Part shown: positions 1-64,000 of the stretch, one piece after another
Layout of the letters: each line of letters starts with the position of its first letter
Position numbering within the stretch: the first letter of the stretch is position 1
NCBI GenBank assembly: GCA_964600255.1
Contig: CAZRIX010000001.1
Coordinates: 118,542-182,541 of the forward strand
Direction: 5' to 3'
DNA length: 64,000 nt
Source of the DNA: an uncultured Candidatus Saccharibacteria bacterium
Lineage (GTDB): Bacteria > Patescibacteriota > Minisyncoccia > Phycocordibacterales > PALSA-1337
Notes under the pieces: model-generated
What the model was told of the DNA's origin: nothing
The model's database searches: none
Seen by the model: the letters and a program-made list of their open reading frames with translations, nothing else
Made by a program: the position numbers and the translations under genes

Positions 1-3
1 CAA

Positions 4-1719
4 ATGCATAAGAAAGTGGAGGATACGGTACCTGCACTAGCACCAGATGCTATAAGAATAATTCCTTTGGGTGGTGTAGAAGAGATTGGAAAGAACATGA
101 CTATGGTCGAATATGGAAATGATATCGTAATTATCGATATTGGTTTCCAATTCAAAGATGAGAATACACCAGGAATCGATTACATTCTACCTAATACAAA
201 GTATCTAGAAGAAAGAAAGGATAAAATTCGTGCAGTAATAATTACACACGGGCACTTGGATCACATAGGAGGTATTCCCTACGTAATGCCAAGAATCGGT
301 AATCCACCACTATATACCCGCATGCTCACATCAGTGATGGTGAAAAAGCGTCAGGAAGAATTCACACATGTTCCACCACTAGACATCAAGATTGTTGAAA
401 AGGATGAAACCATAACCTTGGGTTCACTGAAGGTGAAATTCTTTGCCGTAACTCACACAATACCAGATGCTATGGGAGTTGTTATACAAACACCTCATGG
501 TTCAATAGTACATACAGGTGACCTTAAACTTGATCACGTTGATGGAGTTCCTACAGAACCAGAGGTTGCTGAGTACGACCGTGTATTTAAAAACGAGAAG
601 GTGCTTCTACTTATGGCAGATTCTACAAATGTAGAGAATCCTGGCTTTTCTATTCCTGAAAAAACAGTTCACAAGAACATAGAGAACATAATTAGAGATA
701 CAAAGGGTCGTTTGATCATCGCCACATTCGCTTCCCTACTAGAAAGAATGTTGAAGATTATTGAGTACTCAGAGAAGTACGGTAAGAAGGTTGTCGTTGA
801 AGGTAGAAGCATGAAGACAAATATTGAAATTTGTATGAATCTTGGCCTACTTAAACCCAAGAAAGATACCCTTATCACAGTTGAACAAATCGATAGTTAT
901 CCACCAGACAAGATCGTCGTCCTAGCTACAGGTGCTCAAGGAGATGAATTCGCAGCTATGATGAGAATGTCCAACAAGACTCACAAGTACATCAAGATTA
1001 ACAAAAGAGATACTATTTTGCTTTCATCATCTATAGTTCCTGGAAACGAGAGAGCTGTGCAGAAATTGAAGGATAACCTTTCTAGACAGGGTGCAAGTAT
1101 TATCCACTACAGAATCGCTGACGTTCACTCATCTGGTCACGCCAATCACGATGAAACTGTGTGGATTCATAAAAAAGTTAATCCTAAGTTCTTTATTCCT
1201 GTTCACGGTTATCACTACATGCTACGCGTACACGGCGACATCGCTCGTGAAGCAAATGGCCTTTCTGAAGATAAGATTATCATCCCAGACAATGGTTCAG
1301 TTATAGAAATACAGAATGCAGGTGAAAAAATCGTAAAACTAAAGGAGAAAGCGCCTTCAGGTATCGTTATGGTGGATGGATTCTCAGTGGGAGATATTCA
1401 GGATGTAGTTATTCGTGATCGTCAGATGCTAGCTCAAGATGGAATCTTTATTGTATTTGCTATTATTGATTCAAGAACGGGCAAACTAAAGAAGTCACCA
1501 GACATCATCTCTCGTGGTTTCGTTTATCTACGTGAATCACAGGAACTTCTACACCACACTAGAATTATCATAAAGAATACTATCGAGGATTCAACAAAAG
1601 GAACAAATCCTCTAAATATAGACTTTGTTAAAACAAACATCAGTGACAATGTAAGTAAGTTCCTATTACAAAAAACTGCAAAGAGACCTATTGTTATACC
1701 TGTACTTCTAACTATATAA
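4..1719 (+). CDS. rnj: Ribonuclease J (metallo-beta-lactamase / beta-CASP RNase)
   Basis: 571-aa ORF with the HxHxDH zinc motif (ITHGHLDHIGG) and later D/H motifs typical of beta-CASP RNase J. Length is typical for RNase J. Confidence 0.88.
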   Translation: MHKKVEDTVPALAPDAIRIIPLGGVEEIGKNMTMVEYGNDIVIIDIGFQFKDENTPGIDYILPNTKYLEERKDKIRAVIITHGHLDHIGGIPYVMPRIGNPPLYTRMLTSVMVKKRQEEFTHVPPLDIKIVEKDETITLGSLKVKFFAVTHTIPDAMGVVIQTPHGSIVHTGDLKLDHVDGVPTEPEVAEYDRVFKNEKVLLLMADSTNVENPGFSIPEKTVHKNIENIIRDTKGRLIIATFASLLERMLKIIEYSEKYGKKVVVEGRSMKTNIEICMNLGLLKPKKDTLITVEQIDSYPPDKIVVLATGAQGDEFAAMMRMSNKTHKYIKINKRDTILLSSSIVPGNERAVQKLKDNLSRQGASIIHYRIADVHSSGHANHDETVWIHKKVNPKFFIPVHGYHYMLRVHGDIAREANGLSEDKIIIPDNGSVIEIQNAGEKIVKLKEKAPSGIVMVDGFSVGDIQDVVIRDRQMLAQDGIFIVFAIIDSRTGKLKKSPDIISRGFVYLRESQELLHHTRIIIKNTIEDSTKGTNPLNIDFVKTNISDNVSKFLLQKTAKRPIVIPVLLTI

Positions 1720-1746
1720 TTTTTTCCAAATGTTTTTAGTGTTATA

Positions 1747-2940
1747 ATGATTCGAATGAAACACAATTCGAATACAAAAACTACTAATAGCATTATAGCG
1801 TTATGTATTATTAGTTTTCTTACCGGAATACATCTAAGTCTTCCTGTTTACTTTAACTCAGGTTTTCTCTCAAACTTCATAGATGAAAGGACTATCAGTC
1901 TTGTATATTCGATAATATCTCTAGTTACGATATTGGGGTTATTGGCAATGCATACTATTTTAAAGAAGATAGGTGCTTTTCGTACAAGTATCGCTCTCAT
2001 ATTGATACAGATGACTGTATTCTATTACTTTATAAATACAAATGACATAAATGTTATTGTCCCGCTGTTTATAGTAGCGATGAGTATTGTAAGTCTGATC
2101 GTGTTTGCAAACGATATATTTATTCAAGAAAATACAGAAGTACATCACACTGGACGGGTTCGTGGTCTTGTTATGACGGCTTCAAATGCAGCCTGGATTC
2201 TGGGACCTCTACTTGCTGGTATTCTGGTCACAACAACTGATTCTATCGAGAACTACAAGGACATATACATTGCAGCATTTGCAATACTCTTACCCTTGCT
2301 CTATGTAGTCTTCAAGAATTTTCAGAATTTCAAGGACCCAAAGTATATTGAGATCTCTACAAGAGAGACCGTTATCAGAATTCTAAAGAATAAAGACATT
2401 AGTAAAATTTTCCTTGCTAATACTGTTCTGCAGTCATTTTATGCTTGGATGACGGTCTATGTGCCGATTTATCTTCACCAAACTATTGGCTTTGATTGGA
2501 AAGAGATTAGTATCATTCTAACAATCATGCTTATTCCTTTCGTATTAGTAGATATACCGCTAGGTAAGTTAGCAGATAAAAAGTGGGGTGAGAAAGAACT
2601 AATGATTACTGGTTTTGTAATTCTAGGTGTTTCAACAGTATGTCTAACACTACTTAGTGTAAAAAGTTTGGCAGCGTGGGCTACTATTCTATTTATTACC
2701 CGTATCGGTGCAGCTACGGCAGAGATAATGATTGAGACGTATTTCTTTAAAAAAATAGATGGTAGCGATCCTGAAATTCTAAGTTTGTTTAGAATCACTC
2801 GTCCCCTAGCATACTTCGTTGCGCCTGTGATTACGACAGTGGCTCTAGTATATACAACAGATCAGTATTTATTCGTAGTTTTTGGATTATTAGCCCTTTT
2901 GACAATATACCCTATTTCAACAATTAAGGATACAAATTAG
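1747..2940 (+). CDS. MFS-type transporter (multi-pass membrane protein)
   Basis: 397 aa with about 12 hydrophobic segments and an MFS-like mid-loop (GRVRGLVMTASNAAWILGPLLAG). Confidence 0.55.
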   Translation: MIRMKHNSNTKTTNSIIALCIISFLTGIHLSLPVYFNSGFLSNFIDERTISLVYSIISLVTILGLLAMHTILKKIGAFRTSIALILIQMTVFYYFINTNDINVIVPLFIVAMSIVSLIVFANDIFIQENTEVHHTGRVRGLVMTASNAAWILGPLLAGILVTTTDSIENYKDIYIAAFAILLPLLYVVFKNFQNFKDPKYIEISTRETVIRILKNKDISKIFLANTVLQSFYAWMTVYVPIYLHQTIGFDWKEISIILTIMLIPFVLVDIPLGKLADKKWGEKELMITGFVILGVSTVCLTLLSVKSLAAWATILFITRIGAATAEIMIETYFFKKIDGSDPEILSLFRITRPLAYFVAPVITTVALVYTTDQYLFVVFGLLALLTIYPISTIKDTN

Positions 2941-3026
2941 TCTTAATGATTCCGATTGTAAGCTTTTTCACATATTTTGCATTCCCCTGCCAATTCATAT
3001 ATAATTCGCGTACAAATTATTAATAA

Positions 3027-4334
<1,308 letters not shown>

Positions 4335-4352
4335 TTAATCATTTAGATATAG

Positions 4353-4485
4353 AAAAAGAGTGGTAGTGATATCCTAGGACATTTCGACGATTCAGCAGAA
4401 TCGCGCTTGGCGCACTGCGAGCTGAGAACTAGGAAATTCTTAGTAAAGAATTTCCGTGTCCGTAGATATCATTACCACTCTTTTT
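4353..4485. repeat. Structured element bounded by a 21-bp imperfect inverted repeat (AAAAAGAGTGGTAGTGATATC / GATATCATTACCACTCTTTTT) with three internal hairpins
   Basis: Read directly. The outer 21-nt arms pair with one mismatch. Inner hairpins are GGACA/TGTCC, CGATTC-AGCAG-GAATCG, GCGC-TTG-GCGC and GGAAATTCTT-AGTA-AAGAATTTCC. The element is GC-richer than its flanks and sits in the convergent eno/gpmA spacer. Confidence 0.5.
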
Positions 4486-4722
4486 CATTAACCTAACCCC
4501 CACCATTATGCTTGTGGAGCAGGTGGTACTGGAGGTGTTGGTGCCTTTGGTCCCTTTGTCATATAATATTTTCTCAGGTTGATTAGCTCCTGAGTCACCA
4601 AATTATACAATCGATTCAAGTGCCTCCACTTTTCCCTCATTACTTTGACATAGCGTCAAAAGCTTGGGTGAAAAGACTATGAAAAATGGCACTCCCTCGC
4701 CATGGTCTAATATTTAGCAAAA

Positions 4723-4741
4723 TTACACCACTTGGGTGTAA
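4723..4741 (-). terminator. Candidate hairpin terminator for gpmA (TTACACC-ACTTG-GGTGTAA)
   Basis: 7-bp stem and 5-nt loop just past the gpmA stop, flanked by A/T runs. Confidence 0.4.
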
Positions 4742-4767
4742 TTTTGGCTATATTTTATTATGTCTAA

Positions 4768-5487
4768 TTAAAGAGGCTGCTCGGTACCGTCACTTAGTAG
4801 ATAATATCTCTTAAGTGGCTTCAGATTCTCATCTAATTCGTAGATCAATGGCACAGCATTCTTGATCTCAATACCAACAATCTCATCATCGCTTATTCCA
4901 TCAATATGCTTCACCATAGCACGGATACTGTTGTTACTTGCTGAGATTATGACTTTCTTGCCACTCTTTATCATTGGAACGATATCTGAGTTCCAGTAAG
5001 GCATTACTCGCTTTATAGTATCTTCTAGTGATTCACCTAGTGGTAGATCATTTGGATCTAAGTCTTTGTACTTTGGATCAAAACCAGGATATCTAGGATC
5101 ATCCTTGGTTAGCTGCAATGGCTTGTCAGCAAAACTTCTTCTCCACTTGTGAACCTGTTCTGGAGAATATTGAGCAGCAATATCAGTATGTTTTTGTTCC
5201 TGAAGAGCACCATAGTGTCTTTCATTCAATCTCCAAGAATAGTTTGTTTGAATATCTGAAGACCCTAATTCACCAAGTACAGTACTTAATGTATTCTTTG
5301 CTCGTTTTAATACTGAACAAAAAGCCACATCGAATTTTAGTCCGGCATTCTTTAGACTTTGTCCGGCGAGCTTTGCTTCCTCAACACCTTTATCTGTTAA
5401 TTCAACGTCCGTCCAACCACAAAATTTCTTTTCTAAATTGTATGCAGTCTGTCCGTGTCTTATTATTACTAATTTATACATAGGCAC
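4768..5487 (-). CDS. gpmA: 2,3-bisphosphoglycerate-dependent phosphoglycerate mutase
   Basis: RHGQTAYN catalytic-His motif near the N-terminus, FCGWTDVELTDKG, and a 239-aa dPGM-like length. Confidence 0.88.
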   Translation of the reverse strand: MPMYKLVIIRHGQTAYNLEKKFCGWTDVELTDKGVEEAKLAGQSLKNAGLKFDVAFCSVLKRAKNTLSTVLGELGSSDIQTNYSWRLNERHYGALQEQKHTDIAAQYSPEQVHKWRRSFADKPLQLTKDDPRYPGFDPKYKDLDPNDLPLGESLEDTIKRVMPYWNSDIVPMIKSGKKVIISASNNSIRAMVKHIDGISDDEIVGIEIKNAVPLIYELDENLKPLKRYYLLSDGTEQPL

Positions 5488-5505
5488 ACATTATACACGA
5501 AAACA

Positions 5506-6873
5506 TTATTCCCTTCTACTTTTTATTGTTGAGATAATCAATCTAATATACTTTATCAAAAGGATAATAAATGTAGTACAGAATAGTCCCAACCCTATAC
5601 CAGCAAATACATCCGACATCCAATGTACACCGAGATACACTCGACTAAATGAAACAAGGAGAGAAAGAATGACACAAATCACAATCAACACCTCTCTTAA
5701 AACAAGTGATTTGATCTTGATAACAATGAAGTAGATCAGTAGTGTAAAAAATATTGTCGCTGCTACAGCATGCCCACTAGGAAAGCTATATCCTGACTGT
5801 AAAATAAAGGCATTCTCAGGTCTTAAGCGCATTACTAAGTTTTTTATTATGAAAGTAGATAAATACCCAGTACCTAGAGAAAAGACCGTCACGATCGCAA
5901 ACGTATAACTTTTATGACGAATAAAATATATAAAGCCAGCCAAACCCAATACAGTTAGGTAGGTCGGACTCAAGATATTTGTCACAAGATTCATAAACCA
6001 AAGTAATGCTGGTGAGTTGTGAATTGTGAAATATGCATTGACGAATAAGTCGAGCTGTAATAGAAAAACTTTGTCAGTTAGCGCGTCTTGAATAGTTTTA
6101 AAGAATAAATAAAGACCAAATATGTTTAGAATCAAAGTGATAATTTCATACTTAGCAAAAATATGAAACTGCTTATTTATCAATCTATAACCCCAGGCCA
6201 TAAGTATTCCAAATACGATTACCAATACAATATATTTACCGAGTAAGGCAGATATCGTATCGTAACTTGCACCAAAAACATATCCAGCCAGCACAGCTGA
6301 AGTAGCCCATAAAACCGCACCCAAAGAATCATATATCCAAAACTTTCTTGAACTAACCCCACTAGCACCGACCACGAAAGGTGTGAGTGAACGAGTCATT
6401 GGACTGAATCTTCCAATAATAATAGTTTTTACACTATTGTCCTGTATGACTTTTCTAGGTTTATCTATGTACTCAGGTTTGATATAGCACAATGATCCAA
6501 ACCTGTACAAGAGTTCTATACCGAATTTCTTACCCAATAGATAACCTAGATAGTCCCCTAGAACCGCACATATCACAACTATTGGCAAAACTACCCTCAA
6601 ACTGAAAACATCAATTTTCGAAAGAAAACCAGCAATAATAACAATGGTTTGTCCCGGCACAAACTGACCTACAAGCGGCAATCCTTCCAATATCGTAGTT
6701 AGAGAAATAAACAAATAGCCACCGTGTTCCACCAGCATGTGCAAGTTATGTCCTATATAGTTGAATACTTGGAACATGTTGTTTAAATTAAACCGTATTA
6801 TACCACAACCAGTATTAAATTCTGATAAATTTTTTATCGTTGATTTCCACAAAGAATACGTGGATAAAAACAT
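5506..6873 (-). CDS. Bifunctional DedA(VTT)-family / PAP2 phosphatase membrane protein
   Basis: The N-terminal half shows a DedA-like pattern (LEGLPLVGQFVPGQTIV...IIGRFSPMTRSLTPFVVG). The C-terminal half carries PAP2 motifs: RLRPENAF, PSGH and SRVYLGVHWMSDV. Confidence 0.75.
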   Translation of the reverse strand: MFLSTYSLWKSTIKNLSEFNTGCGIIRFNLNNMFQVFNYIGHNLHMLVEHGGYLFISLTTILEGLPLVGQFVPGQTIVIIAGFLSKIDVFSLRVVLPIVVICAVLGDYLGYLLGKKFGIELLYRFGSLCYIKPEYIDKPRKVIQDNSVKTIIIGRFSPMTRSLTPFVVGASGVSSRKFWIYDSLGAVLWATSAVLAGYVFGASYDTISALLGKYIVLVIVFGILMAWGYRLINKQFHIFAKYEIITLILNIFGLYLFFKTIQDALTDKVFLLQLDLFVNAYFTIHNSPALLWFMNLVTNILSPTYLTVLGLAGFIYFIRHKSYTFAIVTVFSLGTGYLSTFIIKNLVMRLRPENAFILQSGYSFPSGHAVAATIFFTLLIYFIVIKIKSLVLREVLIVICVILSLLVSFSRVYLGVHWMSDVFAGIGLGLFCTTFIILLIKYIRLIISTIKSRRE

Positions 6874-6894
6874 AATTCAGTCTATAATCGACAC

Positions 6895-7566
6895 ATGAAA
6901 ATATTATTAATCGAAGACGACATTGATGTATCGTTCTTTATTAAAATGGGTCTTCAAAATGATGGTATTGTTGTGGATATAGCAAAAGACGGAGCTAGTG
7001 GTTCATTTATGTCCAGGACAAACCATTACGATGTTATGGTAATAGATTATTCTCTACCTATCAAAGACGGGCTCTCTATATGTGAGGAGATACGTGCATC
7101 ACAGATTGACACACCTATAATCTTTCTCACTGTACATACAGACACAAGGAAAAAGGTTCGAGCTCTTGAAAAGGGTGCTGATGACTATATGACCAAGCCA
7201 TTTGCGCTCGAAGAATTGAAAGCAAGGTTATTTGCATTAAAGCGGAGACCTCACCAAATCGAAAGCACCATACTAACGGTAGACGATCTAGTGGTAGACA
7301 CATACAAAAGAACTGTAAAAAGAAATGGTAAACAAATATACCTAACAAGGAAGACTTATGATCTATTGGAACACCTTATGAGAAACAAGGGTATTGTTCT
7401 TTCAAGAGGAAATATAATGGAGTATGTTTGGAACTCAGATAGTGATCCATTTTCAAATACAGTAGAGTCGCACATATCGAGTCTTCGAAAGAAGATAAAT
7501 ATTGATGGTAAAAAAGATATCCTCAAGAATCTACCAGGTAGGGGCTATATAATTATTGATTCTTAA
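6895..7566 (+). CDS. OmpR/PhoB-family two-component response regulator
   Basis: Receiver domain (MKILLIEDD...VMVIDYSLP...KPF) plus a C-terminal winged-helix trans_reg_C domain (LTRKTYDLLEHL...GRGY). Confidence 0.85.
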   Translation: MKILLIEDDIDVSFFIKMGLQNDGIVVDIAKDGASGSFMSRTNHYDVMVIDYSLPIKDGLSICEEIRASQIDTPIIFLTVHTDTRKKVRALEKGADDYMTKPFALEELKARLFALKRRPHQIESTILTVDDLVVDTYKRTVKRNGKQIYLTRKTYDLLEHLMRNKGIVLSRGNIMEYVWNSDSDPFSNTVESHISSLRKKINIDGKKDILKNLPGRGYIIIDS

Positions 7567-9805
7567 ACTTTCCTTCCTGTATTTGCTTTATATATGCATC
7601 AGTCTGAGCTTTAATTGCTGGGAACTTATTACCAGCCTTTTTCAATGTCTCAATAGCCAAACTATCCTGACCGTTTAAGATGTATGCATATGCTAGAGGT
7701 GAATATGCTTCCATGTTCTCTGGGTCTTTGTTTATCAGTGCTTGATACCCCGCTATTGCCTTTGAGTACTTCTTTGCAAACATGTATGCGTTTATTACCT
7801 TTGGATCAAAGAATATTTCCTTATCATCAGGGAAAGTCTTTATGGCCTCTGCTTCATTGTTTGTTGAAATGAGAGCGGCAACGTAGTTGGTTTTTGCGAC
7901 TATATTTTCTGGAGCGGATTCATATGCCTGCTTCATTATCTGAAGCCCTTCTGTTGTACTGCCAACGTTCATATAGTTACTAGCCAATTCATACATTATT
8001 GTCTGCTTTCCAGGAGATAGTTTGGCTGCCTTCTCAAGTAGTGGAGTTGCACTCTTTAGATCGCCTATTGAATTGTAGAATGTTCCAGCGAGGATATATA
8101 TACGTGCATCATTTGGTACATCTGCTATATGCTTCTCGATCTCTTGCTTGGCTAGACCATAGAATTCCATCTTGGTATCAAGAGGTATTGATTGGTTATT
8201 TATTACACCAGTAGCACATGAAAGAAACTGTTCCCTAGACTCTTGGTTTGAGAGAGTAAGATCATATCCGACAGCTTTTTTGAAAGGTTCAATAGATAAT
8301 GTCTTGCTACTACCACAACTTCTTAACCCATTTATCAAAGCTTTGTTTGCTAGTATTGGTCTCACATTTATAAAGTAAACAGATACAAGAAATACTATTA
8401 CCATAATAGGCAGGAATAGATAATCTCTCAAAACAATTTGATCATCAGTAGGCTTCTGATCCGCATTTCTAATCAGCATACAATCACTACCTTTTCTTAA
8501 ATTCTTTATGAAAGCGAGTACAATGAAGAACATTACATAACTAGTTTGGTTATCAAAAACGAATATATTGTGTACACCATATCCGACTAGTAAACCTACA
8601 AATGCCGCTTTCTGTCCTACAGTAAGGTCACTTTTGAATATAAAGATGAATGACAATAAATATAGGGACAAGTATGATAGTAAACCAAGTAAACCTCCAG
8701 CAATTAACCAGTCCAAATAGACGTTGTGTGCTCGGTCGAACCATTGTTCGTGCGCGTACATCTTTGGATTATAGTGTGAGTTGAATATGTAGTTGAAATT
8801 CTCTTGACCCACTCCAATAATGGCTGTTTTTGGTGTTTCAAATATACCCTTCACTGCCATTGGCCATATAAATCCTCTAGCCTGAGTCTTAGTATCTGAA
8901 ATTGAAATATTTGCCAATCTACTCAACACCTTGTTTGACTGTATCCATTTTGCATCTCGGTTTGAATAGAATAGTACACCAACAATCAAAATCAATATTA
9001 TCGCACCGCCAGCAAGTCCTCTAGTTAAATTTGATTGGCCATTCTCCTTTCTACCAAAGATCGCGTAGAATGCTGCAAATACAATGAGAGCTGCTACCCA
9101 ACCCAACATACTTCCTCTAGTAGCTGTTTGAAATAGAATGAATGAAAAGAATGCAAAAGATGCAGTATATAGAGTTGTATAAACCACTCTAGTTGGATGG
9201 AACTTTGTAATAGCCAAATACAGAGCAATAAATGCGTTGATAAGCATATATACAGCCATATATGCTGAGTTTCCCAATGATGCATCAACTCTATCTCCTT
9301 GATGTGTTGGTGATACTCCGAAAAACTGTAACAGTCCATAGAAAGCAACAATTAGTCCGGATACTAGTACAACATTAAAGAAGTTATCCCAACTTTTTCG
9401 TGTTGTAAGAACTGAACTAATCACCATAAAGAAAGCCCATAGGTGCGCTATCATGATCCATCCCTCCATTCTCTCGAAGTTAGACCAAATACTCCTTAAT
9501 GGATTCAAGCCGAACAAATCTGCTACCAGAGCAATGAATGCTAGTACCGTTATAGATATAGTAATTGGATTGATCCTAGGCGCAACACTTCTATCGGTAC
9601 CGACTACCGTAGTTCCCTTTTCCCTAAGTATCAAAACAATCCATAGCACAAACAAAATCTCAACAATTATTCTGAATGCAAATGCCTTTCCAGTTATAAA
9701 TGGAAAGAATAGTGAATTACTAACATACAATGGGATAAGGGTGATTAAAGCGAGTCCGGAAATAATAATATTCTTTATTGTATTGTTGATTGTAATGTTG
9801 TTCAT
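7553..9805 (-). CDS. O-antigen ligase/polymerase-like (Wzy_C) polytopic membrane protein with C-terminal TPR repeats
   Basis: 750 aa. The first ~450 aa have ~10-12 TM segments with a large external loop. The C-terminal ~280 aa have TPR-like A/Y/L periodicity (AYSPLAYAYILNGQ...). Confidence 0.5.
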   Translation of the reverse strand: MNNITINNTIKNIIISGLALITLIPLYVSNSLFFPFITGKAFAFRIIVEILFVLWIVLILREKGTTVVGTDRSVAPRINPITISITVLAFIALVADLFGLNPLRSIWSNFERMEGWIMIAHLWAFFMVISSVLTTRKSWDNFFNVVLVSGLIVAFYGLLQFFGVSPTHQGDRVDASLGNSAYMAVYMLINAFIALYLAITKFHPTRVVYTTLYTASFAFFSFILFQTATRGSMLGWVAALIVFAAFYAIFGRKENGQSNLTRGLAGGAIILILIVGVLFYSNRDAKWIQSNKVLSRLANISISDTKTQARGFIWPMAVKGIFETPKTAIIGVGQENFNYIFNSHYNPKMYAHEQWFDRAHNVYLDWLIAGGLLGLLSYLSLYLLSFIFIFKSDLTVGQKAAFVGLLVGYGVHNIFVFDNQTSYVMFFIVLAFIKNLRKGSDCMLIRNADQKPTDDQIVLRDYLFLPIMVIVFLVSVYFINVRPILANKALINGLRSCGSSKTLSIEPFKKAVGYDLTLSNQESREQFLSCATGVINNQSIPLDTKMEFYGLAKQEIEKHIADVPNDARIYILAGTFYNSIGDLKSATPLLEKAAKLSPGKQTIMYELASNYMNVGSTTEGLQIMKQAYESAPENIVAKTNYVAALISTNNEAEAIKTFPDDKEIFFDPKVINAYMFAKKYSKAIAGYQALINKDPENMEAYSPLAYAYILNGQDSLAIETLKKAGNKFPAIKAQTDAYIKQIQEGKFKNQ

Positions 9806-9935
9806 AGTAACGAGATAATAACACAGAATAACTTTGTTTTCTATTTATAATATTGCAATTCGTGTTGTGGTTTTACTCTGGTGGTAAATTACAATGATAA
9901 ATGATAAAATCCTATGACAAATAACAAACATCTGT

Positions 9936-10769
9936 ATGAACTCCCCAAGTAATGTACTAACTATCATAAGACCGAAAAAGTTATTCTCTGTCAAGGATAT
10001 TACCGAGGTATGGAAATATAGGGAGCTATTATTCTTTTTCACGTGGAGAGATCTTAAGGTTAGATACAAGCAAACAATGATTGGAGCTGGCTGGGCCATT
10101 TTTCAACCATTCATTACGATGGTTGTATTTTCAATATTTTTTGGAGGACTGGCAAAAATACCATCGGATGGAGTACCTTATCCAATCTTCGTATATGTCG
10201 GTTTGATATTCTGGCAATTTTTTTCTTCTGCACTATCAGATACAAGTAATACACTGATAAGTAACCAGGCTATCATTACAAAAGTATATTTTCCGAGATT
10301 GATCTTACCTATAGCTTCTGTCATGACAAAGATAGTGGATTTCTTGATAGCGTCCATCATACTTGTTGGTCTAATGATCTACTACCAGTACCTACCAAAT
10401 CTATACGGTCTACTATTACTACCTGTACTTCTACTTATAAGTTTTATGAGTGCAGTTGGTGGGGGTCTGTTTCTAGCAGCAATCAATGTGAAGTACCGTG
10501 ATGTTAGATACGCTCTTCCCTTTTTAATTCAGATAATGCTATTCCTAACTCCAGTTATATATCCAGCAAGTATTGCAGGTAAGTATTCAAAGATACTTGC
10601 TCTAAACCCAATGATGGGTGTAATACAGAACGCCAGAGCAGCACTATTGGGTACAACTCCTATAAACTGGACATTGATCCTAATATCAGTTGTTGCTTCA
10701 GCCGTACTTTTGATTGTGGGTGTATACGTATTTAAAAAAGTCGAGAGATATTTCGCAGATATTATATAA
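9936..10769 (+). CDS. ABC-2 type polysaccharide export permease (Wzm/TagG-like)
   Basis: 277 aa with 6 TM segments and an ABC-2 signature region (RDLKVRYKQTMIGAGWAIFQP), immediately upstream of an ABC ATPase. Confidence 0.8.
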   Translation: MNSPSNVLTIIRPKKLFSVKDITEVWKYRELLFFFTWRDLKVRYKQTMIGAGWAIFQPFITMVVFSIFFGGLAKIPSDGVPYPIFVYVGLIFWQFFSSALSDTSNTLISNQAIITKVYFPRLILPIASVMTKIVDFLIASIILVGLMIYYQYLPNLYGLLLLPVLLLISFMSAVGGGLFLAAINVKYRDVRYALPFLIQIMLFLTPVIYPASIAGKYSKILALNPMMGVIQNARAALLGTTPINWTLILISVVASAVLLIVGVYVFKKVERYFADII

Positions 10770-10770
10770 C

Positions 10771-12036
10771 ATGACATCAATAATAGAAGTAAAAGGAATA
10801 AGTAAGAAGTATAAAATAAACCACCAGCGTGGTGGCTACATTACCCTGCGTGATGTATTAACAAACATCATAAAGAGACCTTTCTCATACGTTAAGGTTA
10901 AGTCAAAGAAAATTGCAGGATTAGAGAAAAAGGAAGACTTCTGGGCGCTAAAGGGAGTAGATTTTGAAATAAATAAAGGAGAAGTTATAGGTATCATCGG
11001 ACACAACGGTGCCGGAAAGTCTACTCTTTTGAAGATCCTATCACAGATCACTCCACCGACCGAAGGAGAGATAATAATAAAAGGTACAGTTGGTAGTCTA
11101 TTGGAAGTTGGAACAGGGTTCCATCCAGAACTAACAGGACGCGAGAATATTTTCTTAAATGGCGCAATTTTAAATATGAGTCAAAAAGAGATAGCATCAA
11201 AATTTGATCAGATCGTCGAATTCTCAGGTATTGGCAAGTTTCTTGATACTCCAGTAAAATACTATTCAAGTGGTATGTATGTAAGACTCGCGTTCTCAGT
11301 TGCTGCACATATGGAGCCAGATATATTGCTAGTCGACGAAGTTTTGGCTGTTGGTGATGCAGAATTCCAAAAGAAATGTCTGGGAAAAATGGAGGAAGTT
11401 ACCAAGAAAAGCGGACGAACGATCATATTCGTGAGTCACAATATGGAGGCTATCTCTCGCCTATGTGAGAGATGTGTACTACTAGAGAAAGGTAAAGTTG
11501 TTGCTATTGGACCAACAGATGAAGTGATAAATAAATATATACAGTTGAAGGAATCTATACCTTCTGAGTACGTCAACAATGACCCGAGTGCTGACTCAAA
11601 GTCACATGGATATATAAAAAAGATACAGGTGGAAGACGAAGACAACGTTGCTGTAGACACGATTTCTGCCGGACTACCTTGGAAAACTAGAGTGAATTTT
11701 AAGATTAACGAGTTCACTCCTAGTTTCATTCTGGGTATGAGTATAAGAGGAGCTAACAATGTAACTGTGAGAACTACGTGGAGCAAGCCTCAAGATCTAG
11801 AACCTGGTAACTATGAAGCGGTGATTTCTGATGATGTAATCAATCTAAGTAGTAGAACATACACCCTTACTTTCGGATTATCATCTTTCAAGAAGTCATT
11901 CGAGAGTTTAGAGGATTGTGTATCGATCAAAATAGTTCCAGAAGGTGCAAACATTGATTCTGAAAGAATATTGACCGTAAGTGGTGGTGAAGTGATAATC
12001 AATCCGATGGAGATATCAATTAAGAAAATAAACTAA
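10771..12036 (+). CDS. Polysaccharide-export ABC transporter ATP-binding protein (Wzt/TagH-like) with C-terminal extension
   Basis: Walker A GHNGAGKST, signature YSSGMYVRLAF and Walker B ILLVDEVLAVGD. An extra ~190-aa C-terminal beta-rich domain resembles Wzt glycan-cap-binding domains. The start is placed at 10771 (MTSIIEVKG), directly after the permease stop, rather than at the ORF-track 10714. Confidence 0.85.
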   Translation: MTSIIEVKGISKKYKINHQRGGYITLRDVLTNIIKRPFSYVKVKSKKIAGLEKKEDFWALKGVDFEINKGEVIGIIGHNGAGKSTLLKILSQITPPTEGEIIIKGTVGSLLEVGTGFHPELTGRENIFLNGAILNMSQKEIASKFDQIVEFSGIGKFLDTPVKYYSSGMYVRLAFSVAAHMEPDILLVDEVLAVGDAEFQKKCLGKMEEVTKKSGRTIIFVSHNMEAISRLCERCVLLEKGKVVAIGPTDEVINKYIQLKESIPSEYVNNDPSADSKSHGYIKKIQVEDEDNVAVDTISAGLPWKTRVNFKINEFTPSFILGMSIRGANNVTVRTTWSKPQDLEPGNYEAVISDDVINLSSRTYTLTFGLSSFKKSFESLEDCVSIKIVPEGANIDSERILTVSGGEVIINPMEISIKKIN

Positions 12037-13424
12037 TGAAAAGACTAAAAAATTTCGCTTATAACATAGAATCACAGTGGGGCGATGACGGTGTGATAGA
12101 GGAGATTTTTAAAAGAATCGGCGAAGGTAACAAGACCTGTGTAGATTTTGGTGCCTATGATGGTCCGCATCTAAGCAATACGTGGAATCTATGGAACAAC
12201 AAAGGTTGGAATGCCCTACTTATTGAGGGTAACCCTAGTCGTATCAAATCACTAAGGGAGTATGTAGGCGATAATAAGAAGATAAAGACAGTTAACACCT
12301 TTGTAAGTACTACAGGAGAAAACAAAATAGATAATATAGTTGAAAAGAATCTCGGTTCAAACACAAAGATAGACTTGATGTCTATCGATATAGATGGTGA
12401 TGATTACTATATTCTAGAATCGATTGAGAAATTCCACCCTCGCGTAATCATCATAGAGTTTAATCCAACAATACCAGTCAACATAGACATAGTGCAAAAA
12501 CAGGGAGAGTATTTTGGATCATCAGCATTCAGTATCAACAAATTAGCTACTCAGAAAGGCTACAGATTAATAGAAATTATTGGAGCAAACTGTTATTTCA
12601 TAAAATCAGAAGAGTATTCCAAGGTGTATAGCGATGAATATACCCTAGAGAGCTTATTCCACAATGATTTTATTAGCCATGTTATAACTTCATATGGAGG
12701 TTACTCTTTTATATTGAATAAGCTTGCATTTGGATCAAAGAATAAAAAAGTAGCAAGACCTTCAATCATTTCATCATTTAAATTTATAGACTTTGGCAAC
12801 CTATTTCCACAGAAACTATCTGATATCAAGAACGATCTTAAAAAGAAGGCGTATCAGAAGTATTTAGCTCTAAGGATTAACTTCTTCAATAGAAGCCGTC
12901 CAGTACCACATGAATATAAGTCAGCCTTAATAATAAAACTAGCTAGAGAATATGGTATAAAAAGTTTTATTGAGACTGGCACATACCAAGGAAAAATGGT
13001 GTATGCACTGAGACATGTATTCAAGAAAATATATTCTATAGAAATAGACAAGACCCTATTCACACACGCAGTTGAAAGATTCAAACACTATCCTTACATT
13101 AAAATTATTAATGGCGATAGTGCTATTGAATTAGGAAAAATACTATCATCAAACAACGAGCGCTTTGTTTTTTGGTTAGATGGTCACTATTCAGCCGGAA
13201 ATACTGGTAAGTCAGATTTGAGCACTCCTATCATTAAAGAACTTGATACTATTTTCAAGACAAAAAACAAGCATGTAATTGCCATTGATGATGCGAGACT
13301 ATTCAATGGAAAAGATGATTACCCTAAGTATAGTAAAATAAAAGAAATTGCTAACAAGAACAATTATTCTTCAAAAATCAAAAAAGATATTATAATATTA
13401 CTTCCAAATGATTCAAGGAATTAA
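12036..13424 (+). CDS. Two-domain SAM-dependent methyltransferase (FkbM-like N-domain + TylF/Methyltransf_24-like C-domain)
   Basis: N-terminus VDFGAYDGPHLSNTWNL...IDIDGDDY is FkbM-like. C-terminus ETGTYQGKMVYALRH...INGDSAIELG...IDDARLF is O-methyltransferase-like. It overlaps the wzt stop. Confidence 0.6.
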   Translation: MKRLKNFAYNIESQWGDDGVIEEIFKRIGEGNKTCVDFGAYDGPHLSNTWNLWNNKGWNALLIEGNPSRIKSLREYVGDNKKIKTVNTFVSTTGENKIDNIVEKNLGSNTKIDLMSIDIDGDDYYILESIEKFHPRVIIIEFNPTIPVNIDIVQKQGEYFGSSAFSINKLATQKGYRLIEIIGANCYFIKSEEYSKVYSDEYTLESLFHNDFISHVITSYGGYSFILNKLAFGSKNKKVARPSIISSFKFIDFGNLFPQKLSDIKNDLKKKAYQKYLALRINFFNRSRPVPHEYKSALIIKLAREYGIKSFIETGTYQGKMVYALRHVFKKIYSIEIDKTLFTHAVERFKHYPYIKIINGDSAIELGKILSSNNERFVFWLDGHYSAGNTGKSDLSTPIIKELDTIFKTKNKHVIAIDDARLFNGKDDYPKYSKIKEIANKNNYSSKIKKDIIILLPNDSRN

Positions 13425-14151
13425 AAGTAGACTAAATCGCTTAGCAAAAGCCAAGAGACTTAAATCTGATTTTGATAAGTTTAATAGTATCAATAACACT
13501 CTAAAGGAGAAGAGATTTGTTCCACTTTGGGCCAATCGGGGGCTGGTGTACGAAGATACAGAAACCACTCACTTTGATACACACTATGTTTATCACCCTG
13601 CATGGGCTGCTCGAGTATTAGCACAGACAAAACCTGCACTACACATAGACATTTCTTCCACATTATACTTTTCGACAATGGTATCTGCTTTTGTGCCTAC
13701 AAAATTTTATGATTACCGACCTGCACCTCTGAAGGAATTACCTGGCCTTGAGTGTGAACGTGCAGATCTAACCAAGCTACCTTTCCAAAATAATAGTATT
13801 AAATCTATCTCATGTATGCACACTGTGGAGCATATAGGTCTTGGTAGATACGGGGACCCGATAGATCCAGATGCCGACCTTAAGTCGATTCGAGAATTGC
13901 AAAGAGTTACAGCTATTGGTGGTGATTTGATATTTGTGGTGCCTATAGGTAAATCAAAGCTAGTTTTCAATGCGCATCGCATTTATAGTTATGCTCAAAT
14001 AATGGAGTACTTCAAGGGTTTTGAGCTAAAGGAGTTCTTTTTGATACCTGACAATGCTTTCGAAAAAGGACCAATCGTAAATGCAAAGGAAATCGATGCT
14101 GATAAACAAAATTATGGTTGTGGATGTTTTTGGTTCAAAAAAACAAAATGA
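13408..14151 (+). CDS. Class I SAM-dependent methyltransferase (Methyltransf_11-like)
   Basis: LPFQNNSIKSISCMHTVEHIG motif typical of type-11 methyltransferases. 247 aa. Confidence 0.55.
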   Translation: MIQGIKSRLNRLAKAKRLKSDFDKFNSINNTLKEKRFVPLWANRGLVYEDTETTHFDTHYVYHPAWAARVLAQTKPALHIDISSTLYFSTMVSAFVPTKFYDYRPAPLKELPGLECERADLTKLPFQNNSIKSISCMHTVEHIGLGRYGDPIDPDADLKSIRELQRVTAIGGDLIFVVPIGKSKLVFNAHRIYSYAQIMEYFKGFELKEFFLIPDNAFEKGPIVNAKEIDADKQNYGCGCFWFKKTK

Positions 14152-15380
14152 TAGACAACATCAAACATATAATCAAAGTACTTATAGGTAGGAAGGATTA
14201 TTGGTGGTACCAGAGGCATTTTGAGGGCTCAATAAACAAGGAAACGTGGACTAACAGAAATAAAATACTATCCTGGGCAAATGAATGCGTTCTAAATAAA
14301 GATAAGTATGAGTCAGAGTCTCAATTCATTAGCTCAGATGATCCTGTGGTTAGACAAGGGTATGAGCTAAGAAAAAAAATACTAAACGATTTTAAGAACA
14401 AGTTATCTGGGAAAATATACGAAAGAATTCTCATCCAAGTTCCTGACTGGAAAGTTTCTCCAGCTGGCTATTCCCTATTTTCAAATATGATTGAGTCTTT
14501 AAACTATATCGGTGTGCCAAGCACGGCACTAAAATGGGGAGAAAAAATAGATAAGTATCTGGAGGATTTTAAACCAACAATATTCCTAACGGGAGATAAT
14601 AAGGTGTATACGGACACAATAGATTGGAACTTACTCAAAGAATATAAAAAGAAGAATGATTTCAGAATTGGTCTAACAGCATCACTACAGGAATACGGAA
14701 ATACACCACTTTCAGGAAGGTTGGATTGGGCCAAAGATAACGGTATTGATTTTTATTTTAGCTTCAGAGATGAAGATTACTTCAATACACGTAATGAATA
14801 CAAACCTTTTTTTGAAAGAGGATATAAAATATATTCAGTTCCGTTTGGTGCAAACCCTTTAATCCACTACCCCCTACCAAACATCAAAAAAGATACTGAT
14901 TATATTTTTATAGCATCAGTAAACAAAACAAAAGCACATAGATATCTCAAGTACATGGGTAAAATAACAAGAAAATATCTTGGCTTTATAGATGGTCCTG
15001 GATGGCAAAACACAAAAGATTTTACCTTTAATAGAGACAGAGACAGGTACATATACGCTAGAAGTAAAATTGGCCTGAATATACATCTAGAGGAGCAGAT
15101 TGACTGGGCATGTGAGACCAGCGAGAGAACCTATCAACTAGCCGCTTGCGGTATTCCCCAAGTAACAGATCATGCAAAGATTTTTGATAAAATTTTCTCG
15201 AAGGATACCCTTTTTATAGCAGACACGCCAAGGGAATATAAAAAACTATTCAAATACATAATAGAAAACCCAGACAAGATCACGGAGCGAGTATTGAGGT
15301 CACAGAGAGAGGTTTTTGAAAAATACACGACATTTCATAGGGCTGAAAAATTTGTTACAATGTTATCTAACAATAAATAA
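14148..15380 (+). CDS. Hypothetical protein, possible CgeB-like glycosyltransferase C-terminal domain
   Basis: C-terminal ACGIPQVTDHAKIFDKIF...ADTPREYKKL resembles GT1-fold (CgeB/DUF3880) proteins. The start is set at the ATGA overlap with the upstream stop. Confidence 0.35.
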   Translation: MIDNIKHIIKVLIGRKDYWWYQRHFEGSINKETWTNRNKILSWANECVLNKDKYESESQFISSDDPVVRQGYELRKKILNDFKNKLSGKIYERILIQVPDWKVSPAGYSLFSNMIESLNYIGVPSTALKWGEKIDKYLEDFKPTIFLTGDNKVYTDTIDWNLLKEYKKKNDFRIGLTASLQEYGNTPLSGRLDWAKDNGIDFYFSFRDEDYFNTRNEYKPFFERGYKIYSVPFGANPLIHYPLPNIKKDTDYIFIASVNKTKAHRYLKYMGKITRKYLGFIDGPGWQNTKDFTFNRDRDRYIYARSKIGLNIHLEEQIDWACETSERTYQLAACGIPQVTDHAKIFDKIFSKDTLFIADTPREYKKLFKYIIENPDKITERVLRSQREVFEKYTTFHRAEKFVTMLSNNK

Positions 15381-15381
15381 T

Positions 15382-16194
15382 ATGGCGCTGCTATTAAACA
15401 CAGATATACAAAGCAAAATAAAGAAAAATATTAGAGGTAAGGTTGCTAGAGTCGGTGGTAGTGTTAATCAATTAATGGATTATTCCGAAATCAAGGTTGT
15501 AGACATTAACGTTATAGACGGTGGTTTTGGATACGTTAAGCGCCTTAGAGATATAAAGTCATTACGCAATCTTGCTGGAACTATCATTAGATATGCAAAG
15601 CAGGAGTATAAAAGGATTGTCTATGGCAAGAAATTTCCACTCGATCGCAAAACAATAATATTAGACCTTCACGATGCATACAACAGACTTGATCTGAAAC
15701 ACAAGTATGACGCGTGTATGACTAGTAATGTTGTTGAGCATGCACCAAATCCTATATTCTTTTTACTAAACTGCTATTTCATAACAAAAATCGGCGGCTA
15801 CCAGTATCATGCAATTCCACACTACAAGTACACATATGATATGTATAGGAAGCCTACTCCTTTTGAACACTTTATCGAGGACTTTGAAAAAAAGACGGAT
15901 TTGGATGATAAAACACATGTTGAAGACTATACTATGTCAGCTATTGTGAAGCATGGCTGGCAGCGTAAGTTCCACTCCGCCTACCCTATCGCTTACCCAT
16001 TTATGCATCACCATGTTTATGACGAGAATGTCGTAAAGCAATTGGCAGAATATATGTTTGAGGAAGTTACAAACGACGTGTTAAAAACAAATGAATATTC
16101 AGACAACATCGTAATATTCAAGAACAAACTAAATAGCAATTTTCTAAACAAGCATAGATCACTTATTGAAGAATATTCTAAGAACTTCCTCTAA
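15382..16194 (+). CDS. Hypothetical protein, weak methyltransferase-like features
   Basis: VVEHAPNPIFFL segment like MTase post-motif II. No clear motif I. The start is chosen to avoid a 65-nt overlap. Confidence 0.3.
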   Translation: MALLLNTDIQSKIKKNIRGKVARVGGSVNQLMDYSEIKVVDINVIDGGFGYVKRLRDIKSLRNLAGTIIRYAKQEYKRIVYGKKFPLDRKTIILDLHDAYNRLDLKHKYDACMTSNVVEHAPNPIFFLLNCYFITKIGGYQYHAIPHYKYTYDMYRKPTPFEHFIEDFEKKTDLDDKTHVEDYTMSAIVKHGWQRKFHSAYPIAYPFMHHHVYDENVVKQLAEYMFEEVTNDVLKTNEYSDNIVIFKNKLNSNFLNKHRSLIEEYSKNFL

Positions 16195-16198
16195 TACA

Positions 16199-17077
16199 AT
16201 GATTACAATCAAACTACAGGGTGGACTTGGCAATCAAATGTTCCAGTATGCTTTTGCCAGAAGCCTATCTCTGAAGACGGGCATTCCCTTTCAGATAGAC
16301 AACTTGGAGCTTGAGCAAGGAAAAGATTTTGTGAAAGAGCGTAGATACGCCCTGTCAGTTTTTAATGTAAATTCTAAAATCATAGATAGAAAAGAACATA
16401 GGTATTTTACTCAAGAACGTAAGCATCCTTTTTTAATAAAAATCAAAAGACGCTTAGGAATATTTGTACCGAAGGTTGTATCGCAAGCATCTGATCTATC
16501 AACCTTCGATCCAATGTCATATATTAATGAAGACGTCTATTTTGATGGGTATTATCAGGAGGAAGGATATTTTATTGAAAATTCTGAGACTATCAAGAAT
16601 GACTTCAAGCTAAAAGTCGAACTTGGTGCTGAGGCGGCAAGGATAATAAAAGCTGTTGAGAGTTGTGAAAGTGTCATCCTTCAAGTACGTAGAGGTGACT
16701 ATGCAACAAATCCAAAAACACAAAGACACTTTGCACTGACAGGTAAAGAATATTTTGATGCCGGACTCGAATATATAACATCAAAAACCAGTAAAGAGAT
16801 AGAACTTTTTATAGTATCTGATGATATTGAATGGTGTAAGTCTAACCTAAATTTTAAATTCAAAACTAATTTTGTTTCCGGACCAGATATAAAAGATTAT
16901 GAGGAGGTAATCATTATGTCCAAAGCAAAACATTTAATAATATCGAACAGTACTTTTGGTTGGTGGGGGGCATGGTTAAATGAGAATGTAAATAAAATAG
17001 TTATTGCCCCAAAAGCTTGGTTCAAGAACCCAGCTTTAAAAGCAAAAGTTGTACCAGAAAAATGGATAAAAATATAG
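16199..17077 (+). CDS. Alpha-1,2-fucosyltransferase (glycosyltransferase family 11)
   Basis: N-terminal IKLQGGLGNQMFQYAF is the GT11 (FutC/WbsJ) hallmark. HxRRxD-like RRGDY is present. Confidence 0.8.
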   Translation: MITIKLQGGLGNQMFQYAFARSLSLKTGIPFQIDNLELEQGKDFVKERRYALSVFNVNSKIIDRKEHRYFTQERKHPFLIKIKRRLGIFVPKVVSQASDLSTFDPMSYINEDVYFDGYYQEEGYFIENSETIKNDFKLKVELGAEAARIIKAVESCESVILQVRRGDYATNPKTQRHFALTGKEYFDAGLEYITSKTSKEIELFIVSDDIEWCKSNLNFKFKTNFVSGPDIKDYEEVIIMSKAKHLIISNSTFGWWGAWLNENVNKIVIAPKAWFKNPALKAKVVPEKWIKI

Positions 17078-18012
17078 ATAAAAAACAACCAAATGTTTCA
17101 GTAATAATGGCTGCAAAGAATGTGCAGGATTATATTGCCATTGCTATCGAAAGCATCATAAATCAAACCTATACTAACTGGGAAATGATTATTGTAAACG
17201 ACGGATCTACTGACCAGACCGCAAGTATAGTACAAAAATATTCTGATAAAGATAATAGAATAAAATTAATATCAAACAAAGAGTCTGTAGGCCAAGCAAT
17301 AGCAAGAAATACTGCTGTAGAACAATCTACTGGTAAATATTTGGCAATACTAGATGCCGATGACGTTGCTATGCCAGATAGAATAGAGGTACAGGTAGAT
17401 TATTTAGATAAAAACCCTGGAATCGCCGCTATAGGAGGACATGCGGAGATAATAGACTCAAAGGGTTCAACATTGGGTATAAAGCGTAAGGCGCTCAATA
17501 TAGACGCAATACGCTTTAGTTTATTACTACAGAATCAATTTATTCACTCTACAATGATGATTCGCAGGAATGTGTTTGATGCATTTGGCGGATACGACAA
17601 TACATTCCTGTACGCTGAAGATTATGATCTTTGGTCTAAGATATTGGAGAAAAATATTGTACTAAATATAGACAAAGTTGTATCCAAATTTAGAATACAG
17701 CCAGGATCCGTTACATCTATGAGTGCAACACAAAAAGTGCAGCTTAGAAATAATATGGTGATAGTCTACAGAAATGTCCGTAATCTAGTAGATTATTCAG
17801 ATAGTCAGATACAATCCATGTACGATATGGTGAACAACTATCTAAACATCTTACAAACAATACCTGCTTTCTTTTTGTACTTTAAGCTTTCTAGAAAGTA
17901 CATAAATAGATATAATGAAAATATCGATGTAAATAGACAGTTACAGATAATACTTGTAAACCGATTAAAATATACCTTTATCAAACCCATAAAAAAGTTA
18001 CTAAAGAAATAA
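17062..18012 (+). CDS. Glycosyltransferase family 2
   Basis: VSVIMAAKN...IVNDGSTDQT...LDADD...ED GT2 (GT-A) motifs. Confidence 0.85.
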   Translation: MDKNIDKKQPNVSVIMAAKNVQDYIAIAIESIINQTYTNWEMIIVNDGSTDQTASIVQKYSDKDNRIKLISNKESVGQAIARNTAVEQSTGKYLAILDADDVAMPDRIEVQVDYLDKNPGIAAIGGHAEIIDSKGSTLGIKRKALNIDAIRFSLLLQNQFIHSTMMIRRNVFDAFGGYDNTFLYAEDYDLWSKILEKNIVLNIDKVVSKFRIQPGSVTSMSATQKVQLRNNMVIVYRNVRNLVDYSDSQIQSMYDMVNNYLNILQTIPAFFLYFKLSRKYINRYNENIDVNRQLQIILVNRLKYTFIKPIKKLLKK

Positions 18013-18013
18013 C

Positions 18014-18943
18014 ATGATCAATATTAAATGCGCACTCTGTGGAAAAGATGACTACAAAATTGTCGCAAAGGGACATGACAGATATGTTGCTGTTGATAGC
18101 ACAACTTTTCAACTCGTAAAATGCAATAACTGCAATCTATACTACCTCAGCCCTCAACCAACAAAGTCAGAGTTGGCCAAGTATTATCCAATTAGTTATC
18201 CCCCATTCACAAAGACCTCAAGTTTCCTCAATGACGGTGTAGTAACAAAAACACTGAAATCTATCAAAAATAGAATCTTCCCTAGAAAATCTCCTGAATT
18301 AGATAACTCAGATAAGCCATATAAGGTTGATAACACAAAGTTAACCGTACTAGACTTTGGTTGTGGCAATGGTAACAATCTACTTTCTATTAGATCAAAT
18401 CATCCCAATTGGTCACTATATGGCTTTGATATTGGTGAAAACACCGAGGTTAAAAATATTGGATCAGATATCACTATTATTTATGATGATTTTAATAAAC
18501 TTAGTTCATCATTCAAGAATGATTATTTTGATATGATATACATGAATAATGTTCTAGAACACATGAACGATCCAGTAAAAGTGATTGGTGATCTTTCATT
18601 ACTCCTCAAGAAAGGTGGGCAGATAATAATAGAGGTGCCAAACATCGATTCTATTAAGTTCAAAATATTTGGTAGATTCTTTTCTAGTCTAGATATACCA
18701 AGACATCTTTATAATTTTAGTCCAAAGACTCTTACCATGGTCTGTGAAAAGAATGGATTAAAAATTACCAACATAAAAATAACAGGTTCTCCAAAGAGCA
18801 CTGCACGAAGTATCTATTATATGCTCGGTATTCGTAAACAAAAAATTAATTCCCTATTTATGTATATAGTAAATAAGATTACTAAGGTTATAGGAGAGAA
18901 AAGGATTAATGATGACGTGATCATCGCCACAGTAACAAAGTAG
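18014..18943 (+). CDS. Class I SAM methyltransferase with N-terminal Cys4 zinc-ribbon
   Basis: CALCG...CNNCN pairs, motif I VLDFGCGNGNNL and post-I YMNNVLEHMNDP. Confidence 0.75.
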   Translation: MINIKCALCGKDDYKIVAKGHDRYVAVDSTTFQLVKCNNCNLYYLSPQPTKSELAKYYPISYPPFTKTSSFLNDGVVTKTLKSIKNRIFPRKSPELDNSDKPYKVDNTKLTVLDFGCGNGNNLLSIRSNHPNWSLYGFDIGENTEVKNIGSDITIIYDDFNKLSSSFKNDYFDMIYMNNVLEHMNDPVKVIGDLSLLLKKGGQIIIEVPNIDSIKFKIFGRFFSSLDIPRHLYNFSPKTLTMVCEKNGLKITNIKITGSPKSTARSIYYMLGIRKQKINSLFMYIVNKITKVIGEKRINDDVIIATVTK

Positions 18944-19972
18944 CTATTTATTAAGACCTAGGAAATCAATATATTTATCGATATTACCTTGATAGCTATA
19001 CTGTTTTACCAATTTATTCAATGAGGCTTTGCCCATTTTCTTTCGTAACTCAACATCGTTTACCAGTATCTTTATTTTTTCTACCCACTCTTCAGTAGAT
19101 GCAGGTAGGTATCCAGTAACTCCATCATCTATAAAATACATGTTCTCACCTATTGGAGAAGCAATAACTGGTATACCAGCGGCCATATAGTCCAAGATCT
19201 TTAAACTGCATCTTCCCCTATTTGATTCATTATCAACTAATGGACAGACACCAATATCAAATCTGCTATTACCTTTCTGAATTTCCCCCTCCTTACCCCA
19301 ATCCAACCTATCCACAAACTCAATATTCAATCCAGGTATAGACATGGTATCTACAACTTCTTTAGATCCTAGACTGCCAATCAATAGGAATTTAATATTT
19401 ACTTTATCTTCTACCAACTTTTGTAGAGCTGGGAGCATCACTTTTAAGTTGTGTAGACTAAGCGGTGCACCACCCATCCAACCAAGCACAACTGGTTCTT
19501 TTACCCTTTCTACCTTGTATCTCTCAGCTAGAGTATAGTCCACCAAGTTTGTCATAACCATTACAGGTTTACCTCTAAGAGGACTCCATTCCGCCAAATA
19601 GTGACTAGCAACGATAAACTTGTCAGAAAAGAAAGCTAATACTCTAGGCGCAAGCGGCTTCTGTACCCAAGTAGCATCATCAAAATCGAAAATAAACTTT
19701 GGACGAAAAATTATCTTAACGATACAGATACAGATTATGAAATAATTACTAAAAATAGGATTCTGCAAAAAAACTACATCTGTCTTTCTCAATGAAAAGA
19801 TTATTTTCAAATAATCAATTCTAGCTTTCATTCGAGTGGTCTCGGTGTGGTATACAGGTGGGATCACAAGCTCGAACTTATAACCCCGTTCTTTTAGAAA
19901 ATCAGCTATAAAAAAGGCTCGATGTCTTGACCCTCCAGCACTTCTTACGGATTTGGTAAAAATATATAACAT
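18944..19972 (-). CDS. Glycosyltransferase family 4 (GT-B fold)
   Basis: C-terminal EGIPVIASPIGEN...GYL region typical of GT4. The first gene of the coupled minus-strand array as read 3'-most. Confidence 0.65.
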   Translation of the reverse strand: MLYIFTKSVRSAGGSRHRAFFIADFLKERGYKFELVIPPVYHTETTRMKARIDYLKIIFSLRKTDVVFLQNPIFSNYFIICICIVKIIFRPKFIFDFDDATWVQKPLAPRVLAFFSDKFIVASHYLAEWSPLRGKPVMVMTNLVDYTLAERYKVERVKEPVVLGWMGGAPLSLHNLKVMLPALQKLVEDKVNIKFLLIGSLGSKEVVDTMSIPGLNIEFVDRLDWGKEGEIQKGNSRFDIGVCPLVDNESNRGRCSLKILDYMAAGIPVIASPIGENMYFIDDGVTGYLPASTEEWVEKIKILVNDVELRKKMGKASLNKLVKQYSYQGNIDKYIDFLGLNK

Positions 19973-19973
19973 A

Positions 19974-21080
19974 TTATTTAAAAACTATTACTTTATACCC
20001 GATATAATTACAAACAACTGATACAAATACAGTTGAAATCATGGCTAGGTTAGCCCACACCTGCTCATTCAATCCGTATGGGGCGCCAATGATGTTTACT
20101 AACACATGTATTATACCAATATTTACTAGAGCTACTAAGCCAGAGACCATAAAAAAGTTTCTATAATTTCTAAGTTTAATGGCTTCTTTTTTTCTAAACA
20201 CCCAGTACGCGTTTATAAAAAACGCCTGTGTAATCACCAGCACGAACGATATTAGAGAGAACACATTAATCCAACTCCCCTTTGATATACCAGATGCGAT
20301 TATAAAAAGGTTAAAAATGGCAATATTTAAAAGCGTATTATATATACCCATAAACCCATATCGTACGAACTGATAAAAAGCTCCTGTATTGAGCCTAATA
20401 TAAAGTTTAAGGAGATGATACGCCATAACCACACTATCTCTGACAAACCTCACCGATGATTCAGAATCATCAATCAGATGAACTGGAATTAATATGGTTT
20501 TCAATCCTTGCTTCTGCGCATGATAGATCAATTCCACATCAAATATAAAGCCATCTGACTTTACATCCTTAAAAATACTCTTAGCTGCATGTTTCTTAAA
20601 GCCCTTGAAGCCACATTGTGTATCCTGAACCTTATCTATCAGAATAAAGTTGGCAAGGAATGAAAAAACCTTACTTCCCAATCTTCTATCAGTAGGTCTT
20701 GTACAAGCTGACATTGAGTCTGGTAACTCCCTTGAACCTAGCACAACCTCATATCCAGACTTTAGATGATTTATCGCAGTATCTAATGCGCTTAAATGAT
20801 ACGGTATGTCTATATCAGTAAAGAAAATATAATCTCCACTAGCCACGCTAATGCCTCTTTTTACAGCGGCACCTTTGCCATGATTTGTAACCAAATCTAT
20901 TACTTTGAATGGAGCTTTTAGTTGAGATAGTATATTCATACTTCCATCTGTGCTACCGTCATTTACGAAGATTATCTCATGATCGTGCCTTGATTCGCCA
21001 AAATAGTTTAGCAAAAAGTCGACCTTTTCATTTAGCCTTTTCTCATAGTTATATACAGGAATTACTAATGAAATTTTCAT
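19974..21080 (-). CDS. Polyprenol-phosphate glycosyltransferase (GT2, GtrB/ArnC-like) fused to GtrA-like membrane domain
   Basis: N-terminus ISLVIPVYNYE...FVNDGSTDGS...FTDIDIPY is GT2. The C-terminal ~120 aa have 4 TM segments with GtrA-like pattern. Confidence 0.8.
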   Translation of the reverse strand: MKISLVIPVYNYEKRLNEKVDFLLNYFGESRHDHEIIFVNDGSTDGSMNILSQLKAPFKVIDLVTNHGKGAAVKRGISVASGDYIFFTDIDIPYHLSALDTAINHLKSGYEVVLGSRELPDSMSACTRPTDRRLGSKVFSFLANFILIDKVQDTQCGFKGFKKHAAKSIFKDVKSDGFIFDVELIYHAQKQGLKTILIPVHLIDDSESSVRFVRDSVVMAYHLLKLYIRLNTGAFYQFVRYGFMGIYNTLLNIAIFNLFIIASGISKGSWINVFSLISFVLVITQAFFINAYWVFRKKEAIKLRNYRNFFMVSGLVALVNIGIIHVLVNIIGAPYGLNEQVWANLAMISTVFVSVVCNYIGYKVIVFK

Positions 21081-22516
21081 TTTTTACTTTTGAGAATAAC
21101 GTAACTATTCACTGACTTGTACTCTACATAGTTTGAAGCTATCTGAGGATTCTCTGCAAGCTTTCTAGCGTTTATTATCAGTACATCTGGAATACCTTTT
21201 CTTAGAACCTCTATTTGTTCCGTGCCGAATCCGAGAGATTCTGTTGGTTGCAAGTACTGATAAAAATTCTGATTAGGCAAAAATATCGTAACCTCAGGCA
21301 CATCGTAGACAAAGAAAGTACTGTTTTTTGGGAGATCAGACAAAGCCCTATTTAGATCATAAGATATGTTGCTATTGTAATGAGAAGCTACCCATGAACT
21401 AAAGAATAGTTGATAACCTTGAACCAAACAGATCAATGCAACTATAGCTGTTACAAGGTATTTGGATATATTTTTGTACTTAGCAACAAGCTCAGATTCG
21501 AACAAAACATATAAGTTGTTTATAAAGAATACAATAGCCAACACCTCACCTACAAAGTAATATCTGTACCAGCCGGCAGTTCTAAGATATGCCAGTGTCA
21601 CTAGTATTGAAAATACAAATGCAATAGACTCAACTAGACTTATACTGCCCTTCCTCACGATTCTGTATATATAAGACGCAATCCATACTAGCTGGAAGAA
21701 TGCAAAATAAATTGGACTAGCTTCGTGAAAAAAACGTAAGAAGTTATTCCAAATCACGGTGGTAATATTTTGTAAACCATAAGGATTGGCGTAGTATCCT
21801 AGAATACTCAATGTATTGTCTGAAGATAAAAACTGAAACTTGAACCACAGTGCCATCGGTATAACAAATGCAACAAAACCGTAAGAGAGGAATTTCCAAT
21901 TAAAAGAGATTTCCTTTCTATGAATCAGTACAGCAACTACAACTGCGCCACCAAGTAAGAAAAATATCGGTTTGGTAGCTAAACATAGTCCTCCAAATAG
22001 GCCGGACATAATGTATGGCAAGACTCTAGAATAATTTGTTTTAACTATTGAATTAACCGATACTAGAAATGTAAATAGATAAAATAACCCTGGTATTTCA
22101 CCTAATACACTTTTACCGTTACCATAGAGTATTGGAAAAGTCACAATTAATAGCAAACTTACAAGTGCTTTATTTGTCCCAAAAAGCTGTTTGACGAGAT
22201 AATAAATAGAATACAATAACAGAAGAATAAATACCGCCATCACGATTCTAGCCTGAAATATGCCGATACCAAAGATATCGATAGAAAATGCTATAGGAAA
22301 TATAAATGGAAAGCCACCTGTTACAAAGCCGCTAGAAACCAGTATGTCTGGCGCTACCTGTATACCCTGACGACCGTACACAGCCTGACTTATGGCTATT
22401 TGGTTGTATATACCCTCATCATACCAAACAGGCGGGCTCTCAGTTAGCTTAAAGAGTGATAAATAGGCACCAAAACATAGTAGAATAGTCAGGATTATCT
22501 TTGATTTTCTGTTCAT
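21077..22516 (-). CDS. GT-C fold glycosyltransferase, family 39/83 (ArnT/PMT-like)
   Basis: 479 aa, polytopic, with an early extracytoplasmic-loop motif PPVWYDEGIY typical of ArnT/PMT enzymes. A 4-nt overlap with the GtrB-like gene. Confidence 0.7.
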   Translation of the reverse strand: MNRKSKIILTILLCFGAYLSLFKLTESPPVWYDEGIYNQIAISQAVYGRQGIQVAPDILVSSGFVTGGFPFIFPIAFSIDIFGIGIFQARIVMAVFILLLLYSIYYLVKQLFGTNKALVSLLLIVTFPILYGNGKSVLGEIPGLFYLFTFLVSVNSIVKTNYSRVLPYIMSGLFGGLCLATKPIFFLLGGAVVVAVLIHRKEISFNWKFLSYGFVAFVIPMALWFKFQFLSSDNTLSILGYYANPYGLQNITTVIWNNFLRFFHEASPIYFAFFQLVWIASYIYRIVRKGSISLVESIAFVFSILVTLAYLRTAGWYRYYFVGEVLAIVFFINNLYVLFESELVAKYKNISKYLVTAIVALICLVQGYQLFFSSWVASHYNSNISYDLNRALSDLPKNSTFFVYDVPEVTIFLPNQNFYQYLQPTESLGFGTEQIEVLRKGIPDVLIINARKLAENPQIASNYVEYKSVNSYVILKSKK

Positions 22517-22564
22517 TTCAGTATATTGTTACATGTATTATACTTATTGAGATTCAATAAATCA

Positions 22565-23452
22565 ATGAAGAAACTAATCAAAAAACCACTCAATATAATC
22601 CTATCTATCCTACCCCTTTCGTTCGCAAATTACGTTTACACAAAAATTATTGGCAAGACACCATTAATTCACTTTGTTAATAAAATCATCAAACTGACTA
22701 TCCCGAAAGAACTGAACATAGAAGAAGGTAAAATAATATTAAACCAGGACGATGTAGCGGTTTCTGGCATGCTGGCACTAGGTGCATTTGAACCATATCA
22801 AATGGCATTATTCAGAAAAACCATAAAGCCGGGAATGACAATTGTAGACATTGGAGCAAATATTGGTCTATACAGTGTAATAGCTGGCAAACTAACAGGA
22901 AAAAATGGTAGAGTGTTCTCTTTTGAGCCAGAAAAGAAGAATTTTGAATACTTAAATAAGAATGTAAATGCAAATAATCTAAAGAATGTTCAAGTAGATA
23001 CCACAGCAATTTCAAATGAGAAAGCTACTAGAAATCTATTTCTATTTTCTGATAATACAGGCTCATATTCTCTAGTGGACAATAGAAAGACAAATATCTC
23101 AGTACAGGTACAGACCGACACACTCGATAATATACTAAAATTGAAGGCAGTAGATCATGTCGATTTCATAAAAATGGATATCGAAGGAGCTGAGTATCTA
23201 GCCTTTGAAGGAATGACCGAGATTATAAATAGAAGCAAAAAACTGACAATGATGATTGAGTTCTTCCCGAATGCGATCAAGAGATTCAATAAAGAACCGC
23301 TACAATTTTTAAATAAAATAAAATCATTAGGTTTTAAAATTTCAGAGATAAGTGAAGATAATAAAACAACCATTGAGATTACTGATTTAGATAAATTCCT
23401 ACGTGATTTTCCAAAAGGTGAAGTAGCGACTAACCTTTTACTAGAAAAATAG
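22565..23452 (+). CDS. FkbM-family methyltransferase
   Basis: DIGANIGLYSV...FSFEPEKKNFEYL...MDIEGAE pattern. Confidence 0.75.
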   Translation: MKKLIKKPLNIILSILPLSFANYVYTKIIGKTPLIHFVNKIIKLTIPKELNIEEGKIILNQDDVAVSGMLALGAFEPYQMALFRKTIKPGMTIVDIGANIGLYSVIAGKLTGKNGRVFSFEPEKKNFEYLNKNVNANNLKNVQVDTTAISNEKATRNLFLFSDNTGSYSLVDNRKTNISVQVQTDTLDNILKLKAVDHVDFIKMDIEGAEYLAFEGMTEIINRSKKLTMMIEFFPNAIKRFNKEPLQFLNKIKSLGFKISEISEDNKTTIEITDLDKFLRDFPKGEVATNLLLEK

Positions 23453-23461
23453 AGTTTTGTT

Positions 23462-24694
23462 TTATTTGTACAAGACTTCGTATTCCTCAACCTGCTTTTC
23501 AATATTAAACTTCTCCACAACCCTCTCATATCCTGCATCACCAAACTTTTTTGCTAGACTGTCATCTGAAAGTAATCGATGTATATTATCCGCAAAAGTC
23601 TGGATATCAAATGGATTAATGATATAACCAGTCTCATTATCAACTACCACTTCCCTTGCACCACCAAAACAGGTTGCAATCACTGGTTTTTTGCTTATCA
23701 TAGCTTCTAGATTTACCATGCCAAATGTATCAAAGCATACAGATGGAAATACCACCAAGTCGGCAGATGAATATACCACCGGTAACTGACCTTCGTTCAA
23801 CCAACCTGTACTTATTACTTTTATATTATTACTTTGCGCCTGCTTTACAATATTCCTTGTATAGTCATCCATTTGGCCGACTATTATCAGAGCGATATTT
23901 GTTATTTTTGATGTTATAGAAGCCAAAGCATTTATTAGTTGCTCTCCTCCTTTAGCTTTCGTTAGTTTACCTGCAAAAAGGATAACCTTATCTCCTACTA
24001 TATTATTCTCCAACCTATACTTTTCAACTAGTTTTTGATCCACCTTCCAGATATCTGCATCCAGAGCGTTGTGCACAACTTGGATATTTTTAATACCGTT
24101 AACCTCAAGAGCTTTTTTTAGCTCATTACTAACAGCACATACTTTATCTACATACCTTAGATAGAACTTTATGATCGCATTTCTGAAAGGATTATATCTC
24201 TTTCTAAAAGTCTTAAGTTGAGATATTGGACTGACTTTATAGTTAAAATTGTCTAGTTTCTTTATATCACTCTCATCTATAAAGTCGGTGAACTTACCGT
24301 AGTGAAATAGCATGCAGTCATGTGCGGTTAAGATCACTTTTGCACCATAATTTTTCGAAATTCGAAGTGAATTGTATGAAATATAGTTATGGATATTGTG
24401 TGCATGTACTACATCTGGTTTGACCTCCTCTACTATTTTTTTTACAAACTTACTAGATATTGGATTGTATAAAGACAGATAACCTCTCCACTTTTCACCG
24501 TAATTCACCTTATATGCATAAATCTTTATACCGTCTATTACACTAGTGATTGCATCTTTCTCATTCCTTACAGCTGTAACAACTGAAACGTCATGTCCTT
24601 TGTGCACCATACCTCTGGCAACATTAAAAGCTACAGCAGCTGCGCCTCCTTGAGCAAATGGTGGAAAATCATCAGATAAAATTAGTATTTTCAT
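23462..24694 (-). CDS. Glycosyltransferase family 4
   Basis: MKILILSDDFPPFAQGGAA N-terminus and a C-terminal GT1 domain (FPSVCFDTFGMVNLEAM). Confidence 0.85.
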   Translation of the reverse strand: MKILILSDDFPPFAQGGAAAVAFNVARGMVHKGHDVSVVTAVRNEKDAITSVIDGIKIYAYKVNYGEKWRGYLSLYNPISSKFVKKIVEEVKPDVVHAHNIHNYISYNSLRISKNYGAKVILTAHDCMLFHYGKFTDFIDESDIKKLDNFNYKVSPISQLKTFRKRYNPFRNAIIKFYLRYVDKVCAVSNELKKALEVNGIKNIQVVHNALDADIWKVDQKLVEKYRLENNIVGDKVILFAGKLTKAKGGEQLINALASITSKITNIALIIVGQMDDYTRNIVKQAQSNNIKVISTGWLNEGQLPVVYSSADLVVFPSVCFDTFGMVNLEAMISKKPVIATCFGGAREVVVDNETGYIINPFDIQTFADNIHRLLSDDSLAKKFGDAGYERVVEKFNIEKQVEEYEVLYK

Positions 24695-25815
24695 TTTAAT
24701 AATTCATCAACAAACGGATAGACCATTTCTGGCTTTATATTATCAATATGGCTTCTGGCTATTTCTTTATTATACGTTCTAGAATTCATTATATGTATTT
24801 CTGGTTTTCTACCTTCTATATATACTAATTTATGAATATCACCTCTTGGAGGCTGCTCATTCTCATCCATTGATCCTATTATATCAATTGTTGGTACATT
24901 GAAAGCCTCTGCAACATATATCAAACCTGTATCTACAGCTATTAGCAGATTCATTTTTGAGACGAATGCTTTGATTTCTGACATATTGAACTTACTGTTC
25001 GCATTTATGACTCGGTCTTCGCCAACAAAATCACTCATGATTTTTTCACAAACTTCCTTATCTTGCTTTGCGCCTAATAGAAAAACTTTTGAATCGAAAT
25101 TCTTGAGAATGTATTTAGTAATAAGAGTGAAGTTATTAGTGTCCCAGTACTTTATTGAATTTCCTACGCCAGGTACGATTGCCACATTATATTTATGAGA
25201 AGCTCCCGAACTTCCAAGAAAACTATCAGCAGCACTCATATCTTTTGCTGAGTAAGACAGATTCTTCCTTGTAATATCGCTAGATATTCCTATTGGTTCC
25301 AACAACTTCAAATATTCTCTAGGTGCGTAATTGCCCATTATATGTGGCACGACCGTGAGTAATGGAAACATCAATCTATATGATTTTGTTTGGTATGGAG
25401 AGAATCCATTTTCAACTCTTGGTACCGTAATCACTTTTACACCAGCCAGAAAAAAAGTTGCTGATGCAATAAAGCTTGGTGTTGTTATAACGGCTGCATC
25501 ATATTTGTTTTCCCTGATTGAAGAAATATTCTTAAACAAGTCCATTTCATTCCATGAGATATAGTCGTCTACATCTGTATTACCCGCAAGCAAATCTTTG
25601 TATATAGCACCAGCACACACAGTAACTTTTATATTCCTATCGAAATCCTTAATGGCTCTATAAATAGGTGTGGCACACACCATATCACCCAGCTTGGAAG
25701 CAGGCATAACGACAATCTTTGTAACCTTACTGCCCTTTACTTTTGATCTACCGCGCACGATAGCGTACAAGTATGAAATGCCTACCAGTAATATATTTTT
25801 AATAAAATTAGTCAT
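24691..25815 (-). CDS. Glycosyltransferase family 9 (heptosyltransferase-like)
   Basis: KLGDMVCATP motif near the N-terminus and a GT9 length and pattern. ATGA overlap with the neighbour. Confidence 0.7.
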   Translation of the reverse strand: MTNFIKNILLVGISYLYAIVRGRSKVKGSKVTKIVVMPASKLGDMVCATPIYRAIKDFDRNIKVTVCAGAIYKDLLAGNTDVDDYISWNEMDLFKNISSIRENKYDAAVITTPSFIASATFFLAGVKVITVPRVENGFSPYQTKSYRLMFPLLTVVPHIMGNYAPREYLKLLEPIGISSDITRKNLSYSAKDMSAADSFLGSSGASHKYNVAIVPGVGNSIKYWDTNNFTLITKYILKNFDSKVFLLGAKQDKEVCEKIMSDFVGEDRVINANSKFNMSEIKAFVSKMNLLIAVDTGLIYVAEAFNVPTIDIIGSMDENEQPPRGDIHKLVYIEGRKPEIHIMNSRTYNKEIARSHIDNIKPEMVYPFVDELLK

Positions 25816-26947
25816 GTATAAATTTTAGAATATTTCTTGCACGAATTTCCCAAGTGTACTGTTGAACATCTATTAATGCTTGCTTTGACTTTTGATTTAG
25901 ACTTTCTACATCAGCGAGAGCCACTTTTATTGTATTACCTAGATCTACTGGATCATCAGGCTGAAAGAAAGTTGCATTCCCCTCATTTAGCACTTCACGT
26001 AAAGACGGCAGGTCTGATGCAAGTATAGGGACACCACTAGCCATGTATTCAAATAATTTTAGAGGAGATGTGTTGTACTTTGATATACGCTCCTTAGCGG
26101 AATTTGGAATCACTAGAATATCAGCCGACTTCAAATAATGCGATATCTCTTCATGCTTCTTGTAGCCTGTAATCACGATATTATCGGAATAACTCTTGTT
26201 AGCACAGAATTGCCTAAACTGTGGCAATGTATCATCAGATCCTCCAACAATAACTAGAACTATATCATCTGAAAGATTTTGGAATGAGTCTACTAAGTTA
26301 TATACTCCCTTCCAAGGAAAAAGATTGCCTAAGTACAGTACTATTTTTTTATCATTTGGTAGTCCCAACTTATTTCTGATAGTGTACTTGTCTTCTTTAA
26401 CACTATCAAACAATGTAAGATCTACTGCATCTGGTGCAATATGTATATCATCCTTATTATAGCCAATACCAATCAATTCCTCTTTTAGAAAACTTGTAAT
26501 AACAATAATTTTCTTTGCCAACCTGATCCATCGAATATAGAAAGAATCACTCTTTGAAAGGTAGTGTATTTCTAGGAAAAGTTTAGCTGTTTTTAATCGT
26601 AAAAAAAGTAGTGGTAAAATATCTCTACTATAACAAGTATCAGCTTTTTCAATCTTTAATCTAAACACAGATATAGAAAACGAAATCTTCTCAATCAAGA
26701 AAGGTATTATATCTCCTAGAAATCTGAAATGCGCAGCTTGAATCACAGGTATGTAAATCACGGAAAAATTATTAGGTATTCCATAGTAAGCATACAAATC
26801 CTCAGAAATATCAACTTCCTTAATAACTTTCTTAGGTATTACCAATGTAACCTTTTCTGTATTTGCAAAAGTACTACACATTTTGGCAACAGCATAACCG
26901 AACGCCTTCTTTGTTGGTAAGTTTGCATGTGTAATATAGTAAAGCAT
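25808..26947 (-). CDS. Glycosyltransferase family 4
   Basis: C-terminal E...FEYMASGVPILASD GT1 motif. Confidence 0.75.
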   Translation of the reverse strand: MLYYITHANLPTKKAFGYAVAKMCSTFANTEKVTLVIPKKVIKEVDISEDLYAYYGIPNNFSVIYIPVIQAAHFRFLGDIIPFLIEKISFSISVFRLKIEKADTCYSRDILPLLFLRLKTAKLFLEIHYLSKSDSFYIRWIRLAKKIIVITSFLKEELIGIGYNKDDIHIAPDAVDLTLFDSVKEDKYTIRNKLGLPNDKKIVLYLGNLFPWKGVYNLVDSFQNLSDDIVLVIVGGSDDTLPQFRQFCANKSYSDNIVITGYKKHEEISHYLKSADILVIPNSAKERISKYNTSPLKLFEYMASGVPILASDLPSLREVLNEGNATFFQPDDPVDLGNTIKVALADVESLNQKSKQALIDVQQYTWEIRARNILKFIHD

Positions 26948-26948
26948 T

Positions 26949-28004
26949 TTATTTATTAAATATGTTACTTAGATTCTTGCCCATCAATTTTGTAGAAAAT
27001 TCTTGTTCAGCTTTTGTTCTAGCATTATGCACCAACATATTTCCACTCATCTGCATATTTGCTATAGCATCAATTATACCAGTTACATCATATGGTTCCA
27101 CCATCAAAAAATGAGTGCCAGGAACACCGTAGTCTCTCAAATACGCCTTATTGGTCACGATTACGGGCAATCCGCAAGCAAATGAATCTAGTAGTACGGT
27201 TTGACCAGAACAGTCAGATCCATCAGAGTATTCATCCTTATGTGTGATAAGTAGCATCATTCGAGCTTCATTGTACTTTTCTCGCAACTCCTGTGAAGAT
27301 AGATCAAAAAAGACTTTTACATTGCTTGGTATATCTATAATTCCTTCCAGATTACGTTTACTCAACACCAATTGAAAATTCTGATTTGGCATTTGTCTAG
27401 CAACATCCACAATGGTTTTATAATCTCTACCGTTGTCCCGTCCTACCGAAAGAATATAGTCTTTTCTATTATCGAATTTTGCACCATAGAAATCCACATC
27501 GACACCTAGTGGTATATACAAAAGTTTACTTTGGTCTATGCCATGTTTTTCTCTCAGCTGATCCTGTTGAACATGTGAAAGTGACACTACCGTATCTATA
27601 CTATTGAGCAGAACTTTTGATAGCCTATATAAAAATCTATTACTTTTCTGCGACTGATTTAACAGTCTATTCAATGATATATTCAGTAGTATAAATTCCT
27701 TCTTTGATCTAAAAACCTTTTTAAAGATTACGGTGTATAACAGTGAAGATCCGAACACAATATCTACGTTCTTAGTATAAAAATACAACAACAGGTGCTT
27801 TAATCTAAAATCCAACCTTTCACCGAATATTCTGTACCAGAAAGTATCAGCGAACTCAACCGTGCTTACCTCAATAGACGAATCGATGTGATTCATACCA
27901 TAAAGCTGGGTATCTGGGGCCTTTTTTTGACCAACCTGCTCCATCATACTTTTCCTTTTTCCAGAGAAAATAAAAAGTACTTTTCTATTATTCTTGTACA
28001 TCAT
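26949..28004 (-). CDS. Glycosyltransferase (GT4-like)
   Basis: C-terminal DSFACGLPVIVTN region. Weaker match. Confidence 0.6.
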   Translation of the reverse strand: MMYKNNRKVLFIFSGKRKSMMEQVGQKKAPDTQLYGMNHIDSSIEVSTVEFADTFWYRIFGERLDFRLKHLLLYFYTKNVDIVFGSSLLYTVIFKKVFRSKKEFILLNISLNRLLNQSQKSNRFLYRLSKVLLNSIDTVVSLSHVQQDQLREKHGIDQSKLLYIPLGVDVDFYGAKFDNRKDYILSVGRDNGRDYKTIVDVARQMPNQNFQLVLSKRNLEGIIDIPSNVKVFFDLSSQELREKYNEARMMLLITHKDEYSDGSDCSGQTVLLDSFACGLPVIVTNKAYLRDYGVPGTHFLMVEPYDVTGIIDAIANMQMSGNMLVHNARTKAEQEFSTKLMGKNLSNIFNK

Positions 28005-29808
28005 AAAGTTTTGACCAGATCTGGAAAGTGATCAGGGCCCAAATCGTATTTAGATTATACTTCTTCTTACTAACATGATCGTCTAACATTTTATTTATCT
28101 CTACCCAATCAAAAACACCAGATGTGCCAGGAGCATACTCAGCTGACAGTATATTCCTCGTCATAGCCAAGAATTCAGGATGTCGGAGCCACTTTGCGGC
28201 AGGAGTGAAGAAACCTCTTTTAGGTTGCTTGAAAAGATACTCCGGTAAAGTATTCTTGAATGCACTTTTCAGTAGTTTCTTATTTGTGAAAAATGATAAC
28301 TTTCTATGTGCAGGAATGGACGATGCATAACTCACAACTTCTTTATCAAGAAAAGGAACTCTTGCTTCCAGTCCATGCGCCATAGACATAGTGTCTGACA
28401 GCATCAAAGCAAAATCTACCAACCAAACTCTCCTATCAGTTTCCATTATCGCCTCTTCAAAATTTCTCCCGACTAGATACTTGCCGAGACAATCTCCAGT
28501 AACCTTATTATCAAAATACTGAGGCTTTATAACCTTTTCGAACATGTCAGTTTTTTGAAACAAAAACTGTGTATAGCGATCTATCCATTCTCTCTTTGAG
28601 ATTTTTGCGAATCTAGAATTAATCTTTGCCAAAAGTTTCGTTACGTGTGATGGCAAAATCTGATACATGCTAGCTATGTAGCTTAGGCGATATCTATCAT
28701 AACCTCCGAATAACTCATCTCCACCGTCTCCACAAAGCACTACGGTTACATACTTCTTTGTTTCTTTGGATAGTGCGAACAAGGCACAAGCAGTGGCATT
28801 AGAAATGGGCTCATCCATATGATAGATAACTTTTTCGAGAGATTCCATCACATCCTTTGATGATATAGATATTTCGTGATGATCGGTATTATATCTCTTA
28901 GCAGTTTCGCGAGCGAGATCCAGATCCTTGTTGTACTTACCAGCATCTTCACCATCTGAAAGTGTAAATCCTACTGAAAAAGTCTTTATATTCTTGTGTT
29001 TGCGAGACATACAATCCAAAATCACACTCGAGTCTATTCCACCAGATAAATAAACACCAACTGGTCTATCTGATACTAGTTGCCTTTCAACTGCTTCAGA
29101 GACCTTGATATTGATACTCTCGATTATTTCACTAGTACCTGCTTTTGTTAGATTTGGATTATTCACAAAGTATGTTTGAATATCCAACTTACCATTTTTA
29201 AAATATGCATAGCTTCCTTGCGGAAGTTTAAGGACATCTTGGAACATAGTAAAAGGCTCTGGAACAAACAATAGTCTCAAATAGTGATTCAGACTCGATA
29301 CAGATAACTTACGAGAGATCTTTGACCAAGTCAAAATACTCTTGATCTCTGAGGAAAATATTAGATCACCATCCTTTACGGAATAGTATAAAGGTTTGAT
29401 ACCCGCATGGTCTCGAGCCAAGAAAAGTGATTGTTCTTGTTTATCCCAAATAGCCAATGCAAACATTCCATTAAACTTTTGCAAACAATCCTTGCCCCAC
29501 TTTGCATATGCCTCTATAACAACCTCGGTATCGCCGGTTGAGGTAAAATTAACTTCACTTAATTCTTTTTTAATATCTTGAAAATTATACAATTCCCCAT
29601 TGTATACAATTTCATAACGACCATCCTTGCTCTGCATTGGCTGCGATGATGCATTTGATATATCTATAATACTCAAACGATTCTGCCCTAGACTAACACC
29701 CTCTGATAACCAGAAATTACTCGCATCAGGACCACGATGTTTATTCGCATCGTTCATTTTGACGATTAAATCTTTGTCTTCAAATGTAAATCCATTTATT
29801 CCACACAT
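27988..29808 (-). CDS. asnB: Asparagine synthase (glutamine-hydrolysing) family amidotransferase
   Basis: N-terminal MCGI nucleophile Cys2 and SGGIDSS PP-loop motif. 606 aa. Confidence 0.9.
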   Translation of the reverse strand: MCGINGFTFEDKDLIVKMNDANKHRGPDASNFWLSEGVSLGQNRLSIIDISNASSQPMQSKDGRYEIVYNGELYNFQDIKKELSEVNFTSTGDTEVVIEAYAKWGKDCLQKFNGMFALAIWDKQEQSLFLARDHAGIKPLYYSVKDGDLIFSSEIKSILTWSKISRKLSVSSLNHYLRLLFVPEPFTMFQDVLKLPQGSYAYFKNGKLDIQTYFVNNPNLTKAGTSEIIESINIKVSEAVERQLVSDRPVGVYLSGGIDSSVILDCMSRKHKNIKTFSVGFTLSDGEDAGKYNKDLDLARETAKRYNTDHHEISISSKDVMESLEKVIYHMDEPISNATACALFALSKETKKYVTVVLCGDGGDELFGGYDRYRLSYIASMYQILPSHVTKLLAKINSRFAKISKREWIDRYTQFLFQKTDMFEKVIKPQYFDNKVTGDCLGKYLVGRNFEEAIMETDRRVWLVDFALMLSDTMSMAHGLEARVPFLDKEVVSYASSIPAHRKLSFFTNKKLLKSAFKNTLPEYLFKQPKRGFFTPAAKWLRHPEFLAMTRNILSAEYAPGTSGVFDWVEINKMLDDHVSKKKYNLNTIWALITFQIWSKLYDVQE

Positions 29809-29809
29809 A

Positions 29810-30574
29810 TTATTTTTGTATCCAAATATAGCTAGTATCTCCTGTACCAGGGATGATATACGCTAGCATTCTAAACAAACTAACATGCCATTTCTTAAAA
29901 TCTTTGCTGAAATGAGGTTTTGTAGTTTGTTTTGCACTCGCCTCAATTACTTTTGTATTAGCTGACTCAGCAATCATCTTTAATTCATGTGGATTGTATT
30001 CCCTCCAATGTCCATTGAAGGATTCACCATTTATATAAAATGCTTCTACATTTGCCATAGGAGCTCTACCGAAAAACATTCTAAATCTATTTAATAAATT
30101 CGAAACATTTGGTGTGGCAATATAAACCTTGCCACCTGACCCAACAAAACTCAATAGATTCTCTATGAAATTTCGCAAGTAGCGCTGATGCTCTATAACA
30201 GCAACGCTGACTACAACATCAAACTTTCTTCCATCTGGACCAGATAGTACATCGCCAGATGAAATATTTAGCTTGTTACTTTCCCAAACTTTCTTTAATC
30301 CATCAATATCCGATACATTGTATGAATTTTTTGGTTCAAATACATATTTATCTACTCCACAAACATCAAAGCCGAGATTCTTTAATGCTAATGCCAATAT
30401 TCCTATACCACAACCAACATCTATTATCCTATCTGACTTTGAAACGTGGCTCACGATAGTACTTAGATGAAATAGATTACTATCGAACTCCCACCTTTGT
30501 TTATTTGAGTACGGTGCTAGACTTTTATACGAATTATCTAGAGCTTTATAGATATCATTAGATTGGAATTCCAT
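29810..30574 (-). CDS. Class I SAM-dependent methyltransferase
   Basis: Motif I IIDVGCGIGILA and acidic motif II VCGVD. Confidence 0.75.
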   Translation of the reverse strand: MEFQSNDIYKALDNSYKSLAPYSNKQRWEFDSNLFHLSTIVSHVSKSDRIIDVGCGIGILALALKNLGFDVCGVDKYVFEPKNSYNVSDIDGLKKVWESNKLNISSGDVLSGPDGRKFDVVVSVAVIEHQRYLRNFIENLLSFVGSGGKVYIATPNVSNLLNRFRMFFGRAPMANVEAFYINGESFNGHWREYNPHELKMIAESANTKVIEASAKQTTKPHFSKDFKKWHVSLFRMLAYIIPGTGDTSYIWIQK

Positions 30575-30590
30575 GCTAAAAGATTAGCAT

Positions 30591-31820
30591 TTATAAGGCT
30601 TTTTGAAAAGAATCTATCACCTGACTTACTGTCATATCGAGCTCGGTATTTGAGAAATTCTCCCTAGAGAGTCTTAGGGCATTTTCAGACAATTTCTTCC
30701 TAAGATTGATATCCTTAAGCATTACCAGAGATTCAGAAAATTCTCGAGGATCCGAAGCAAACATCACATCGGTACCGTGACTAAATGAATACTCGCCAAT
30801 CCCTCTTTCTGAAGTAATGGTTGGAAATCCTCTAGTCAATGATTCAAAAATCTTCTGTTGCATACCTGCCCCGAACAAAGATGGGATCAGAGCTATATCC
30901 ATTTTTGACATGAATTCATCTATATTCTCAACAAAACCCACATACTCAACATTGTTGACCAAGTACTTATTAAATTCTGTTGGAAATTTATTGCCAATGA
31001 TATAGAACCTGAAGTCATCAGGGTTGGTCTTATAAATCTCTGGTGCGATCCGTAGCAAGACTTCAAGTAAAGCTTGTTTATTATGCTCAACCGTATATGT
31101 TGAACCCATGAAGAATACATTTAAAACTTTCTTGTCTTGAACTTGGTGTGGCTTGTCCAAGTAACTAGGTAGAGATCGAAGTGGTAGATTCGCAACTTTA
31201 TTTGCTCCAAGTTTCAAGTATATTTTTCTTTCCTTTGGTGTTATAGAAAATATAGCGTCGCTTTTCTTGGAAACAATGTACTCGCCTATAAATTTTGGAA
31301 TGTATTTGATCAGGTTAATAATACTTTTACCATCTTCTTCTATAAAATGATTTGGTTCAAAATTTATTGAACGTGTAACGATAGGTATGCCCGCACTCTC
31401 CACAAGATGATATAGTGGCCATAAGTAGCTATATTCAAACCATACCAGGTCCGGCCTCCAGCTATCAATCTCCCACTTTAATGCATTCTGAATACCTATC
31501 TCACTATATTCAAAAGCAGCGCCATCCACATACAGTGGATTGCCTAATTTTCTAAAAAACTTATCAAACTTATCCTTTGTAGAAAGCTTTTTATTACTAT
31601 ACTTATATGGAACTCCGATAATCTTTATATTCAACTCGTCTGCAATTTGTTTTACAAAATCAACACTCTGCCATTCGTTTGACTTAGCAATAACTCGAAC
31701 ATCATGACCCAACTTTATAAGCTGCTTTATTCCACATGCCCTATCCATCTGTTCAGCCCCTCTATAAGGAAAAGGTAGAGCCGGCATTACCATCAAAATT
31801 TTCTTTTTTGTTACTTCCAT
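30591..31820 (-). CDS. Glycosyltransferase (GT4/GT-B fold)
   Basis: N-terminal Rossmann-like KILMVMPALPFPYRGAEQ and a C-terminal E...FESLTRGFP region. Confidence 0.6.
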   Translation of the reverse strand: MEVTKKKILMVMPALPFPYRGAEQMDRACGIKQLIKLGHDVRVIAKSNEWQSVDFVKQIADELNIKIIGVPYKYSNKKLSTKDKFDKFFRKLGNPLYVDGAAFEYSEIGIQNALKWEIDSWRPDLVWFEYSYLWPLYHLVESAGIPIVTRSINFEPNHFIEEDGKSIINLIKYIPKFIGEYIVSKKSDAIFSITPKERKIYLKLGANKVANLPLRSLPSYLDKPHQVQDKKVLNVFFMGSTYTVEHNKQALLEVLLRIAPEIYKTNPDDFRFYIIGNKFPTEFNKYLVNNVEYVGFVENIDEFMSKMDIALIPSLFGAGMQQKIFESLTRGFPTITSERGIGEYSFSHGTDVMFASDPREFSESLVMLKDINLRKKLSENALRLSRENFSNTELDMTVSQVIDSFQKAL

Positions 31821-32668
31821 AGATTTAGAATATGTTTCTTGGTGTCCAAATATAAGATGGCTATATGATACCTAACTATAGTAAGTTCGATACCGATAGG
31901 CATAGAATCCTTGAATCCATATAACGCATACATTTTAGGTAGCCTATATAGTAAATAGCCGAGAATTGTCCTTAACCTTTTATATAAAGTCCAGTACATA
32001 AAGTCGCCAAACCTCCTAATAGGCGCCACATCGACTTCAAAGCCTGCATATCTACTAAAGTATGCCCATACATTGCGTACCCTCTCCTCCGGCCATATAA
32101 AGTTATAATATGATTTCATGGTACCTACAGGAAACTTCTTGGTGTCCCAGTAGAGACGATCGTGGACCTGTCCTCTAAATCTAGCTCCGACCGATCTGTG
32201 TACTAGCCTAGTTTGGTATGATGGATAGCTAGCCTCATGTTTGATTTCGACGATATTATTATTCTTCTCAAGAAAAATTCTCGTAGGCATTCTATATACA
32301 AGATGTTCTGGTTTTGGATCAGAAGTTATTTTTCTTATTTCCATAACAGCCTCGTCGGTCAAAGTATCGTCTGAATCCATAAAAAAGTACCAGTCATTGG
32401 TTGCCGCATCCATATTTCTTTGTCTGACCGTTGCCTTATCTTTTACACATCTGACATTCTTTTCATCTGTATCATATTGTCTTATAACTTTTGCACCAAA
32501 TGACTTAGCTATTTCTACCGTGTTATCCGTACTATTTCCATCACACACTATAACCTCATCAAAATCTCTGAATGACTCTAGGCACTTGGCAAGACCCTCC
32601 GCTGAATTCAGAGTCAAAATTCCAACCGAACATTTTATTTTATTACTATCCATATTATTTAATTTCAT
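31811..32668 (-). CDS. Glycosyltransferase family 2
   Basis: CSVGILTLNSAE...VCDGNSTDNT...DSDD GT-A motifs. Confidence 0.8.
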   Translation of the reverse strand: MKLNNMDSNKIKCSVGILTLNSAEGLAKCLESFRDFDEVIVCDGNSTDNTVEIAKSFGAKVIRQYDTDEKNVRCVKDKATVRQRNMDAATNDWYFFMDSDDTLTDEAVMEIRKITSDPKPEHLVYRMPTRIFLEKNNNIVEIKHEASYPSYQTRLVHRSVGARFRGQVHDRLYWDTKKFPVGTMKSYYNFIWPEERVRNVWAYFSRYAGFEVDVAPIRRFGDFMYWTLYKRLRTILGYLLYRLPKMYALYGFKDSMPIGIELTIVRYHIAILYLDTKKHILNLWK

Positions 32669-33689
32669 TCTTTAGATTATGGATTAGCTTCACTAGTGAG
32701 TGTGAATCTTCTACCATTTGTCTCAATTTTATTCTTGTTTCATTTTTATTATTATTCAAAACAAAATTCTTGAGTTCATTGGACAAGAAGATAGCATCTC
32801 CAGGTTTAAATGTTAGTCCATAAGGATAAAGTATTGGTAGTAATGCATCATTTGAACTCATTACCAGCGTTCCACATGCCATAGCTTCTAGCGCAGCTTT
32901 ATCTAGACTTCCTGTAGTACTTGTATGAATAAATAGATCTGCACTTTTTAATAATGGCACGATCTGTGTCTGGGTCTTTGGTCCAACAAAGTTTACAATC
33001 GTTTCTAGAGACTTTTCAGTAACAACTTTTTTAATATCTTCAAAATATTTCTTATCATCATTTGTTACAGGTTCCCCGACTACATCTAGACTTACATCGA
33101 TATCATTACGAATTTGTGATACGGCATTCAATATTGTCACCAAATCTTTTGATCTTGAGATTCTGCCGATAGTTATAAGTTTTAGTTTATCTGTGTATAT
33201 CTTATTTTGATCAAAAGAAAATAAGTCCAAATCTATACCATGTGACATAACCTTCAGCTTCTCAGTTTTTACTCTAAAACTTTCGGCAGATGCAGAAAAA
33301 ACTTTCTTTACAAAAAGAAGTGCGAGTTTTAGAGACGCCGTTACACTCTTGTGTGTATACCAAAGATATACATCCTTTCCAATGACCTTCCAATACAATC
33401 CGCCAAGTAGCGCGTAGATCTGGTTCATATGAATAAAGACCTTATCATAATCATTACGTTCACTTACAATGTATTTATAAAAGTTAAACACATACTTAAT
33501 TCTTGATACTCCAGCTTCCTTTCCAAGTGAGAGTACTTTTACATTCTTTGGTAGACTATATTCACCCTTATACAAACAAATTACAATAACTGATTCGAAG
33601 TTTTTTGAAAATTCCTCGATCCATCTATGGAAAAAACCGAGTACTGAATCGTTCTTATCAACTTTCTGAGTAAGGATTAATAGTTTCAT
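32655..33689 (-). CDS. Glycosyltransferase family 4
   Basis: C-terminal E...ALEAMACGTLVMSS motif. Confidence 0.75.
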   Translation of the reverse strand: MKLLILTQKVDKNDSVLGFFHRWIEEFSKNFESVIVICLYKGEYSLPKNVKVLSLGKEAGVSRIKYVFNFYKYIVSERNDYDKVFIHMNQIYALLGGLYWKVIGKDVYLWYTHKSVTASLKLALLFVKKVFSASAESFRVKTEKLKVMSHGIDLDLFSFDQNKIYTDKLKLITIGRISRSKDLVTILNAVSQIRNDIDVSLDVVGEPVTNDDKKYFEDIKKVVTEKSLETIVNFVGPKTQTQIVPLLKSADLFIHTSTTGSLDKAALEAMACGTLVMSSNDALLPILYPYGLTFKPGDAIFLSNELKNFVLNNNKNETRIKLRQMVEDSHSLVKLIHNLKNEIK

Positions 33690-33718
33690 GATGTGTATGA
33701 TAATTATAACTTAATATA

Positions 33719-34774
33719 TTATTGCAGAGTTTGAACCACCTTATCCGCTATATCCTTCGCATTCCAATCTGCAATGACCGCGTCGACTTCTTGTGCAATA
33801 CCTACATTTGTTGAGACTATTTTAAGTCCACTTGCTTGAGCCTCTTTAAAGACCATACCGTAACCCTCATACCATGATGTAACTAGTAGCACATCGGCAC
33901 CCGCATAATATGGACTTAGATCGGTTTGCCATCCTTCAAATACCACATTCTTCCCTTCATTTATCTTATATGCTTGTTTTTTTAGACTATCTATACATGC
34001 ACCTGAACCAACGACAACCATACCGCAGCTCTTATCTTTTTCATAAATATACTTCATAGCATCGATTGCCATACTTACATTCTTCTCATACTCCAACCTA
34101 GATACAACCAAGATAATTTTAGCGAATTGTGGAAACTTCTTTCGTAGATCAAAACTAGGCACCAAACTTTTGGTATATGTAGTGTTGATATCAATAGGCT
34201 TTAGAACAATCTTTGCTTGCGCAAAACCTCTATTTAATAGTGAGTCAGCAATCTTTCTTGAGACAACCCTTATAACCTGTGCATGTGGTAATGTGAATCT
34301 TGATATAAATAATCTAATGCGGTTTATCATAGCGTTCTTGATACCGATACAATTACTTACAAAATACGGACTAAACATTTCTGTATGAATTTGAATAAGT
34401 AGATCTGAATCCTTTCTAAGGTTTGCAATATATTTGCCAGCGAGCGCAGTTTCAAAAGGATCCTGGCAAGTTACCAGTAGAGGTATTTCTTTACTTATAC
34501 CCTTAAGGATTGTCTTCCCCAAGCTACAAGCATCTTTTACATAGTTTAGCCTTAAAAGAGAATTGGTTGAATATATTTTACAACCAGCTGAGATAGTAAT
34601 TGGTTCTATTTTCTTGGTAGAAAAAACAATAATATGTAATTCTTTGTACAACTTCGAATATTCAACCATTCTTGCCCTAACCTGACTTTTCTCCATAAAG
34701 ATAAGTCGGTCGGTCGATATCATTATCGCAACTGAATTGGAATAATCCTTGTACTCGGTCTTATAGTTTTTCAT
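33719..34774 (-). CDS. Glycosyltransferase family 4
   Basis: C-terminal EGYGMVFKEAQASGLKIVSTNVG motif. Confidence 0.7.
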   Translation of the reverse strand: MKNYKTEYKDYSNSVAIMISTDRLIFMEKSQVRARMVEYSKLYKELHIIVFSTKKIEPITISAGCKIYSTNSLLRLNYVKDACSLGKTILKGISKEIPLLVTCQDPFETALAGKYIANLRKDSDLLIQIHTEMFSPYFVSNCIGIKNAMINRIRLFISRFTLPHAQVIRVVSRKIADSLLNRGFAQAKIVLKPIDINTTYTKSLVPSFDLRKKFPQFAKIILVVSRLEYEKNVSMAIDAMKYIYEKDKSCGMVVVGSGACIDSLKKQAYKINEGKNVVFEGWQTDLSPYYAGADVLLVTSWYEGYGMVFKEAQASGLKIVSTNVGIAQEVDAVIADWNAKDIADKVVQTLQ

Positions 34775-35780
34775 AGAAAGAAATTATTTCTTTACCAATA
34801 TCTTCCCAAGTGTGTACCCAGTTAAAGTTTTTTATCTTGTCCGCCTGCAGAGCTCGGTTCTTTGGATCAGACATCCAAGTAATCTTTTCTATCATATCCT
34901 TTTCACTTGTTGGATCAACAAAAATAGCACAGTCCCTTACTCGGTCTGTAATACCATTCTCCTTTGTTAAAATAAACGGTGTGCCAAGTCTAATAGCATC
35001 AAAGATCATATTTGGACTAATGTCACCTATAGATGCTAGCACTACTGCATATGATCTACGCATTCTTTCTTGGAAGTTGTCGTATACAGCCTTTGTTGTA
35101 TCAAATTCTATATTGTCGAGACCAGCTTTCTTTGTATTTGACTGAGCTATTTTGAATGCTTTCTTTAGGGCATCAATGTTCTTCCAGACCAAGTCACGAG
35201 TACCAGCGACGAAGACTCTATTTTCTGGCTCAATAGGTTCCTCCTTTTTTCCACAAAAGTTCTCTACAATTCTGCTTTTTCTTTGATCCAGCTTGTAGGC
35301 ATTTTCAAAAATACCCTTTTGCCAATTTGTACTATATATTACCAATGCAGCATTCCTCAAAGAATCTCCACCGAGTTTATATATTAGTTTTTCTTTGCGA
35401 GTAAGTTTACCGAGTGATGTATTATAGAAATCCCTAAAGAGTACTAACTCACCTGTTCTTTCTACATAACTCTCCCACAAGAAATCTCCACCTGTGCGGA
35501 TAATGTATTTTTTGTTCATGAGCTTACATGCATACATTGTAGGTACAGCGGCACTCCATGTATCGAGTACCAATATTAGATCTGCATTCCAACCCTTTCT
35601 AAATATCTTCAAAAAGAAAAGAATGTGTCTAACGAATGTTGGAAATGCTCTTTCCCATCGGTATGCAGCCACCTTTACATCATGACCTTGTGACTTCCAT
35701 GTTTCGTATAGATTGCGTGCATATTGCGCTGGACCACCAATATCTGGTGGATATATACCTGTAGATATTAGTATTTTCAT
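34761..35780 (-). CDS. Glycosyltransferase (GT-B fold, family uncertain)
   Basis: N-terminus MKILISTGIYPPDIGGPAQYARNL typical of GT4/GT1 N-domains. Confidence 0.55.
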   Translation of the reverse strand: MKILISTGIYPPDIGGPAQYARNLYETWKSQGHDVKVAAYRWERAFPTFVRHILFFLKIFRKGWNADLILVLDTWSAAVPTMYACKLMNKKYIIRTGGDFLWESYVERTGELVLFRDFYNTSLGKLTRKEKLIYKLGGDSLRNAALVIYSTNWQKGIFENAYKLDQRKSRIVENFCGKKEEPIEPENRVFVAGTRDLVWKNIDALKKAFKIAQSNTKKAGLDNIEFDTTKAVYDNFQERMRRSYAVVLASIGDISPNMIFDAIRLGTPFILTKENGITDRVRDCAIFVDPTSEKDMIEKITWMSDPKNRALQADKIKNFNWVHTWEDIGKEIISFYEKL

Positions 35781-36967
35781 ATATTAGATAAGAATACCTT
35801 ATTCTTCATATCACTTGCAATGAGGCTCCATTGATACTTGTTTTTGACCATATCCAGAGCCTTCGCAACAACACGATCTCTTAGATCTTTATCATCCATA
35901 ATCTCTTCAACTTTTTTGGCTATACTTGCAGGATTGTTGACGTCACATAGTAATCCTGTCTCCCTATCAACCAGAAAATCAACGATACCGCCAACTGGAG
36001 TGGCGATAACTGGTATACCAGCCGCCATCGCTTCAATATATGAATTACCAAAACCTTCTGACAAAGATGGGCGCACGAAGATATCTGATGCATGGAGATA
36101 CTGTGGCATCTCTAGATGAGAGATATATCCCAAAAATATAACTCGCCCTTCCAAACCATTCTGCTTCACTCTCAACTTGAGTTCTTCTTCTTGATATCCT
36201 GTTCCTAGAATTAAAAATTTTACATTTGGAGGAAGTAACTTCAATGCATCGATCACATCATCAGTTGCATTTTTCTTTACAAGTCTAGATGTGGTAATGA
36301 GGAATACATCACCAGGTTTTTTACCAAGTTTATTCTTTAGATCATTTAGTTCGGTTTCACTTTTTCTATTTGAAAATAAATCTAGATCAACCGCATTTGG
36401 AACAATGGTAATAGGACATGTTGTGCCCATATGTCGAGCCCAGTCCTCAAGGAACTTTGAGATGACCTGCACGAAATCCGCGTGAGTAAATATTTTCTTA
36501 AATAGACCCCCAAAAATTCCTTCCCTTCTCTCAAAATTATCCCCCTCTTGTAGTGATAATATAAAAGGAACTTTATTATGAACCTTTTTGAATAGATACG
36601 CTGCAAATCCTGCATAACTTGCCATCATTGCCCATGTAGCATCATATCCATTTCTCTTTTGCAGTTCTAATGCTTTTATGAAAGCTTGGAATGGAAAAAG
36701 GATTTTGGATAAAGGAAAAATCTGGGAACTTTTCATATTTGCTCCAAACCACGGCAGACCAACCCTGTACACATTCACATTACCTATTTTCTCGAAACTG
36801 GAACCTTTCTTGCGCAGAGTTATCATATCGAACTGTATATCTTTGCTAGATATTCTGTCAGTAATCTCCTTTATTGCAACTTCAGCCCCACCTATCACTC
36901 TTGGATAGTATACTAGAGAAAATATCAGTACTCTCTTGGGTTTTACTGTATTAGTTTGATTTTGCAT
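35777..36967 (-). CDS. Glycosyltransferase family 4
   Basis: GGAEVAIKE N-domain and a C-terminal EGFGNSYIEAMAAGIPVIAT EX7E motif. Confidence 0.85.
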   Translation of the reverse strand: MQNQTNTVKPKRVLIFSLVYYPRVIGGAEVAIKEITDRISSKDIQFDMITLRKKGSSFEKIGNVNVYRVGLPWFGANMKSSQIFPLSKILFPFQAFIKALELQKRNGYDATWAMMASYAGFAAYLFKKVHNKVPFILSLQEGDNFERREGIFGGLFKKIFTHADFVQVISKFLEDWARHMGTTCPITIVPNAVDLDLFSNRKSETELNDLKNKLGKKPGDVFLITTSRLVKKNATDDVIDALKLLPPNVKFLILGTGYQEEELKLRVKQNGLEGRVIFLGYISHLEMPQYLHASDIFVRPSLSEGFGNSYIEAMAAGIPVIATPVGGIVDFLVDRETGLLCDVNNPASIAKKVEEIMDDKDLRDRVVAKALDMVKNKYQWSLIASDMKNKVFLSNI

Positions 36968-36971
36968 GGTA

Positions 36972-38927
36972 TTACTCTACCCTAAGAACATCTCTGAGTA
37001 CATCTTCTGGTACCTCATTTTTTGTGTCACTTTTTATCTGTGTTTTTTCAGAATTCTTCAGATTTTCTATTGGTTTTGATACTACCTTTGGTTTGTCTGT
37101 GCTCATATTTGCATCACCATTTTTTGTTAATCCTGGGTTGGCAGCGAGGATTGCTGACAATGCACTCTTTAATTCATTTACGCGAGCTGGTGAAGCGTCC
37201 TTATGATTGTTATTTTTTGGAGTATTTGTAAGTGAGCTTAGCGATACGGACTTAAGCTTAGGTAGGTTCACATTATGATGAACAAAAGGTCTTTGATTAT
37301 TATTATGTCCATGATGATTCTTATCACCGTGATGATTTACGTGCTGTCCCACATGATGACCTGTGCCATGACTGTGATGTCCATTGTCGGCTACTTTAGG
37401 TGCCGTGGCTGTGTTTGTATGCATCTGAACAGGCTCTACGTGTATTGTAGGTTGTGGATTTGATATCGTGGGCTTAGCAGTATTTACAACGGTTGGCGCA
37501 GGTGTGACTGGTTTTGGTTCAGCCGCTTTGACATCAGTTGTCTTTGATTCTTTTGGCTTATCTTCTACCTTCACTGTTGCAGACTTAGGTGGTGCTTTGA
37601 CTGGTATTATAGGGGCCATCCAGTCATCGATAGCTTTCTCAACCTCAGCTCTCCTGTTTGAGAATTGTATTCTAGACTGTTCAATAACCTTCTCTTTACT
37701 TGAACTCTCTGGTTTTTCGATTGGTGGCAAGGTGGTAGCAGAAAAAGGTGCCGAGCTGATACCATCGATCATTAATTTTAAATATATTTGGAAAATACCC
37801 AAGTTCACAATATCTTCTGCAGTAAACTGCGGAGCAAATTCCTTCTCTAGAACTTCAGCATCAAAAGCTCCTACTCGAAAGACAATCATAGTACCAACGT
37901 TACCGAATACAGCAGCTCTAACCTCCTCTTCCATTTGCTCAATATACTGATGAGCCATTGTAAGGTTCAACTTGTACTTTCTTGCCTCAGATAGAATATC
38001 TGCAAAACTTTCATTGGCGAAAGATTGGAACTCGTCTACGAATAGATAGAAGTTTGGTAGAGTCTTGAGTACTCTATCTGGAACATCCGCACGTGAAAGT
38101 GCTGCTAGATAGATCTTTGTAATCAACATTCCCCCCAGAAGATTGGCATTTGATTCTCCTATTCTTCCCTTTGATAGGTTTATGATAAATACCTTACCAC
38201 TATCCATCATCTTTCTTATGTCAAAAGATGATTTTGGCTGACCGATCATATTACGTATCAGTGCATTTGCAGTAAACTGTCCGATCTTGTTCTGGATCGC
38301 TGGCACGGCTTCAGCGGCCATTCTTTCTGTATAGTTTGCAAACTCTTGTACCCAAAAAGCTTTTACTGATGAATCTGTGACATGAGAGATTACCTGCTTT
38401 CTGAACTCTTTATCAGACAACATTCGGTTTACACCGAGCAATGTAGCATCTGGATATTCTAGTAGTGCCAGAAGAGTGTTTGTAAGGATATATTCCATTC
38501 TTGCTGACCAAGCGTCTTGCCATATCTTTTTGAAGGTACTCATCAGACCTGATACGACTAGGTGTCTTTTATCAGCATCAACATTTTCCAAAACATTAAA
38601 TGAGATCGGATTGTCTATATCGAACGGAGCAAAATACACTACATCCTTTTGTCTATGTTCCGGTACATACTCTAATAGGAGCTCAGCTGTTTTGCCGTGA
38701 GGATCGATGAAAGCCATACCCTCACCATTCTTTATATCCTGCACAGCCATGTTCTCAAGTAAGGTAGACTTACCCATACCTGTCTTTCCTATCACGTAGA
38801 CATGCTTTGTACGATCCTTTGCTTTAATACCAAAGGTTACCCTCTTATTTCTGGCATCAGTTTGTCCAAAATATGTGATCCTTTCTTCATTCATAAATAT
38901 AGAACGTTTATGTATATATTCTAACAC
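36972..38927 (-). CDS. VirD4/TraG/TraD-like (DUF87-type) P-loop ATPase with disordered Pro/Ala/His-rich C-terminal tail
   Basis: Walker A GKTGMGKST and Walker B YLFVDEFQ. TMAHQYIEQM resembles the conserved coupling-protein motif. The last ~200 aa are low-complexity (KPKESK...HHSHGTGHHVGQHVNHHGDKNHHGHNNN). No N-terminal TM segment. Only 4 nt separate it from the downstream GT gene. Confidence 0.65.
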   Translation of the reverse strand: MLEYIHKRSIFMNEERITYFGQTDARNKRVTFGIKAKDRTKHVYVIGKTGMGKSTLLENMAVQDIKNGEGMAFIDPHGKTAELLLEYVPEHRQKDVVYFAPFDIDNPISFNVLENVDADKRHLVVSGLMSTFKKIWQDAWSARMEYILTNTLLALLEYPDATLLGVNRMLSDKEFRKQVISHVTDSSVKAFWVQEFANYTERMAAEAVPAIQNKIGQFTANALIRNMIGQPKSSFDIRKMMDSGKVFIINLSKGRIGESNANLLGGMLITKIYLAALSRADVPDRVLKTLPNFYLFVDEFQSFANESFADILSEARKYKLNLTMAHQYIEQMEEEVRAAVFGNVGTMIVFRVGAFDAEVLEKEFAPQFTAEDIVNLGIFQIYLKLMIDGISSAPFSATTLPPIEKPESSSKEKVIEQSRIQFSNRRAEVEKAIDDWMAPIIPVKAPPKSATVKVEDKPKESKTTDVKAAEPKPVTPAPTVVNTAKPTISNPQPTIHVEPVQMHTNTATAPKVADNGHHSHGTGHHVGQHVNHHGDKNHHGHNNNQRPFVHHNVNLPKLKSVSLSSLTNTPKNNNHKDASPARVNELKSALSAILAANPGLTKNGDANMSTDKPKVVSKPIENLKNSEKTQIKSDTKNEVPEDVLRDVLRVE

Positions 38928-38955
38928 ATATATAGAAATGTGTTATTATGAATTT

Positions 38956-39963
38956 ATGAAAATAGACATTAAAACATTGTACAAAAGGTTTGCTGATTTT
39001 ATGAGTCCTTATTCAGTTATTTTTATATTATTCTCAATTATCACCATATTCTTTATTATCACCGAGCCTTCTGCTGTTTTTTCCAATACAGCCACACTTT
39101 TTAGAGACAATACCCTCATTAGATTAGCTGCAAAAGAGCACTTTATCTGGGGTGGTCTACTAGGTTTTGGTATACTGGCTATCACATATATAGCTACAAA
39201 CATAAAAAGGCAGTATTCCCTAAAACATGTTTTCGGTAGAATCATATCTCTAGTCTTTTTCCTCCTATGGGGTGCGATGTTATCTGAAGTTTTGTTCGTC
39301 ACTCCTGTTTTGGACAATATCGTAAAGTGGTCAGATATTTTTATGAATGCAGACAAGCAGATATTCGGTGTATACCCAGCATTCTTTATGTACAAACATC
39401 ATAATGTAGTTTTGGAATACATAGTTGTTGAGTCATATGGATACCTTACTATTGTTATCGCTTTATGGACTCTTTTCCTCGTTGCAACACAAAGAATGGA
39501 CGAATTCCTGATTTGGTCAAAAAGGATACTTCTAGCTTTTGCTATCTCTATACCACTTTGGTTTGTTTTCCCTGCAACCCAACCATCTATAATGTATATT
39601 ACAAATCTGTTCAACAAACCTGTTGCCCCTGACATAGCAGAAGTTATCAAGGTAGGACCGCCTTCACTGTATATAAACAAGGCAGTAAATGAGTACACAA
39701 CAATGTGGCTCGATCCATACGGAAAAAGATTCTCAACGTCAAACTTTCCTAGCATGCACGTAATATGGGGATTCCTTCTTTTCCTAAGTGTGGCTAGAGT
39801 GTTTAAGTCAAAGATAACAAAAACACTGTTCTTTATATTTGCAGTTACAAATACAATTGGAACAGTGTATGTTTTACAGCACTATGCGGTGGATGCCTTT
39901 GCAGGAATTGCAGTAGTGGTGCTTGTTTGGGGAGTGACGAGCGAAAGAAAGGTGGGTGTTTAA
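38956..39963 (+). CDS. PAP2-superfamily membrane protein (lipid phosphatase / phosphotransferase-like)
   Basis: Polytopic. PSMH and HYAVDAFAGI motifs near the C-terminus resemble PAP2 motifs 2 and 3. Start 38956 (MKIDIK) or 38938 is chosen to avoid overlapping the divergent ATPase gene. Confidence 0.5.
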   Translation: MKIDIKTLYKRFADFMSPYSVIFILFSIITIFFIITEPSAVFSNTATLFRDNTLIRLAAKEHFIWGGLLGFGILAITYIATNIKRQYSLKHVFGRIISLVFFLLWGAMLSEVLFVTPVLDNIVKWSDIFMNADKQIFGVYPAFFMYKHHNVVLEYIVVESYGYLTIVIALWTLFLVATQRMDEFLIWSKRILLAFAISIPLWFVFPATQPSIMYITNLFNKPVAPDIAEVIKVGPPSLYINKAVNEYTTMWLDPYGKRFSTSNFPSMHVIWGFLLFLSVARVFKSKITKTLFFIFAVTNTIGTVYVLQHYAVDAFAGIAVVVLVWGVTSERKVGV

Positions 39964-39984
39964 ATAAACACGTTATTACAGAGT

Positions 39985-40494
39985 CTAGTTACAAGTAGTA
40001 TCAAGTATTAAACCTAGAGCGGCATTACCTGCGCCAGTTAAAGCATCGTAATCGTTACCTGCACTAGTTTTGCCTCGTGAGACACCTATACTATCAATAC
40101 ACCAAAATTTTCCTGTAGATTTCAAAGGAAATGCTATTGCATAAGCTAGACCATTTAAAGTAACATTACACTGACCATCAAGATTACCATTTACCTGCTT
40201 GATGTGATTCATAGCTTTCTGCAAATTAACATTTGCAAAGATAGTTCCAGCCGTAGTCAATGTTGAGCACTGATTACTATTTATTGATGAACCTGTTGTG
40301 TTGTAGACGCCTGACAAAGCAGCACGTTGCAATTCTGCACCTGTTCTAATTTCAACCATATCACGCCTGATTGCAGCATCTACACCCTTTACTCTTGAAG
40401 AGGCTAGTGATGCAAGCACAACAGATGACAACAAACCAATTATTGAAATAACAACGAGCAACTCAATCAATGTAAATCCTTTTTTTAATGACAT
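39985..40494 (-). CDS. Type IV pilin (prepilin N-terminal cleavage/methylation domain)
   Basis: MSLKKGFTLIELLVVISIIGLLSS class III signal (G|FTLIE). C-terminal Cys pair. Confidence 0.85.
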   Translation of the reverse strand: MSLKKGFTLIELLVVISIIGLLSSVVLASLASSRVKGVDAAIRRDMVEIRTGAELQRAALSGVYNTTGSSINSNQCSTLTTAGTIFANVNLQKAMNHIKQVNGNLDGQCNVTLNGLAYAIAFPLKSTGKFWCIDSIGVSRGKTSAGNDYDALTGAGNAALGLILDTTCN

Positions 40495-40540
40495 TTTTTT
40501 AGTATTAATATTCTATTACTCTTATATATTATCATATATA

Positions 40541-40570
40541 TTGCATCACACAAACAAAAAACCACCGTTA
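40541..40570 (-). terminator. Rho-independent terminator after major pilin gene
   Basis: ACCACC-GTTA-GGTGGT hairpin followed on the minus strand by a T-run (plus-strand AAAAAA at 40545-40550). Confidence 0.6.
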
Positions 40571-40601
40571 GGTGGTATTCTGTTTCTAAAATACTCTTAG
40601 A

Positions 40602-41090
40602 TTATCTTGAATCCATTAACGCACAAGTTGCATCACCAATCAATACGTTTGCTGGTGTTCCAATGTTTATCTTCTTAGCCTCTCCAATACTATCTACACA
40701 CCAGTAGTCTCCAGCAGCTCCTCCACTAAGTGACGCTGCTACTGCGTAACCTGCAAATGATGTTGCTGTTGTACCGCACTTCATAAGTGTACCTGTTGGC
40801 ATTGCAGCCTTTAGAGTAACGAAGTTTGCATTAGCAGCTAGTGAGCCAGCAACTGCGTTTGAACAATCAACGTTTGACTGTGCTGTTCCGTATGCAGATC
40901 CAGTATCTGAATATAATATTTCAGCCTGAGAACGAATTCCTCCCATCTGTGCTTGAACCTTTCCGTCATTTCCCTTACTTCTTGCTGTTGAAAGTGAAGC
41001 CAATACTACTGATGACAAAATACCAATGATTGCGATCACAACTAGCAACTCAATCAATGTGAAACCCTTTTGTAAATATGTTTTCTTCAT
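40602..41090 (-). CDS. Type IV pilin (likely major pilin)
   Basis: MKKTYLQKGFTLIELLVVIAIIGILSS prepilin leader. Its own terminator implies high expression. C-terminal Cys pair. Confidence 0.85.
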   Translation of the reverse strand: MKKTYLQKGFTLIELLVVIAIIGILSSVVLASLSTARSKGNDGKVQAQMGGIRSQAEILYSDTGSAYGTAQSNVDCSNAVAGSLAANANFVTLKAAMPTGTLMKCGTTATSFAGYAVAASLSGGAAGDYWCVDSIGEAKKINIGTPANVLIGDATCALMDSR

Positions 41091-41203
41091 AAACGAAAAT
41101 AATTAACCTATATAAACTTATTAATAATTAACTTATGGCACAATTATATCAAACGTATGATAAATAAGGGTAAATACTATGTGGATAACTTAGGAATAAC
41201 TCG

Positions 41204-42412
41204 TTATTGTGCACTTGCAACGTTGTATATAGGTATCAAAACAGATGCAAGCAAAGTCGCTACGCCTAGACCAAGCATAACGATCATGGCTGGTTCTATA
41301 AGATCAACTAGTGCATCAACTGCAGTTGTAACTTCTCTTGAGTAGAATCTAGCTAGAGTCTTTAGAATACTTCCCAACTCTCCTGACTCCTCACCCACCT
41401 TCATCATTTGAATCATAATTCCAGGAATCTCACCGTTACCTGACAGAGACTCAGATACCGTTTTACCAGCTTTTACAGAATCCACTGCGTCTGCAAGGAT
41501 CTTGTGATAAATACTACTATTAATAACTGACGATGTTAGTTCTAGAGCTCTAATCATAGGAATACCAGCGACAAGCATGGTGTTCATGTTATCTGATAGA
41601 CGTGCCCAGTATAGCTTCCTGTATAGATTACTTAGATATGGAATACTTAGTTTTATCTGATCAAATATAACAGCACCGCTCGGTGTCCTTATGTATTTCA
41701 TAATCACGAATCCAAGAACCACAGCGACAGCTAGCATTATGATTCCATATGACACAAAGAAGTTACTTATACCCAAAACTATTTTAGTATAAATAGGTAT
41801 ATCCTGTCCTGATTCAACTAGAATAGTACTGATCTTTGGAATAACCATCGTAAACATAAGGATCATCACGGTTATAAATGTGGCCATAACGAATGCTGGA
41901 TATATCAGAGCACTTTTAGCTTTTGATACTAGTTCATATGTACGATCCATATAATCCGCAAGGTAGCTGAAAGTTTCATTGAGTTTTCCTGACTCTTCAC
42001 CCGCCTTAACCATACTTACATAAAACTCCGAAAAGGCCTTTGGATGCTTTTCTAGTGCGATAGATATTGAACTACCCGCCTGAAGATCGTCAGCGATATT
42101 TAGTAGTATGTTTCCCAAAACTTTATTCTCACTTTCAGCACCAAGTAGTCTAAATACTCTAAGCGCAGAAACCTGCGCTTCAAAAAGCGTCGCAAGTTGT
42201 CTAGATAGAATCACAACATCTTTGTTCGAGACTCTATCAAAAAACGCTAGATTCATATTGAGTATACCTCCCTTCTTGTCTGCCTCAATTATGGACGTTA
42301 TAACCAAACCACGTCTTTGAAGTGAGGCAATGGCAATATCTACATTAGCTGCATCTATTGAGCCTGTTGTATTTGCACCTGTTTGATCTACTGATTGATA
42401 GTTAAAAAGCAT
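41204..42412 (-). CDS. pilC: Type IV pilus platform protein PilC (GspF family)
   Basis: 402 aa with two GspF repeats, three TM segments, and typical T2SF motifs (ALIYPAFV..., LSxxLxxG). Confidence 0.9.
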   Translation of the reverse strand: MLFNYQSVDQTGANTTGSIDAANVDIAIASLQRRGLVITSIIEADKKGGILNMNLAFFDRVSNKDVVILSRQLATLFEAQVSALRVFRLLGAESENKVLGNILLNIADDLQAGSSISIALEKHPKAFSEFYVSMVKAGEESGKLNETFSYLADYMDRTYELVSKAKSALIYPAFVMATFITVMILMFTMVIPKISTILVESGQDIPIYTKIVLGISNFFVSYGIIMLAVAVVLGFVIMKYIRTPSGAVIFDQIKLSIPYLSNLYRKLYWARLSDNMNTMLVAGIPMIRALELTSSVINSSIYHKILADAVDSVKAGKTVSESLSGNGEIPGIMIQMMKVGEESGELGSILKTLARFYSREVTTAVDALVDLIEPAMIVMLGLGVATLLASVLIPIYNVASAQ

Positions 42413-42419
42413 ATTTGTA

Positions 42420-43478
42420 TTATATCATTCGTTCAAGATTTTTTGGGTTTGTTGAATTCACATATGCATTCTCCACAGTAATCTCACCCCTTCTTACGAG
42501 TTCTGCCAATGATCTATTCATGTCGATCATACCCTCACCAGAACTAGTCTCTATGACTGTATTGATTTCATGAATTCTTTTCTCTCTAATCAAGTTTGCT
42601 ACAGCTGTATTGTTTATAAGCAGTTCATATGCAGGAATCAAACCTCCAGATATTCTAGGGATCAATCTCTGAGAGAATATTCCCGTCAAACTTCCTGCAA
42701 GCTGTACACGTATCTGATCCTGTTGGCCAGGTGGGAACGAGTCAATAATACGGTTGATGGTTTGAGCGGCATTGTTTGTATGCAAAGTTGAAAAAACTAG
42801 GTGACCAGTTTCAGCTGCAGTTACGGCTGTAGATATAGTGTCTATATCTCGCATCTCACCCACAAGGGCAACATCCATATCTTGTCTAAACATTGCAACA
42901 AGTGCATCTTTGAAATCTGGAGTATCGAGTCTTACCTCTCTCTGATCAATTATTGATTTCTTTGAATCATAGATATATTCAATCGGATCCTCAATAGTCA
43001 TAATGTGTTCACTTCTGGTTTGATTTATGATCTCAATGAGTGAGGCTAGTGTAGTACTTTTACCTTGGCCGATAGGTCCCACACAAAGGAAGAAGCCTTG
43101 TGGCTTACGAGTAAAAGATTCTAGAATCGGTGGCAGGTTGAGTTCAGCTAGTGTTCGGACTTGTTTAGGGATCAATCTTAGCGCGACAGAAATCATTCCC
43201 TGACGATAATATGCATTACCACGGAATCTAGCGTTAGTAAGGCTATATGAAAAATCCACATCTTTGTCTTTTTCAAACATCACCTTATTTGCATCAGACA
43301 AGAACTCATTGATGTAACCTTTCATCTGTGCGGCTGTGATGACAGATTTTTTAGCTAGAGGAATCAAACTGCCAGATACACGGATTAGAGGATTTCGTCC
43401 TTCAGAAAGATGCAGATCTGATGCACCTTCATTGATTACGTTTGATACTAATTCTTCAATTTCTTTTTTATAATCCAT
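42420..43478 (-). CDS. pilT: Type IV pilus retraction ATPase PilT
   Basis: Walker A GPIGQGKST, Asp box, His box and an AIRNLIRE-like motif (AVANLIREKRIHEI). 352 aa. Confidence 0.9.
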   Translation of the reverse strand: MDYKKEIEELVSNVINEGASDLHLSEGRNPLIRVSGSLIPLAKKSVITAAQMKGYINEFLSDANKVMFEKDKDVDFSYSLTNARFRGNAYYRQGMISVALRLIPKQVRTLAELNLPPILESFTRKPQGFFLCVGPIGQGKSTTLASLIEIINQTRSEHIMTIEDPIEYIYDSKKSIIDQREVRLDTPDFKDALVAMFRQDMDVALVGEMRDIDTISTAVTAAETGHLVFSTLHTNNAAQTINRIIDSFPPGQQDQIRVQLAGSLTGIFSQRLIPRISGGLIPAYELLINNTAVANLIREKRIHEINTVIETSSGEGMIDMNRSLAELVRRGEITVENAYVNSTNPKNLERMI

Positions 43479-43480
43479 AC

Positions 43481-43870
43481 TTATTGTTTTTTAACTCCTG
43501 AATAAATTTTTTGAACTTCACTCAAAACTTCTGAAGGAATTGTGGTTGCCTTAATGATATAACCATCTACATTCAACTTCTTTGCTTTTGCAATATCATC
43601 AGGTAGACCCTGATTTGTAAGCATTATTACAACTGTATCGGTAACAAGTTTTTCTTTTCTTAATATCGCAAGGAATTCCAAACCATCCATTCCTGGCATT
43701 ACGATATCTAGCAACAATATGTCTGGATTCAAACCATCTCGAATCACCTTCAATGCTTCTTCTGGAGCTTGTGCAGTATGAATAGTGTAATTATTCTTTG
43801 AAAACTTCAAAGAATACATATCTAACAAAAATTTATCATCATCTACAAAAAGTACAGTTAATGGTTTCAT
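43481..43870 (-). CDS. Single-domain CheY-like response regulator embedded in pilus operon
   Basis: DDD...LLLDIVMPGMDG...K receiver motifs. 129 aa. Confidence 0.85.
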   Translation of the reverse strand: MKPLTVLFVDDDKFLLDMYSLKFSKNNYTIHTAQAPEEALKVIRDGLNPDILLLDIVMPGMDGLEFLAILRKEKLVTDTVVIMLTNQGLPDDIAKAKKLNVDGYIIKATTIPSEVLSEVQKIYSGVKKQ

Positions 43871-43892
43871 GTATTTATTATATCATGACAAA

Positions 43893-45608
43893 TTAAAGCT
43901 TATTCACTTCTTCAAACGGAATCTGTCTATTAAATGCTTTCAACATGGCATCCTCCTTCATGGTCAACATACCCTTCTGTCTTAATAGTCTACTGATCTC
44001 GAGTTCAGTAGGACTCTTTAGAATCGCCGCCTCGATTTCTTTATCCATTTTAAATACTTCAAACACAGCCATACGTCCACGTGTGCCCTTTGGGTATTCT
44101 GGTGTTGGCTCAATACCATATACAGTATCTGCAAAAGGAATTTCCTTTTTGTACTGTTCAGGCAAGTCGGCAAACTGTTTATCAATAATCATCTTTATAC
44201 TTCCCTCTACTGGTATTGGTTTTCCAGCGCCTGGTGGGAATGTAGAAACAAGCCTCTGTGCAATAGCACAAATCAATGTAGGCGCGATCAAATACGGATC
44301 CACACCCATATCTATTAGACGAGGAATAACTCCAGCAGAATTGTTGGTGTGAAGTGTTGAGAACACGAGGTGACCAGTCAGAGCCGCTTGCACAGCAAGC
44401 TGGGCAGTTTCTTTATCTCGGATCTCACCCACCATGATAATATCTGGGTCCTGACGCAGTGTTGTACGTAGTCCGGCAGCAAAAGTATAACCAATCTCTG
44501 GTCTTACCTGTGACTGACTTACACCATCCATGTTGTATTCAATAGGATCTTCAAGAGAAAGAACGTTCATACCTTCTCGATCAACTTCATTTAGCATTGA
44601 GTATAGTGTTGTAGATTTTCCGGATCCTGTAGGACCAGTAATAAGGATCAGACCATAAGGTCTCTGGATTGCTTCTTTTAGAATATCCAAATTCCTTTTT
44701 GTCATACTCATTTCCTCGATCTTCTTTACGCCTTTTTCTTGATCTAGAATACGCATCACCACCTTCTCTCCATAGTACGCTGGAAATGTAGAAACACGGA
44801 AGTCGATCTTTCTACCATCTATACGTGCTGAGAAACGTCCGTCCTGCGGCTTTCTCTTTTCATCAAGCTTCATATTGCAAAGAACCTTAATACGCGCAAC
44901 AACAGCACTGTGAACTTGTGATGGTAGCACCAAACTTGTATTCAGGACTCCGTCCACACGGAATCTAACTCTAACTTTGTCACGCATATGCTCGACGTGC
45001 ACGTCAGATGCATTACCCTCAGTAGCATAGCGAACTATTGTAGCCACGATCTTTACCACAGGCGCATCTTCTATAATCACTGCATCCTTTTTACTTTCAG
45101 CTTGATCAGACTTGAGATCTAAAGTGCTTGCCTTGTCGATAGACAGAACTGATTCAAGTTCAGTTAGAGCTTTTGATACCTCTCCTCCAATACCTTTGTA
45201 TGATTCTATAACTTTCTGGAAGTCATCGGCAGAAATTAGAAAGACTTTGTATGGAATATTTTTCTTTGATGCAATAAAGTTTAGAGCGTCACGAGCTTCA
45301 ATATTGTCTGGATCTACGATACCTACCTCTAGAGCACCGTCGTTTAATGCAATTGGAACGAACTTGTAGTGAGCAGCGGACTCTTCAGGAATATAATCAA
45401 GAACGTCAAATGGTACAGATGTCTCTCCTAGATTTCTAGTTGGAATATTCAAAAATTCTCCTCTTGCAGCTAGAATATCTTCAGGGTGTACTCCCTTTTC
45501 TATCAAAGCTTGATCTAGAGTTTCGCCTTGAGATACTATCTTTTTTATCTCACTAGCATCATCTTTTGTTATAAGATTTTTATTTATTAAAATATCAATT
45601 ACACTCAT
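43893..45608 (-). CDS. pilB: Type IV pilus assembly ATPase PilB (GspE family)
   Basis: Walker A GPTGSGKST and GspE N-terminal and tetracysteine-less C-terminal domain. 571 aa. Confidence 0.9.
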   Translation of the reverse strand: MSVIDILINKNLITKDDASEIKKIVSQGETLDQALIEKGVHPEDILAARGEFLNIPTRNLGETSVPFDVLDYIPEESAAHYKFVPIALNDGALEVGIVDPDNIEARDALNFIASKKNIPYKVFLISADDFQKVIESYKGIGGEVSKALTELESVLSIDKASTLDLKSDQAESKKDAVIIEDAPVVKIVATIVRYATEGNASDVHVEHMRDKVRVRFRVDGVLNTSLVLPSQVHSAVVARIKVLCNMKLDEKRKPQDGRFSARIDGRKIDFRVSTFPAYYGEKVVMRILDQEKGVKKIEEMSMTKRNLDILKEAIQRPYGLILITGPTGSGKSTTLYSMLNEVDREGMNVLSLEDPIEYNMDGVSQSQVRPEIGYTFAAGLRTTLRQDPDIIMVGEIRDKETAQLAVQAALTGHLVFSTLHTNNSAGVIPRLIDMGVDPYLIAPTLICAIAQRLVSTFPPGAGKPIPVEGSIKMIIDKQFADLPEQYKKEIPFADTVYGIEPTPEYPKGTRGRMAVFEVFKMDKEIEAAILKSPTELEISRLLRQKGMLTMKEDAMLKAFNRQIPFEEVNKL

Positions 45609-45612
45609 ATCT

Positions 45613-45981
45613 TTATCTGATTACCCTAACTGACGCTGGCGGCAATACATAACCTCCAACTGGTGCGAATGGATTTGACCTACCGACGTTTTCCTCTGGA
45701 ACCGTGATCGTGTAGTCAACCAAAGAACTATATACTGCACTCTTAAATAAATCCGTTTTGATTCTAATATCATTTACTTGGTTCAATAGAGTAACTATTC
45801 TGTCTGAAACAACCCTAGCATCTGCTGATTCCGCTGAACCACCAACAATTGCGGTATCCAAAGATCCAGTTCCATCTACAGGTTCGCCTTGGTAGTAAAA
45901 ATATATTCCTAAAGACACTACGATTATAATCGCTAGTGCAATGAAAGTTACTTTATTTGGATTGTTTTGTTGTGTATTCAT
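45613..45981 (-). CDS. Hypothetical membrane-anchored protein in pilMNO-pilB interval (PilP-position analogue)
   Basis: N-terminal TM segment then a ~90-aa domain. No recognisable motif. The call is by position only. Confidence 0.35.
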   Translation of the reverse strand: MNTQQNNPNKVTFIALAIIIVVSLGIYFYYQGEPVDGTGSLDTAIVGGSAESADARVVSDRIVTLLNQVNDIRIKTDLFKSAVYSSLVDYTITVPEENVGRSNPFAPVGGYVLPPASVRVIR

Positions 45982-45982
45982 T

Positions 45983-46531
45983 TTATTGTTTTAGCCAAAA
46001 GGTCTTAAGTTCTAATGAATAATCATAAACGCCTGTATCACTGGCCTTAAGTGATACTTTTGATATTTCCAAAATACGTAGACTTGCTTCTAGATCTTTC
46101 AAAAAGGCTAGGAACGTGCGGTAATCTGCACTCACATCAAAGTTCAGTGTTACCGTGTTGTATCCTTGATTTGTCTGAGGTGCGCCTACTTCATTATTGG
46201 AAACATTGCTCGGAGTTGTTGTTTTAATATTCTTCACGGCAAGACCATGTCTAGAAGCAACACCGTTTATATCGATGATAAGTCTAACATTATCAACATT
46301 ATTAGGTATAATTTTCTCAAGTCTCTCCTGATCTTCAACGGGTATTTGGTTGTATACGGCCAGGATAGCGTCACGATCTATTACTAGACGCTCAGAATTT
46401 TCAAGAGCGTTCTTGTATTCATCATTTACAATTTTAATAGCCTTAATCTCGTCTATTTTTACTCTAGTAAAGGTAAAATAGGTTCCGATTGCTAGCACTA
46501 TTAGAATTAATCCAGTTGCATTTTTATTCAT
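45983..46531 (-). CDS. pilO: PilO-like pilus assembly protein
   Basis: Single N-terminal TM segment, coiled-coil, then an alpha/beta domain. Third gene of the pilM-N-O order. Confidence 0.5.
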   Translation of the reverse strand: MNKNATGLILIVLAIGTYFTFTRVKIDEIKAIKIVNDEYKNALENSERLVIDRDAILAVYNQIPVEDQERLEKIIPNNVDNVRLIIDINGVASRHGLAVKNIKTTTPSNVSNNEVGAPQTNQGYNTVTLNFDVSADYRTFLAFLKDLEASLRILEISKVSLKASDTGVYDYSLELKTFWLKQ

Positions 46532-46536
46532 AAATA

Positions 46537-47208
46537 TTATTGTGTATTTTCTTCAGGCACAACATCAGCACCGATTAGTATCTTCTCGTAATTTAGATCG
46601 CTTGGATTTATACTTGCAGTAAAACTGAATGCAACATTACCTGTTGTAGGGTCTAGCTGTAGATCTGTAAGGATCGGATTCTTTATTACCTTGTTTGTAC
46701 CAAACTTTGCTGACTTACCGAATACATCTGACTGCCATGCGATAGCACTGAAACTACTACCTATACCCTTCATAGATATCTTTGCACCTCCTGAACTATC
46801 GGTTGCATTTGGATCATTGGATTTTGAAGGTGGAGAAAATTCAAATGATGTAAATCTTATTCCATCGGCTGTAAGTAGACTTATGATGTTAAAAATTTCA
46901 GAAACAGCCAAATGGTTTTTGAGTAGTTCATTTGCAGTCTCTATTTTTACACTTGCATTCTTGAGCTTTTCTATTGTTGCAATATCAAAACGTGCTTCAG
47001 CCTTTTTCAAATCATTTGCGTATTGTGTTTGCTGCTTTGTTTGTACATCCTTCCATATTACTGAAAATACAGCACCTGCCATAGAGAAGATAAAAATAAG
47101 AACGGATACGAACATAAAGATACTAGTACTACCAGAATGATGTGTAACCTTTTGGTCCATCAATATTGGTTTCTTTGGGATGAACGATGTTTGGAACTTT
47201 GTATCCAT
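46537..47208 (-). CDS. pilN: PilN-like pilus assembly protein
   Basis: Short cytoplasmic N-terminus, one TM segment and a coiled-coil. Follows pilM with a 19-nt gap. Confidence 0.5.
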   Translation of the reverse strand: MDTKFQTSFIPKKPILMDQKVTHHSGSTSIFMFVSVLIFIFSMAGAVFSVIWKDVQTKQQTQYANDLKKAEARFDIATIEKLKNASVKIETANELLKNHLAVSEIFNIISLLTADGIRFTSFEFSPPSKSNDPNATDSSGGAKISMKGIGSSFSAIAWQSDVFGKSAKFGTNKVIKNPILTDLQLDPTTGNVAFSFTASINPSDLNYEKILIGADVVPEENTQ

Positions 47209-47226
47209 TTGTTTAATTATAAGTGA

Positions 47227-48351
47227 TTAGTCTATTTCAGACAAACGACGTAATGCACACCCAATGGCAACTGCAAATTCTGGACCAGCCTGCTGGAACT
47301 GTTCTCCATAAAATGCTGGAACCTCGAGCTTTCCAAATGGATTGGCATATACTATTTCAGTCTGGAAACTAATCCTTGCAAGATCAGTAAAACCTTTTAG
47401 TAGAACTCCGCCCCCCGTTAGCACTACTTTACTAATATTCTTCGAATACTTCCTTTGATAGTTCGTCATTGCAGCATTCGCCTCGTAGAAGATATAGTCC
47501 AGGTTAACCGTTATCACCTCAGTAAGCTCCTTGTATTCTGGGCCACCCTTTAGACCATATGATCTCTTAAGATTCTCCGCCTCATTCACTGTAAGACTAA
47601 GAGATTTTGAAATCGCAAGAGTAATATCTTGAGATCCACGATTAATAATATGAGATGCGCGCAGGATACCTCTTTCAAGTATATAAAGCTTTGTTGCTTG
47701 CGCACCCATATCAAGAATCATTACAGCTTGAATACCTTGTTCAACAACGGCTCGAATAGAACTGAAAATTTCTATTTCGTAAAAAGATGGCTGTAGACCC
47801 AAACCAGCTGCGATAGCTTGATAGTTGTTTATGTATTCATTATGAATCGCCACAACTAGCACATCGAGATTTTGCTTTGTCACATCTTTCTTCTCTACCC
47901 CATCCTGGTCATCATTTGTAAGCGCGTCTTCTTTGGGTATGATCGAATAGTCGAACATAACTTCACTCATAGGCACTGGGATGTACTTGCGTGCTTCAAT
48001 AGATATAACTTCTGGTAATTGCTTCTCCTGTACCGGAGGAACTGAAATAAAAGTAATTAGACTAGAAGAAAGTGGCAAAGATATTCCACATGCTGTAGTA
48101 GTTGTTTTTGCTTCTCGCATGATATCCCTAACAGCCTCTATAATCTTTTCTTTAGGAAGATTCGTAGAACGACCAATCTCAATATTGGCATATGGACCAA
48201 GCGCTAGCTCTCCGTAGGTCTCGAGTACAGCTCTACCCCTTTTCTTTCTGATCTGGACTATTTTGATTGCAGATGAGCCAATATCAATACCCAAAACGCT
48301 CTGCACTTTGCCAGCAAACAAACCAGAAAATAACTTATTTAGAAAATCCAT
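47227..48351 (-). CDS. pilM: Type IV pilus assembly protein PilM (actin-like ATPase fold)
   Basis: GIDIGSSAIKIVQ phosphate-1 motif and DMGAQATKL phosphate-2 motif. 374 aa. Confidence 0.85.
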   Translation of the reverse strand: MDFLNKLFSGLFAGKVQSVLGIDIGSSAIKIVQIRKKRGRAVLETYGELALGPYANIEIGRSTNLPKEKIIEAVRDIMREAKTTTTACGISLPLSSSLITFISVPPVQEKQLPEVISIEARKYIPVPMSEVMFDYSIIPKEDALTNDDQDGVEKKDVTKQNLDVLVVAIHNEYINNYQAIAAGLGLQPSFYEIEIFSSIRAVVEQGIQAVMILDMGAQATKLYILERGILRASHIINRGSQDITLAISKSLSLTVNEAENLKRSYGLKGGPEYKELTEVITVNLDYIFYEANAAMTNYQRKYSKNISKVVLTGGGVLLKGFTDLARISFQTEIVYANPFGKLEVPAFYGEQFQQAGPEFAVAIGCALRRLSEID

Positions 48352-48374
48352 GAATATATTATATCATAGTAACA

Positions 48375-49007
48375 ATGCAATTCCGCAAATTTTTGACCCA
48401 CATTGTTGATTTCATATTCCCACCAAACGAGTTCGAGATGGAGCTCAGGAAAATTGATATTGATAGTGTCTTTACAAGACTACCTAACGCTAGTAAAACT
48501 GAGTTTCCATTTATTTTTTCCATATTCTCATATCAGCACCCTTTGGTAAAAGAACTAGTGTGGCAAATAAAATACAAGAAAAATAGCCATGCTTTAGCAC
48601 TAGCTGGATACTCTATATATACAAGGATAAAAGAAGTCTATGGTGTTAGCACAAAAATACTACTAGTACCTGTGCCGATATCAAAAAGTAGACGTAGAGA
48701 GCGTGGATACAATCAGTGTGAATTAATTATAAATGAAATATTGAAGTATGACACTGGAAATATATTTGAGACCGATTTCGGCCTAATACTGAGGAATCGT
48801 CATATAGAAAAGCAGACTTTCATGAATAAAGATCAGAGAATTGAGAATACGAAAGACATCTTTGATGTGACACATTCTGACAAAACAGATACCCCTGTAA
48901 TAGTAATCGATGATGTTTCAACAACAGGAAGTACGCTTTATGTAGCACGTGAAGCTTTGCTTGATGCTGGTTATAAAAACGTAATCGCATATACCCTAGC
49001 CCACTAG
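48375..49007 (+). CDS. comFC: ComF family protein (ComFC, phosphoribosyltransferase domain)
   Basis: PRT-type motif VIVIDDVSTTGSTL at the C-terminus and ComF-like N-terminal region. Divergent from pilM. Confidence 0.8.
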   Translation: MQFRKFLTHIVDFIFPPNEFEMELRKIDIDSVFTRLPNASKTEFPFIFSIFSYQHPLVKELVWQIKYKKNSHALALAGYSIYTRIKEVYGVSTKILLVPVPISKSRRRERGYNQCELIINEILKYDTGNIFETDFGLILRNRHIEKQTFMNKDQRIENTKDIFDVTHSDKTDTPVIVIDDVSTTGSTLYVAREALLDAGYKNVIAYTLAH

Positions 49008-49097
49008 TAGTTGTTTATAATTAACTTGATATTAATGCTAGCTGTAATATAGTTATACCAAGTAATTAGTATTACTTTTAATAAATTAATTAATTTT

Positions 49098-49802
49098 ATG
49101 GATAATACAACAGTTCCAGTGCCCCCAGTTGTGCAGGTTCCTCAGTCACCTACTAGTTCAGCATCAAGTTTCGTGGTTGCAAGTCTATACAAAAGACTAG
49201 GCAATATGGTATTAGACACAATCATTTCAGGTATCGCTGTAACTCTTATCTCTGCAGCTATATTTGGTTTTGGTTCTGAGTCACTAACTGCTTCTTTTGT
49301 AACAATAATACTATCAATGGCCTACTACATAGTATCTGAGGTGCTATGGCAGAAGACTCCAGCAAAGTTCATCACTGGAACAAAGGTTGTTATGCGTGAT
49401 GGTAGCAAAGCTCCATTCAAGAACATACTCGGTAGATCATTTGCGAGAATTATTCCTTTTGAACCACTTTCATACCTATTTAGAAAATATCCAGTTGGTT
49501 GGCATGACAAACTGTCAGGTACAGTTGTTGTAGACGCATCAGCAACACAGGAGCAAGTTGCAGCATTAGATTTTGTTGCACTAAAGCAGCAGAAAGCTAC
49601 AGGGGTTTCTATTCTAATACTATTAGTATCATTTGTTATTCCGGTATTAATAATTGTTGTTTTGGCAGGAGTAGTGTTCACATCAATGAACACAGCGCGC
49701 AGCCAGGGTGACGCAGCTAGAGCAAGATACGAAGCAAGCATGCAAGATATAGAGAGTCGTATCACGGATGAAGGAATGACAACTGAGGTAGAGCAATTTT
49801 AA
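49098..49802 (+). CDS. RDD-family membrane protein
   Basis: R...D...D pattern across TM helices (RLGNMVLDTIIS...ITGTKVVMRDGS...) with a long Pro/Ser-rich N-terminus. Confidence 0.55.
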   Translation: MDNTTVPVPPVVQVPQSPTSSASSFVVASLYKRLGNMVLDTIISGIAVTLISAAIFGFGSESLTASFVTIILSMAYYIVSEVLWQKTPAKFITGTKVVMRDGSKAPFKNILGRSFARIIPFEPLSYLFRKYPVGWHDKLSGTVVVDASATQEQVAALDFVALKQQKATGVSILILLVSFVIPVLIIVVLAGVVFTSMNTARSQGDAARARYEASMQDIESRITDEGMTTEVEQF

Positions 49803-49821
49803 TTCATAGTTAAGTAAACAA

Positions 49822-49844
49822 AAAACCGCCTTGTGCGGTTTTTT
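49822..49844. terminator. Bidirectional rho-independent terminator (AAAACCGC-CTTGT-GCGGTTTT)
   Basis: Perfect 8-bp GC-containing stem with A-run and T-run flanks between convergent genes. Confidence 0.75.
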
Positions 49845-49861
49845 GTTTACTATAAATTTAA

Positions 49862-52489
49862 CTATTTACTATTAATATAAGACCGGGTAACTGGCCCAAA
49901 ATACCCTACTGCAGGTTTAATTCCATTTGCTTGTTGGAACTTTATCAGTGCCTTCTGTGTCAATGGACCAAAATAGTCAGTCTCCTTTCCAACAGATCCT
50001 GCGCCGACACTCGATATAGTATATCCCTGTGAATTTAGAAACTCTTGAAGCTTCTTTACATCTTTATGAATAGCTCCTTGTTGAAGTGACCGACTGAAAC
50101 TTAATCTTATATTTTGAGCACTTACCTTACTAGTATTTGGATTTACAGATAGACCATACTGGTTTATCAACTGGTACGCTTGAGAATTTTGTCCCATACT
50201 TAGTAGATTATTTACACGACTGATTACACTACCGGAACTGCGCGAACTAGAGTTATTATTCACCATTACTTGTATACCTGAATCTGCATAATTCCCCGCT
50301 CTATCTCGTGCTGTCGCTGTAATAGTATGTACACCATAACTTACTTGATTTGAATCTAAACTAACTGTATATGGACTTGTAAGAATTTCAGAACCGATAT
50401 TAATTCCATCAATCTTGAACTGTACACCAACCACGTCTGATCCACTATCTGTACTTACAGCTGTCAGTGATACCGCACTACCAGATATAACCGAACCACT
50501 CAGAGGTGTAGTTATAGAAACAGTAGGGGCAGTATTGTCCACATAAACCATAATAACTGAAGAGGTTGCAGTGTTTGAGTTACTATCAGTAACTAGTGCG
50601 TATATGCTGTAACTACCATTTGCTACTGTGGTTGTATCCCAAGTATATGTATATGTTTCTGCAGAGGTTGTTGATGTTAAAGGTGATCCGAGAGCTATAT
50701 TGTTTAAGTAAAATTGGACTGAACTAACACTAGCAGGGCTTGTGGCACTCGTAACTGCAATTAAGTTTGTTGACGAAGAAATGTATGCACTGTTGGTTGG
50801 ATTGGTGATTGTAACTGTAGGTGATGAGATGGTTCCGTATACGTATGCACCTACATCCCAATTTGCTCCATAACTATTTTGATCAGCAAGTAGAATACCT
50901 GATGGCCAAGAATTCAACGGTGCTAAAGCATACTTATATGTCGACCCCAAATTGGCTCCGGCATTTACTGCTGGTGAGGAAGATCTAAGTGTGTAATCAC
51001 CGGTACTAGTACTCGTCAATAATGGGTTCGTAAGTAATCCATTTGTGTCAAAACCAAGCGCCTTCCATTGAGAAAAGGTGTGATATGCACCATTGTAGAA
51101 TGGTGACGCTCTAGTAGATCCGAAGTAATGATTGTAGTCTGCGGTCAGTCCCCCTGTCGGTGTATTCATATAAAAGCCTGATCCTTCTGAAATAATCAGA
51201 TTATTCTTCATATCAGCAGTTGCACCTGAGGTGAGGTAAAGAAAATCCTGTGTTCCGGTCGTGTAATACGTATTATTATAAACTTTAATACCTGTGGCTG
51301 TGCTTGCCAATTTTACAGCTGGATTAGTGAACAACGTACCGTTTATTACGTTATTATAAAACTGTGATCCTGCTCCTGCGCCACTACTTGCCGTGTATGC
51401 TCCTGACCAACCTCCAGTGATGTAGTTTCGTCGCGCAATTATAGATGTTCCAGCATCAGCACTTTCAGCGACAGCATATTGTCCAGTATTACTAAACAGA
51501 CGTGTAGGTGCCGCAAAGTTAAACAGTGAGTCTTCGACTATATTTTCATAAGCACCACCATGGGTTTGGACACCAACTGCATTCCCAAATGTATCTAGAA
51601 CGTGCACACGCCTGAAAACATTTCCTGTTGAATAAACACTGTAGAACAAAAATGTTCCACCTGCATTGTTCTTTGCAAAAAGATCTACACCCAGATTGTT
51701 TGATCCATAGAAACTCAAGCTATGGTTGGCATTGTCATAGTAGTTACAATTTTTAACGACGATATTTGAACCATAAATAATCATAGCGGACATATTTGTA
51801 TAAGACCTTACAACATCCATATCTTGAAAAACCAACCAACTTGAAGATCGATCGAACTTATCCTTGACGATGTTTGCACGGCTTGATGCCTCGTATGTTA
51901 GTCCGTTAGTAAGTGGGTTTGGATCAGTGCTTGATGAATGGAGGTAGAAAAAGCGATTATTTGAGTCATAATATACTGTCCCTGGAGTTGAAGTTGCTAG
52001 GGCAAGTGAGCTCACAGTTCTGAGTAACACACCATTTTCCCACATGGCAGCACTTGGAGGTTGTGTACCCTCAATAGTGAGAGCAACATTGTACTTATAT
52101 GTATTGTTTGGACCGTCATATACGATGAAATTAGAATTATCAATTATGTCCGAACCGATAAAAACTGGGTTAGCACCTGACCCGTATTTACCGATTGTAA
52201 TTGGATTTCCACTTGTTCCAGAAGAAGGAAATGTCAGAGATTCACGCCATTCTCCGCCAGCCTTAAATAGTACATAGTCTCCTGGACTAAATGTTGAGTT
52301 GTTAACTTTAGAAACCGTTCTCCATGGTGTAGAAACAGACGTAGGGTCAACAGAAGAATCATTTCCAGCTATAGAATCGACATAATATGTTGCAGCATCA
52401 ACAGATGTGGCGCGCATAAAAAACACAAGAAACAACACAAAAACAGATCTATTGATACTTTTTCTAGTCAAACAATTCATTTTTAACAT
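49862..52489 (-). CDS. Secreted right-handed beta-helix protein with Ig-like domains and C-terminal peptidoglycan-binding domain
   Basis: N-terminal signal peptide. A long central region of N/G/S/T/Y-rich short repeats (beta-helix-like, with NxxG/YxN rungs). Repeated ~90-aa T/S/V-rich modules (VTITNPTNSAY..., VSITTPLSGSV...) look like Big/Ig-like domains. The last ~70 aa match PG_binding_1 (LQEFLNSQGYTISSVGAGSVGKETDYFGPLTQKALIKFQ). Confidence 0.7.
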   Translation of the reverse strand: MLKMNCLTRKSINRSVFVLFLVFFMRATSVDAATYYVDSIAGNDSSVDPTSVSTPWRTVSKVNNSTFSPGDYVLFKAGGEWRESLTFPSSGTSGNPITIGKYGSGANPVFIGSDIIDNSNFIVYDGPNNTYKYNVALTIEGTQPPSAAMWENGVLLRTVSSLALATSTPGTVYYDSNNRFFYLHSSSTDPNPLTNGLTYEASSRANIVKDKFDRSSSWLVFQDMDVVRSYTNMSAMIIYGSNIVVKNCNYYDNANHSLSFYGSNNLGVDLFAKNNAGGTFLFYSVYSTGNVFRRVHVLDTFGNAVGVQTHGGAYENIVEDSLFNFAAPTRLFSNTGQYAVAESADAGTSIIARRNYITGGWSGAYTASSGAGAGSQFYNNVINGTLFTNPAVKLASTATGIKVYNNTYYTTGTQDFLYLTSGATADMKNNLIISEGSGFYMNTPTGGLTADYNHYFGSTRASPFYNGAYHTFSQWKALGFDTNGLLTNPLLTSTSTGDYTLRSSSPAVNAGANLGSTYKYALAPLNSWPSGILLADQNSYGANWDVGAYVYGTISSPTVTITNPTNSAYISSSTNLIAVTSATSPASVSSVQFYLNNIALGSPLTSTTSAETYTYTWDTTTVANGSYSIYALVTDSNSNTATSSVIMVYVDNTAPTVSITTPLSGSVISGSAVSLTAVSTDSGSDVVGVQFKIDGINIGSEILTSPYTVSLDSNQVSYGVHTITATARDRAGNYADSGIQVMVNNNSSSRSSGSVISRVNNLLSMGQNSQAYQLINQYGLSVNPNTSKVSAQNIRLSFSRSLQQGAIHKDVKKLQEFLNSQGYTISSVGAGSVGKETDYFGPLTQKALIKFQQANGIKPAVGYFGPVTRSYINSK

Positions 52490-52609
52490 TCTTTATAAAA
52501 CTTAATATTATTCGGAATAATAATAGCACACTTTCTACTTACTCCACACCACATACATTCCAGGATAATATACTCCAAACTTAACCTTGATTGGTTTGTT
52601 AATTGATAA

Positions 52610-53653
52610 TTATTTACTGACCGACACTAATTCCACTTTATAAGTCACTGATTCTCCATCATCAACCAAAATCATTGGTTCCACTCCTGTAAACCAATAT
52701 CCCTCCGAAGTCTTAAAAGTTATTTTCCTTACACCACCAACTTTCATCCCAATAACCCCAAGTGCGTAAGAATCGTAGGACTCAATATTAGTATTCAAAT
52801 TTATTTTGAAATTTTTGAACATATTTGTAAGAGTGGGATTATTTGGCATTGTTGAACTGTCATAGGTTTTACCCTTTATATCTACACCCAGTACATTAAT
52901 AACAGCCTTTTCGTTATACCGCGCCAATTCCCCCGTACCAATCTTCACATCGACAATATTTTCTGACGGGAAGTACTGATAATTCGCAGATCCAGGAACT
53001 GCCTCGAGTGATGGATCCAGATTTACATTATTAGTCATTTCTTGTAAAACCCATTTATCATGTGTATTAGTCCAATCTTTTTTGCAATCATTCCTTCTAA
53101 CAAGATAAATATATGCATCACACTCATCAAGTGAATCAAACATGGCATTATTTTTATAAATAATTTTACCTTTTACAGATAGGTCATGATAATTCATGTA
53201 TATAACAGGACAAAGAATAAAGAAAAGTAAAGCTGCAACTACCGTTGAAACAGTTAATTTATCCGTCAGTGGCTTAGTGATATTAAACACAATCAGAGCA
53301 AAAATAAAAAGTATCAGTATACATACAAGTGTTGGAAAAAACGCCAAACCCCAAGGAACAAAGTATGCTGGAATAAAACAAGCCACAATATCAACAACAA
53401 TTAAAATTCCAGCAACTTTAAAAACTTGTTTATTAAATGAACTACTTAAACCCATCCATATTGAAATAATTACACTAGCGATAAAGTAAAATACATATGT
53501 TGCAAAATCGACATCAAAAAACTCAATAGCATGACCATCACTAGTATGAGAACGATAGTGGAAATAGAAGAAAGACACTAAAGAGTATATAAGTAGAAGT
53601 GCACACCCTCTTAAAATTGATAAAGGATTTGTGAATATTTTGTTATTTTCCAT
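52610..53653 (-). CDS. Hypothetical membrane protein with possible C-terminal FKBP-like domain
   Basis: ~5 TM segments then a soluble domain. KGKTYDSS and GMKVGGVRKITF...YKVELVSV weakly resemble FKBP PPIase motifs. First of three repeat-preceded genes next to the tRNA. Confidence 0.4.
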   Translation of the reverse strand: MENNKIFTNPLSILRGCALLLIYSLVSFFYFHYRSHTSDGHAIEFFDVDFATYVFYFIASVIISIWMGLSSSFNKQVFKVAGILIVVDIVACFIPAYFVPWGLAFFPTLVCILILFIFALIVFNITKPLTDKLTVSTVVAALLFFILCPVIYMNYHDLSVKGKIIYKNNAMFDSLDECDAYIYLVRRNDCKKDWTNTHDKWVLQEMTNNVNLDPSLEAVPGSANYQYFPSENIVDVKIGTGELARYNEKAVINVLGVDIKGKTYDSSTMPNNPTLTNMFKNFKINLNTNIESYDSYALGVIGMKVGGVRKITFKTSEGYWFTGVEPMILVDDGESVTYKVELVSVSK

Positions 53654-53748
53654 GGTACTGATTATATCCCACCATTATATTCCTGAATAGCCTGGTGTTT
53701 GTATGCATTTAACAAGAATAAACAACTAAATTAATAAAAGAAATTAAC

Positions 53749-53792
53749 TGGCGGAAAGAGCGCACTTAAGCGACTTTGCTAAGTCGAGATTC
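53749..53792 (-). repeat. R1: tRNA 3'-end-derived direct repeat (minus strand GAATCTCGACTTAGCAAAGTCGCTTAAGTGCGCTCTTTCCGCCA)
   Basis: Near-identical to R3 at 55157-55200. The terminal GCTCTTTCCGCCA equals the acceptor 3' strand plus CCA of the tRNA at 55336-55425. Confidence 0.7.
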
Positions 53793-53845
53793 TATGTTTA
53801 CATATAAGAACGAGATGTGTAGTTTGGAGTAAACCAAAGACTATA

Positions 53846-54526
53846 TCAAATATTTCTGGTAGAGAAATACCTTTTAACTTTTCTAATACCCACGATTAGA
53901 CTGATGGAGAATACAATAAAGATTGTAAGGAAACTTTCATTGTCAGATGAATTGTCAATATCAAACACGAGAGGAACGATAAGTGCCAATCCCCCTACAA
54001 ATAGAGTAGCCCAGAATCTAACTCTCAAAGAAGAGAGGAAGACTTTCATAGGATGACCTCCCTCTATAACTTGAGCTACCTCATAACTTGATCTAAAAGC
54101 TGGAAACCAGGTAGTCCATACACGGTCACTTACGTGATAATCTTCGGAATGCTGGAGCATTACAATTTTACTTCGATATATTTTTGCTAAGTATATATTC
54201 ACAATACCTGAAAGACTCCAACCAATAAAGATTAGAAATAACGTCGATAAAAATACAGCGTAGCCACCTGTCCCAGATATAATTGCAATAATCATTACCA
54301 AACTTGCTCCTGGGAAAAAACTTCCTATGAAATAGAGTCCCTCGATAAATACAGAAAGAAAGGCAGCCAAGTAAATATACTTTTCATCAATGTTTGAAAG
54401 AAAATCTACCAATTCCCCCATACCTGGAATCTCTGAGTTGAGAAAAAGTAGTACACCATATACCGCAAGAGCTGCTGCTGAGATAATCCAAATTATTCCT
54501 GCATATAGTTGATTCTTATTCTCCAT
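53846..54526 (-). CDS. Hypothetical polytopic membrane protein (possible VTT/DedA-like)
   Basis: 226 aa, 5-6 TM segments. FIEGLYFIGSFFPG resembles a DedA re-entrant loop motif. Confidence 0.4.
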   Translation of the reverse strand: MENKNQLYAGIIWIISAAALAVYGVLLFLNSEIPGMGELVDFLSNIDEKYIYLAAFLSVFIEGLYFIGSFFPGASLVMIIAIISGTGGYAVFLSTLFLIFIGWSLSGIVNIYLAKIYRSKIVMLQHSEDYHVSDRVWTTWFPAFRSSYEVAQVIEGGHPMKVFLSSLRVRFWATLFVGGLALIVPLVFDIDNSSDNESFLTIFIVFSISLIVGIRKVKRYFSTRNI

Positions 54527-54564
54527 TGCATAATTTTAACCTAAATCTAATAATTAAGACACAT

Positions 54565-54630
54565 TGCTCGACTCAGCATGCTGTCGCGAAAAGAGCACAT
54601 GTTAGTGACTCGTATAATGAATCTCGATTT
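54565..54630 (-). repeat. R2: diverged copy of the tRNA 3'-end-derived repeat plus shared palindromic box (GCTCGACTCAGCATGCTG)
   Basis: Shares the CAGCATGCTGAGTCGAGCA box with R3. The tRNA-like tail is degenerated (GTGCTCTTTTCGCGACA). Confidence 0.55.
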
Positions 54631-54654
54631 AGGTAATAACCACTACTCTATAAC

Positions 54655-55092
54655 TCACAAACTAAATAAGTAAATTGAGGTTGTCAAAATAAAAAGTATC
54701 AGCCATGTGTACACATACAATCTGTGGTACTTTTTTATCTGATTGCAATATTCAGTAACAAGAGAATCAGTACGGGCATTATCATTCACACCAAGAAAAA
54801 GGCTTTTTTCCATTTTAGTCCACGAAAAAGCAGTTAGAGGATTAAATGAAACTACCTTTGAATTAATTCCGTCTTTGATTAGTGCTGGTGACCATATATT
54901 AAACTTGAAACTATTTGGATAAAGTTTATTTACTCTCCTTCTAAATTTTAGCAGATGCAAGTTAAGCTGTATTATACATATTAAACCAAAAATAAAAAGT
55001 AGAGTGTAGATACCACCCCCAACAATAATAGTGATTGAAAACAAATCTAAAGACTGTATAAATGTGAGTATACTAGTAATCATAGTTAACAT
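54655..55092 (-). CDS. Hypothetical small membrane protein
   Basis: 145 aa with two TM segments at the N-terminus and one at the C-terminus. No motifs. Confidence 0.4.
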   Translation of the reverse strand: MLTMITSILTFIQSLDLFSITIIVGGGIYTLLFIFGLICIIQLNLHLLKFRRRVNKLYPNSFKFNIWSPALIKDGINSKVVSFNPLTAFSWTKMEKSLFLGVNDNARTDSLVTEYCNQIKKYHRLYVYTWLILFILTTSIYLFSL

Positions 55093-55156
55093 AATACAAC
55101 AGATAGTAACCTGAGGCTATAGCATCTCATCGAGACATGCTCGACTCAGCATACTG

Positions 55157-55200
55157 TGGCGGAAAGAGCGCACGTAAGCGACTTTGCTAAGTCGAGATTC
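55157..55200 (-). repeat. R3: tRNA 3'-end-derived direct repeat, contiguous with GC-rich element B
   Basis: TGGCGGAAAGAGCG + 23-nt insert + GAGATTCG mirrors the tRNA 3' end TGGCGGAAAGAGCGAGATTCGAACTCGC at 55336. Confidence 0.7.
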
Positions 55201-55300
55201 GGTCATAGGTCTTCGCCTGCTGGCTCAGCCTACGACCCTGCCTCCTTCGCCTTCGCTCAGTCCGGCTTTCTCATCTCGTCTTTCTTTGCAGTCAGACGCT
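55195..55300 (-). ncRNA. GC-rich conserved element B (about 85 nt core), candidate structured RNA or recombination arm. Paralogue of element A at 62251-62347
   Basis: The minus-strand core GAGATGAGAAAGCCGGA...GAGGC.GGGTCG...GAGCCAGCAGGCGA.GAC...TGACCGAATC is conserved between the two loci. It is GC-rich in an AT-rich genome and lies immediately 3' of a tRNA and a short hairpin. Confidence 0.45.
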
Positions 55301-55335
55301 CTGTTCAGAAGCCATTCAGGCTTCTTCACAGATCG

Positions 55336-55425
55336 TGGCGGAAAGAGCGAGATTCGAACTCGCGGTTCCAATTAAGGAACGGCGGTTTAGTAAACCGCTG
55401 GTTTAAACCACTCACCCATCTTTCC
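55336..55425 (-). tRNA. Class II (long variable arm) tRNA, Ser-type identity (G73), anticodon loop UUACUAA = nominal anticodon ACU. CCA encoded
   Basis: Manual fold: acceptor GGAAAGA/TCTTTCC, 3-bp D-stem with GG in the loop, anticodon stem GCGGT/ACCGC, variable stem GTTCC/GGAAC, T-arm GCGAG-TTCGAAT-CTCGC, then G-CCA. Confidence 0.7.
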
Positions 55426-55494
55426 ATAGCTATACTATACGAAAATTGAGGACATTTTACAAATTTTTGATAATTACCATGATATAATTATCAT

Positions 55495-57144
55495 ATGCAA
55501 AATAAATTTGATTCTTTGAAAAAGGTATTTAAAGGAGACATCGATCTAACGGATGAATCACTTACAACGTACTCGAATGATGCAAGTCTCTTTGAAATTA
55601 GGCCTGAGGTTGTAGTTTTCCCCAAAGACAAGGACGATGTATCGAATCTTGTTAAATGGGTAAATGAAAACAAAGCTCAATACCCAACTCTTTCTATAAC
55701 CGCAAGAGCCGCAGGTACTTGTATGTCTGGTGGTTCTATTGGTAGTTCAATAATACTAGATACGACTAGGTATATGAATGAGATCATCGAAGTCACTGAT
55801 AACTATGCAGTCGTAATGCCTGGCTGTTACTACCGCGATTTCGACAAAGCTACAAAGAAAATAGAACGCTATATGCCAGCTTTCACCGCATCTCGAGAAA
55901 TCAATGCAGTTGGAGGAATGGTTGGTAACAATAGTGGTGGTGAAAAGTCTGTTAAATACGGTAAAACAGAAAACTATATAAAGTCACTTAAAGTAGTTCT
56001 TTCAGATGGTAATGAATATGAAGTTAAGCCCTTAACAAAAGTAGAACTAGATAAAAAATTGATCCAGAAAGATTTCGAAGGAAATCTATACCGAGAGCTT
56101 TCAAAAGTTATTGATGGAAACTATGAAAAAATAGTTGCTGCAAAGCCAGATGTATCCAAGAATTCCGCTGGGTACTATTTGTGGAATGTTTTGAATAAAG
56201 ACACAGGAATCTTTGATGTGTGTCAGCTAATAGTAGGATCACAAGGCACACTAGGAATAGTAACTGAGATAAAATTCAAGATAGTACCATTTGAGAAGTA
56301 TTCAAATATCCTAGTAGTCTTCCTCCCTTCTCTTAATGAAGTTAGTAAACTTGTTACCGAGATACTTCCATACAAACCTGATAGTCTCGAGACTTATGAT
56401 GACAAGAGTATGATCCTTGCTGTACGTTTCTTTTTCGATTTCTTCAAGCAACTAGGATTCTGGGGAGCGATAAAGCTGGGACTACAGTTTATTCCTGAAT
56501 CATTCATGATAGCAGCCGGTGGAGTTCCAAAACTTATACTAATGATCGAGTTTGCTGGACATAGTGAAGAAGAAGTAAAAGGTAAGTTAGTTGAAGTTAG
56601 AGAAAGAATAAAGCATTTTGGTTTTCATATGCATATAGCTCATTCAAGTGCTGAGGCAGACAAATACTGGAGAATCCGTCATGAAAGTTTCAACCTTCTA
56701 CGAAAGCATGTCAAAAACAAGCGAACAGCACCTTTTATAGATGACATTATAGTAAAGCCAGAGTTCCTTCCAGAATTCCTACCTCAAATCAAAAACCTGC
56801 TTGATGAATACAAGCTAGACTACACAGTTCAAGGTCATTTAGGAAATGGTAATTTCCATATCATTCCGCTTATGGATCTTAATTCACCTTTCTCAGCTGA
56901 CATTATCCTAGAGCTTTCAGCAAAAGTTTATACGCTGGTGAACAAGTATAAGGGATCTATTACCGCCGAACACAACGACGGAATAATAAGAACACCATAC
57001 CTCAAGCAACAGTTTGGTGATGACATAGTCGCTTTATTTAAAGTAACAAAAGAAATATTTGATCCATTGAATATATTTAATCCTGGAAAAAAGGTTGGAG
57101 GAACTTTTGAGGATATTAAAACAGCAATTAAAAAGAAAAACTAA
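55495..57144 (+). CDS. FAD-linked oxidase (GlcD/D-lactate dehydrogenase family, FAD_binding_4)
   Basis: N-terminal FAD-binding PCMH domain (VVFPKDKDDVSNLVKWVNE...ARAAGTCMSGGS) and a C-terminal FAD-oxidase_C domain. 549 aa. Confidence 0.8.
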   Translation: MQNKFDSLKKVFKGDIDLTDESLTTYSNDASLFEIRPEVVVFPKDKDDVSNLVKWVNENKAQYPTLSITARAAGTCMSGGSIGSSIILDTTRYMNEIIEVTDNYAVVMPGCYYRDFDKATKKIERYMPAFTASREINAVGGMVGNNSGGEKSVKYGKTENYIKSLKVVLSDGNEYEVKPLTKVELDKKLIQKDFEGNLYRELSKVIDGNYEKIVAAKPDVSKNSAGYYLWNVLNKDTGIFDVCQLIVGSQGTLGIVTEIKFKIVPFEKYSNILVVFLPSLNEVSKLVTEILPYKPDSLETYDDKSMILAVRFFFDFFKQLGFWGAIKLGLQFIPESFMIAAGGVPKLILMIEFAGHSEEEVKGKLVEVRERIKHFGFHMHIAHSSAEADKYWRIRHESFNLLRKHVKNKRTAPFIDDIIVKPEFLPEFLPQIKNLLDEYKLDYTVQGHLGNGNFHIIPLMDLNSPFSADIILELSAKVYTLVNKYKGSITAEHNDGIIRTPYLKQQFGDDIVALFKVTKEIFDPLNIFNPGKKVGGTFEDIKTAIKKKN

Positions 57145-58713
57145 ATGGACCCTAGACTTATTTTGATGAGTACCCTATATGTTTTTGGAATCATACTCAC
57201 TTTAAGTCTGGCCGTTTTTGTCTGGATCAAATCAAGAAAAAATACTCTATCAGTTTTGTTCTGTCTCATCAGTGTGGCTGTAGCTATAGTAGAACTATCA
57301 ATAGTTGGAATAATAAATGCTCCGGATGTCGATACAGCTTACAGCATATCACTTTTGAATGTTGCCAATATTTATATTGTAGTCTTTACCGCACACTGGG
57401 TACTAGAAGCGATAGGAAAAACAAAACAGAGGCAACTAGCATTGGCTGTTATACACTTGAGTGCATTGGCTCTCAATATGTATTTCATGTTTGATCCACA
57501 GAGTTTACTGTCATTACCTACTCCAAAGATGTATCTTAACTTCTATTTTGAACCAGGATATCTATATGGAGTAATGCGAATATACTTCGCAATCATTACT
57601 CTTTACTTTACAACTGAGTTGATAATAGCGTATAGAAATACGGTAGATAAACTTGTATTAAACAGATTGCGTTACGTTATTTTCGGAATAGTATATGGAA
57701 TGGTGTTTGGACATTTTGCAGTATTTCTAGTTTACGATATACCTGTAGATCCTATTTATTCTATTCTTTTCCCTCTATACACAATACCCCTCGCATATTC
57801 AATCATTCACTATGAACTAATGGAAACAAAAATAGTGGCGAAGAAAGCTCTAGAATATGCATTGACCGTATCTTTTGTCGCTGTTGCTCTACATCTAATA
57901 AATGTATTCAATGATGTACTTGTTGAAACTTTTAGCTATATCCCAAAATGGTTGATTCCATTGATAACGTCAATAATAGCTTCAAGTGCTGGACTAATAA
58001 TCTGGTCTCGAGTAAAAGATGCTGAGGTTCTAAAAAACGAGTTTATCACCATTGTAACTCACAAGTTCCGAACACCATTAACACAAATCAAATGGACGGT
58101 GGATAGTATCAAAAAGGAGGCTAGCAAATCTCCAGAGATTACTGACGGACTAAATACAATAATGGTTGCAAGTGAATCTCTAACCGAACTTACCAATGCC
58201 CTATTGAAGGCAACAGCGAGTGAAGAAGGCGATGGTAGTAAGATACTAACCAGAGAATACATACCGGAAATAGTTTCCAGAACAGTTCGTAAGTTTAAAA
58301 AGGAAATTAGCAATAAGAATATAGAATTACGTACAACAACATCAGATGATATTCCAATAACTCCAACAGATGGATCTAACTTGGCTATAGTTTTATACTA
58401 TTTGATAGAAAACGCTATACGATATACCAACGATTCAGGTAGAATTGACATAACAATAAAGAATACAAGTAAGCAGATCTTTATAATAGTAAAAGATTCA
58501 GGAATCGGAATAAGTAAAGATGAATTGGCTAGAATCTTCTCAAAGTTCTACAGGAGTCAGTCTTCTATGAGAATGGATACCGAAGGTCTAGGAATTAGTT
58601 TGTTTATCGCAAAACAGATTGCAGATAGAAATGGATGGAATCTAACCGTAGATTCAGAGGGAGAGAATTTAGGAGCTGTATTTACATTAACAATACCAAT
58701 TAATACACTATAG
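57145..58713 (+). CDS. Sensor histidine kinase with 7-TM N-terminal domain
   Basis: ~7 TM segments, H-box ITIVTHKFRTPLTQI, N-box LIENAIRYT and G-boxes DSGIGIS / GLGISL. Its start abuts the oxidase stop. Confidence 0.85.
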   Translation: MDPRLILMSTLYVFGIILTLSLAVFVWIKSRKNTLSVLFCLISVAVAIVELSIVGIINAPDVDTAYSISLLNVANIYIVVFTAHWVLEAIGKTKQRQLALAVIHLSALALNMYFMFDPQSLLSLPTPKMYLNFYFEPGYLYGVMRIYFAIITLYFTTELIIAYRNTVDKLVLNRLRYVIFGIVYGMVFGHFAVFLVYDIPVDPIYSILFPLYTIPLAYSIIHYELMETKIVAKKALEYALTVSFVAVALHLINVFNDVLVETFSYIPKWLIPLITSIIASSAGLIIWSRVKDAEVLKNEFITIVTHKFRTPLTQIKWTVDSIKKEASKSPEITDGLNTIMVASESLTELTNALLKATASEEGDGSKILTREYIPEIVSRTVRKFKKEISNKNIELRTTTSDDIPITPTDGSNLAIVLYYLIENAIRYTNDSGRIDITIKNTSKQIFIIVKDSGIGISKDELARIFSKFYRSQSSMRMDTEGLGISLFIAKQIADRNGWNLTVDSEGENLGAVFTLTIPINTL

Positions 58714-58715
58714 TC

Positions 58716-59234
58716 GTGAAAAACAAAATAGTACAAGTAAATGACAAGATGCAAACAGGTTACGAATATGAACTTGTCTGCCCTGCTGGAAAGGAATTCG
58801 ATCCAGAGTTTAATCCAGAACTAACTCCAAAAGAAATGCTCGAGCTTGGTGTTTTTGGTGGTATATACATGAGAGATTGTACCGAAGAGTTTCCTAAGGA
58901 TTGGTTTACGAATGCCAAGTTTGCTCCTAGTGGTACTGATAAGCACATAGCATCGATCAATTTGTTTGGAGTAAATGCCAGCCAAGGTCTATCAATATGG
59001 AAAAAGAATGGATGGATATACAAAGACGATCCTAGAGGATGGTTCCAATGGTACTGTAGATACTATATGGGTCGTAGAATACCAGAAGAAGATGCAAGAC
59101 AGATCAAAAGATGGAAGATGATGAAAAGACACATGGCACAGATCTATCACAACTGCAGAGCTCAAGATATATTCTGTAGACCAAAACAAAGACAGGCACT
59201 TCTGCACTGGGCTTACGATAGCAGAAAGATATAA
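58716..59234 (+). CDS. Hypothetical conserved protein (Trp/Tyr/Arg-rich, unknown function) upstream of ung
   Basis: 172 aa. Distinctive GWFQWYCRYYMGRR...RQIKRW segment. No family recognised. Confidence 0.35.
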   Translation: MKNKIVQVNDKMQTGYEYELVCPAGKEFDPEFNPELTPKEMLELGVFGGIYMRDCTEEFPKDWFTNAKFAPSGTDKHIASINLFGVNASQGLSIWKKNGWIYKDDPRGWFQWYCRYYMGRRIPEEDARQIKRWKMMKRHMAQIYHNCRAQDIFCRPKQRQALLHWAYDSRKI

Positions 59235-59243
59235 TATACGAGA

Positions 59244-59918
59244 ATGAATACTGTAACCATGAATATGAATAACGATTGGAAAGAGATACTGAATGAAGAG
59301 CTAGTAAAGGATTATTTTCTTGATCTAAATAAATTCATCGATTCTGAGTATGACTCCAAAACAATTTTCCCTCCCAAAGATTTGGTTTTCAGTGCTTTAA
59401 ATAGCTGTAGTTTTGATAAGGTTAAAGTAGTGATTCTTGGACAAGATCCGTATCATGACCTAGATCAAGCGATCGGTCTTAGTTTTGCGGTAAAATGTGG
59501 GATGAGGCTGCCACCTTCTCTCAAAAATATATTCAAAGAGATCGAGAGCGATCTAGGTATAGAGCCGCTGCAAGACGGCGATCTATCTCGTTATGCAAAG
59601 CAAGGGGTGCTATTACTTAACTCAACTCTAACAGTCGAAGCACACCGTCCTGCTTCACATAAAGATAAAGGTTGGGAAAGATTTACTGATGAAATAATTA
59701 AAGCTCTATCTGGTAGAAGAGATGGTGTGGTCTTTATATTGTGGGGAAATTTTGCCAGAGAAAAAGCTCTACTGATCGACACTAGCAAGCATTTCATCAT
59801 TCAATCCCCTCACCCTTCCCCTTTCTCAGCAAGAAAAGGATTCTTTGGAAGTAAACCTTTTAGCAAAACAAATAACTATCTAAAAGAAAAAGGTCTTGGT
59901 GAAATAGACTGGAGGTAG
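59244..59918 (+). CDS. ung: Uracil-DNA glycosylase (family 1)
   Basis: Water-activating loop VVILGQDPYH and C-terminal HPSPFSA leucine-intercalation-loop motif. Confidence 0.9.
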   Translation: MNTVTMNMNNDWKEILNEELVKDYFLDLNKFIDSEYDSKTIFPPKDLVFSALNSCSFDKVKVVILGQDPYHDLDQAIGLSFAVKCGMRLPPSLKNIFKEIESDLGIEPLQDGDLSRYAKQGVLLLNSTLTVEAHRPASHKDKGWERFTDEIIKALSGRRDGVVFILWGNFAREKALLIDTSKHFIIQSPHPSPFSARKGFFGSKPFSKTNNYLKEKGLGEIDWR

Positions 59919-59934
59919 GAAAAAACTGCTTTGT

Positions 59935-60435
59935 TTAAATTTTATTAATTAAAATGTTTCTATCTAGTTCTACCCTCTCATCTCTTAATATAAAACCTTT
60001 CTCATCTCTCACTGCCATATTTATCCATAGATTGATAATTTTTGCTGACCATAGTTTGTGAGTACTTCCTGCTGAATAGAACTCCAGAGAAACTTTTTCT
60101 TTTCCTTCTTTTTCTCTAGAAGAGTTAGCTATTTCCAAACCAGCCTCCAATTCTTTACCCTCCAGCACATGACCACCTTCACATCTTATATATACCCCAC
60201 CAAATTCTATTCTATCGAATATTACTCCAAACAGCTGACCTGTCCTTAATATATTCTGTGAATGTAGTGCTTCAATATTTGAACTCCAGTATATATTTTC
60301 TAGTTTTTCATCATATAAAAATTTAATTGGACTATTGTGTGGTGATCCATCTACATTTGTTGTGGCAAGTGCAATATGTCTACTTGTATGGATTAATTCT
60401 TTAGCTCTATTTGTTTTTGATTCTAAGATATTCAT
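59935..60435 (-). CDS. Pyridoxamine 5'-phosphate oxidase-like FMN-binding split-barrel protein
   Basis: N-terminal HIALATTNVDGSPHNSPIKFLYDE pattern typical of PNPOx-like/general stress protein 26 family. Confidence 0.55.
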   Translation of the reverse strand: MNILESKTNRAKELIHTSRHIALATTNVDGSPHNSPIKFLYDEKLENIYWSSNIEALHSQNILRTGQLFGVIFDRIEFGGVYIRCEGGHVLEGKELEAGLEIANSSREKEGKEKVSLEFYSAGSTHKLWSAKIINLWINMAVRDEKGFILRDERVELDRNILINKI

Positions 60436-60513
60436 AAATTTTTGTTAAATGGCGGATGGTTTAGCACTGGGATAACGATATATCATAAAGATAATTCTGC
60501 AAATTTTCCTAGA

Positions 60514-60978
60514 TTAATTTGAGTCCTGTGGCACACTAGCCAGCTTCTTTCTAGTGGGCCAGTTTGCGATGAAAAATATTATCAACAAATAACCGCCGAC
60601 ACCGACTATTGCATTGATACTCTGAAATGCTGTTCCCATTTCAGAATCAATATAGTTACTTCTGAATCCAAATGAGTATCCGTAAATAATAAAAAATATA
60701 CACAAACTTATGGAGATCAAGTGGAGACGATATCCGGGTAGATATTTTATGGTAACATACTTTCTCAAGACGGAACCAATCAAACAAGACAGTATAACAA
60801 CAATTCCAGTAAGTGCGGCTCCTATCACCACTTGGAAAGCTATGGCAGTAATTCCGTCATATGGAAAAGCCATGACACCAACAATGTATATAATCCAGCC
60901 CGCGATAAAGCTTACAAGTAGCGCCAAAAGCCTATATCCGTAGTTTATAATTTTTGGGCTTATTCTGAACGATTCCAT
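60514..60978 (-). CDS. Hypothetical small membrane protein (4 TM)
   Basis: 154 aa, four hydrophobic helices, no motifs. Confidence 0.4.
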   Translation of the reverse strand: MESFRISPKIINYGYRLLALLVSFIAGWIIYIVGVMAFPYDGITAIAFQVVIGAALTGIVVILSCLIGSVLRKYVTIKYLPGYRLHLISISLCIFFIIYGYSFGFRSNYIDSEMGTAFQSINAIVGVGGYLLIIFFIANWPTRKKLASVPQDSN

Positions 60979-61044
60979 AGATATAAAAATATTAGCATAA
61001 AATAGGCTTTTAGGTACCCACTAACTTCTATACTGTTAAATCTT

Positions 61045-61092
61045 TGCGGAACCGGAGGGATTCGAGCCCTCGTGACCTTTAGAGGGGCTCCA
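61045..61092 (-). pseudogene. Partial tRNA-Ser(GCU) copy (3' ~45 nt: acceptor 3' strand, T-arm and part of variable arm), att-like direct repeat
   Basis: TGCGGAACCGGAGGGATTCGAGCCCTCG matches the 3' end of the tRNA at 62403-62490 (TGCGGAACCGGAGGGATTCGAACCCTCG). No 5' half is present. Confidence 0.6.
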
Positions 61093-61241
61093 GGTACTTT
61101 TATCGCTTTTTCGTGAGGCACTCGGATCAACTTTATTCTAGTAAGGCAGTAATTTCTTTTTTTGTCATAACTTCAACATCGTTAAACATGTGAAGTATAT
61201 CGCCACTAAGTCCATAATGTAATCTTGTTGAGTTTGTGACT

Positions 61242-61781
61242 TCAATTGCCTTTACAAATAAGTCTTGAATCATGTTGGGAGTTAGTCCTATTTTTTTCAT
61301 AAAAAAAATCTATATCTCTTAAAGTTTCAACTTCAGAATGCATTAGAATCTTATCACGAACATCCTTTAATTTATTTAGTGTGTCCTCAAATCCAGCAAA
61401 CTGAATATCTAATAAGTAGTAGATAGACAAAACATCAGGAAACCTACCATTTTGTTTTTCAAAAGTTTTCGCGAGTCCTGACATACAGCTCTTTAAAAAA
61501 GATGTTCTGGTTGTTAACCAGAAAGTTTTATTTTTAACATCCTCATTATTTCTAAATGATTCTGTTATAAAATACCAGTAGCTAAACTCTCTATATGAAC
61601 TTAGTAAGTTCCCAACAAAAATGTCAAAATCTTTATTTTCCTGTTTTCTCATTTGTAAGTACCTTAAAGACCAAACTAAAATAGTCATCCAAATCAAAGC
61701 GTCTTTCAGGAAATTGGTCATTGATAGACCTAATAAAATGCCAAAGGATAAAATCCTTTTCCCATTCAGATAACTTACCAT
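61242..61781 (-). CDS. Hypothetical protein (islet cargo), possibly the 3' part of a frameshifted gene
   Basis: Overlaps the upstream ORF by 149 nt in a different frame. Confidence 0.35.
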   Translation of the reverse strand: MVSYLNGKRILSFGILLGLSMTNFLKDALIWMTILVWSLRYLQMRKQENKDFDIFVGNLLSSYREFSYWYFITESFRNNEDVKNKTFWLTTRTSFLKSCMSGLAKTFEKQNGRFPDVLSIYYLLDIQFAGFEDTLNKLKDVRDKILMHSEVETLRDIDFFYEKNRTNSQHDSRLICKGN

Positions 61782-62187
61782 TATTAATCATTGAATCTAG
61801 TTTACTATCCCAATTACTTAGTTCTTTTGATATATCTTCCTTTACCCTTTGCATCTGTTCCCTTCTAATTAGGCCCTTCTCTGCCTTAATTTTGTCGTTC
61901 ATGATTTTATAGCGTCCCAAATAAATGCAATAGGCGAGATCATTCCGATTAGTAGAAGAATTGTGCTCTATATTTTCATTTACGCTCCGAGTTACAAAAT
62001 CTCTAATCTCCTCTTTCATTTCCTCTGACACCTTAAAATAAAGATTAGGGAAAAGTTGTCCAATTTTTTCCTCACTTTTCTCGGAAAGTTTTAATTCTAT
62101 TTCGTACTTTTTACCACTATTTAGTTTTACTAGTTGATACGCAATAAAAGCCAAAACTCCAATAATTATTATAAATGCCCAATTCAT
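61633..62187 (-). CDS. Hypothetical protein with N-terminal TM anchor (islet cargo)
   Basis: MNWAFIIIIGVLAFIAYQLV anchor then a Lys/Glu-rich soluble region. No motifs. Confidence 0.4.
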   Translation of the reverse strand: MNWAFIIIIGVLAFIAYQLVKLNSGKKYEIELKLSEKSEEKIGQLFPNLYFKVSEEMKEEIRDFVTRSVNENIEHNSSTNRNDLAYCIYLGRYKIMNDKIKAEKGLIRREQMQRVKEDISKELSNWDSKLDSMINNGKLSEWEKDFILWHFIRSINDQFPERRFDLDDYFSLVFKVLTNEKTGK

Positions 62188-62250
62188 ACTTTAATTATAA
62201 CCTGAACTTGGTAATTCATGTACTCGGGTCGCTTTTATGTCGTCCTACTT

Positions 62251-62347
62251 TGCGGAAACGGAGGGATTCGGTCACGAGTCCTCGCCTGCTGGCTCGGCTC
62301 TCGACCCCGCCTCGGACACCTTCGTGTCCTCCGGCTTTCTCATCTCC
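62251..62347 (-). ncRNA. GC-rich conserved element A with tRNA-Ser 3'-end mimic tail (paralogue of element B)
   Basis: The minus strand reads GGAGATGAGAAAGCCGGAGGACACGAAGGTGTCCGAGGCGGGGTCGAGAGCCGAGCCAGCAGGCGAGGACTCGTGACCGAATCCCTCCGTTTCCGCA. It is separated from the tRNA by the hairpin GTTGACC-TCG-GTCAAC. Confidence 0.45.
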
Positions 62348-62402
62348 ACACTTCCACAATATGCTCGATTCAGTTGACCGAGGTCAACTTCATCGATCAT
62401 TG

Positions 62403-62490
62403 CGGAACCGGAGGGATTCGAACCCTCGAGGCCTTTAAAGGGCCTGCCTCTTTAGCAAAGAGGTATGTTAGACCACTCCACCACGGTTCC
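62403..62490 (-). tRNA. tRNA-Ser (anticodon GCU), class II
   Basis: Manual fold: acceptor GGAACCG/CGGTTCC, anticodon arm CCTCT-TTGCTAA-AGAGG, long variable arm GGCC-CTTTAAA-GGCC, T-arm GAGGG-TTCGAAT-CCCTC, discriminator G. CCA not encoded. Confidence 0.85.
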
Positions 62491-62526
62491 AGTTACTAGA
62501 ACTAGATTATATCGTATAATGTGGAA

Positions 62527-64000
62527 ATGCAATACGAATCGCTGATTACTGACATTTCTAGACTGATTCCACCCCAGAAAGCCGCTTTGAAGAAGTTGGG
62601 ATTAGATACTGTGCGTGATTTGCTTTACCATTTCCCCTCTCGATATGGTGACACCTCAGAAACTCGCAGTATAAACTCTCTAGAGAAGGGTGACGTTGCG
62701 GTAATTTTTGGAAAGATAACTGGCTTAAAAACAAGTAAAGGTTTCAAGACGAAAATAGCAATGGCAGATGCTTGGGTAGAAGATGAAAGCGGTAAGATCC
62801 ATTGCGTATGGTTCAATCAACCCTACTTAGCCAAGATGACACAGGAGGGGGCATTAGTACGTATTGAAGGCAAAATATCACAGAGACGTGTGAAGGTTCG
62901 TGAGAAGAACATCGGAGGAAACATTGCGCAGGATGACGGCGATTCAGCAGAATCGGCCTTGGGCCCGAGCAGGGCAAAAAGCCAGCAGGCTTTTATGCGA
63001 GTTGACGAGGATGTTGCTTCTAACGAACCTTCCGGCGAACTCTACTTCTCCAATCCAAAAATAGAAGTAGTAAACAAACTCCCAACCGGAGTTGGTGATT
63101 CCCTTTTCGGCGACGATGGCAAAGCTCATACACTATACCCAGTATATCCAGAATCACGCGGAATAACTTCAAACTGGATGTATCACAAGATAATGGATAT
63201 ATTCCGTAGTGAAGTCTTGGACAATATCAAAGATCCAATACCAAAAGAAATACTTGAGAAATACAATCTACCATCACTAAAGACTGCCCTGATCTGGATT
63301 CACACTCCAATGAAGCTAGAAGATGCACAAACCGCTAGAAAGAGATTCGCTTTCGAAGAGATCTTTTTTATACAATTAGAAAAACAAATAGCGAGAAAAG
63401 AGTACGAGAAAAACAATACCTATATAATCGATCCATCAGAAAAAAATCTACAAGAATTCATCAAACGTTTCCCCTTCCAAGCAACCGAGGCTCAGCAAAA
63501 GTCTATTGCAACAATCATCAGCAATTTCAAAAGTGGTCAGGCAATGTCACGTCTGCTCGAAGGAGATGTAGGCTCAGGCAAGACCGCAGTCGCAGCATCT
63601 ACGGCATATGCAGTGGTCACAACTACGCCCAAGGACCGCAAATTCGGTAACCTCCAAGTCGCATACATGTGCCCTACTGAAATCCTGGCAACACAACATT
63701 TCGAATCTTTCATACAATATTTCTCATACCTAGGAATTCAAGTTGGATTGATTACAGGAAGTGGTTGTAGGAAATTCCCATCAAAACTCAATCCAAAAGG
63801 TTGGACTGATATTTCACGCACGCAACTATTAAAATGGGTTGAGAATGGCGAAATACCGATCCTCATCGGAACACATGCCCTGATTCAGAAATCAGTAAAA
63901 TTCAAACACCTAGCATATGTAATCATCGATGAACAACATCGCTTTGGTCTCAAGCAACGCGCTTCGCTTGTGCAGAAGAATAAAGACGGAATAAATATGG
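62527..64000 (+). CDS. recG: ATP-dependent DNA helicase RecG (5' part, continues beyond window)
   Basis: One continuous frame from the ATG at 62527 to the window end. Helicase motif I LEGDVGSGKT and motif II IIDEQHRFG are present. It is absent from the ORF track only because no stop is reached. Confidence 0.88.
   Translation, partial: MQYESLITDISRLIPPQKAALKKLGLDTVRDLLYHFPSRYGDTSETRSINSLEKGDVAVIFGKITGLKTSKGFKTKIAMADAWVEDESGKIHCVWFNQPYLAKMTQEGALVRIEGKISQRRVKVREKNIGGNIAQDDGDSAESALGPSRAKSQQAFMRVDEDVASNEPSGELYFSNPKIEVVNKLPTGVGDSLFGDDGKAHTLYPVYPESRGITSNWMYHKIMDIFRSEVLDNIKDPIPKEILEKYNLPSLKTALIWIHTPMKLEDAQTARKRFAFEEIFFIQLEKQIARKEYEKNNTYIIDPSEKNLQEFIKRFPFQATEAQQKSIATIISNFKSGQAMSRLLEGDVGSGKTAVAASTAYAVVTTTPKDRKFGNLQVAYMCPTEILATQHFESFIQYFSYLGIQVGLITGSGCRKFPSKLNPKGWTDISRTQLLKWVENGEIPILIGTHALIQKSVKFKHLAYVIIDEQHRFGLKQRASLVQKNKDGINM

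Follow-up and report, generated by a model that had tools for sequence, protein, structure and literature searches.

The Rickettsia palindromic elements (RPEs) are non-coding palindromic repeats of approximately 100–150 nt in a reduced genome, which occupy intergenic positions and also lie in-frame in genes, where the encoded surface peptide is tolerated. Other compact palindromes are the MITEs in terminators, the Correia elements of Neisseria, and the pneumococcal BOX elements, which are short and non-coding, have terminal inverted repeats, form a long hairpin between convergent genes, vary among strains in presence and orientation, and contain internal modules that come and go. The RAYT-mobilised (Y1 HUH) REP, BIME, and REPIN sequences are imperfect palindromes of 20–40 nt that cluster after genes or terminators; their unpaired bases are conserved and their stems covary. 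Bidirectional Rho-independent terminators, of approximately 30–35 nt, consist of a stem between an A-run and a T-run, situated at a convergent junction. CPR bacteria have very small genomes, in which repeats and mobile DNA are believed to be scarce. Our full-text literature search brought up no report of such elements (MITE, REP, palindromic) in this group and nothing relevant on AGCA tetraloops.

Here, the spacer between the convergent eno and gpmA genes was analysed in a 64-kb stretch of DNA (hereafter the window). A previous, sequence-only reading had pointed to a multi-hairpin element in this spacer and offered three interpretations of it: a small ncRNA, a MITE-like insertion into a terminator, or a cis-regulatory RNA for glycolytic genes. 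Our results indicate that the spacer is probably composed of a bidirectional terminator with a palindromic family insert of approximately 90–100 nt in its loop, an independent conserved block, and the terminator hairpin of gpmA. The insert belongs to an apparently undescribed family of small hairpin elements, for which the RPEs are the closest analogue in behaviour, and which in structure resembles the modular intergenic repeats (BOX, Correia) and REP/REPIN.

Results

The spacer and its multi-hairpin element

The spacer between eno and gpmA is 433 nt long (4335–4767), and its features are collected in Table 1. The window is part of a Paceibacteria-like (Patescibacteria, CPR) genome, and the closest homologues of the eno product were Patescibacteria/CPR enolases (CPR wherever a name was given among the 120 best matches). 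The GC content of the spacer (0.38–0.47) equals that of the flanking coding sequence, while the neighbouring true intergenic DNA has 0.26–0.28; thus, the earlier remark that the spacer outside the element is GC-richer than its flanks holds in comparison with the neighbouring intergenic DNA but not with the flanking genes.

Table 1. Features of the eno–gpmA spacer and of related sites in the window
Feature	Position	Strand	Basis or remark
eno (enolase), upstream convergent gene	3048–4334	+	ORF; NCBIfam TIGR01060, 670.7 bits
133-nt multi-hairpin element, read as bidirectional terminator hairpin with palindromic insert	4353–4485	.	inverted repeat, fold, plain hairpins in relatives
Left outer arm AAAAAGAGTGGTAGTGATATC	4353–4373	.	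A5 run and stem, corresponding to the left half of the simple terminator hairpin of L121
Inserted core, bounded by a terminal inverted repeat of its own, CTAGGACA / TGTCCGTAG	4374–4464	.	absent in L121, reversed in L134
H1–H2 module, CGATTC-AGCA-GAATCG then GCGCTTGGCGC	4386–4413	+	nested segment of approximately 25–28 nt missing from the L134 element
H1 hairpin CGATTC-AGCA-GAATCG	4388–4403		enclosed in the 133-nt element
H2 hairpin GCGC-TTG-GCGC	4403–4413		enclosed in the 133-nt element
Junction GAGAACTAG	4424–4432		common to the window element and metagenome element L131
H3 hairpin GGAAATTCTT-AGTA-AAGAATTTCC	4432–4455	+	loop is AGCA in L134
Right outer arm GATATCATTACCACTCTTTTT	4465–4485	.	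stem and T5 run
Mini-ORF of 18 codons, Pro/Ala-rich, MTKGPKAPTPPVPPAPQA and stop (candidate)	4506–4562	-	from second ATG; start and stop kept in 6/6 block-bearing sequences
Invariant 20-mer CTCAGGTTGATTAGCTCCTG, stem-loop CTCAGG/CCTGAG	4573–4594	.	identical in 6/6 sequences
Invariant ATTATA (TATAAT on the minus strand)	4602–4607	-	invariant alignment columns
Hypervariable patch within the conserved block	4620–4632	.	
Invariant palindrome TTGAC-N5-GTCAA	4645–4659	.	putative hairpin or protein-binding site
Conserved TGGTCTAAT	4703–4711	+	pairs with downstream ATTA(G/C)ACCA in relatives; one compensatory change in L141
12-bp terminator-like hairpin CAAAATTACACC/GGTGTAATTTTG	4718–4746	.	immediately after the gpmA stop codon
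gpmA, 2,3-bisphosphoglycerate-dependent phosphoglycerate mutase	4768–5487	-	NF010713, 317.7 bits (cutoff 305); Pfam His_Phos_1
Second tRNA-Ser 3′-end copy	53749–53792		
tRNA-Ser 3′-end copy with 24-nt AGCA-loop hairpin insertion	55157–55200	-	stem variant CGACTT/AAGTCG
Related palindromic element, in-frame in the recG wedge domain	62892–63044	+	H1 hairpin at 62940–62955, AGCA-loop hairpin at 62977–62994

The long-range 21-bp stem enclosing three local hairpins, which had been noticed in the sequence, was confirmed. The two 21-nt arms pair with a single mismatch, which is a G·U on the plus strand, their pattern is unique within the window (chance expectation 0.02 matches), and the inverted repeat continues to 30 nt with 87% complementarity (4352–4381/4457–4486). 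RNA folding of the 4345–4495 region gave −67.0 kcal/mol on the plus strand (z = −10.05) and −63.4 kcal/mol on the minus strand (z = −9.93), and none of 200 shuffled sequences folded as stably. The hallmarks of a terminator are present, namely an A5 run at 4353–4357, a T5 run at 4481–4485, and the stem GAGTGGTAGTGATATC/GATATCATTACCACTC between them. A simple terminator scan did not call the element because it accepts only loops of 3–8 nt and takes no more than 20 pairs into account. One may speculate that the long, nearly perfect stem could also serve as a substrate of RNase III.

The build of the element is MITE-like: it is short, contains no ORF, and has a terminal inverted repeat (CTAGGACA/TGTCCGTAG) running into the 21–30-nt arms. 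No promoter-like site was detected within its central segment. The Rfam scan of the 4200–4900 region at E ≤ 10 returned only noise (SNORD61 with 18 bits against a gathering threshold of 43, and SurA with 11.7 against 100), while the scan of the whole window found two tRNAs and nothing else; no credible match to an Rfam family was thus obtained for the spacer.

The same position in relatives

The eno loci of relatives were gathered by exact-protein look-ups. In L121, which has a 97% identical enolase and the same gene layout, the corresponding slot is AAAAAGAGTGGTAGTAATACTAACCACTCTTTTT, a 34-nt hairpin in which A5 and T5 runs flank a stem. The arms of this hairpin match the outer arms of the window element, and the alignment of the two loci shows a 99-column gap in L121 opposite the window core. 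L134 (approximately 100% identity in eno) has a version of approximately 110 nt, the core of which aligns to that of the window in reverse complement with a score of 74, versus 29 in the forward orientation, and which is devoid of an approximately 27-nt segment (4386–4413). Accordingly, the eno slot shows an insertion polymorphism, being filled in the window, filled but inverted in L134, and empty in L121. The comparison of the eno–gpmA spacers suggested by the sequence-only reading therefore showed that the element is not conserved, as it is absent also from L139/L140 (eno 96% identical), where the whole spacer is 47 nt and forms one simple hairpin (AAAAAACCACTCagtatcGAGTGGTTTTTT).

L141, L142, and L122 each have another stem at the same place, directly after eno. 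A hairpin flanked by an A-run and a T-run follows right after the eno stop codon in L121, L139/L140, L141, L142, and L122. Thus, the eno slot always holds a bidirectional terminator-type hairpin, within which the sequence turns over fast. Within the spacer, conservation is lowest in the 133-nt element, which speaks against its being a dedicated RNA gene or a cis-regulator of glycolysis.

The ends of the insert were also inspected. GATATC or ATATC is present on both sides, where it merges with the inverted repeat, and the empty site of L121 differs by several substitutions; because GATATC is itself a palindrome, these flanks cannot be told from the inverted repeat.

Two side observations concern the stems. 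The outer arms of the window and L134 elements differ by matched changes on both arms, and such concerted changes are not predicted by a simple model of a host stem plus an insert. The stem of L139 (CCACTC...GAGTGG) resembles that of the window (GAGTGG...CCACTC) with the arms swapped, a likeness of 6–7 nt, which is too little to build on.

Copies of the hairpin modules at other sites

The 23-mer of the insert core recurs in the window at 62940–62962 (26 nt at 62937–62962), with a local alignment score of 44 compared with 21.7 ± 4.0 for shuffled sequences. This copy lies in recG, and here the sequence of L143, a locus from the same sample as L134, is shorter by 24 bases (8 codons, DGDSAESA) than the sequences of the window and L124. 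The 24 bases are nested in an older palindromic insert of approximately 40–50 aa in the wedge domain, which is itself present in some orthologues and missing in others. In a CPR ATP-grasp protein (L126), eight extra residues (LAKHDSAE) occur in two closely related members of 18 homologues; although the motif is carried here by the other strand than in recG, it once more reads DSAES. In the two tRNA-Ser 3′-end copies of the window, 24 nt with a variant hairpin interrupt tRNA-like sequence, and in the eno element the 25–28 nt present in the window are missing in L134. The module thus behaves as a discrete insertion of approximately 24 nt. It is flanked by a short homology, GAC...CGAGC, at both the eno and recG sites. 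In-frame insertion into protein genes, as seen in recG and the ATP-grasp gene, is not a property of the eno copy.

A metagenome scan revealed the 23-nt core in 10 CPR-like contigs, where it adjoins or separates tRNA genes, follows terminators, or lies inside ORFs. The identical 16-nt hairpin together with GCTTGG was found in contigs of 40–52% GC that represent different lineages and unrelated contexts. In one of these elements, L131, the order of the parts is GGACAC, H1, H2, GAGAACTAG, a hairpin, and CGTGTCC, enclosed by a different long outer stem. The hairpin after GAGAACTAG is unrelated in sequence to H3 of the window, and beyond the 23-mer used as the query the two elements show modest similarity (score 26 vs. 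16.4 ± 3.2 for shuffles, the maximum of which was 29). Judged from the order of its modules, L131 is a probable full homologue of the window element.

The family hairpins are capped by an AGCA loop, although the loop of H3 in the window reads AGTA. When perfect hairpins with a stem of at least 6 bp and a 4-nt loop were counted, AGCA loops were present in 5 of 40 in the window versus 3 of 383 in unrelated control loci totalling 879 kb, and all five of the window are situated in family elements. Under the fixed loop the stems covary (CGATTC/GAATCG, CGACTT/AAGTCG, CGAATC/GATTCG, and CGATTT/AAATCG). A covariance model of the H1 module matched four times in the window, nowhere in the eno loci of relatives, and at three extra sites in L127, clustered after a terminator (tandem cluster at L127 2950–3110).

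The multiple copies that the earlier reading would have expected of a MITE were thus found for the parts rather than for the whole: the H1 module has four copies in the window, while the full 133-nt element is single-copy both in these 64 kb and in approximately 110 kb of relatives' flanks, L131 being its probable full homologue elsewhere. A search of genome contigs with the 16-base arm pattern, which is too short for this purpose, gave 120 single matches of chance origin among unrelated phyla; no match combined the two arms. The Pfam search of the 55 window ORFs of at least 100 aa found no transposase, integrase, HUH enzyme, Y1_Tnp/RAYT, invertase, or recombinase, and Rfam detected only tRNAs on metagenome contigs L125–L133. 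Viral contigs contained no match to the H1 core or to the 20-mer of the block described below. A tRNA-linked motif was also tried in viral contigs and discarded, as its eight matches were all chance occurrences in coding sequence.

The conserved block next to gpmA

The remaining approximately 280 nt of the spacer had been treated together with the element in the earlier reading. This grouping was not upheld, as a block of approximately 215 nt (~4500–4715) proved to be distinct from the 133-nt element and conserved; the RNA interpretation survives there, in the form of a candidate small RNA or micro-ORF unit. The block of the window diverges by 4.9% from that of L134, by 9.7% from L121, and by approximately 30% from L122/L142/L141. 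In the same comparisons, the divergence at 4-fold sites of eno is 10%, 23%, and 45–50%, respectively, that is, the block evolves about half as fast. It is present in L134, L121, L122/L123, L141, and L142 and absent in L135–L138 and L139/L140. Three contexts were observed: the order eno–hairpin–block is continued either by gpmA(−) or by iPGM(+), or a 163-aa ORF(−) stands between eno and the hairpin, with iPGM(+) again after the block. Loci in which eno is followed directly by iPGM (at 74 nt) or by gpmA (at 47 nt) do not have the block.

Conservation of the block starts at the stop codon of the 18-codon mini-ORF. The indels of this ORF among relatives are 3 and 6 nt long and keep the frame, and it is a candidate coding sequence. 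The invariant TATAAT on the minus strand is a possible −10 box of a small minus-strand unit. A scan for consensus two-hexamer promoters of the sigma-70 type gave no site in the block of the window or of L141, and the best site of L142 was outside the block. TGGTCTAAT also resembles an extended −10 box. The two further hairpins that had been listed in this part of the spacer, TTGAC-N5-GTCAA and the 12-bp stem adjoining gpmA, are real.

A longer, 44-aa ORF on the minus strand (4506–4640) was examined as a conserved protein and rejected. Compared with L121, the substitutions are spread as 3/4/3 over the codon positions and there are seven nonsynonymous versus two synonymous codon changes, and the invariant 20-mer falls in another frame in L122.

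RNAalifold predicted a plus-strand structure of the block with long-range helices and wobble-compatible changes, in which 97.6% of the cells pair and four pairs have compensatory changes; this support comes from six sequences of two clades, from which the structure itself was derived. Folded as single sequences, the blocks were no better than shuffles on either strand (z −0.5 to −1.3). A structured plus-strand RNA across the block is, on this modelling, a possibility.

Discussion

The presence, orientation, and modules of the element are polymorphic among close relatives, and members of the same family occupy unrelated sites, including precise in-frame insertions. Of the three interpretations offered earlier, the MITE-like insertion into a terminator is the best supported, since the outer stem corresponds to the plain hairpin of L121, the inner approximately 90–100 nt are absent there and inverted in L134, and the modules recur elsewhere. 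It did not hold in the strict sense of a MITE: there is no clear target-site duplication, the full element is present once in 64 kb, and the window contains no transposase.

In the proposed arrangement, the 4353–4485 region would act as a bidirectional Rho-independent terminator common to eno on the plus strand and to a small convergent unit on the minus strand. Non-coding palindromic DNA of approximately 90–100 nt, with the ends CTAGGACA/TGTCCGTAG, appears to sit in the terminator loop and would merely lengthen the stem-loop. With the stem base and the flanking A- and T-runs intact, both strands are expected to retain termination. The insert probably belongs to a modular family of short hairpins with AGCA loops that is scattered through CPR/Patescibacteria genomes, and the approximately 24-nt module (CGATTC-AGCA-GAATCG and GCTTGG) seems to have entered the eno element recently, and recG in the same lineage. 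Some enzyme would presumably mobilise the hairpins, and the insert itself may be selfish or neutral rather than regulatory. The ~4500–4715 block is most likely a small minus-strand transcription unit with TATAAT, a 5′ stem-loop, and the 18-codon ORF, which would end in the big hairpin and whose product would be an RNA or a micropeptide. The 4718–4746 hairpin would then be gpmA's own terminator.

The likeness to the RPEs is one of behaviour. The recG wedge domain carries a palindrome-encoded insert of approximately 40–50 aa, and the DSAES module is found in both recG and the ATP-grasp protein. The host, however, belongs to the CPR/Patescibacteria, the local copy number is far lower, and the smallest moving unit is approximately 24 nt and defined by AGCA. 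No sequence relationship is expected, and membership in RPE-1 to RPE-8 is not claimed because the host is a Patescibacterium. The eno element shares with the MITEs in terminators, Correia, and BOX elements its short, non-coding build, terminal inverted repeats, long hairpin, position between convergent genes, strain-variable presence and orientation, and changing internal modules, but it differs from them in having no demonstrable target-site duplication, no cognate transposase in the window, and a single full copy in 64 kb. The size, the position after genes or terminators, the conserved unpaired bases, and the covarying stems of the small hairpins recall REP/BIME/REPIN sequences; in contrast to these, there is no GTAG motif, the window encodes no RAYT and has only five AGCA-loop hairpins in 64 kb, and some copies are inside ORFs, which is unusual for REPs. 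Compared with an ordinary bidirectional terminator, whose A-run, stem, T-run, and convergent position it has and whose simple versions fill the slot in relatives, the element is a 133-nt stem-loop with three internal hairpins instead of approximately 30–35 nt.

Could the palindrome have grown in place, without any mobile element? In such a history, replication slippage or a switch of template would have enlarged the terminator hairpin, material would have been added by gene conversion from GC-rich hairpins of similar kind elsewhere in the genome, and the centre would have been flipped by recombination between the arms. It would account for the arms of the window and L134 having changed in concert, for the missing target-site duplication and the window without a transposase, and for the full element being single-copy locally; the GAC...CGAGC homology flanking the module at eno and recG could support gene conversion. 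However, the identical 16-nt hairpin with GCTTGG is found in different lineages and unrelated contexts, as in the 8-codon insertion of the ATP-grasp gene that is missing in 16 homologues, and de novo expansion would not repeatedly re-create one sequence. The order of the core modules is, moreover, common to L131 and the window element. Considering these points, growth in place appears unlikely.

We regard it as quite improbable that the element is an inverton, in which the 21–30-bp inverted repeats would be recombination sites and the flipped centre of approximately 90 nt would alter the expression of eno or the small unit. Long inverted repeats are indeed present and the centre has opposite orientations in two strains with approximately 95–100% identical flanks, but the segment has no promoter-like site, no invertase or recombinase is encoded by the 55 window ORFs, and L121 is devoid of the whole segment. 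Because they also differ by the approximately 27-nt indel and by the arm changes, the window and L134 versions are not two states of one switch.

The least probable explanation is that the element functions as a structured RNA, be it an sRNA or a 3′-UTR/cis-regulatory element controlling eno and gpmA, as the extremely stable fold, the multi-branch architecture with the same module order in L131, and the stems covarying beneath an invariant AGCA loop, which would suit it, are set against an element that shows the lowest conservation within the spacer, is absent from relatives with 97% and 96% identical enolases keeping the same genes, is inverted in the approximately 100% identical L134, has its modules in-frame in coding sequence in either orientation, and has no Rfam match beyond noise at E ≤ 10, so that neither the small ncRNA nor the glycolytic cis-regulatory RNA of the earlier reading was retained for the 133 nt.

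For annotation, a terminator with a probably selfish insert and an adjoining small conserved unit would thus explain the oversized convergent spacer without a new regulatory RNA. The approximately 215-nt block, which lies beside either type of phosphoglycerate mutase, is a candidate gene for a small RNA or a micropeptide. A wider proposal, which we put forward only tentatively and with rather more doubt than confidence, is that CPR/Patescibacteria harbour an undescribed family of very small mobile hairpins. Its unit of approximately 24 nt, with an invariant AGCA loop and a covarying stem (CGAYYY-AGCA-RRRTCG and NGCTTGG), would build modular palindromes of 100–150 nt and insert into terminator loops, tRNA 3′-end copies, and, in-frame, essential genes (recG and an ATP-grasp enzyme). 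It would have been recently active here, with two modules acquired after divergence from the L134/L143 strain, and the eno–gpmA element would be one copy of it. If this is true, a family of 24–150-nt hairpins that reshapes terminators, tRNA-linked islands, and protein loops would be the CPR counterpart of the RPEs of Rickettsia, and it would provide a handle on genome plasticity and strain-level markers in uncultivated lineages.

Structured elements within and between genes

The wedge (OB-fold) domain of recG is interrupted by a palindromic insert of about 40–50 aa that keeps the reading frame (see table) and is bounded by an outer inverted repeat, GAAGGTTCGTGAGAAGAACATC / GATGTTGCTTCTAACGAACCTTC. 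For the insert region, the folding energy is −70 kcal/mol (z = −4.6). Among CPR recG orthologues the insert is present in some (about 760–770 aa) and absent from the 725-aa forms. It includes 24 extra bases, the CGATTCAGCAGAATCG hairpin, in the window and in one recG relative (L124), which are missing from the other (L143). The same 24-nt hairpin module also lies in a CPR ATP-grasp gene on a metagenome contig, where it encodes the 8-residue insertion LAKHDSAE; the surrounding protein stretch is well conserved, and the insertion is missing from 16 other homologues. On a further metagenome contig, three or four hairpins with the AGCA loop characteristic of this module stand in tandem with covarying stems; a TGTCTCGGACCGA-like box comes after each of them, a layout that recalls REP/BIME clusters.

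Coordinates of the features described
Feature	Location	Strand	Remarks
recG palindromic insert	window 62892–63044; L143 1540–1745; L124 1621–1841	+ in window	in-frame
Hairpin module in CPR ATP-grasp gene	L126 194–1621, motif 1217–1239	−	proteins P0241, P0242
AGCA-loop hairpin cluster	L127 2950–3110		convergent intergenic region, directly past terminator
Possible tRNA-Ser-linked islands	window 53749–55425 and 61040–62490; L143 360–1230	− in window	
TraG/VirD4-like coupling ATPase and type IV pilus genes	window 36972–47208	−	after the glycosyltransferase/methyltransferase cluster
Phosphoglycerate mutase locus	window 4768–5487; L122 12152–13672; L135 5361–6875; L141 5616–7163		
GC-rich 163-aa ORF	L122 11302–11793	−	between eno and the conserved block

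Possible tRNA-Ser-linked islands and wider gene content

Downstream of both tRNA-Ser genes of the window lies a conserved GC-rich element of about 100 nt (GAGATGAGAAAGCCGGA...GGGTCG...GTGACC), which directly adjoins a duplicated tRNA 3′-end; 1.2–1.4 kb of hypothetical ORFs come next, one with a weak match to HEPN_AbiU2, and the tRNA 3′-end is then repeated once more. Comparable elements, likewise with tRNA ends in duplicate, were detected on metagenome contigs L125, L127, and L130. L143 is without the ORF island beside recG. A scan of viral contigs for the element motif gave chance matches only. The stretches beside the tRNA-Ser genes resemble small integrated islands that lack an integrase. 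The tRNA-Ser at 55336–55425 (−) was assigned the anticodon ACT by ARAGORN, with A at position 34, an uncommon feature in bacterial tRNA-Ser; the anticodon of the second gene is GCT.

A large glycosyltransferase and methyltransferase cluster occupies about 9.9–36.9 kb of the window, and the pilus genes beyond it comprise PilM, PilO, PilB, PilC, and two pilin-like genes. Such clusters, TraG/VirD4-like ATPases, and type IV pilus genes are ordinary for CPR.

Phosphoglycerate mutase exchange

In the window and the relatives L134, L121, and L139, eno is convergent with the cofactor-dependent gpmA, and in L122, L135–L138, L141, and L142 it is co-directional with the cofactor-independent iPGM. Where 4718–4746 is considered together with 4703–4711, AAAATTACACC has two pairing options, either upstream to TGGTCTAAT or downstream within the 12-bp gpmA terminator hairpin. 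The upstream helix is perfect in the iPGM-type relatives, with one compensatory change in L141, so that alternative structures might form here. The 163-aa ORF, which matched no Pfam family and separates eno from the conserved block in L122 only among the relatives, may be another insertion or not a real gene. The eno genes of these close relatives are 93–100% identical, and the change from one mutase type to the other at a single locus is a non-orthologous displacement of phosphoglycerate mutase.

Follow-up and report, generated by a model that had tools for sequence, protein, structure and literature searches.

Coupling proteins of the TrwB (R388) and VirD4 type, which include Cag-beta and DotL, are built on a P-loop nucleotide-binding domain into which an all-alpha domain is inserted. 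Polysaccharide export through Wzm/Wzt is known from the ABC-transporter-dependent O8/O9a O-antigen of E. coli, with its WbdD methyl cap, and from the S-layer glycan (slg) clusters of Geobacillus stearothermophilus, which combine Wzm/Wzt with a methyl cap and the O-oligosaccharyltransferase WsaB. In Patescibacteria, 5,713 VirD4-type homologues have been counted in 2,918 genomes, just 148 of them near virB4; coupling-protein genes are often distant from virB4, and T4SS are common in Paceibacteria (PMC12102498). The gene for a VirD4-type homologue is non-essential in S. epibionticum, where the T4SS is essential, and it is "not ruled out" that such homologues were exapted for other roles (PMC12102498). 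Here, we describe a locus at which a soluble relative of these DNA pumps heads a large surface-sugar cluster in an ultra-small bacterium, in an arrangement inherited across a whole clade.

Organization of the gene run

The ORF map of the window (the whole 64-kb stretch of DNA analysed here) contains all 17 ORFs of the region that the initial annotation had described as a single operon, each at the coordinates assigned to it. However, the run is broken by a gene on the opposite strand, encoding an FkbM-family methyltransferase (22526..23452, plus strand) and flanked by a 9-nt spacer on either side, and the layout is therefore 13 minus-strand genes (38894 to 23462), one opposite-strand gene and three more minus-strand genes (22516 to 18944). 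The last three genes have a promoter-like site of their own, a sigma70-like TTGATT-17-TATAAT at 22565..22537, detected by promoter scan 21 nt ahead of their ATG. Within the region, the 14 junctions between same-strand genes measure -17, -14, -14, -10, -8, -4, -4, -4, +1, +1, +1, +4, +16 and +29 nt, such that the range of -17 to +4 nt previously given for every junction holds for 12 of them but is exceeded at 30591/30574 (+16 nt) and 33719/33689 (+29 nt). Approximately 94% of the window is coding, with a median same-strand gap of -4 nt within the region versus +8 nt outside it, and the tight packing of the region is in part a genome-wide property.

At the head of the run, a promoter-like site is predicted by consensus scan and sequence at 38918..38946 on the minus strand (ATAACA-17-TAGAAT, preceded by a TG), where a short spacer separates the ATPase gene from a divergently oriented PAP2 gene. 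Sigma70-like sites in coding regions occur at about the chance rate in the same type of scan (72 observed, 78.5 +/- 9.1 expected). A terminator or promoter between 36972 and 36967 had been named as evidence against a single operon; the sequence scan found nothing resembling a terminator, either where the ATPase gene ends or around its junction with the first glycosyltransferase gene, GT4_1, from which it is separated by only 4 nt in the window. Judged from these sequence features, the ATPase gene and the first glycosyltransferase genes are likely co-transcribed.

Content of the glycan locus

The region is half of a glycan locus of approximately 29 kb (7553-36967). Pfam and NCBIfam searches identify nine GT4 genes, one GT2, one GT9, an AsnB-type amidotransferase, Methyltransf_23 and FkbM, and Pfam also detects a PMT_2 (GT-C) gene and a GT2+GtrA fusion gene. 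The domains reported initially are therefore present, but since GT2 and GtrA are fused, the proposed GtrA/GtrB-GT39 "trio" consists of two genes. Past the ATPase gene, GT4_1 (35777..36967), GT4_2 (34761..35780), GT4_3 (33719..34774) and GT4_4 (32655..33689), all assigned by Pfam on the minus strand, make up a conserved GT4 module (32655..36967) with homologues in the same position in most related loci. The module is followed by a variable part of the operon (23462..32668, minus strand) encoding GT2, GT4_5, a SAM methyltransferase (Methyltransf_23), the AsnB-type enzyme, GT4_6, GT4_7, GT9 and GT4_8. Beyond the FkbM gene lies a three-gene unit (18944..22516, minus strand) of the PMT_2 gene, the GT2+GtrA fusion, which is of the polyprenyl-phosphate sugar synthase type, and GT4_9.

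The other half of the locus falls just beyond the limits of the initial annotation (7553..18943) and includes, by Pfam, a ligase-like Wzy_C+TPR gene (7553..9805, minus strand), Wzm (9936..10769, plus strand) and Wzt with a Wzt_C domain (10714..12036, plus strand). The rest of the plus-strand operon encodes an FkbM-like protein, a DUF268 methyltransferase, a GT, a protein of unknown type, GT11, GT2 and Methyltransf_23, and ends at 18943, 0 nt from the minus-strand operon. An initiating phosphoglycosyltransferase was not detected anywhere in the window.

On the other side of the ATPase gene, a divergent plus-strand gene for a PAP2-family membrane phosphatase (38956..39963, Pfam PAP2_3; its start is approximate, the mechanical ORF running from 38875) separates it from a type IV pilus cluster (39985..48351, minus strand), and the same is seen in related loci L081-L083. 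Translations, Pfam and the annotated twin locus L081 assign the cluster to PilM, PilN-like, PilO, a small protein, PilB, a response-regulator receiver, PilT, PilC and two pilins. Both the window and its closest relatives have a complete pilus cluster directly upstream, and at locus L007 a pilin gene ends 5 nt ahead of the ATPase gene. Relatives linking the ATPase to conjugation or pilus genes instead had been anticipated as contrary evidence; this is borne out in part, in that pilus genes do lie close to it, but the glycosyltransferase linkage persists alongside them.

The ATPase

The first gene of the run (36972..38894, minus strand) encodes an orphan T4CP-like ATPase of 640 aa counted from ATG 38894. 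The mechanical ORF reaches GTG 38927; the ATG is the more likely start on sequence grounds. The promoter-like site at 38946..38918 overlaps the region of the GTG, which bears on this choice, and the gene of relative P0001, with a core 98% identical, has been called at the start equivalent to ATG 38894. Pfam matches are T4SS-DNA_transf, TrwB_AAD_bind, DUF87 and TraG-D_C, the T4CP families scoring above their cut-offs, and scores against the curated TraD/VirD4 NCBIfam models are far below cut-offs. No hydrophobic segment or membrane anchor was found in the protein (maximum Kyte-Doolittle 19-mer 1.34). Conservation and an AF2 model (pLDDT 89.4, pTM 0.87) delimit a motor core of aa 1-429 (37608..38894), with Walker A GKTGMGKST (38763..38789), Walker B FYLFVDEFQ (38025..38051) and, between them, an all-alpha insertion at roughly aa 107-217. 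Core identity is 85-98% among the best 120 protein clusters, and the Walker A and B residues are invariant across 78 short and long forms. By sequence, TrwB is the top PDB match (E 7e-5); it also outranks HerA, Cag-beta and DotL as the top Foldseek match of the model (E 6e-14, TM 0.60-0.63, ~415 aligned columns). The structural comparison that had been proposed puts TrwB first, and the model, together with the Pfam matches and the missing transmembrane segment, bears out the description of a soluble VirD4/DUF87-type P-loop ATPase, an anchor-less protein with a predicted TrwB/VirD4-type fold.

Beyond aa 434, where pLDDT falls below 50, the protein continues for ~210 aa as a disordered, Pro-, Thr-, Lys- and Ala-rich tail (36972..37607), in agreement with the ~200 aa first noted. 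The dense His cluster, initially described as resembling a metal-binding motif, is real, with 11 His in 28 aa (37296..37379), but is strain-specific: it is missing in P0001, despite the 98%-identical core, and in most other relatives. Conservation instead marks an internal motif, LPKLKSVSL...RVNELKxALAxIL (37143..37265), and the C-terminal peptide NEVPEDVLRDVLRVE (36975..37019), which is nearly universal among relatives as KEVPEDVLRxVLKVE. No nucleic-acid-binding domain is present in the tail of the window ATPase.

Conservation of the linkage and the wider family

Among 72 species-level loci, which share kinship and are not independent observations, 49 have a GT4_1 homologue as the next sizeable ORF on the same strand after the ATPase gene, and in 18 of these 49 the gap is 5 nt or less. 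A GT2 homologue takes this place in nine loci and a same-strand Wzy_C-TPR homologue in five. Upstream, a DUF4015 glycoside-hydrolase-like gene is found in 47 of 59 loci, and across the clade the ATPase is therefore flanked on either side by glycan genes, with GT4_1 or its substitutes downstream. The whole array accompanies GT4_1 in 40 of 44 loci, such that the ATPase-GT4_1 pair is not clearly a separate unit, although a few loci, among them L086, retain GT4_1 beside the ATPase after loss of the remaining array. The linkage is conserved and clade-specific rather than a one-off accident.

The family extends well beyond these loci, with 6,074 clusters (50% identity) matching the ATPase at E<=1e-30. 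Tails carry S1 domains in P0133 (Pfam E 4e-22), P0226, P0229 and P0246, and CxxC-x17-CxxC zinc ribbons in about 12-19 of 150 family representatives, as well as in 120 of 120 best matches of P0194. No fusion to a glycan-related domain was detected among the family members found, and loci of the zinc-ribbon branch have no GT neighbours. Long forms, from CPR2, WS5 and Howlettbacteria, consist of a TM helix, DUF8128/PF26449 and the same core; in five of five loci their gene comes after DprA, TopA and a Sigma70_r4/HARE-HTH protein and is convergent with the dcw cluster, and none of the five has a GT array.

Function of the ATPase

With the fold, Walker motifs, lack of an anchor, tail motifs, synteny, the Wzm/Wzt genes and the differing contexts and fusions of the family established, we give about an even chance to the reading of the ATPase as an orphan coupling-protein homologue of Patescibacteria that is probably a nucleic-acid motor and is transcribed together with glycan genes without powering glycan export. 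Under this model, the region would be the minus-strand half of a cell-surface glycan locus in a Paceibacteria (Patescibacteria/CPR) bacterium, in which cytoplasmic GT4, GT2 and GT9 enzymes would build a heteropolysaccharide that the AsnB-type amidotransferase and several methyltransferases would modify. The product would leave via the locus's own Wzm/Wzt ABC transporter, and the Wzy_C/TPR ligase-like protein and the GtrB-like/PMT_2 pair would process it outside the membrane. The ATPase gene would stand outside this chemistry, as a member of a very large family of orphan VirD4/TrwB homologues: a putative ATP-driven ring motor that may act on a nucleic acid or nucleoprotein substrate in DNA transfer or uptake, possibly tethered to a partner by the conserved peptide at the end of its long disordered tail. 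The gene order is inherited across the clade, in which ATPase and GT4 genes would share a promoter, and the linkage would reflect co-expression in a very compact genome rather than mechanical coupling to export. The glycan genes conserved around the ATPase, and a tail without a nucleic-acid-binding domain, count against this reading, and co-expression alone explains the two-sided embedding only weakly.

That embedding would suit a rather improbable alternative, in which a coupling-protein motor has been exapted to energise how a glycosylated product is assembled, exported or secreted, acting with GT4_1 and neighbouring glycan genes. The co-oriented adjacency in 49 of 72 loci, often with a 4-nt gap, the 14 further loci with other glycan-locus genes in place of GT4_1, DUF4015 upstream and loci such as L086 would all fit, and published work leaves exaptation open (PMC12102498). 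However, the locus already has its exporter and a ligase-like gene, GT4_1 usually comes with the whole array, fusions are to S1 and zinc ribbon, and other branches lack GT neighbours; these observations speak against the possibility, raised earlier, of an ATPase that powers glycan export or assembly. No motor of T4CP fold is known to us to take part in polysaccharide export, and literature searches in full text found none. Slightly less improbable, though still unlikely, is that the ATPase is a bona fide coupling protein delivering protein effectors or DNA to the Patescibacteria T4SS, encoded elsewhere in the genome, its position ahead of the glycosyltransferase genes being mechanistically meaningless. 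TrwB/VirD4 is the closest known structure, and monoderm conjugation systems include anchor-less coupling proteins, such as TraJ of pIP501. The usual distance of coupling-protein genes from virB4 and the abundance of T4SS in Paceibacteria also agree, but only 148 of 5,713 homologues lie near virB4, and S. epibionticum can do without the gene but not without the T4SS (PMC12102498). In addition, no VirB4, VirB6 or relaxase gene was found in the 64-kb window or in annotated related loci, and the curated TraD/VirD4 scores are far too low. Most doubtful is a purely positional juxtaposition, with the glycosyltransferase genes served by an internal promoter, the ATPase a separate unit and the "17-gene operon" an artefact of gene density. 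The 94% coding share with junctions tight throughout, the chance-level intragenic sigma70-like sites and the demonstrable break at the FkbM gene are compatible with it, but the same-orientation 4-nt gap is kept over many species and the 3' end of the ATPase gene has no terminator-like structure.

Comparison with known systems

As in GtrA/GtrB/Gtr-type glycosylation, the window has a GT2 polyprenyl-phosphate sugar synthase, here fused to GtrA, adjoining a GT-C protein, but in two genes rather than three and with a GT-C of PMT_2 type instead of a phage Gtr(type). With the O8/O9a and slg clusters it shares Wzm, a Wzt with a carbohydrate-binding domain at its C terminus, numerous cytoplasmic GTs, several methyltransferases as possible chain-capping enzymes, and a Wzy_C-family ligase/oligosaccharyltransferase candidate; it differs in having no initiating phosphoglycosyltransferase within the window and in its CPR monoderm host. 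To our knowledge, no ABC-dependent glycan cluster begins with a coupling-protein-like ATPase.

The long-form relatives are ~45-52% identical to the ATPase over the whole length of the core, with the same invariant residues, and in one of them, P0206, the tail is likewise disordered and carries a related KE(I/V)..(D/E).L(K/R)..(I/L) motif. Unlike the ATPase, they are anchored in the membrane at the N terminus and contain a DUF8128 domain of ~400 aa, and their DprA-TopA-HTH setting, convergent with dcw, is without a GT array. The orphan T4CP homologues of Patescibacteria (Quinonero-Coronel et al. 2025, PMC12102498) match the ATPase in phylum, VirD4-type homology and location away from virB4. They are defined there by HMM, with no description of subfamilies, an anchor-less form, tail motifs, S1/zinc-ribbon fusions, the DUF8128 long form or a glycosyltransferase link, and the word "glycosyltransferase" occurs 0 times. 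TrwB/VirD4-type proteins remain the closest in structure (TM 0.60-0.63, ~415 columns) and in PDB sequence. Compared with TrwB, the ATPase is only ~14% identical and has no N-terminal transmembrane anchor, and compared with the type as a whole it has no T4SS or relaxase genes nearby, ends its long disordered tail in a conserved peptide of its own, and is the first gene of a glycosyltransferase operon.

Organization of the glycan gene run

The coupling-protein-like ATPase gene (36972..38894, minus strand) heads a run of minus-strand genes, mostly for glycan synthesis, that extends from 38927 to 18944 and is present in the ORF map of the window. The 14 same-strand junctions measure -17, -14, -14, -10, -8, -4, -4, -4, +1, +1, +1, +4, +16 and +29 nt, so that overlap or near-abutment accounts for most of them, as the initial annotation had reported; only the junctions 33719/33689 (+29 nt) and 30591/30574 (+16 nt) are wider than the -17 to +4 nt given there. 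The same annotation took the run as one operon of 17 genes. Its extent and gene order hold, but a plus-strand FkbM gene (22526..23452) breaks it, with a 9-nt spacer on each side, and a promoter-like site, TTGATT-17-TATAAT (22565..22537), precedes the last three genes (22516 to 18944), 21 nt from the start codon of the PMT_2 gene. Therefore, as read from the sequence, the architecture is not a single 17-gene transcript, but 13 genes, one on the opposite strand, and three more. The two best minus-strand sigma70-like matches (23222..23249 and 22537..22565, matching at 11/12 and 10/12 positions) both lie antisense within the FkbM gene. The median same-strand gap is -4 nt inside the region versus +8 nt outside it and approximately 94% of the window is coding, indicating that tight packing is partly a property of the genome. 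Rfam matches in the window are confined to two tRNA genes (55339..55425 and 62403..62490, minus strand), of 87-88 nt, the size expected with a long variable arm, and no regulatory RNA was found in the region. Taken as a whole, the initial observation is largely correct.

A conventional surface-glycan pathway

Pfam and NCBIfam matches within the run comprise nine GT4, one GT2 and one GT9 glycosyltransferase, an AsnB-type glutamine amidotransferase, Methyltransf_23 and FkbM methyltransferases, a PMT_2 (GT-C) enzyme (21077..22516, minus strand) and a fusion of GT2 with GtrA_DPMS_TM (19974..21080, minus strand). The glycan locus extends leftwards beyond the run into a convergent plus-strand operon (9936..18943) that opens with Wzm (ABC2_membrane, 9936..10769) and Wzt (ABC_tran and Wzt_C, 10714..12036), followed in order by two methyltransferases, a glycosyltransferase, an unknown gene, GT11, GT2 and another methyltransferase, whose stop codon is followed directly, at 0 nt (18943|18944), by the minus-strand operon. 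Further left is a minus-strand gene (7553..9805) for a Wzy_C (O-antigen-ligase/PglL family) protein with TPRs that resembles a ligase or O-oligosaccharyltransferase. Adjoining the locus are an OmpR-type response regulator (6895..7566) and a minus-strand DedA(VTT)+PAP2 phosphatase fusion (5506..6873), the latter a plausible protein for recycling the lipid carrier polyprenyl phosphate. Five methyltransferase genes are found in the locus by Pfam (two FkbM, two Methyltransf_23 and one DUF268), and their products may be chain cappers recognized by Wzt. Among the window proteins scanned, there was no Glycos_transf_4 or Bac_transf match, the signatures of an initiating phosphoglycosyltransferase of the WecA or WbaP type, and this enzyme may be encoded elsewhere in the genome. 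By their domains, these genes specify glycan synthesis of the ABC-transporter-dependent kind, together with extracytoplasmic ligation and decoration of the Gtr type. Given so conventional a Wzm/Wzt-type pathway, an exotic exporter need not be invoked.

A VirD4/TrwB-type ATPase without a membrane anchor

The probable start of the ATPase is the ATG at 38894, giving a product of 640 aa. This start is likelier than that of a longer GTG ORF: a promoter-like site, ATAACA-17-TAGAAT (38946..38918), falls inside the longer ORF, and the start called in the relative P0001, with a 98%-identical core, is at the equivalent position. Walker A (GKTGMGKST) occupies aa 36-44 and Walker B (FYLFVDEFQ) aa 282-290, with the key residues invariant in an alignment of 78 homologues. 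There is no hydrophobic segment (maximum 19-residue hydropathy of 1.34) and, with Walker A starting at residue 36 already, the N-terminal transmembrane anchor is absent. The protein matches T4SS-DNA_transf (35.6, cut-off 20.1) and TrwB_AAD_bind (35.5, cut-off 20.5), with DUF87 and TraG-D_C likewise above their Pfam cut-offs, whereas the NCBIfam TraD, VirD4-like and CedD models reach 28-49 bits against cut-offs of 250-650. By sequence, the closest solved relative is TrwB (E 7e-5). An AlphaFold2 (AF2) model built from the 78-sequence alignment, which includes membrane-anchored homologues, has a pLDDT of 89.4 and a pTM of 0.87, with an all-helical insertion (about aa 107-217) separating the Walker motifs; an earlier model from 27 sequences at least 81% identical to the query was discarded at a pLDDT of 56. 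Foldseek ranks TrwB at the top (E 6e-14, TM 0.60-0.63 over about 415 columns), ahead of HerA, Cag-beta, DotL and DndH-C. The Pfam matches and the first place of TrwB by both sequence and structure indicate that the initial assignment to the VirD4-like coupling class was right, and on the predicted model the ATPase is a VirD4/TrwB-type fold minus the membrane anchor.

The initial annotation also described a dense histidine cluster in the tail as looking like a metal-binding motif. The tail of about 210 aa is predicted by AF2 to be disordered, and its length varies among relatives, total protein length ranging from 520 to 811 aa. The patch consists of 11 His in 28 aa (37296..37379), but P0001 carries only 4 His across its whole tail, and at least 9 His in any 30-aa window were found in just 8 of 117 close homologues. 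We therefore abandoned the patch as a conserved metal site. What is conserved in the tail is an internal motif, LPKLKSVSL...RVNELKxALAxIL, and an extreme C-terminal peptide, KE(V/I)PEDVL(R/K)xVLKV(E/D), which reads KEVPEDVLRDVLRVE in the window's copy and is present in 101/120 close homologues and nearly all of 66 species-level tails. Such a peptide at the tip of a long flexible linker may serve as a docking element.

Linkage to glycosyltransferase genes among relatives

Across the best 120 protein clusters, the ATPase core keeps 85-98% identity, and every named member belongs to Patescibacteria. With one genome scanned per species, 593 loci were confirmed, from which the best 80 were retained, their ORFs called and compared with the window's proteins; 72 of these had downstream sequence. 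The loci are phylogenetically related, so the counts that follow are of non-independent events. Among the 72 (from the best 80 of 593), the first same-strand downstream ORF of at least 150 aa is in 49 a homologue of GT4_1, the glycosyltransferase gene that directly follows the ATPase in the window (35777..36967, minus strand), with a gap of 5 nt or less in 18 of the 49, and in 4 further loci GT4_1 is within the next two ORFs. In the same 72, a homologue of the window's GT2 (17017..18012) comes next in 9 and a same-strand Wzy_C-TPR homologue in 5, and the downstream gene is unrelated in only 5. Upstream, a gene for DUF4015, a glycoside-hydrolase-like domain, lies within three ORFs of the ATPase in 47/59 loci. 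It is absent from the window, where, as in its closest relatives (L002, L003, L007, L012, L013 and L081-L083), a type IV pilus cluster occupies its place; in L007 a pilin gene stops 5 nt ahead of the ATPase. Linkage to GT4_1 nevertheless holds side by side with these pilus genes. This downstream adjacency and the upstream conservation argue that the association is no one-off fusion, the fortuitous joining of operons that the initial annotation had allowed for; comparison of gene order shows it to be conserved in a clade of Paceibacteria to which Taylor-, Nomura-, Yonath- and Wolfebacteria belong.

The pilus cluster of the window (39985..48351, minus strand) is complete, encoding PilM, a PilN-like protein, PilO, PilB, PilT, PilC and two pilins, with a stand-alone response-regulator receiver gene (43481..43870) between PilB and PilT and a hairpin followed by a T-run (40576..40561) between the pilin genes. 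Beyond it lies the gene for a candidate surface or adhesion protein (49862..52489, minus strand) of 875 aa, which has bacterial Ig-like repeats (Big_7, Big_3_3) and, at the C terminus, a peptidoglycan-binding domain.

The wider ATPase family

Among 1.84 billion representatives, searched exhaustively, 22,539 clusters match at E<=1e-3, 6,074 of them at E<=1e-30. At about 50% identity, many homologues have a long form, in which an N-terminal TM helix and a domain of about 400 aa, precomputed as PF26449/DUF8128, precede the same core. In the long-form loci (5/5; CPR2, WS5 and others), Pth/DprA, TopA and a Sigma70_r4/HARE-HTH protein are encoded ahead of the gene, FtsQ-MurG-FtsW-MraY runs convergent to it, and no glycosyltransferase array is present. 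The Sigma70_r4/HARE-HTH protein, of about 335-367 aa, precedes the long form in L084, L085, L090 and L091 (gene at 8001 in each) and in one more locus. The Tayloriibacteriota locus L086 (1..7394) has Mur ligases and MraY some 5 kb upstream of its DUF4015-ATPase-GT4_1 trio, and so shares with the long-form lineages a position near cell-wall genes. A split-off membrane partner for the anchorless form was considered and rejected: homologues of the DUF8128 N-domains (P0190, P0206, P0244) are missing from the window and from L001-L083, and the relatives have no conserved small membrane ORF upstream of the ATPase, nor any conserved small ORF between the DUF4015 and ATPase genes. Neither the window nor any of the loci has another copy of the ATPase.

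Another short form, from Minisyncoccia and Jorgensenbacteria, always carries a zinc ribbon (CxxC-x17-CxxC) in its tail, and its neighbors in 3/3 loci are tandem Cys-rich proteins of about 570 aa rather than glycosyltransferases. These arrays (L087, 1092..7956 and 12422..15732; L088, 10507..13993; L089, 1..6930) consist of 2 to 5 paralogous soluble proteins of about 546-585 aa without a Pfam match. The one inspected has CxxC...CxxC ribbons at both ends that resemble the tail ribbon of the neighboring ATPase, and in L087 ComEC lies 6 kb downstream. A few family members have an S1 domain in the tail (E 4e-22 in P0133), and no fusion of a family ATPase to a glycan enzyme was seen. Both the S1 and zinc-ribbon fusions and the neighborhoods point towards nucleic acid rather than carbohydrate. 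Our literature search found nothing on DUF8128, on DUF87 in CPR, or on TraG with glycosyltransferases in Parcubacteria.

Possible functions of the ATPase

On the best-supported interpretation, the window's ATPase, an anchorless member of the orphan coupling-protein family of Patescibacteria, is co-transcribed, in a Paceibacteria clade, with a conventional Wzm/Wzt-type surface-glycan locus. Most likely, the motor acts on a nucleic acid or nucleoprotein substrate, docking through its C-terminal peptide, and candidates for the machine it serves are a T4SS in trans or DNA uptake by pilus and ComEC. A survey of 2,918 Patescibacteria genomes counted 5,713 VirD4-type homologues, only 148 of which are near virB4; in S. 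epibionticum the VirD4-type homologue is dispensable although the T4SS is essential, and exaptation of such homologues "cannot be ruled out" (Quinonero-Coronel et al. 2025, PMC12102498), a study in which glycosyltransferases go unmentioned. Competence genes (comEC, comF, dprA) are not needed for growth either, and comEC mediates transformation (Wang et al. 2023, PMC10633639), findings that would fit a part of the orphan ATPase in DNA uptake, without being evidence for it.

That the ATPase instead energizes glycan export or assembly, as the initial annotation proposed, is unlikely in our estimation. Across the clade glycan genes flank the ATPase on both sides, but the positive support extends no further than this synteny, and the pathway already owns an exporter, the ATPase of which, Wzt, is within the locus. 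Less likely again is that a coupling-protein motor was exapted into Paceibacteria envelope biogenesis, with DUF4015, ATPase and GT4 forming a functional unit: a ring ATPase would dock through the C-terminal peptide and drive assembly or secretion of a glycosylated surface product, such as a glycosylated pilin, an S-layer protein or a lipoglycan. Such ATP-driven glycoconjugate machinery would, if real, belong to a class not known before. A component of a defense system was also considered and dropped, PADLOC giving only a weak partial mads8 match (E 3e-15) and HerA matches for the ATPase and none for the GT4 proteins.

Patescibacteria carry thousands of VirD4-like genes away from any secretion system (PMC12102498). 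The family now separates into an anchorless form with the C-terminal peptide, a form whose tail includes a zinc ribbon or S1 domain, and a membrane-anchored form with DUF8128, each with a typical neighborhood (GT4 array, tandem Cys-rich proteins and DprA-TopA-HTH, respectively). These forms and neighborhoods supply testable hypotheses for a protein that the majority of genomes in a major bacterial radiation encode, which could be a motor for DNA uptake or transfer or have an envelope function; our work sharpens, without answering, the acknowledged question of what orphan coupling proteins do in CPR bacteria.

Comparison with known systems

The gene set resembles ABC-transporter-dependent pathways in having, in the window, a Wzm permease, a Wzt with a C-terminal glycan-binding domain and an array of cytoplasmic glycosyltransferases (nine GT4, GT2, GT9, GT11 and others), and resembles Gtr-type extracytoplasmic glycosylation in its GtrB-like GT2, GtrA-like flippase element and GT-C transferase. 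For the ATPase, a HerA or FtsK/SpoIIIE translocase identity was rejected: Pfam FtsK_SpoIIIE does not match and, although DUF87 does, HerA structures fit the model less well (TM 0.43-0.54) than TrwB (TM 0.58-0.62). A replacement for FtsK was also set aside, FtsK being mentioned in CPR papers. With the coupling proteins VirD4 and TrwB, the ATPase shares the P-loop NTPase core, the inserted all-alpha domain and a TrwB-like predicted fold. Unlike them, it lacks the N-terminal anchor and stands apart from T4SS channel and relaxase genes, with no VirB4, VirB6 or relaxase in the 64-kb window or in the relatives' annotated loci.

What the first reader, a model, noticed from the sequence alone, without database searches (positions are those of the whole stretch)
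53740..55430. tRNA-anchored array: three small membrane-protein genes, each preceded by a copy of the tRNA 3' end
Directly visible. The minus-strand tRNA at 55336-55425 ends ...GCGAGTTCGAATCTCGCTCTTTCCGCCA. Copies of its 3' end lie upstream of each of three consecutive minus-strand genes: 54655-55092, 53846-54526 and 52610-53653. R3 and R1 are near-identical (GAATCTCG + a 23-nt insert ACTTAGCAAAGTCGCTTA[C/A]GTGC + GCTCTTTCCGCCA). R2 is a decayed copy. R2 and R3 also share a palindromic box CAGCATGCTGAGTCGAGCA.
One reading is serial site-specific integration at a tRNA attB, with each insertion regenerating the tRNA and leaving an attR-like remnant. That would be a cassette-like accretion of membrane-protein genes. 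No integrase gene is present in or near the array, so the mobilising enzyme would act in trans or be lost.
The alternative is a tRNA-mimic leader or promoter that has been duplicated together with paralogous genes.
Basis: partly seen in the sequence, partly recalled or inferred. Interest (0 to 1): 0.85.

Follow-up and report, generated by a model that had tools for sequence, protein, structure and literature searches.

The report
tRNA-Ser insertion hotspot with tRNA-mimic RNA
Downstream of a serine tRNA gene in a tiny-genome (CPR/Paceibacteria) bacterium, single genes have been inserted one after another, each junction marked by a copy of the tRNA's 3' end; the first copy belongs to a widespread structured RNA, absent from Rfam and from the literature I could search, that mimics the top half of its neighbouring tRNA.

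Summary
tRNA-Ser(ACU) (55336-55425, minus) is followed by three copies of its 3' end: R3, R2 and R1. The 44-nt R3 and R1 are 98% identical.

The serial-insertion reading is largely supported.
- One relative has an empty site, with the tRNA followed directly by box, leader and the 226-aa gene.
- Sibling strains carry four repeats and different genes after R1, and homology breaks exactly at R1's last base.
- The three proteins are unrelated.
- The same window holds a second array at tRNA-Ser(GCU).

No recombinase is encoded in the window or next to related arrays.

- It sits behind at least 12 tRNA species in Paceibacteria.
- It usually ends in a copy of its own tRNA from T-loop position 57 to about 74.
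- It shows strong covariation and has no Rfam family.
- The "23-nt insert" is an optional hairpin of this RNA.
- R2 plus box is the original tRNA end, displaced.

Best reading: an integrase-less, tRNA-Ser-anchored cassette islet, a new variant of tRNA-targeting islands. It is seeded by an apparently undescribed tRNA top-half mimic. The enzyme and the RNA's function are unknown.

The parts
55336..55425 (-). tRNA-Ser(ACU), the anchor gene; CCA is encoded, and a promoter-like site lies at 55434-55462
   Evidence: Called by ARAGORN and by Rfam tRNA at 56 bits. It is conserved next to the FAD oxidase gene in 9 related genomes, with compensatory stem changes.
55201..55335 (-). Element E, a GC-rich structured RNA. 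It consists of a P1 hairpin (55307-55325), a pseudo-5' acceptor/T-stem strand, and the conserved core GAUGAGAAAG-P2-P3-GG-P4...GACC (55201-55275).
   Evidence: 54% GC. Fold z = -4.9. 91% identical to the trailer of tRNA-Ser(GCU) in L048. Covariation: 96% of cells paired, 11 of 18 pairs compensatory, 0 of 500 shuffles as good. The covariance model scores it at 90.5 bits. No Rfam family matches.
55157..55200 (-). R3: a copy of tRNA positions 57 to CCA with a 24-nt hairpin insert; it is the 3' strand of E's closing helix
   Evidence: Equivalent copies, with or without hairpin inserts, occur in about 30 other loci. The hairpin covaries between strains: CTT/AAG here versus CCC/GGG in L127.
55138..55156 (-). 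Box 1 (CAGTATGCTGAGTCGAGCA): a degenerate copy of the conserved tRNA-Ser trailer module, leading into the 145-aa gene
   Evidence: Comparison with trailer modules.
54655..55092 (-). Cassette gene m145, a 145-aa membrane protein with no Pfam family
   Evidence: Present as 142/145 aa in sibling strains. Absent from L131.
54565..54632 (-). R2 (54584-54610, decayed), the inverted 14-mer (54619-54632) and box 2 (54565-54583). Together these are the displaced former tRNA 3' end, still joined to the trailer and leader of m226.
   Evidence: In L131 the intact tRNA-Ser(ACU) is followed directly by the homologous box, leader and gene.
53846..54526 (-). m226, a 226-aa DedA-like membrane protein from a family habitually placed just downstream of a tRNA-Ser gene
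   Evidence: 167 homologues. Homologues sit directly after tRNA-Ser(ACU) in L131, after tRNA-Ser(CGA) in L137-139, after a copy of the tRNA-Ser(GCU) end in L132, and about 2 kb after tRNA-Ser(GGA) in L140/141.
53749..53792 (-). R1: a solo 44-nt copy of R3 that acts as a recombination junction
   Evidence: Homology between the window and sibling strain L127 ends exactly at 53749.
52599..53748 (-). The m347 segment (gene at 52610-53653) with its own leader. It replaced the p457-R0-p266 segment seen in sibling strains.
   Evidence: A remnant of the p266 3' end lies at about 52535-52598. m347 homologues lie directly after a tRNA-Ser 3' end plus trailer (L134) or after an E'-like element (L133).
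61045..62490 (-). A second, analogous array in the same window. Order: tRNA-Ser(GCU) 62402-62490; E about 62270-62400; a copy of this tRNA's 3' end at 62251-62269; two ORFs; a distal 45-nt tRNA 3'-half fragment at 61045-61089; then a 154-aa membrane protein gene.

Best explanation
The locus is a tRNA-Ser(ACU)-anchored hypervariable islet in a Paceibacteria (CPR) genome. It was built by successive insertions into the 3' segment of the tRNA gene, or into displaced copies of that segment.

Shown:
1. The ancestral state was tRNA, then trailer ('box'), then m226.
2. A ~190-nt structured RNA element E now lies between the tRNA and a duplicate of tRNA positions 57 to about 74 (R3). The tRNA keeps an intact 3' end.
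3. A unit of box plus m145 separates R3 from the old tRNA end (R2).
4. At R1 the downstream genes have been exchanged between strains, and the breakpoint falls exactly at the repeat's 3' end.

Inferred:
- Each event was a conservative recombination between a tRNA-3'-end-like site on the chromosome and the same short sequence on incoming DNA.
- It was catalysed in trans by a recombinase encoded elsewhere in the genome or on a helper, with crossover inside the roughly 18-20-nt identity block.
- The cargo genes are ones that sit behind tRNA-Ser genes in donor genomes. Their co-transcription with the tRNA is suggested but not tested.

E itself is a tRNA 'top-half' (acceptor plus T-arm minihelix) mimic with a ~65-nt structured core in its T-loop. 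It is transcribed with the tRNA and probably processed like one. Its function is not established.
For: - Empty site: in L131 the tRNA-Ser(ACU) is followed directly by the sequence that follows R2 in the window.
- Strain variation: L127-L130 carry R3, R2, R1 and an extra R0, with p457 and p266 in place of m347. Homology ends at base 53749, the last base of R1, and resumes in a p266 remnant.
- The region between comF and the tRNA ranges from 0.6 to 6.3 kb and has unrelated content in relatives.
- The three proteins are unrelated.
- Independent arrays of the same design occur at tRNA-Ser(GCU) in this window and in L132, where the repeats match that other tRNA.
- m226 and m347 homologues lie directly behind tRNA-Ser genes or E-type elements in other genomes.
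- E has 50 instances in 47 sources. It sits behind tRNA-Ser (five anticodons), Tyr, Val, Arg (two anticodons), Met, Ile and Leu.
- The downstream copy starts at T-loop position 57 whatever the loop sequence is.
- The modal identical block is 18 nt. The proximal copy runs into E's conserved left end (AATGAT...). The distal copy runs into CA plus the original trailer.
- Covariation supports the fold, with a conserved G.U pair that fixes the strand. The closing helix pairs better with its own 3' copy than with others, p = 0.0017.
- Terminator-like hairpins (GC-rich stem then a T-run, read by eye; no scan was run on those loci) follow E in L089 and L119.
Against: - No integrase, transposase or reverse transcriptase was found in the 64-kb window or conserved next to E in about 50 loci. 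The catalyst is therefore hypothetical.
- A ~190-bp element is very small for a double-stranded circular intermediate.
- E's terminal duplication matches at least 12 different tRNAs. A simple att-carrying element does not explain this; it suggests a target duplication or later repair.
- R3 and R1 share strain-specific hairpin sequences. This could reflect gene conversion or an RNA-level function rather than recombination history.
- Some E copies lack the tRNA-derived 3' strand (L075, L098, L112, L120) or have no tRNA detected upstream (L090, L114, L119).
- No excised or circular form was observed.
Confidence: 0.55

Rival explanations
1. Homology-anchored acquisition without any site-specific enzyme. 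DNA taken up by the competence/type IV pilus machinery from other Paceibacteria recombines using the highly conserved tRNA-Ser 3' end (or its R copies) as a one-sided homology anchor. The other side joins illegitimately. Repeats and cassettes accumulate as by-products.
For: - The right-hand junction of the m347 replacement lies inside the 3' end of p266 and has no repeat, which is the mark of an illegitimate join.
- Donor-like arrangements exist, with a tRNA-Ser end, then trailer, then an m347 or m226 homologue.
- No recombinase is encoded locally.
- pilM and comF flank the islet.
Against: - Anchors of 18-44 nt are short for RecA-dependent exchange.
- E's duplication has the same precise limits (position 57 to about 74) at many different tRNAs. 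That points to an enzyme with defined cut sites.
- One-sided anchoring does not by itself create direct repeats.
Confidence: 0.2
2. The repeats are functional RNA elements rather than scars. The whole array is transcribed from the tRNA promoter, and each tRNA-3'-end-like R (with its hairpin and box) serves as a processing or stability signal for the downstream mRNA, for example recognised by RNase P, RNase Z or the CCA-adding enzyme. Selection keeps them and gene conversion homogenises them.
For: - All genes are co-oriented with the tRNA, with short spacers and no terminator predicted between them.
- The hairpin in R3 and R1 keeps its pairing through double changes between strains.
- The box/trailer module is conserved upstream of m226 and m347 homologues in many genomes.
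- E is clearly an RNA-level structure.
Against: - R2 and R0 are decayed.
- R1 has no partner 5' strand, so it cannot form a minihelix.
- Relatives express the same gene families without R copies (L131, L137).
- This reading does not explain how the unrelated genes arrived. It is compatible with, rather than an alternative to, insertion.
Confidence: 0.2
3. Tandem duplication of a gene together with its tRNA-like leader, followed by divergence of the paralogues.
For: The R-plus-box unit is duplicated (46 nt, 85% identity).
Against: - The three proteins show no detectable similarity, with BLASTP E values from 0.3 to 6.
- m226 and m347 belong to separate families with their own homologues elsewhere.
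- An empty site exists.
Confidence: 0.02

Closest known systems
Genomic islands built by serial integration at tRNA or tmRNA genes, such as Prochlorococcus tycheposon islands (bioRxiv 10.1101/2020.12.28.424599) and Dehalococcoides ssrA islands (PMC3146451)
   Same: - The tRNA gene stays intact.
- Partial tRNA 3'-end repeats mark successive insertions, and new arrivals push older ones outward.
- The host genome is streamlined, and content varies at strain level.
- The identity block starts in the T-loop, as at the T-loop attB of phage Ms6 (PMC1762012).
   Different: - No integrase or integrase remnant was found anywhere in the arrays or in the window.
- The units are single genes of 0.6-1.3 kb rather than multi-gene elements.
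- The first unit is a ~190-nt structured RNA.
- The same gene families recur behind different tRNA-Ser isoacceptors.
Cis-mobilizable elements (CIMEs) and other non-autonomous integrative elements that accrete in tandem (reviewed in PMC5704250)
   Same: DNA segments flanked by att-like repeats that lack recombination genes, arranged in tandem at a tRNA 3' end and presumed to be mobilised in trans.
   Different: No cognate autonomous element or integrase is known here. The size is an order of magnitude smaller. The flanking repeat contains a structured hairpin that covaries.
Integron cassette arrays and CALINs (attC clusters without an integrase). This comparison rests on my own knowledge.
   Same: An ordered series of co-oriented single-gene units, each bounded by a short hairpin-forming repeat and sitting downstream of a strongly transcribed anchor. 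Cassette content differs between strains.
   Different: No IntI is present. I did not recognise the attC R''/R' consensus by eye at R1, though no attC model was run. The repeats derive from a tRNA 3' end. The anchor is a tRNA gene rather than attI.
tRNA-like RNAs: the tmRNA tRNA-like domain, YrlA/Y RNA-like RNAs, viral 3' tRNA-like structures and acceptor-T-arm minihelices. This comparison rests on my own knowledge, plus Rfam for tmRNA and YrlA.
   Same: E can form an acceptor/T-stem-like coaxial helix that ends in the discriminator base and often CCA. It lacks the D and anticodon arms.
   Different: E copies the acceptor/T sequence of whichever tRNA lies upstream. It carries a ~65-nt three-helix core in the T-loop. 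It has no tag ORF. Neither ARAGORN's tmRNA search nor any Rfam model matches it.

Membership tests
tRNA-targeting integrative element / genomic island (attL-attR) | Direct repeats of the tRNA 3' segment flank the inserted DNA, and the tRNA gene stays intact | tested here: met
tRNA-targeting integrative element / genomic island (attL-attR) | An unoccupied site exists in related genomes | tested here: met
   In L131 the tRNA is followed directly by box and m226. In L005 and L012 the tRNA is followed within a short distance by unrelated small genes.
tRNA-targeting integrative element / genomic island (attL-attR) | A tyrosine or serine recombinase gene lies inside or next to the element | tested here: not met
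   tblastn with XerD, lambda Int and Hin found nothing in the window below E = 0.8. A XerD homologue in L118 served as positive control at 6e-44. No protein family recurs next to E across loci. Pfam was run only on the 7 nearest ORFs.
tRNA-targeting integrative element / genomic island (attL-attR) | Excision and a circular intermediate | not testable with these tools
   This needs read-level population data or an experiment.
Integron / CALIN | An IntI integrase and an attI site | tested here: not met
Integron / CALIN | attC sites with the R''/L''-L'/R' architecture and a GTTRRRY core | tested here: inconclusive
   R contains a 6-bp hairpin only. The sequence after R1 (GTTAATT) does not fit GTTRRRY. 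This was an inspection by eye; no attC model was run.
Rfam RNA families (tmRNA, YrlA, self-cleaving ribozymes, group I intron and others) as the identity of element E | A score at or above the family gathering threshold | tested here: not met
   No hit on E at E-value up to 10 or up to 1. ARAGORN finds no tmRNA.
tRNA intron (group I or archaeal-type) as the identity of element E | It interrupts an otherwise complete tRNA, so that removal restores a canonical tRNA | tested here: not met
   In most loci a complete tRNA precedes E. In the one interrupted case (L089 3341-3498, Rfam tRNA 37 bits) the flanks lack a variable arm and the TTC of the T-loop. At ~87 nt the core is shorter than the group I introns I know of (roughly 200 nt and up; my own knowledge).
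Structured non-coding RNA (generic) | Compensatory base changes support the helices, and strand-specific G.U pairs are present | tested here: met
   96% of cells paired, 11 of 18 pairs with double changes, 0 of 500 shuffles as good. G.U occurs at one position in 34 of 35 sequences. Caveat: the invariant single-stranded blocks were required by the search pattern. Divergent covariance-model hits show that they do vary.

The most novel reading that the evidence does not exclude
Element E is a new class of protein-less, tRNA-associated genetic element. It is an RNA-structured unit of ~150-190 nt that lands in the T-loop of tRNA genes between positions 56 and 57. It duplicates the 18-nt segment from 57 to 74, so the tRNA survives. 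The resulting 'mini-tRNA' copy of the tRNA top half is co-transcribed and matured like a tRNA. Its 3' copy then serves as a secondary landing site for promoter-poor single-gene cassettes. That would make it an integron-like gene-capture platform for ultra-small genomes, working with an unknown (possibly host) enzyme or an RNA-level mechanism.
Probability: 0.25. Interest if true: 0.85.

Novelty: new variant of a known kind. Interest (0 to 1): 0.7.

Why it matters
CPR/Patescibacteria have tiny genomes. As far as I know, few mobile elements have been described in them, and how they exchange genes is poorly understood. In this locus, strain-level gene turnover is concentrated behind tRNA-Ser genes, at junctions marked by tRNA 3'-end copies, with no integrase in sight. 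That makes the question of which enzyme or RNA does this directly testable.

Element E is also of interest on its own. It is abundant, strongly structured and not in Rfam. It copies the acceptor/T-arm of whichever tRNA it follows. It could be a new tRNA-like RNA, such as a processing substrate, a decoy or a non-translational acceptor, or it could be a new kind of non-autonomous mobile element.

Tried and rejected
- Tandem-duplication origin of the three genes: rejected, since BLASTP finds no similarity.
- Chance repeats: rejected by shuffles.
- E as a known RNA family: no Rfam hit on E, and ARAGORN finds no tmRNA. By eye I compared E with the hammerhead, HDV-like, twister, box C/D k-turn and SRP consensus sequences and saw no convincing fit. 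That comparison rests on my own knowledge and is not a formal test.
- E as a tRNA intron: rejected, because a complete tRNA precedes it in most loci.
- E as the attP end of a phage: no match in IMG/VR or in GenBank phages.
- A protein partner encoded next to E: clustering of ORFs within 4 kb of 50 copies found only housekeeping synteny such as RecG, IF-2, ComF and PilM.
- Retroviral-type primer-binding-site reading of the plus strand: dropped. The complementarity extends into the genomic trailer rather than the CCA end, and the genes lie on the other strand.
- TnpB omega-RNA or IS110 bridge-RNA analogies: considered because of the 'scaffold plus target-matching 3' end' layout. No such protein is nearby, and the intact tRNA would itself be a target.
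- P1 covariation in a fixed register: inconclusive because bulges shift the register. I used a duplex-energy test of cognate versus non-cognate pairs instead.
- Naming the source assembly: the exact-protein look-up returned no record and the cluster entries carry no names.
Full report
**1. Observation**

The minus strand carries a tRNA-Ser at 55336-55425, with anticodon ACU and CCA encoded (ARAGORN; Rfam tRNA 56 bits).

Its terminal 13-mer GCTCTTTCCGCCA recurs at 55157-69 and 53749-61 (both exact) and at 54584-96 (two mismatches). The chance expectation is 0.6 per window, and 0 of 100 shuffles reached four matches.

- R3 (55157-55200) and R1 (53749-53792) are 44-nt copies, 43/44 identical.
- Each is GAATCTCG, a 24-nt insert, then CTCTTTCCGCCA.
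- The insert holds a perfect hairpin, CGACTT-AGCA-AAGTCG.
- The 19-nt box follows R3 and R2 but not R1.
- R2 has lost the direct GAATCTCG and carries an inverted 14-mer instead.
- The three ORFs (145, 226 and 347 aa) are hydrophobic membrane proteins. Two have no Pfam family; the third has a sub-threshold FKBP-like C-terminus.

**2.

The 180 nt between the tRNA and R3 is 54% GC in a genome of about 35% GC. It folds with z = -4.9.

It is 91% identical to the sequence that follows tRNA-Ser(GCU) in a related genome, L048. A third copy follows the window's own tRNA-Ser(GCU) at 62402-62490. There the copy ends in that tRNA's 3' end, GAATCCCTCCGTTTCCGCA.

**3. Organism and local variability**

The adjacent FAD oxidase gene retrieved 80 loci from species-representative genomes. 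All are Paceibacteria/Parcubacteria-type CPR MAGs.

tRNA-Ser(ACU) sits next to that gene in nine of them, with compensatory stem changes, so it is a real gene.

The stretch between comF and the tRNA is 0.6 kb in L005, 0.85 kb in L012, about 2.7 kb in L048, about 3.6 kb in L009 and 6.3 kb in the window. Its content is unrelated from one genome to the next. None of these species representatives has the R repeats.

**4. Element E**

A metagenome scan with the conserved blocks of the GC-rich sequence returned 45 loci.

*Position and tRNA copy.*
- Where upstream sequence is available, E usually lies 43-85 nt behind a tRNA gene.
- Hosts include tRNA-Ser with all five anticodons seen (GCU, GGA, CGA, UGA, ACU), and also Tyr, Val, Arg and Met.
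- Its ...GACC end is followed by a copy of that same tRNA from the T-loop onward.
- A covariance model built from 35 copies found further, more divergent copies behind tRNA-Met, Arg(GCG), Ile and Leu, with up to five copies in one 12-kb locus.
- In the Met, Arg(GCG) and Leu copies the junction follows the local T-loop: GACC|GATTCC..., or GGGC|GAGTCC... in the Leu copy. So where a copy is present it starts at tRNA position 57. The two Ile copies have no tRNA-derived 3' copy.

*Identity block.*
- The modal identical block between the tRNA and its downstream copy is 18 nt, positions 57 to 74. Thirteen of 29 instances share 18 nt or more.
- After the block, the tRNA-proximal copy runs into E's conserved left end, AATGAT....
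- The distal copy runs into CA plus the ordinary tRNA trailer.

*Structure.*
- Three helices are supported by covariation: 96% of cells paired, 11 of 18 pairs with double changes, and 0 of 500 shuffles as good.
- A G.U pair kept in 34 of 35 sequences assigns the structure to the tRNA strand.
- The nucleotides 5' of the core are a degenerate complement of the 3' copy. They pair with their own 3' copy better than with others, p = 0.0017. A fixed-register count was inconclusive.
- E therefore looks like the acceptor plus T-arm 'top half' of its neighbour tRNA, with a ~65-nt core in the T-loop.
- Several copies carry an extra hairpin between the T-stem and acceptor strands (L092, L095, L126 and the window).
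- In sibling strains the hairpin is CGACCC-AGCG-GGGTCG, so pairing is kept through double changes.

*Transcription and database status.*
- Terminator-like hairpins, read by eye, follow E in L089 and L119. This suggests co-transcription with the tRNA.
- No Rfam family matches E.
- E was not found in IMG/VR or GenBank phages.
- No protein family recurs beside it.
- My literature searches found no description of it.
- Caveat: the invariant single-stranded blocks were imposed by my search pattern.

**5. The array is a record of insertions**

*Empty site.* The 226-aa protein belongs to a 167-member Paceibacteria family. In L131 (89% identical protein) the intact tRNA-Ser(ACU) is followed directly by AAGCATGCTGAGTCGAGG...TTAGATTTAAGTTAAAATT and the gene. 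That is the sequence which follows R2 in the window. R2 plus box is therefore the former tRNA end and trailer. E, R3, box 1 and m145 were inserted upstream of it.

*Sibling strains.* L127-L130 (98% identical protein) have the order tRNA, E' (a rearranged variant), R3, m142/145, R2, m226, R1, p457, a decayed R0, p266 (inositol phosphatase family), then the beta-helix gene.

*Breakpoint.* Homology between the window and L127 stops at 53749, the last base of R1. It resumes at 52598 inside a 64-nt remnant of the p266 3' end. So m347 with its leader replaced p457-R0-p266 in the window lineage.

*Donor-like arrangements.* m347 is rare, with nine homologues. One lies directly behind a tRNA-Ser 3' end plus trailer (L134), and another behind an E'-like element (L133).

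*m226 in other genomes.*
- Directly behind tRNA-Ser(CGA) in L137-139.
- Behind a copy of the tRNA-Ser(GCU) end in L132. That tRNA's end occurs three times there, and toxin-antitoxin genes are nearby.
- About 2 kb behind tRNA-Ser(GGA) in L140/141, with the trailer module retained.

*Second array in the window.* The GCU site has a distal 45-nt tRNA 3'-half fragment (61045-61089) enclosing two ORFs.

The three proteins of the ACU array show no mutual similarity.

**6. Mechanism**

*Shown:* repeated insertion and replacement at tRNA-3'-end-like sites, with exact left junctions. The tRNA is preserved. Content varies at strain level.

*Not shown:* the catalyst.

My preferred reading is conservative site-specific recombination in trans within the 18-20-nt identity block. 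This is the way tRNA-targeting integrases work, and successive arrivals then displace earlier ones. Published parallels are tycheposon islands (10.1101/2020.12.28.424599), ssrA islands (PMC3146451) and CIME accretion (PMC5704250).

Two facts fit this only loosely:
- E is very small.
- Its duplication matches at least 12 different tRNAs, which suggests a true target-site duplication or later repair.

Alternative readings:
- Homology-anchored uptake of foreign DNA could explain the ragged right junction at m347.
- An RNA-level role for the R copies, as processing signals in a transcript driven by the tRNA promoter, would explain the conserved hairpin and box. It is compatible with the insertion history.

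**7. Verdict**

The array is a new, integrase-less, single-gene-scale variant of tRNA-anchored islands. Its first unit is an apparently undescribed, widespread structured RNA that mimics the tRNA top half.

Noticed in passing
window 55336-55425 (-); also L004, L005, L009-L012, L048, L058, L075, L094, L127, L131, L136: A tRNA-Ser with anticodon ACU (A34) is conserved across this Paceibacteria clade, with compensatory stem changes. It exists alongside the usual tRNA-Ser(GCU), and the two are in tandem in L136. An A34 serine tRNA is unusual for bacteria (my own knowledge). How it decodes AGY/AGN codons is open.
   Followed up: partly
window 61045-62490 (-): A second array lies behind tRNA-Ser(GCU). 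Order: E, a copy of that tRNA's 3' end (62251-62269), two ORFs (184 and 179 aa, overlapping calls), a 45-nt tRNA 3'-half fragment (61045-61089), then a 154-aa membrane protein gene.
   Followed up: partly
window 62220-62232 and 55138-55156; L011, L025, L048, L085, L113, L114, L132, L134, L136: A conserved trailer module (roughly TATCGGYRTGACCCGAGT) follows many tRNA-Ser genes or their downstream copies. Its function is unknown; it could be a processing site, a promoter or a small RNA.
   Followed up: partly
L089 3338-3498 (-): The 5' part of a tRNA-Ser(UGA) (acceptor, D and anticodon arms) runs straight into E and then into the matching 3' end. Rfam's tRNA model spans the whole 158 nt at 37 bits. 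It is either a deletion derivative (pseudogene) or a tRNA with a giant T-loop insertion.
   Followed up: partly
L127 5179-5326 (sibling strain), compared with window 55201-55335: Between near-identical strains, element E has been swapped for a rearranged variant, E'. The variant has the same sub-helices in a different order and contains both CGAATCC and a second GATGAGAGG. Comparing L090, L127 and the window shows a mosaic: the hairpin P1, the core and the 3' copy each group the three sequences differently.
   Followed up: partly
L009 7760-7848 and L010 60-154 (tRNA strand); inverted in L090 60-140, L119 1-125 and L114: Another conserved ~80-nt sequence (GCGGTGYGTATTGGACGAAGTTCGAAT...) directly follows tRNA-Ser(ACU) in some genomes. 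In others it lies in the opposite orientation just upstream of E, where no tRNA was detected in the available upstream sequence.
   Followed up: no
window 52535-52598 (-): A 64-nt remnant of the 3' end of an inositol-monophosphatase-family gene, which is intact in sibling strain L127 at 8341-9141, lies between m347 and the beta-helix gene. It marks the replacement event.
   Followed up: yes
L089 7812-8057 (+): Rfam detects a group I intron (51 bits, just above the gathering score) about 120 nt upstream of a weak E-like hit (8179-8312). It is apparently inside a tRNA gene whose 3' exon precedes that E copy.
   Followed up: no
L132 4048-4570 and 8332-8664: Toxin-antitoxin genes (RelB/YafQ and PemK) lie in the variable region around the tRNA-Ser(GCU) array that holds the m226 homologue. 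This fits an island-like region.
   Followed up: no
window 54619-54632 versus 55187-55200 and 53779-53792: R2 carries the first 14 nt of R (GAATCTCGACTTAG) in inverted orientation, 13/14 identical. This hints that the ancestral site was a longer palindrome, GAATCTCGAC-N8-GTCGAGATTC, which resembles a recombinase core site.
   Followed up: no

Follow-up and report, generated by a model that had tools for sequence, protein, structure and literature searches.

Two tRNA genes in a segment of a bacterial chromosome are each followed by a compact, G+C-rich sequence that ends in a likeness of the 3' end of the tRNA itself. A first-pass annotation of this DNA drew attention to both sequences and proposed that they might be the arm of a miniature integrative element, a tRNA-like RNA co-transcribed with the tRNA, or a processing signal. 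Which of these descriptions fits the two sequences, and how each came to match its own neighbour, was not clear.

Two tRNA-Ser genes carry the same downstream element

The window, by which we mean the whole stretch of 64,000 nucleotides that was analysed, is a bacterial chromosome segment with a G+C content of 34-42% and ordinary genes such as ung and those for a histidine kinase and a PilB-type ATPase. Two of its proteins have metagenomic sequences as nearest homologues, and the named ones belong to Paceibacteria, Parcubacteria or Patescibacteria. Only two tRNA genes were found in the window by ARAGORN and Rfam, both on the minus strand. Downstream of each of these tRNA-Ser genes, on the same strand, lies a G+C-rich stretch (0.59-0.65, versus 0.34-0.42 for the window), and the elevated G+C reported earlier is therefore borne out. 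The shared core that had been described for the two stretches is likewise real: the composite pattern GAGAAAGCCGG-N25-55-GCCAGCAGGC has exactly two matches in the window (55215-55272 and 62284-62341), where none is expected from 100 shuffles. A 17-mer and a 14-mer of the core are each identical between the two copies, here called A and B, and a covariance model built from relatives scored these copies at 76.8 and 73.7 bits, with the next window match at 16 bits.

On the tRNA strand, both window copies have the order tRNA, hairpin P0, X, AAA, hairpin H1, hairpin H2 and DR2. DR2 is a direct copy of the tRNA segment that runs from T-loop C56 to the 3' end (DR1 in the tRNA itself), and X is the reverse complement of the same segment. 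The inserted unit of the window copies measures about 150-180 nt, and its parts are as follows.

62402..62490, minus strand: tRNA-Ser(GCU) (ARAGORN; Rfam tRNA 56.2 bits)
62420-62402, minus strand: DR1 of copy A, the last 19 nt of tRNA-Ser(GCU) from C56, CGAATCCCTCCGGTTCCGC (sequence)
62358..62401, minus strand: P0 hairpin of copy A, AAUGAUCGAU-GAA-GUUGACC-UCG-GGUCAAC-UGA-AUCGAGCAUAUU (fold, z = -6.19)
62339..62357, minus strand: X of copy A, GUGGAAGUGUGGAGAUGAG, an imperfect reverse complement of the tRNA 3' segment (folds, family-wide X:DR2 pairing)
62271..62338, minus strand: conserved core of copy A (model R1 76.8 bits; covariation)
62336-62338, 62309-62335, 62306-62308 and 62271-62305, minus strand: AAA, H1, GGG and H2 of the copy A core, respectively
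62250..62270, minus strand: DR2 of copy A, CGAATCCCTCCGTTTCCGCAA (sequence; repeat analysis)
55336..55425, minus strand: tRNA-Ser(ACU) (ARAGORN; Rfam tRNA 56.4 bits)
55356-55336, minus strand: DR1 of copy B, CGAATCTCGCTCTTTCCGCCA (within tRNA-Ser(ACU))
55299..55335, minus strand: P0 hairpin of copy B, ..CUGU-GAA-GAAGCC-UGAAU-GGCUUC-UGA-ACAG.. (sequence)
55270..55285, minus strand: X of copy B, AGAAAGACGAGAUGAG (pairing with tail)
55202..55269, minus strand: conserved core of copy B (model R1 73.7 bits)
55267-55269, 55240-55266 and 55202-55236, minus strand: AAA, H1 and H2 of the copy B core, respectively
55157..55201, minus strand: DR2 of copy B in two pieces, CGAATCTCG at 55193-55201 and CGCTCTTTCCGCCA at 55157-55170 (sequence, fold)
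55171-55192, minus strand: 22-nt inserted hairpin of copy B (GACUU-AGCA-AAGUC), which splits DR2 (fold)
55127..55156, minus strand: native tRNA trailer, CAGTATGCTGAGTCGAGCATGTCTCGATGA, displaced beyond copy B (24/30 identity to L241)

The spacer hairpins previously seen between tRNA and element are present at both loci. P0 of copy A begins at the first base past tRNA-Ser(GCU) and has a purine-rich internal loop, and P0 of copy B shows the same GAA/UGA internal-loop layout. In copy A, H1 has the form GCC-GGA-stem-GAAG-stem-GA-GGC and H2 the form GUCG...GA-GCC-AGCA-GGC-GA...A-bulge...UGAC, while X and DR2 provide the 5' and 3' strands of a closing helix, P1. X of copy B is complementary to two parts of its tail, UCUUUC(C) and CGAAUC, the latter through tandem G.A pairs. 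This tail-complementary segment 5' of the core was missing from the first-pass annotation. Single-strand folding compared with shuffled controls gave z = -5.2 for A, z = -3.0 for B and z = -6.2 for A with its spacer. A promoter-like site, found as a consensus match, lies upstream of tRNA-Ser(ACU) at 55462-55434.

The tails of both copies do mimic the 3' end of their own neighbour. In copy A, the tail CGAATCCCTCCGTTTCCGCAA corresponds to the tRNA-Ser(GCU) 3' end CGAATCCCTCCGGTTCCGCAA and reaches from C56 to two bases beyond the ARAGORN-called end with 1 mismatch; in copy B, the tail consists of CGAATCTCG, the 22-nt inserted hairpin and CGCTCTTTCCGCCA, as compared with CGAATCTCGCTCTTTCCGCCA of tRNA-Ser(ACU). 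The description of the tail as a mimic of the tRNA 3' end thus holds as regards the repeat and needs to be widened as regards its extent, since the repeat starts already at C56 in the T-loop, beyond the acceptor end. Similarly, element B had been placed at 55195-55335, a range that loses most of the tail, as copy B extends to 55157.

The element is widespread among Patescibacteria and sits behind many different tRNAs

A search for further copies, which had been suggested for this element, brought the total to at least 132, all of them in Patescibacteria where the source was named. A scan of species-representative genomes gave 119 pattern matches, of which 7 were real; the remainder were chance matches in G+C-rich genomes, for example in a conserved Pseudomonas gene. 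Six of the 7 real genome copies come from records labelled Saccharibacteria, Parcubacteria, Nomurabacteria or Patescibacteria, and one from an unclassified uncultured bacterium. Each of the 7 is closely preceded by a same-strand tRNA (Ser, Ala, Trp or Leu), whose 3' segment is repeated in the tail. A metagenome scan, with the pattern anchored on other invariant positions, yielded at least 120 loci. All copies were recovered by core-derived patterns, and conservation at those positions is partly ascertainment.

Among the matches listed, 100 copies had a same-strand tRNA 20-185 nt upstream, with 29 anticodons represented (most commonly Trp, 16, Ser-GCU, 10, and Glu-CUC, 9). Those listed without a called tRNA included three behind tmRNA and several behind tRNA-like 3' ends that ARAGORN missed, and a further copy behind tmRNA is found at L143. 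The earlier association with class II tRNAs, and with tRNA-Ser in particular, must therefore be given up: an element found behind 29 anticodons and tmRNA has no such specificity. In copies beside a tRNA, X and DR2 match that local tRNA. Repeats have a mode of 19-22 nt and extend from C56 to the end of the tRNA or up to a few bases further, and direct repeats of 19-25 nt (C56 to the 3' end) flank both window copies and most of about 100 loci. Family-wide, the inserted unit is non-coding and about 110-190 nt long. Departures from this layout include a copy that adjoins no tRNA (L161), one located 1.1 kb away from the tRNA matched by its X (L135) and one that lacks DR2 (L218).

When applied to the window, the covariance model found only the two copies; on the fetched contigs it found more, up to five on one contig (L218). 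A copy was present at 46 of the 106 tRNA/tmRNA genes on these contigs, each of which had been chosen for at least one copy, and among the other tRNAs there the carrier fraction is low. Tandem arrangements also occur, with a perfect tandem at L238 and two copies behind one tmRNA at L227, and one copy lies between a tRNA-Phe 5' fragment and an intact tRNA-Phe gene.

A three-way junction is conserved on the tRNA-sense strand

The first-pass annotation had also suspected a structured element, for which compensatory changes would be expected. These were found, both in the covariation analysis and by RNAalifold, and already a comparison of copies A and B revealed compensatory differences in H1 and H2. 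An alignment of 112 distinct copies gave a consensus three-way junction, formed by H1 and H2 and closed by P1 (X:DR2). H1 consists of GCC, GGA, a variable stem and loop, GA and GGC, after which GGG precedes H2. In H2, GUCG and a stem of 4 bp lead to a variable stem whose loop is of the ANYA type, followed by a bulged A and UGAC; the 3' strand of H2 abuts DR2 directly. The junction nucleotides are highly conserved and the stems are variable.

Standard pairs filled 84.8% of cells in the alignment, as compared with 35-44% when partners were slid by 1-3 columns, and the covariation score was 0.445, as compared with 0.08-0.10 for the slid controls. Changes on both sides were seen in 24 of 34 pairs, and H2 was 94% paired. 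From the alignment alone, RNAalifold recovered H1 and H2 with 19 pairs, 13 of them with compensatory changes. The closing helix is shorter and less regular. When counted without gaps, P1 is reliable over ~8-9 bp and variable further on, with about 30-40% pairing past 9 bp; its proximal 7 bp (columns 4-10 with 92-98) form in 71-96% of copies. P1 of copy A has 7 + 5 bp with a 2-nt bulge, and CCA occurs in some family tails only. The P1 pair opposite T-loop position 59 was AU in 33 copies, UA in 32, CG in 9 and GC in 8. Since all four Watson-Crick forms are used at this position, X tracks the neighbouring tRNA.

The two strands are not equivalent. The pair G58:U88 is invariant (112/112 copies), and in H1 and H2 together G:U/U:G pairs number 85, versus 15 for A:C/C:A. 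Both observations indicate that the folded strand is the tRNA-sense strand, which also folds better than the antisense strand, by 9-14 kcal/mol. Tandem G.A mismatches recur in H1, H2 and P0, and also in P1 of the window subtype, where GAUGAG lies opposite CGAAUC. Taken together with this strand-specific fold, they argue that selection acts on a single-stranded, tRNA-sense form, which could be RNA or single-stranded DNA.

Empty sites define the ends of the inserted unit

A relative of the window lineage, represented by L241, carries a neighbouring FAD oxidase that is 91% identical, the same promoter region and the same tRNA-Ser(ACU), without the element. Here, the tRNA is joined directly to CAACATGCTGAGTCGAGTATATATCGGTGA, which matches the window sequence that follows DR2 of copy B (24/30) and not the sequence that follows the tRNA. 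L241 thus represents a precise empty site: it lacks the 179 nt (55335 to 55157) that the window lineage contains. The element is also absent from L242, in which the neighbouring protein is 87% identical. Presence is equally sporadic at the RecG/tRNA-Ser(GCU) locus: by RecG identity, the element is present at 94% and 75% and absent at 79%, and at 77% another core occupies the same tRNA-hairpin-X-core-repeat layout. In this locus comparison, L251 lacks the element. Deletion between direct repeats could also produce an empty site.

These comparisons bear on two of the earlier proposals. The idea of a miniature integrative arm at tRNA-Ser genes survives in part, as the precise empty site and the tandems speak for a small inserted unit; what falls away, along with the tRNA-Ser specificity, is the arm of a larger island, because the whole inserted unit is about 150-180 nt and has no linked integrase. 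A general tRNA processing signal is unlikely, since the element is carried by some tRNAs only and is absent in close relatives.

The spacer is shared between loci and the arms are fitted to each tRNA

P0 starts at the first base past the tRNA, and X, which opens with the complement of the final tRNA bases, adjoins P0 directly, so that DR1, P0 and X make one continuous hairpin. In many lineages, P0 resembles an intrinsic terminator, with an A-tract, a G+C hairpin and a T-tract. The hairpin of the window type has a purine-rich internal loop and lacks a T-tract, and a consensus scan detected no terminator-like site between tRNA and element in the window copies. The terminator-like hairpin that precedes many copies argues against strong transcription, and other copies, including the window type, have no terminator.

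The P0 type AATGAT...ATCATTGCG, to which the spacer of copy A belongs, follows Trp and Ser(GCU/CGA/ACU) tRNAs, and a close variant (AAATGAT) follows a Met tRNA; across P0, L189 (Met) shares about 85% identity with L202 (Ser). At loci that share P0, X and DR2 differ, each matching the local tRNA, so that the arm is fitted to each target. The window P0 is unrelated to the native trailer of the empty site. Because P0 is unlike the native trailer and one P0 type is common to different tRNAs, P0 and the core belong to the inserted unit.

In four loci (L143, L159, L208 and L210), the repeat continues for 30-57 nt into a copy of P0. At tRNA genes that do not encode CCA, DR2 has CCA in 9 of 46 cases. 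The mature tRNA was rejected as a general template for DR2, given that the other 37 of these 46 genes have no CCA tail and usually show the same genomic bases. A reading of X as a degenerate tRNA 5' half was rejected as well, since X complements the T-loop and the 3' strand of the T-stem too.

Neither a known RNA family nor a linked mobility gene accounts for the element

A check against Rfam, which had been recommended, assigned the element to no family: at the gathering score of Rfam 15, only the two tRNAs match, and at E <= 10 nothing relevant was found over the elements, the best match being tmRNA_permuted at 11.3 bits (gathering 47; E = 4). By eye, the hammerhead (GAUGAG...GAAA), the hairpin ribozyme, the RNase P P4 strand (GAGGAAAGUCCGG-like), the SRP domain IV motif, group II domain 5 and K-turns do not fit. 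The hammerhead-like GAUGAG is not conserved: in its place most copies show GAUUCG, a plain complement of CGAAUC.

No recombinase, transposase or reverse-transcriptase domain was present in the scanned ORFs adjoining the window copies. Among 1094 ORFs within 4 kb of the element at about 125 loci, the largest clusters contained no linked mobility gene and reflected housekeeping synteny only, with the largest cluster present in 8 loci. From reading their sequences, we take these clusters to be MiaA (the largest, 8 loci), Ddl, TsaD, RecG, ParB and ComF. The neighbouring ORFs showed no consistent downstream gene or expression platform. A megablast search against phage records gave no match, and two scans of viral contigs returned chance matches in coding DNA only and no true copy. 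Full-text literature searches found no published description of the element. The closest publication concerns only group I introns in tRNAs of Patescibacteria and reports that the phylum has no group II introns (PMC13011429).

A small insertion element is the favoured explanation

The intact tRNA or tmRNA gene, the fragment that starts in the T-loop, the exact empty sites, the tandems and the covarying fold together favour a non-autonomous insertion element. We put at about 0.5 the probability that these sequences are selfish, non-autonomous insertion elements, about 110-190 nt in size, which form a family resident at tRNA/tmRNA gene 3' ends in Patescibacteria. The architecture, the fold and its strand specificity, the distribution, the precise presence and absence, the tandems and the lack of a linked mobility gene are direct observations. 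It counts against an insertion element that no integrase, transposase or reverse transcriptase is linked to the copies and that the scans of viral contigs found none of them.

The inserted unit has the order a - P0 - a' - core - a, in which a denotes the part of the host tRNA between C56 and its 3' end. The tRNA gene is left intact, and a second 3' segment and the native trailer lie on the far side, as with tRNA-targeting islands. The form under selection is the tRNA-sense three-way junction closed by P1 (a':a), which is a duplex replica of the target. If the element is mobile, and not only lost, this fold may be recognised by a trans-acting recombination or copying machinery, and the folded intermediate may be either a read-through RNA from the tRNA or single-stranded DNA. 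Attachment sites in the T-loop are known (PMC1762012). A simple crossover within the T-loop would leave the tRNA with the element's own 3' end and would not by itself account for the existence of a'. Such a crossover cannot explain how one lineage of P0 and core comes to lie at many tRNAs, and we therefore infer that the arms are rewritten. The match between a' and the distal a might be maintained by templated copying across the two hairpins (quasi-palindrome template switching), alongside which selection for P1 would act.

The main rival is a cellular, tRNA-linked structured RNA that is transcribed with the tRNA or just after it, a reading that we regard as rather doubtful. Its closing helix would mimic the acceptor and T arms and let RNase P, RNase Z and the CCA-adding enzyme process an RNA of ~100-130 nt, which would serve as a decoy, scaffold or regulator; copies would arise by local duplication and be lost by repeat recombination. 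Covariation, G:U wobble, tandem G.A pairs and strand specificity all suit RNA, as do peripheral hairpins that vary about a fixed core, as in many functional RNAs. The consensus matches that place a promoter-like site upstream of the tRNA and no terminator after it in the window copies, and the CCA at 9 of 46 CCA-less genes, are what such an RNA would lead one to expect. A cellular RNA accords poorly with an element that is multi-copy, sporadic, attached to different tRNAs by lineage, absent at the same tRNA in close relatives and sometimes in tandem. Moreover, a terminator-like hairpin precedes most copies that are not of the window type, and P1 is often poorly paired past 8-9 bp, so that a 12-bp minihelix is probably not general. 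The same spacer and core at unrelated tRNAs, with re-matched arms, would require an insertion process in any case. It is quite improbable that the element is instead a riboswitch-like cis regulator of tRNA maturation, in which binding of a ligand or protein at the junction would stabilise P1, and in which a', when P1 is unformed, would invade the tRNA 3' half and block its folding. Highly conserved junction nucleotides amid variable stems, and the capacity of X to pair equally with DR1 or DR2, are compatible with such a switch. The alternative partner, however, lies upstream inside a tRNA that has already folded, close relatives can do without the element at the same tRNA, tandems occur, as do copies that lack a tRNA (L161) or DR2 (L218), and there is no similarity to an Rfam riboswitch.

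A self-templating element, of a fold-back or retro type, would arise if a polymerase, once past the tRNA and its hairpin, turned back and used the tRNA 3' segment as template for a'; the core would be added next, and copy-back along a' would make the distal a, so that the arms would fit any tRNA. The continuous DR1-P0-X hairpin, the H2 3' strand that abuts DR2 and the arms that fit 29 different tRNAs (among the matches listed) around a shared P0 and core all agree with this scheme, as do the repeats that run on into a P0 copy (L143, L159, L208 and L210, 30-57 nt), which could equally be tandem copies. We consider the scheme unlikely: it was fitted to the data, no reverse transcriptase or polymerase is linked to the element, and most CCA-less genes carry genomic bases rather than CCA in both repeats, which makes the mature tRNA unlikely as the template. 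Finally, the sequences might be scars of tRNA-integrated genomic islands that were mostly deleted afterwards. An intact tRNA gene, regenerated on integration, with a displaced fragment marks the ends of islands (PMC4383910), and an intact tRNA with a displaced 3' fragment is what is seen here. Yet the same ~70-nt core lies beside the fragment at >100 independent loci, its stems show compensatory changes and island genes are absent. Random deletion cannot give such a pattern, and the present data contradict this explanation, which we find hardly credible.

We tentatively raise the possibility of a new class of CPR mobile element whose target specificity is borne by pairing, or else of a junction that is a new small ribozyme or guide scaffold. 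In the former case, copy-back across the element's own hairpins would renew the arms a' and a on the template of each new tRNA, and the element would move as a rod-like single strand (P0 - P1 - core), possibly circular and possibly RNA. In the latter case, the conserved three-way junction would act at the GAC|CGA boundary, itself a mimic of the T-loop.

Significance of the element

Patescibacteria have tiny genomes with little spare DNA, yet the element has at least 132 copies at the ends of essential tRNA/tmRNA genes. If it is mobile, it would be the smallest known unit to use the tRNA-gene integration strategy, and its inverted replica of the target, re-matched to many tRNAs, would point to an undescribed recombination or copying mechanism. 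If it is a cellular RNA, it would represent a new, widespread class of tRNA-linked RNA in a poorly understood phylum. In practical terms, the element will mislead programs that detect islands by tRNA fragments and will also disturb the annotation of tRNAs and screens for intergenic RNAs in CPR genomes, and it offers a ready marker of gain and loss at the strain level.

Comparison with known systems

Several classes of small or structured sequences share some features with the element. Among the tRNA-like stable RNAs are the phage T4 species 1 and 2 RNAs, mascRNA and the viral tRNA-like 3' structures. As with the element, such RNAs lie beside tRNA genes on the same strand; they have a terminal helix of the acceptor/T type, sometimes with CCA, which P1 may imitate. 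The helix of the element, in contrast, copies the sequence of the neighbouring tRNA, its interior is not tRNA-like, and it is multi-copy and optional. MITEs, REP/BIME and PATE are, like the element, small, multi-copy, non-coding, structured, intergenic and variably present. Unlike a MITE, the element has no terminal inverted repeats of its own, its only inverted repeat being that of X with the tRNA-derived repeat; it duplicates 19-22 nt of a functional gene segment rather than a short fixed target, and no related autonomous element or transposase was found in the neighbouring ORFs. As regards retron ncRNA, no reverse transcriptase adjoins any element copy in the neighbouring ORFs examined.

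A closer structural parallel is provided by integron attC sites and the attP(+) site of CTX phage, which are used by XerCD in the latter case. In these sites, as in the element, a target-like sequence and its inverted copy, tens of nucleotides apart, fold into a duplex replica of the target, structure is conserved over stem sequence and the fold is strand-specific. When a folded single-stranded attachment site integrates, as with CTX phage, the resulting order is a ... a' - spacer - a, which is also that of the element. The element differs in that its target is the T-loop/3' end of a tRNA and not dif or attI, no GTTRRRY or dif-like site being present at its junction GUGAC|CGAAUC. Furthermore, its loop is a conserved three-way junction and it carries no phage genome or cassette.

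Islands and prophages that target tRNA genes (tyrosine integrase systems, Islander-type islands, mycobacteriophage Ms6) likewise use the 3' part of tRNA/tmRNA genes. Shared features are the intact gene and the direct-orientation, displaced 3' fragment at the far end and, for islands of the T-loop sublocation, the repeat from the T-loop to the 3' end, empty sites and tandem insertion. Unlike these islands, the element is only 110-190 nt long, is without integrase or cargo, and combines an inverted copy of the target with a covarying, strand-specific three-way junction; a single lineage of spacer and core is found at many tRNAs, with arms matched to each. There is a substantial chance that the element extends the strategy of insertion at tRNA genes by a mechanism of a new kind.

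Sites and cores

Two loci from other genomes depart from the usual site or core of the element, the folded unit that lies 3' of a tRNA.

L218, about 700-960, plus strand: core copy at tRNA-Phe
L253, about 1130-1320, minus strand: unit with a different core

In L218, the core copy was flanked by an intact tRNA-Phe and by a duplicated 5' fragment of it, which covered positions 1 to about 39 and ended in the anticodon loop. Apparently, the element family can also occupy a sublocation in the anticodon loop, in which case it is the 5' portion of the tRNA that is duplicated. At the orthologous RecG/tRNA-Ser(GCU) site in L253, the layout of tRNA, hairpin, X (the reverse complement of the tRNA 3' portion), core and repeat was kept, and the core differed (AAAAGUCUGAGCAUAUCGCACGGAGCGUAGCGAGUACGGUGCGAAGACUAUACCGAAUC). 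This core was not detected by the covariance model of the element core. The L253 unit thus suggests that there is a wider superfamily in which cores are exchangeable.

Additional hairpins and the trailer

Extra hairpins recurred inside or directly before X in many loci.

L142, L207, L219 and L228, among others: accessory hairpins inside X
L135, L147, L161 and L215: further examples of accessory hairpins
55171-55192, minus strand: insert in the tail of copy B, the element 3' of tRNA-Ser(ACU), a 22-nt hairpin (GACUU-AGCA-AAGUC)
55127-55156, minus strand, also 3' of the tRNA in L241 and 3' of the distal repeat in L013: trailer motif resembling CAGTATGCTGAGTCGAGCATGTCTCGATGA

One hairpin associated with X had a AACUGCUU-type loop (GCAAACUGCUUUGC), a second had a CUGGGAG loop, and a third was found in the tail (CGAAAGCGUACUCGCGGUUCC). 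These accessory hairpins of X and the tail are modular additions. A 25-nt insert was present in the tail of L247, a close relative of copy A, and the distal repeats of copy B and L247 were split at nearly identical points, between CGAATCC and CTCCGGTTCCGC. Secondary insertions may favor this junction, or an additional hairpin may simply be tolerated there.

The CAGTATGCTGAGTCGAGCATGTCTCGATGA-like trailer was conserved 3' of tRNA-Ser ends across different loci and genomes. It can form a small hairpin and may serve natively as a signal for processing or termination.

Neighboring genes

49862-55092: variable region from an RDD-family gene to the tRNA-Ser(ACU) trailer, compared with L241 1444-2259
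61242-61781, minus strand: ORF downstream of copy A, weak HEPN AbiU2 match (21.7 bits, below the cut-off of 26.8)

The region directly past copy B varied between the window and L241, the relative with a 91%-identical neighboring protein. In the window, this region spanned about 5.2 kb and held four ORFs on the minus strand, of 875, 347, 226 and 145 aa, most of which matched no family; L241 had one short-chain dehydrogenase gene there.

tRNA-Ser(ACU)

55336-55425, minus strand: tRNA-Ser(ACU), A at position 34
L241 2342-2431, L242 2343-2430, L028 291-378, and L229: tRNA-Ser(ACU) in other loci

Several Patescibacteria keep tRNA-Ser(ACU) in addition to the usual tRNA-Ser(GCU). In bacteria, A34 is normally found in tRNA-Arg(ACG) alone. 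Its presence in tRNA-Ser(ACU) raises the questions of whether the base undergoes deamination to inosine and which of the AGN codons this tRNA reads.
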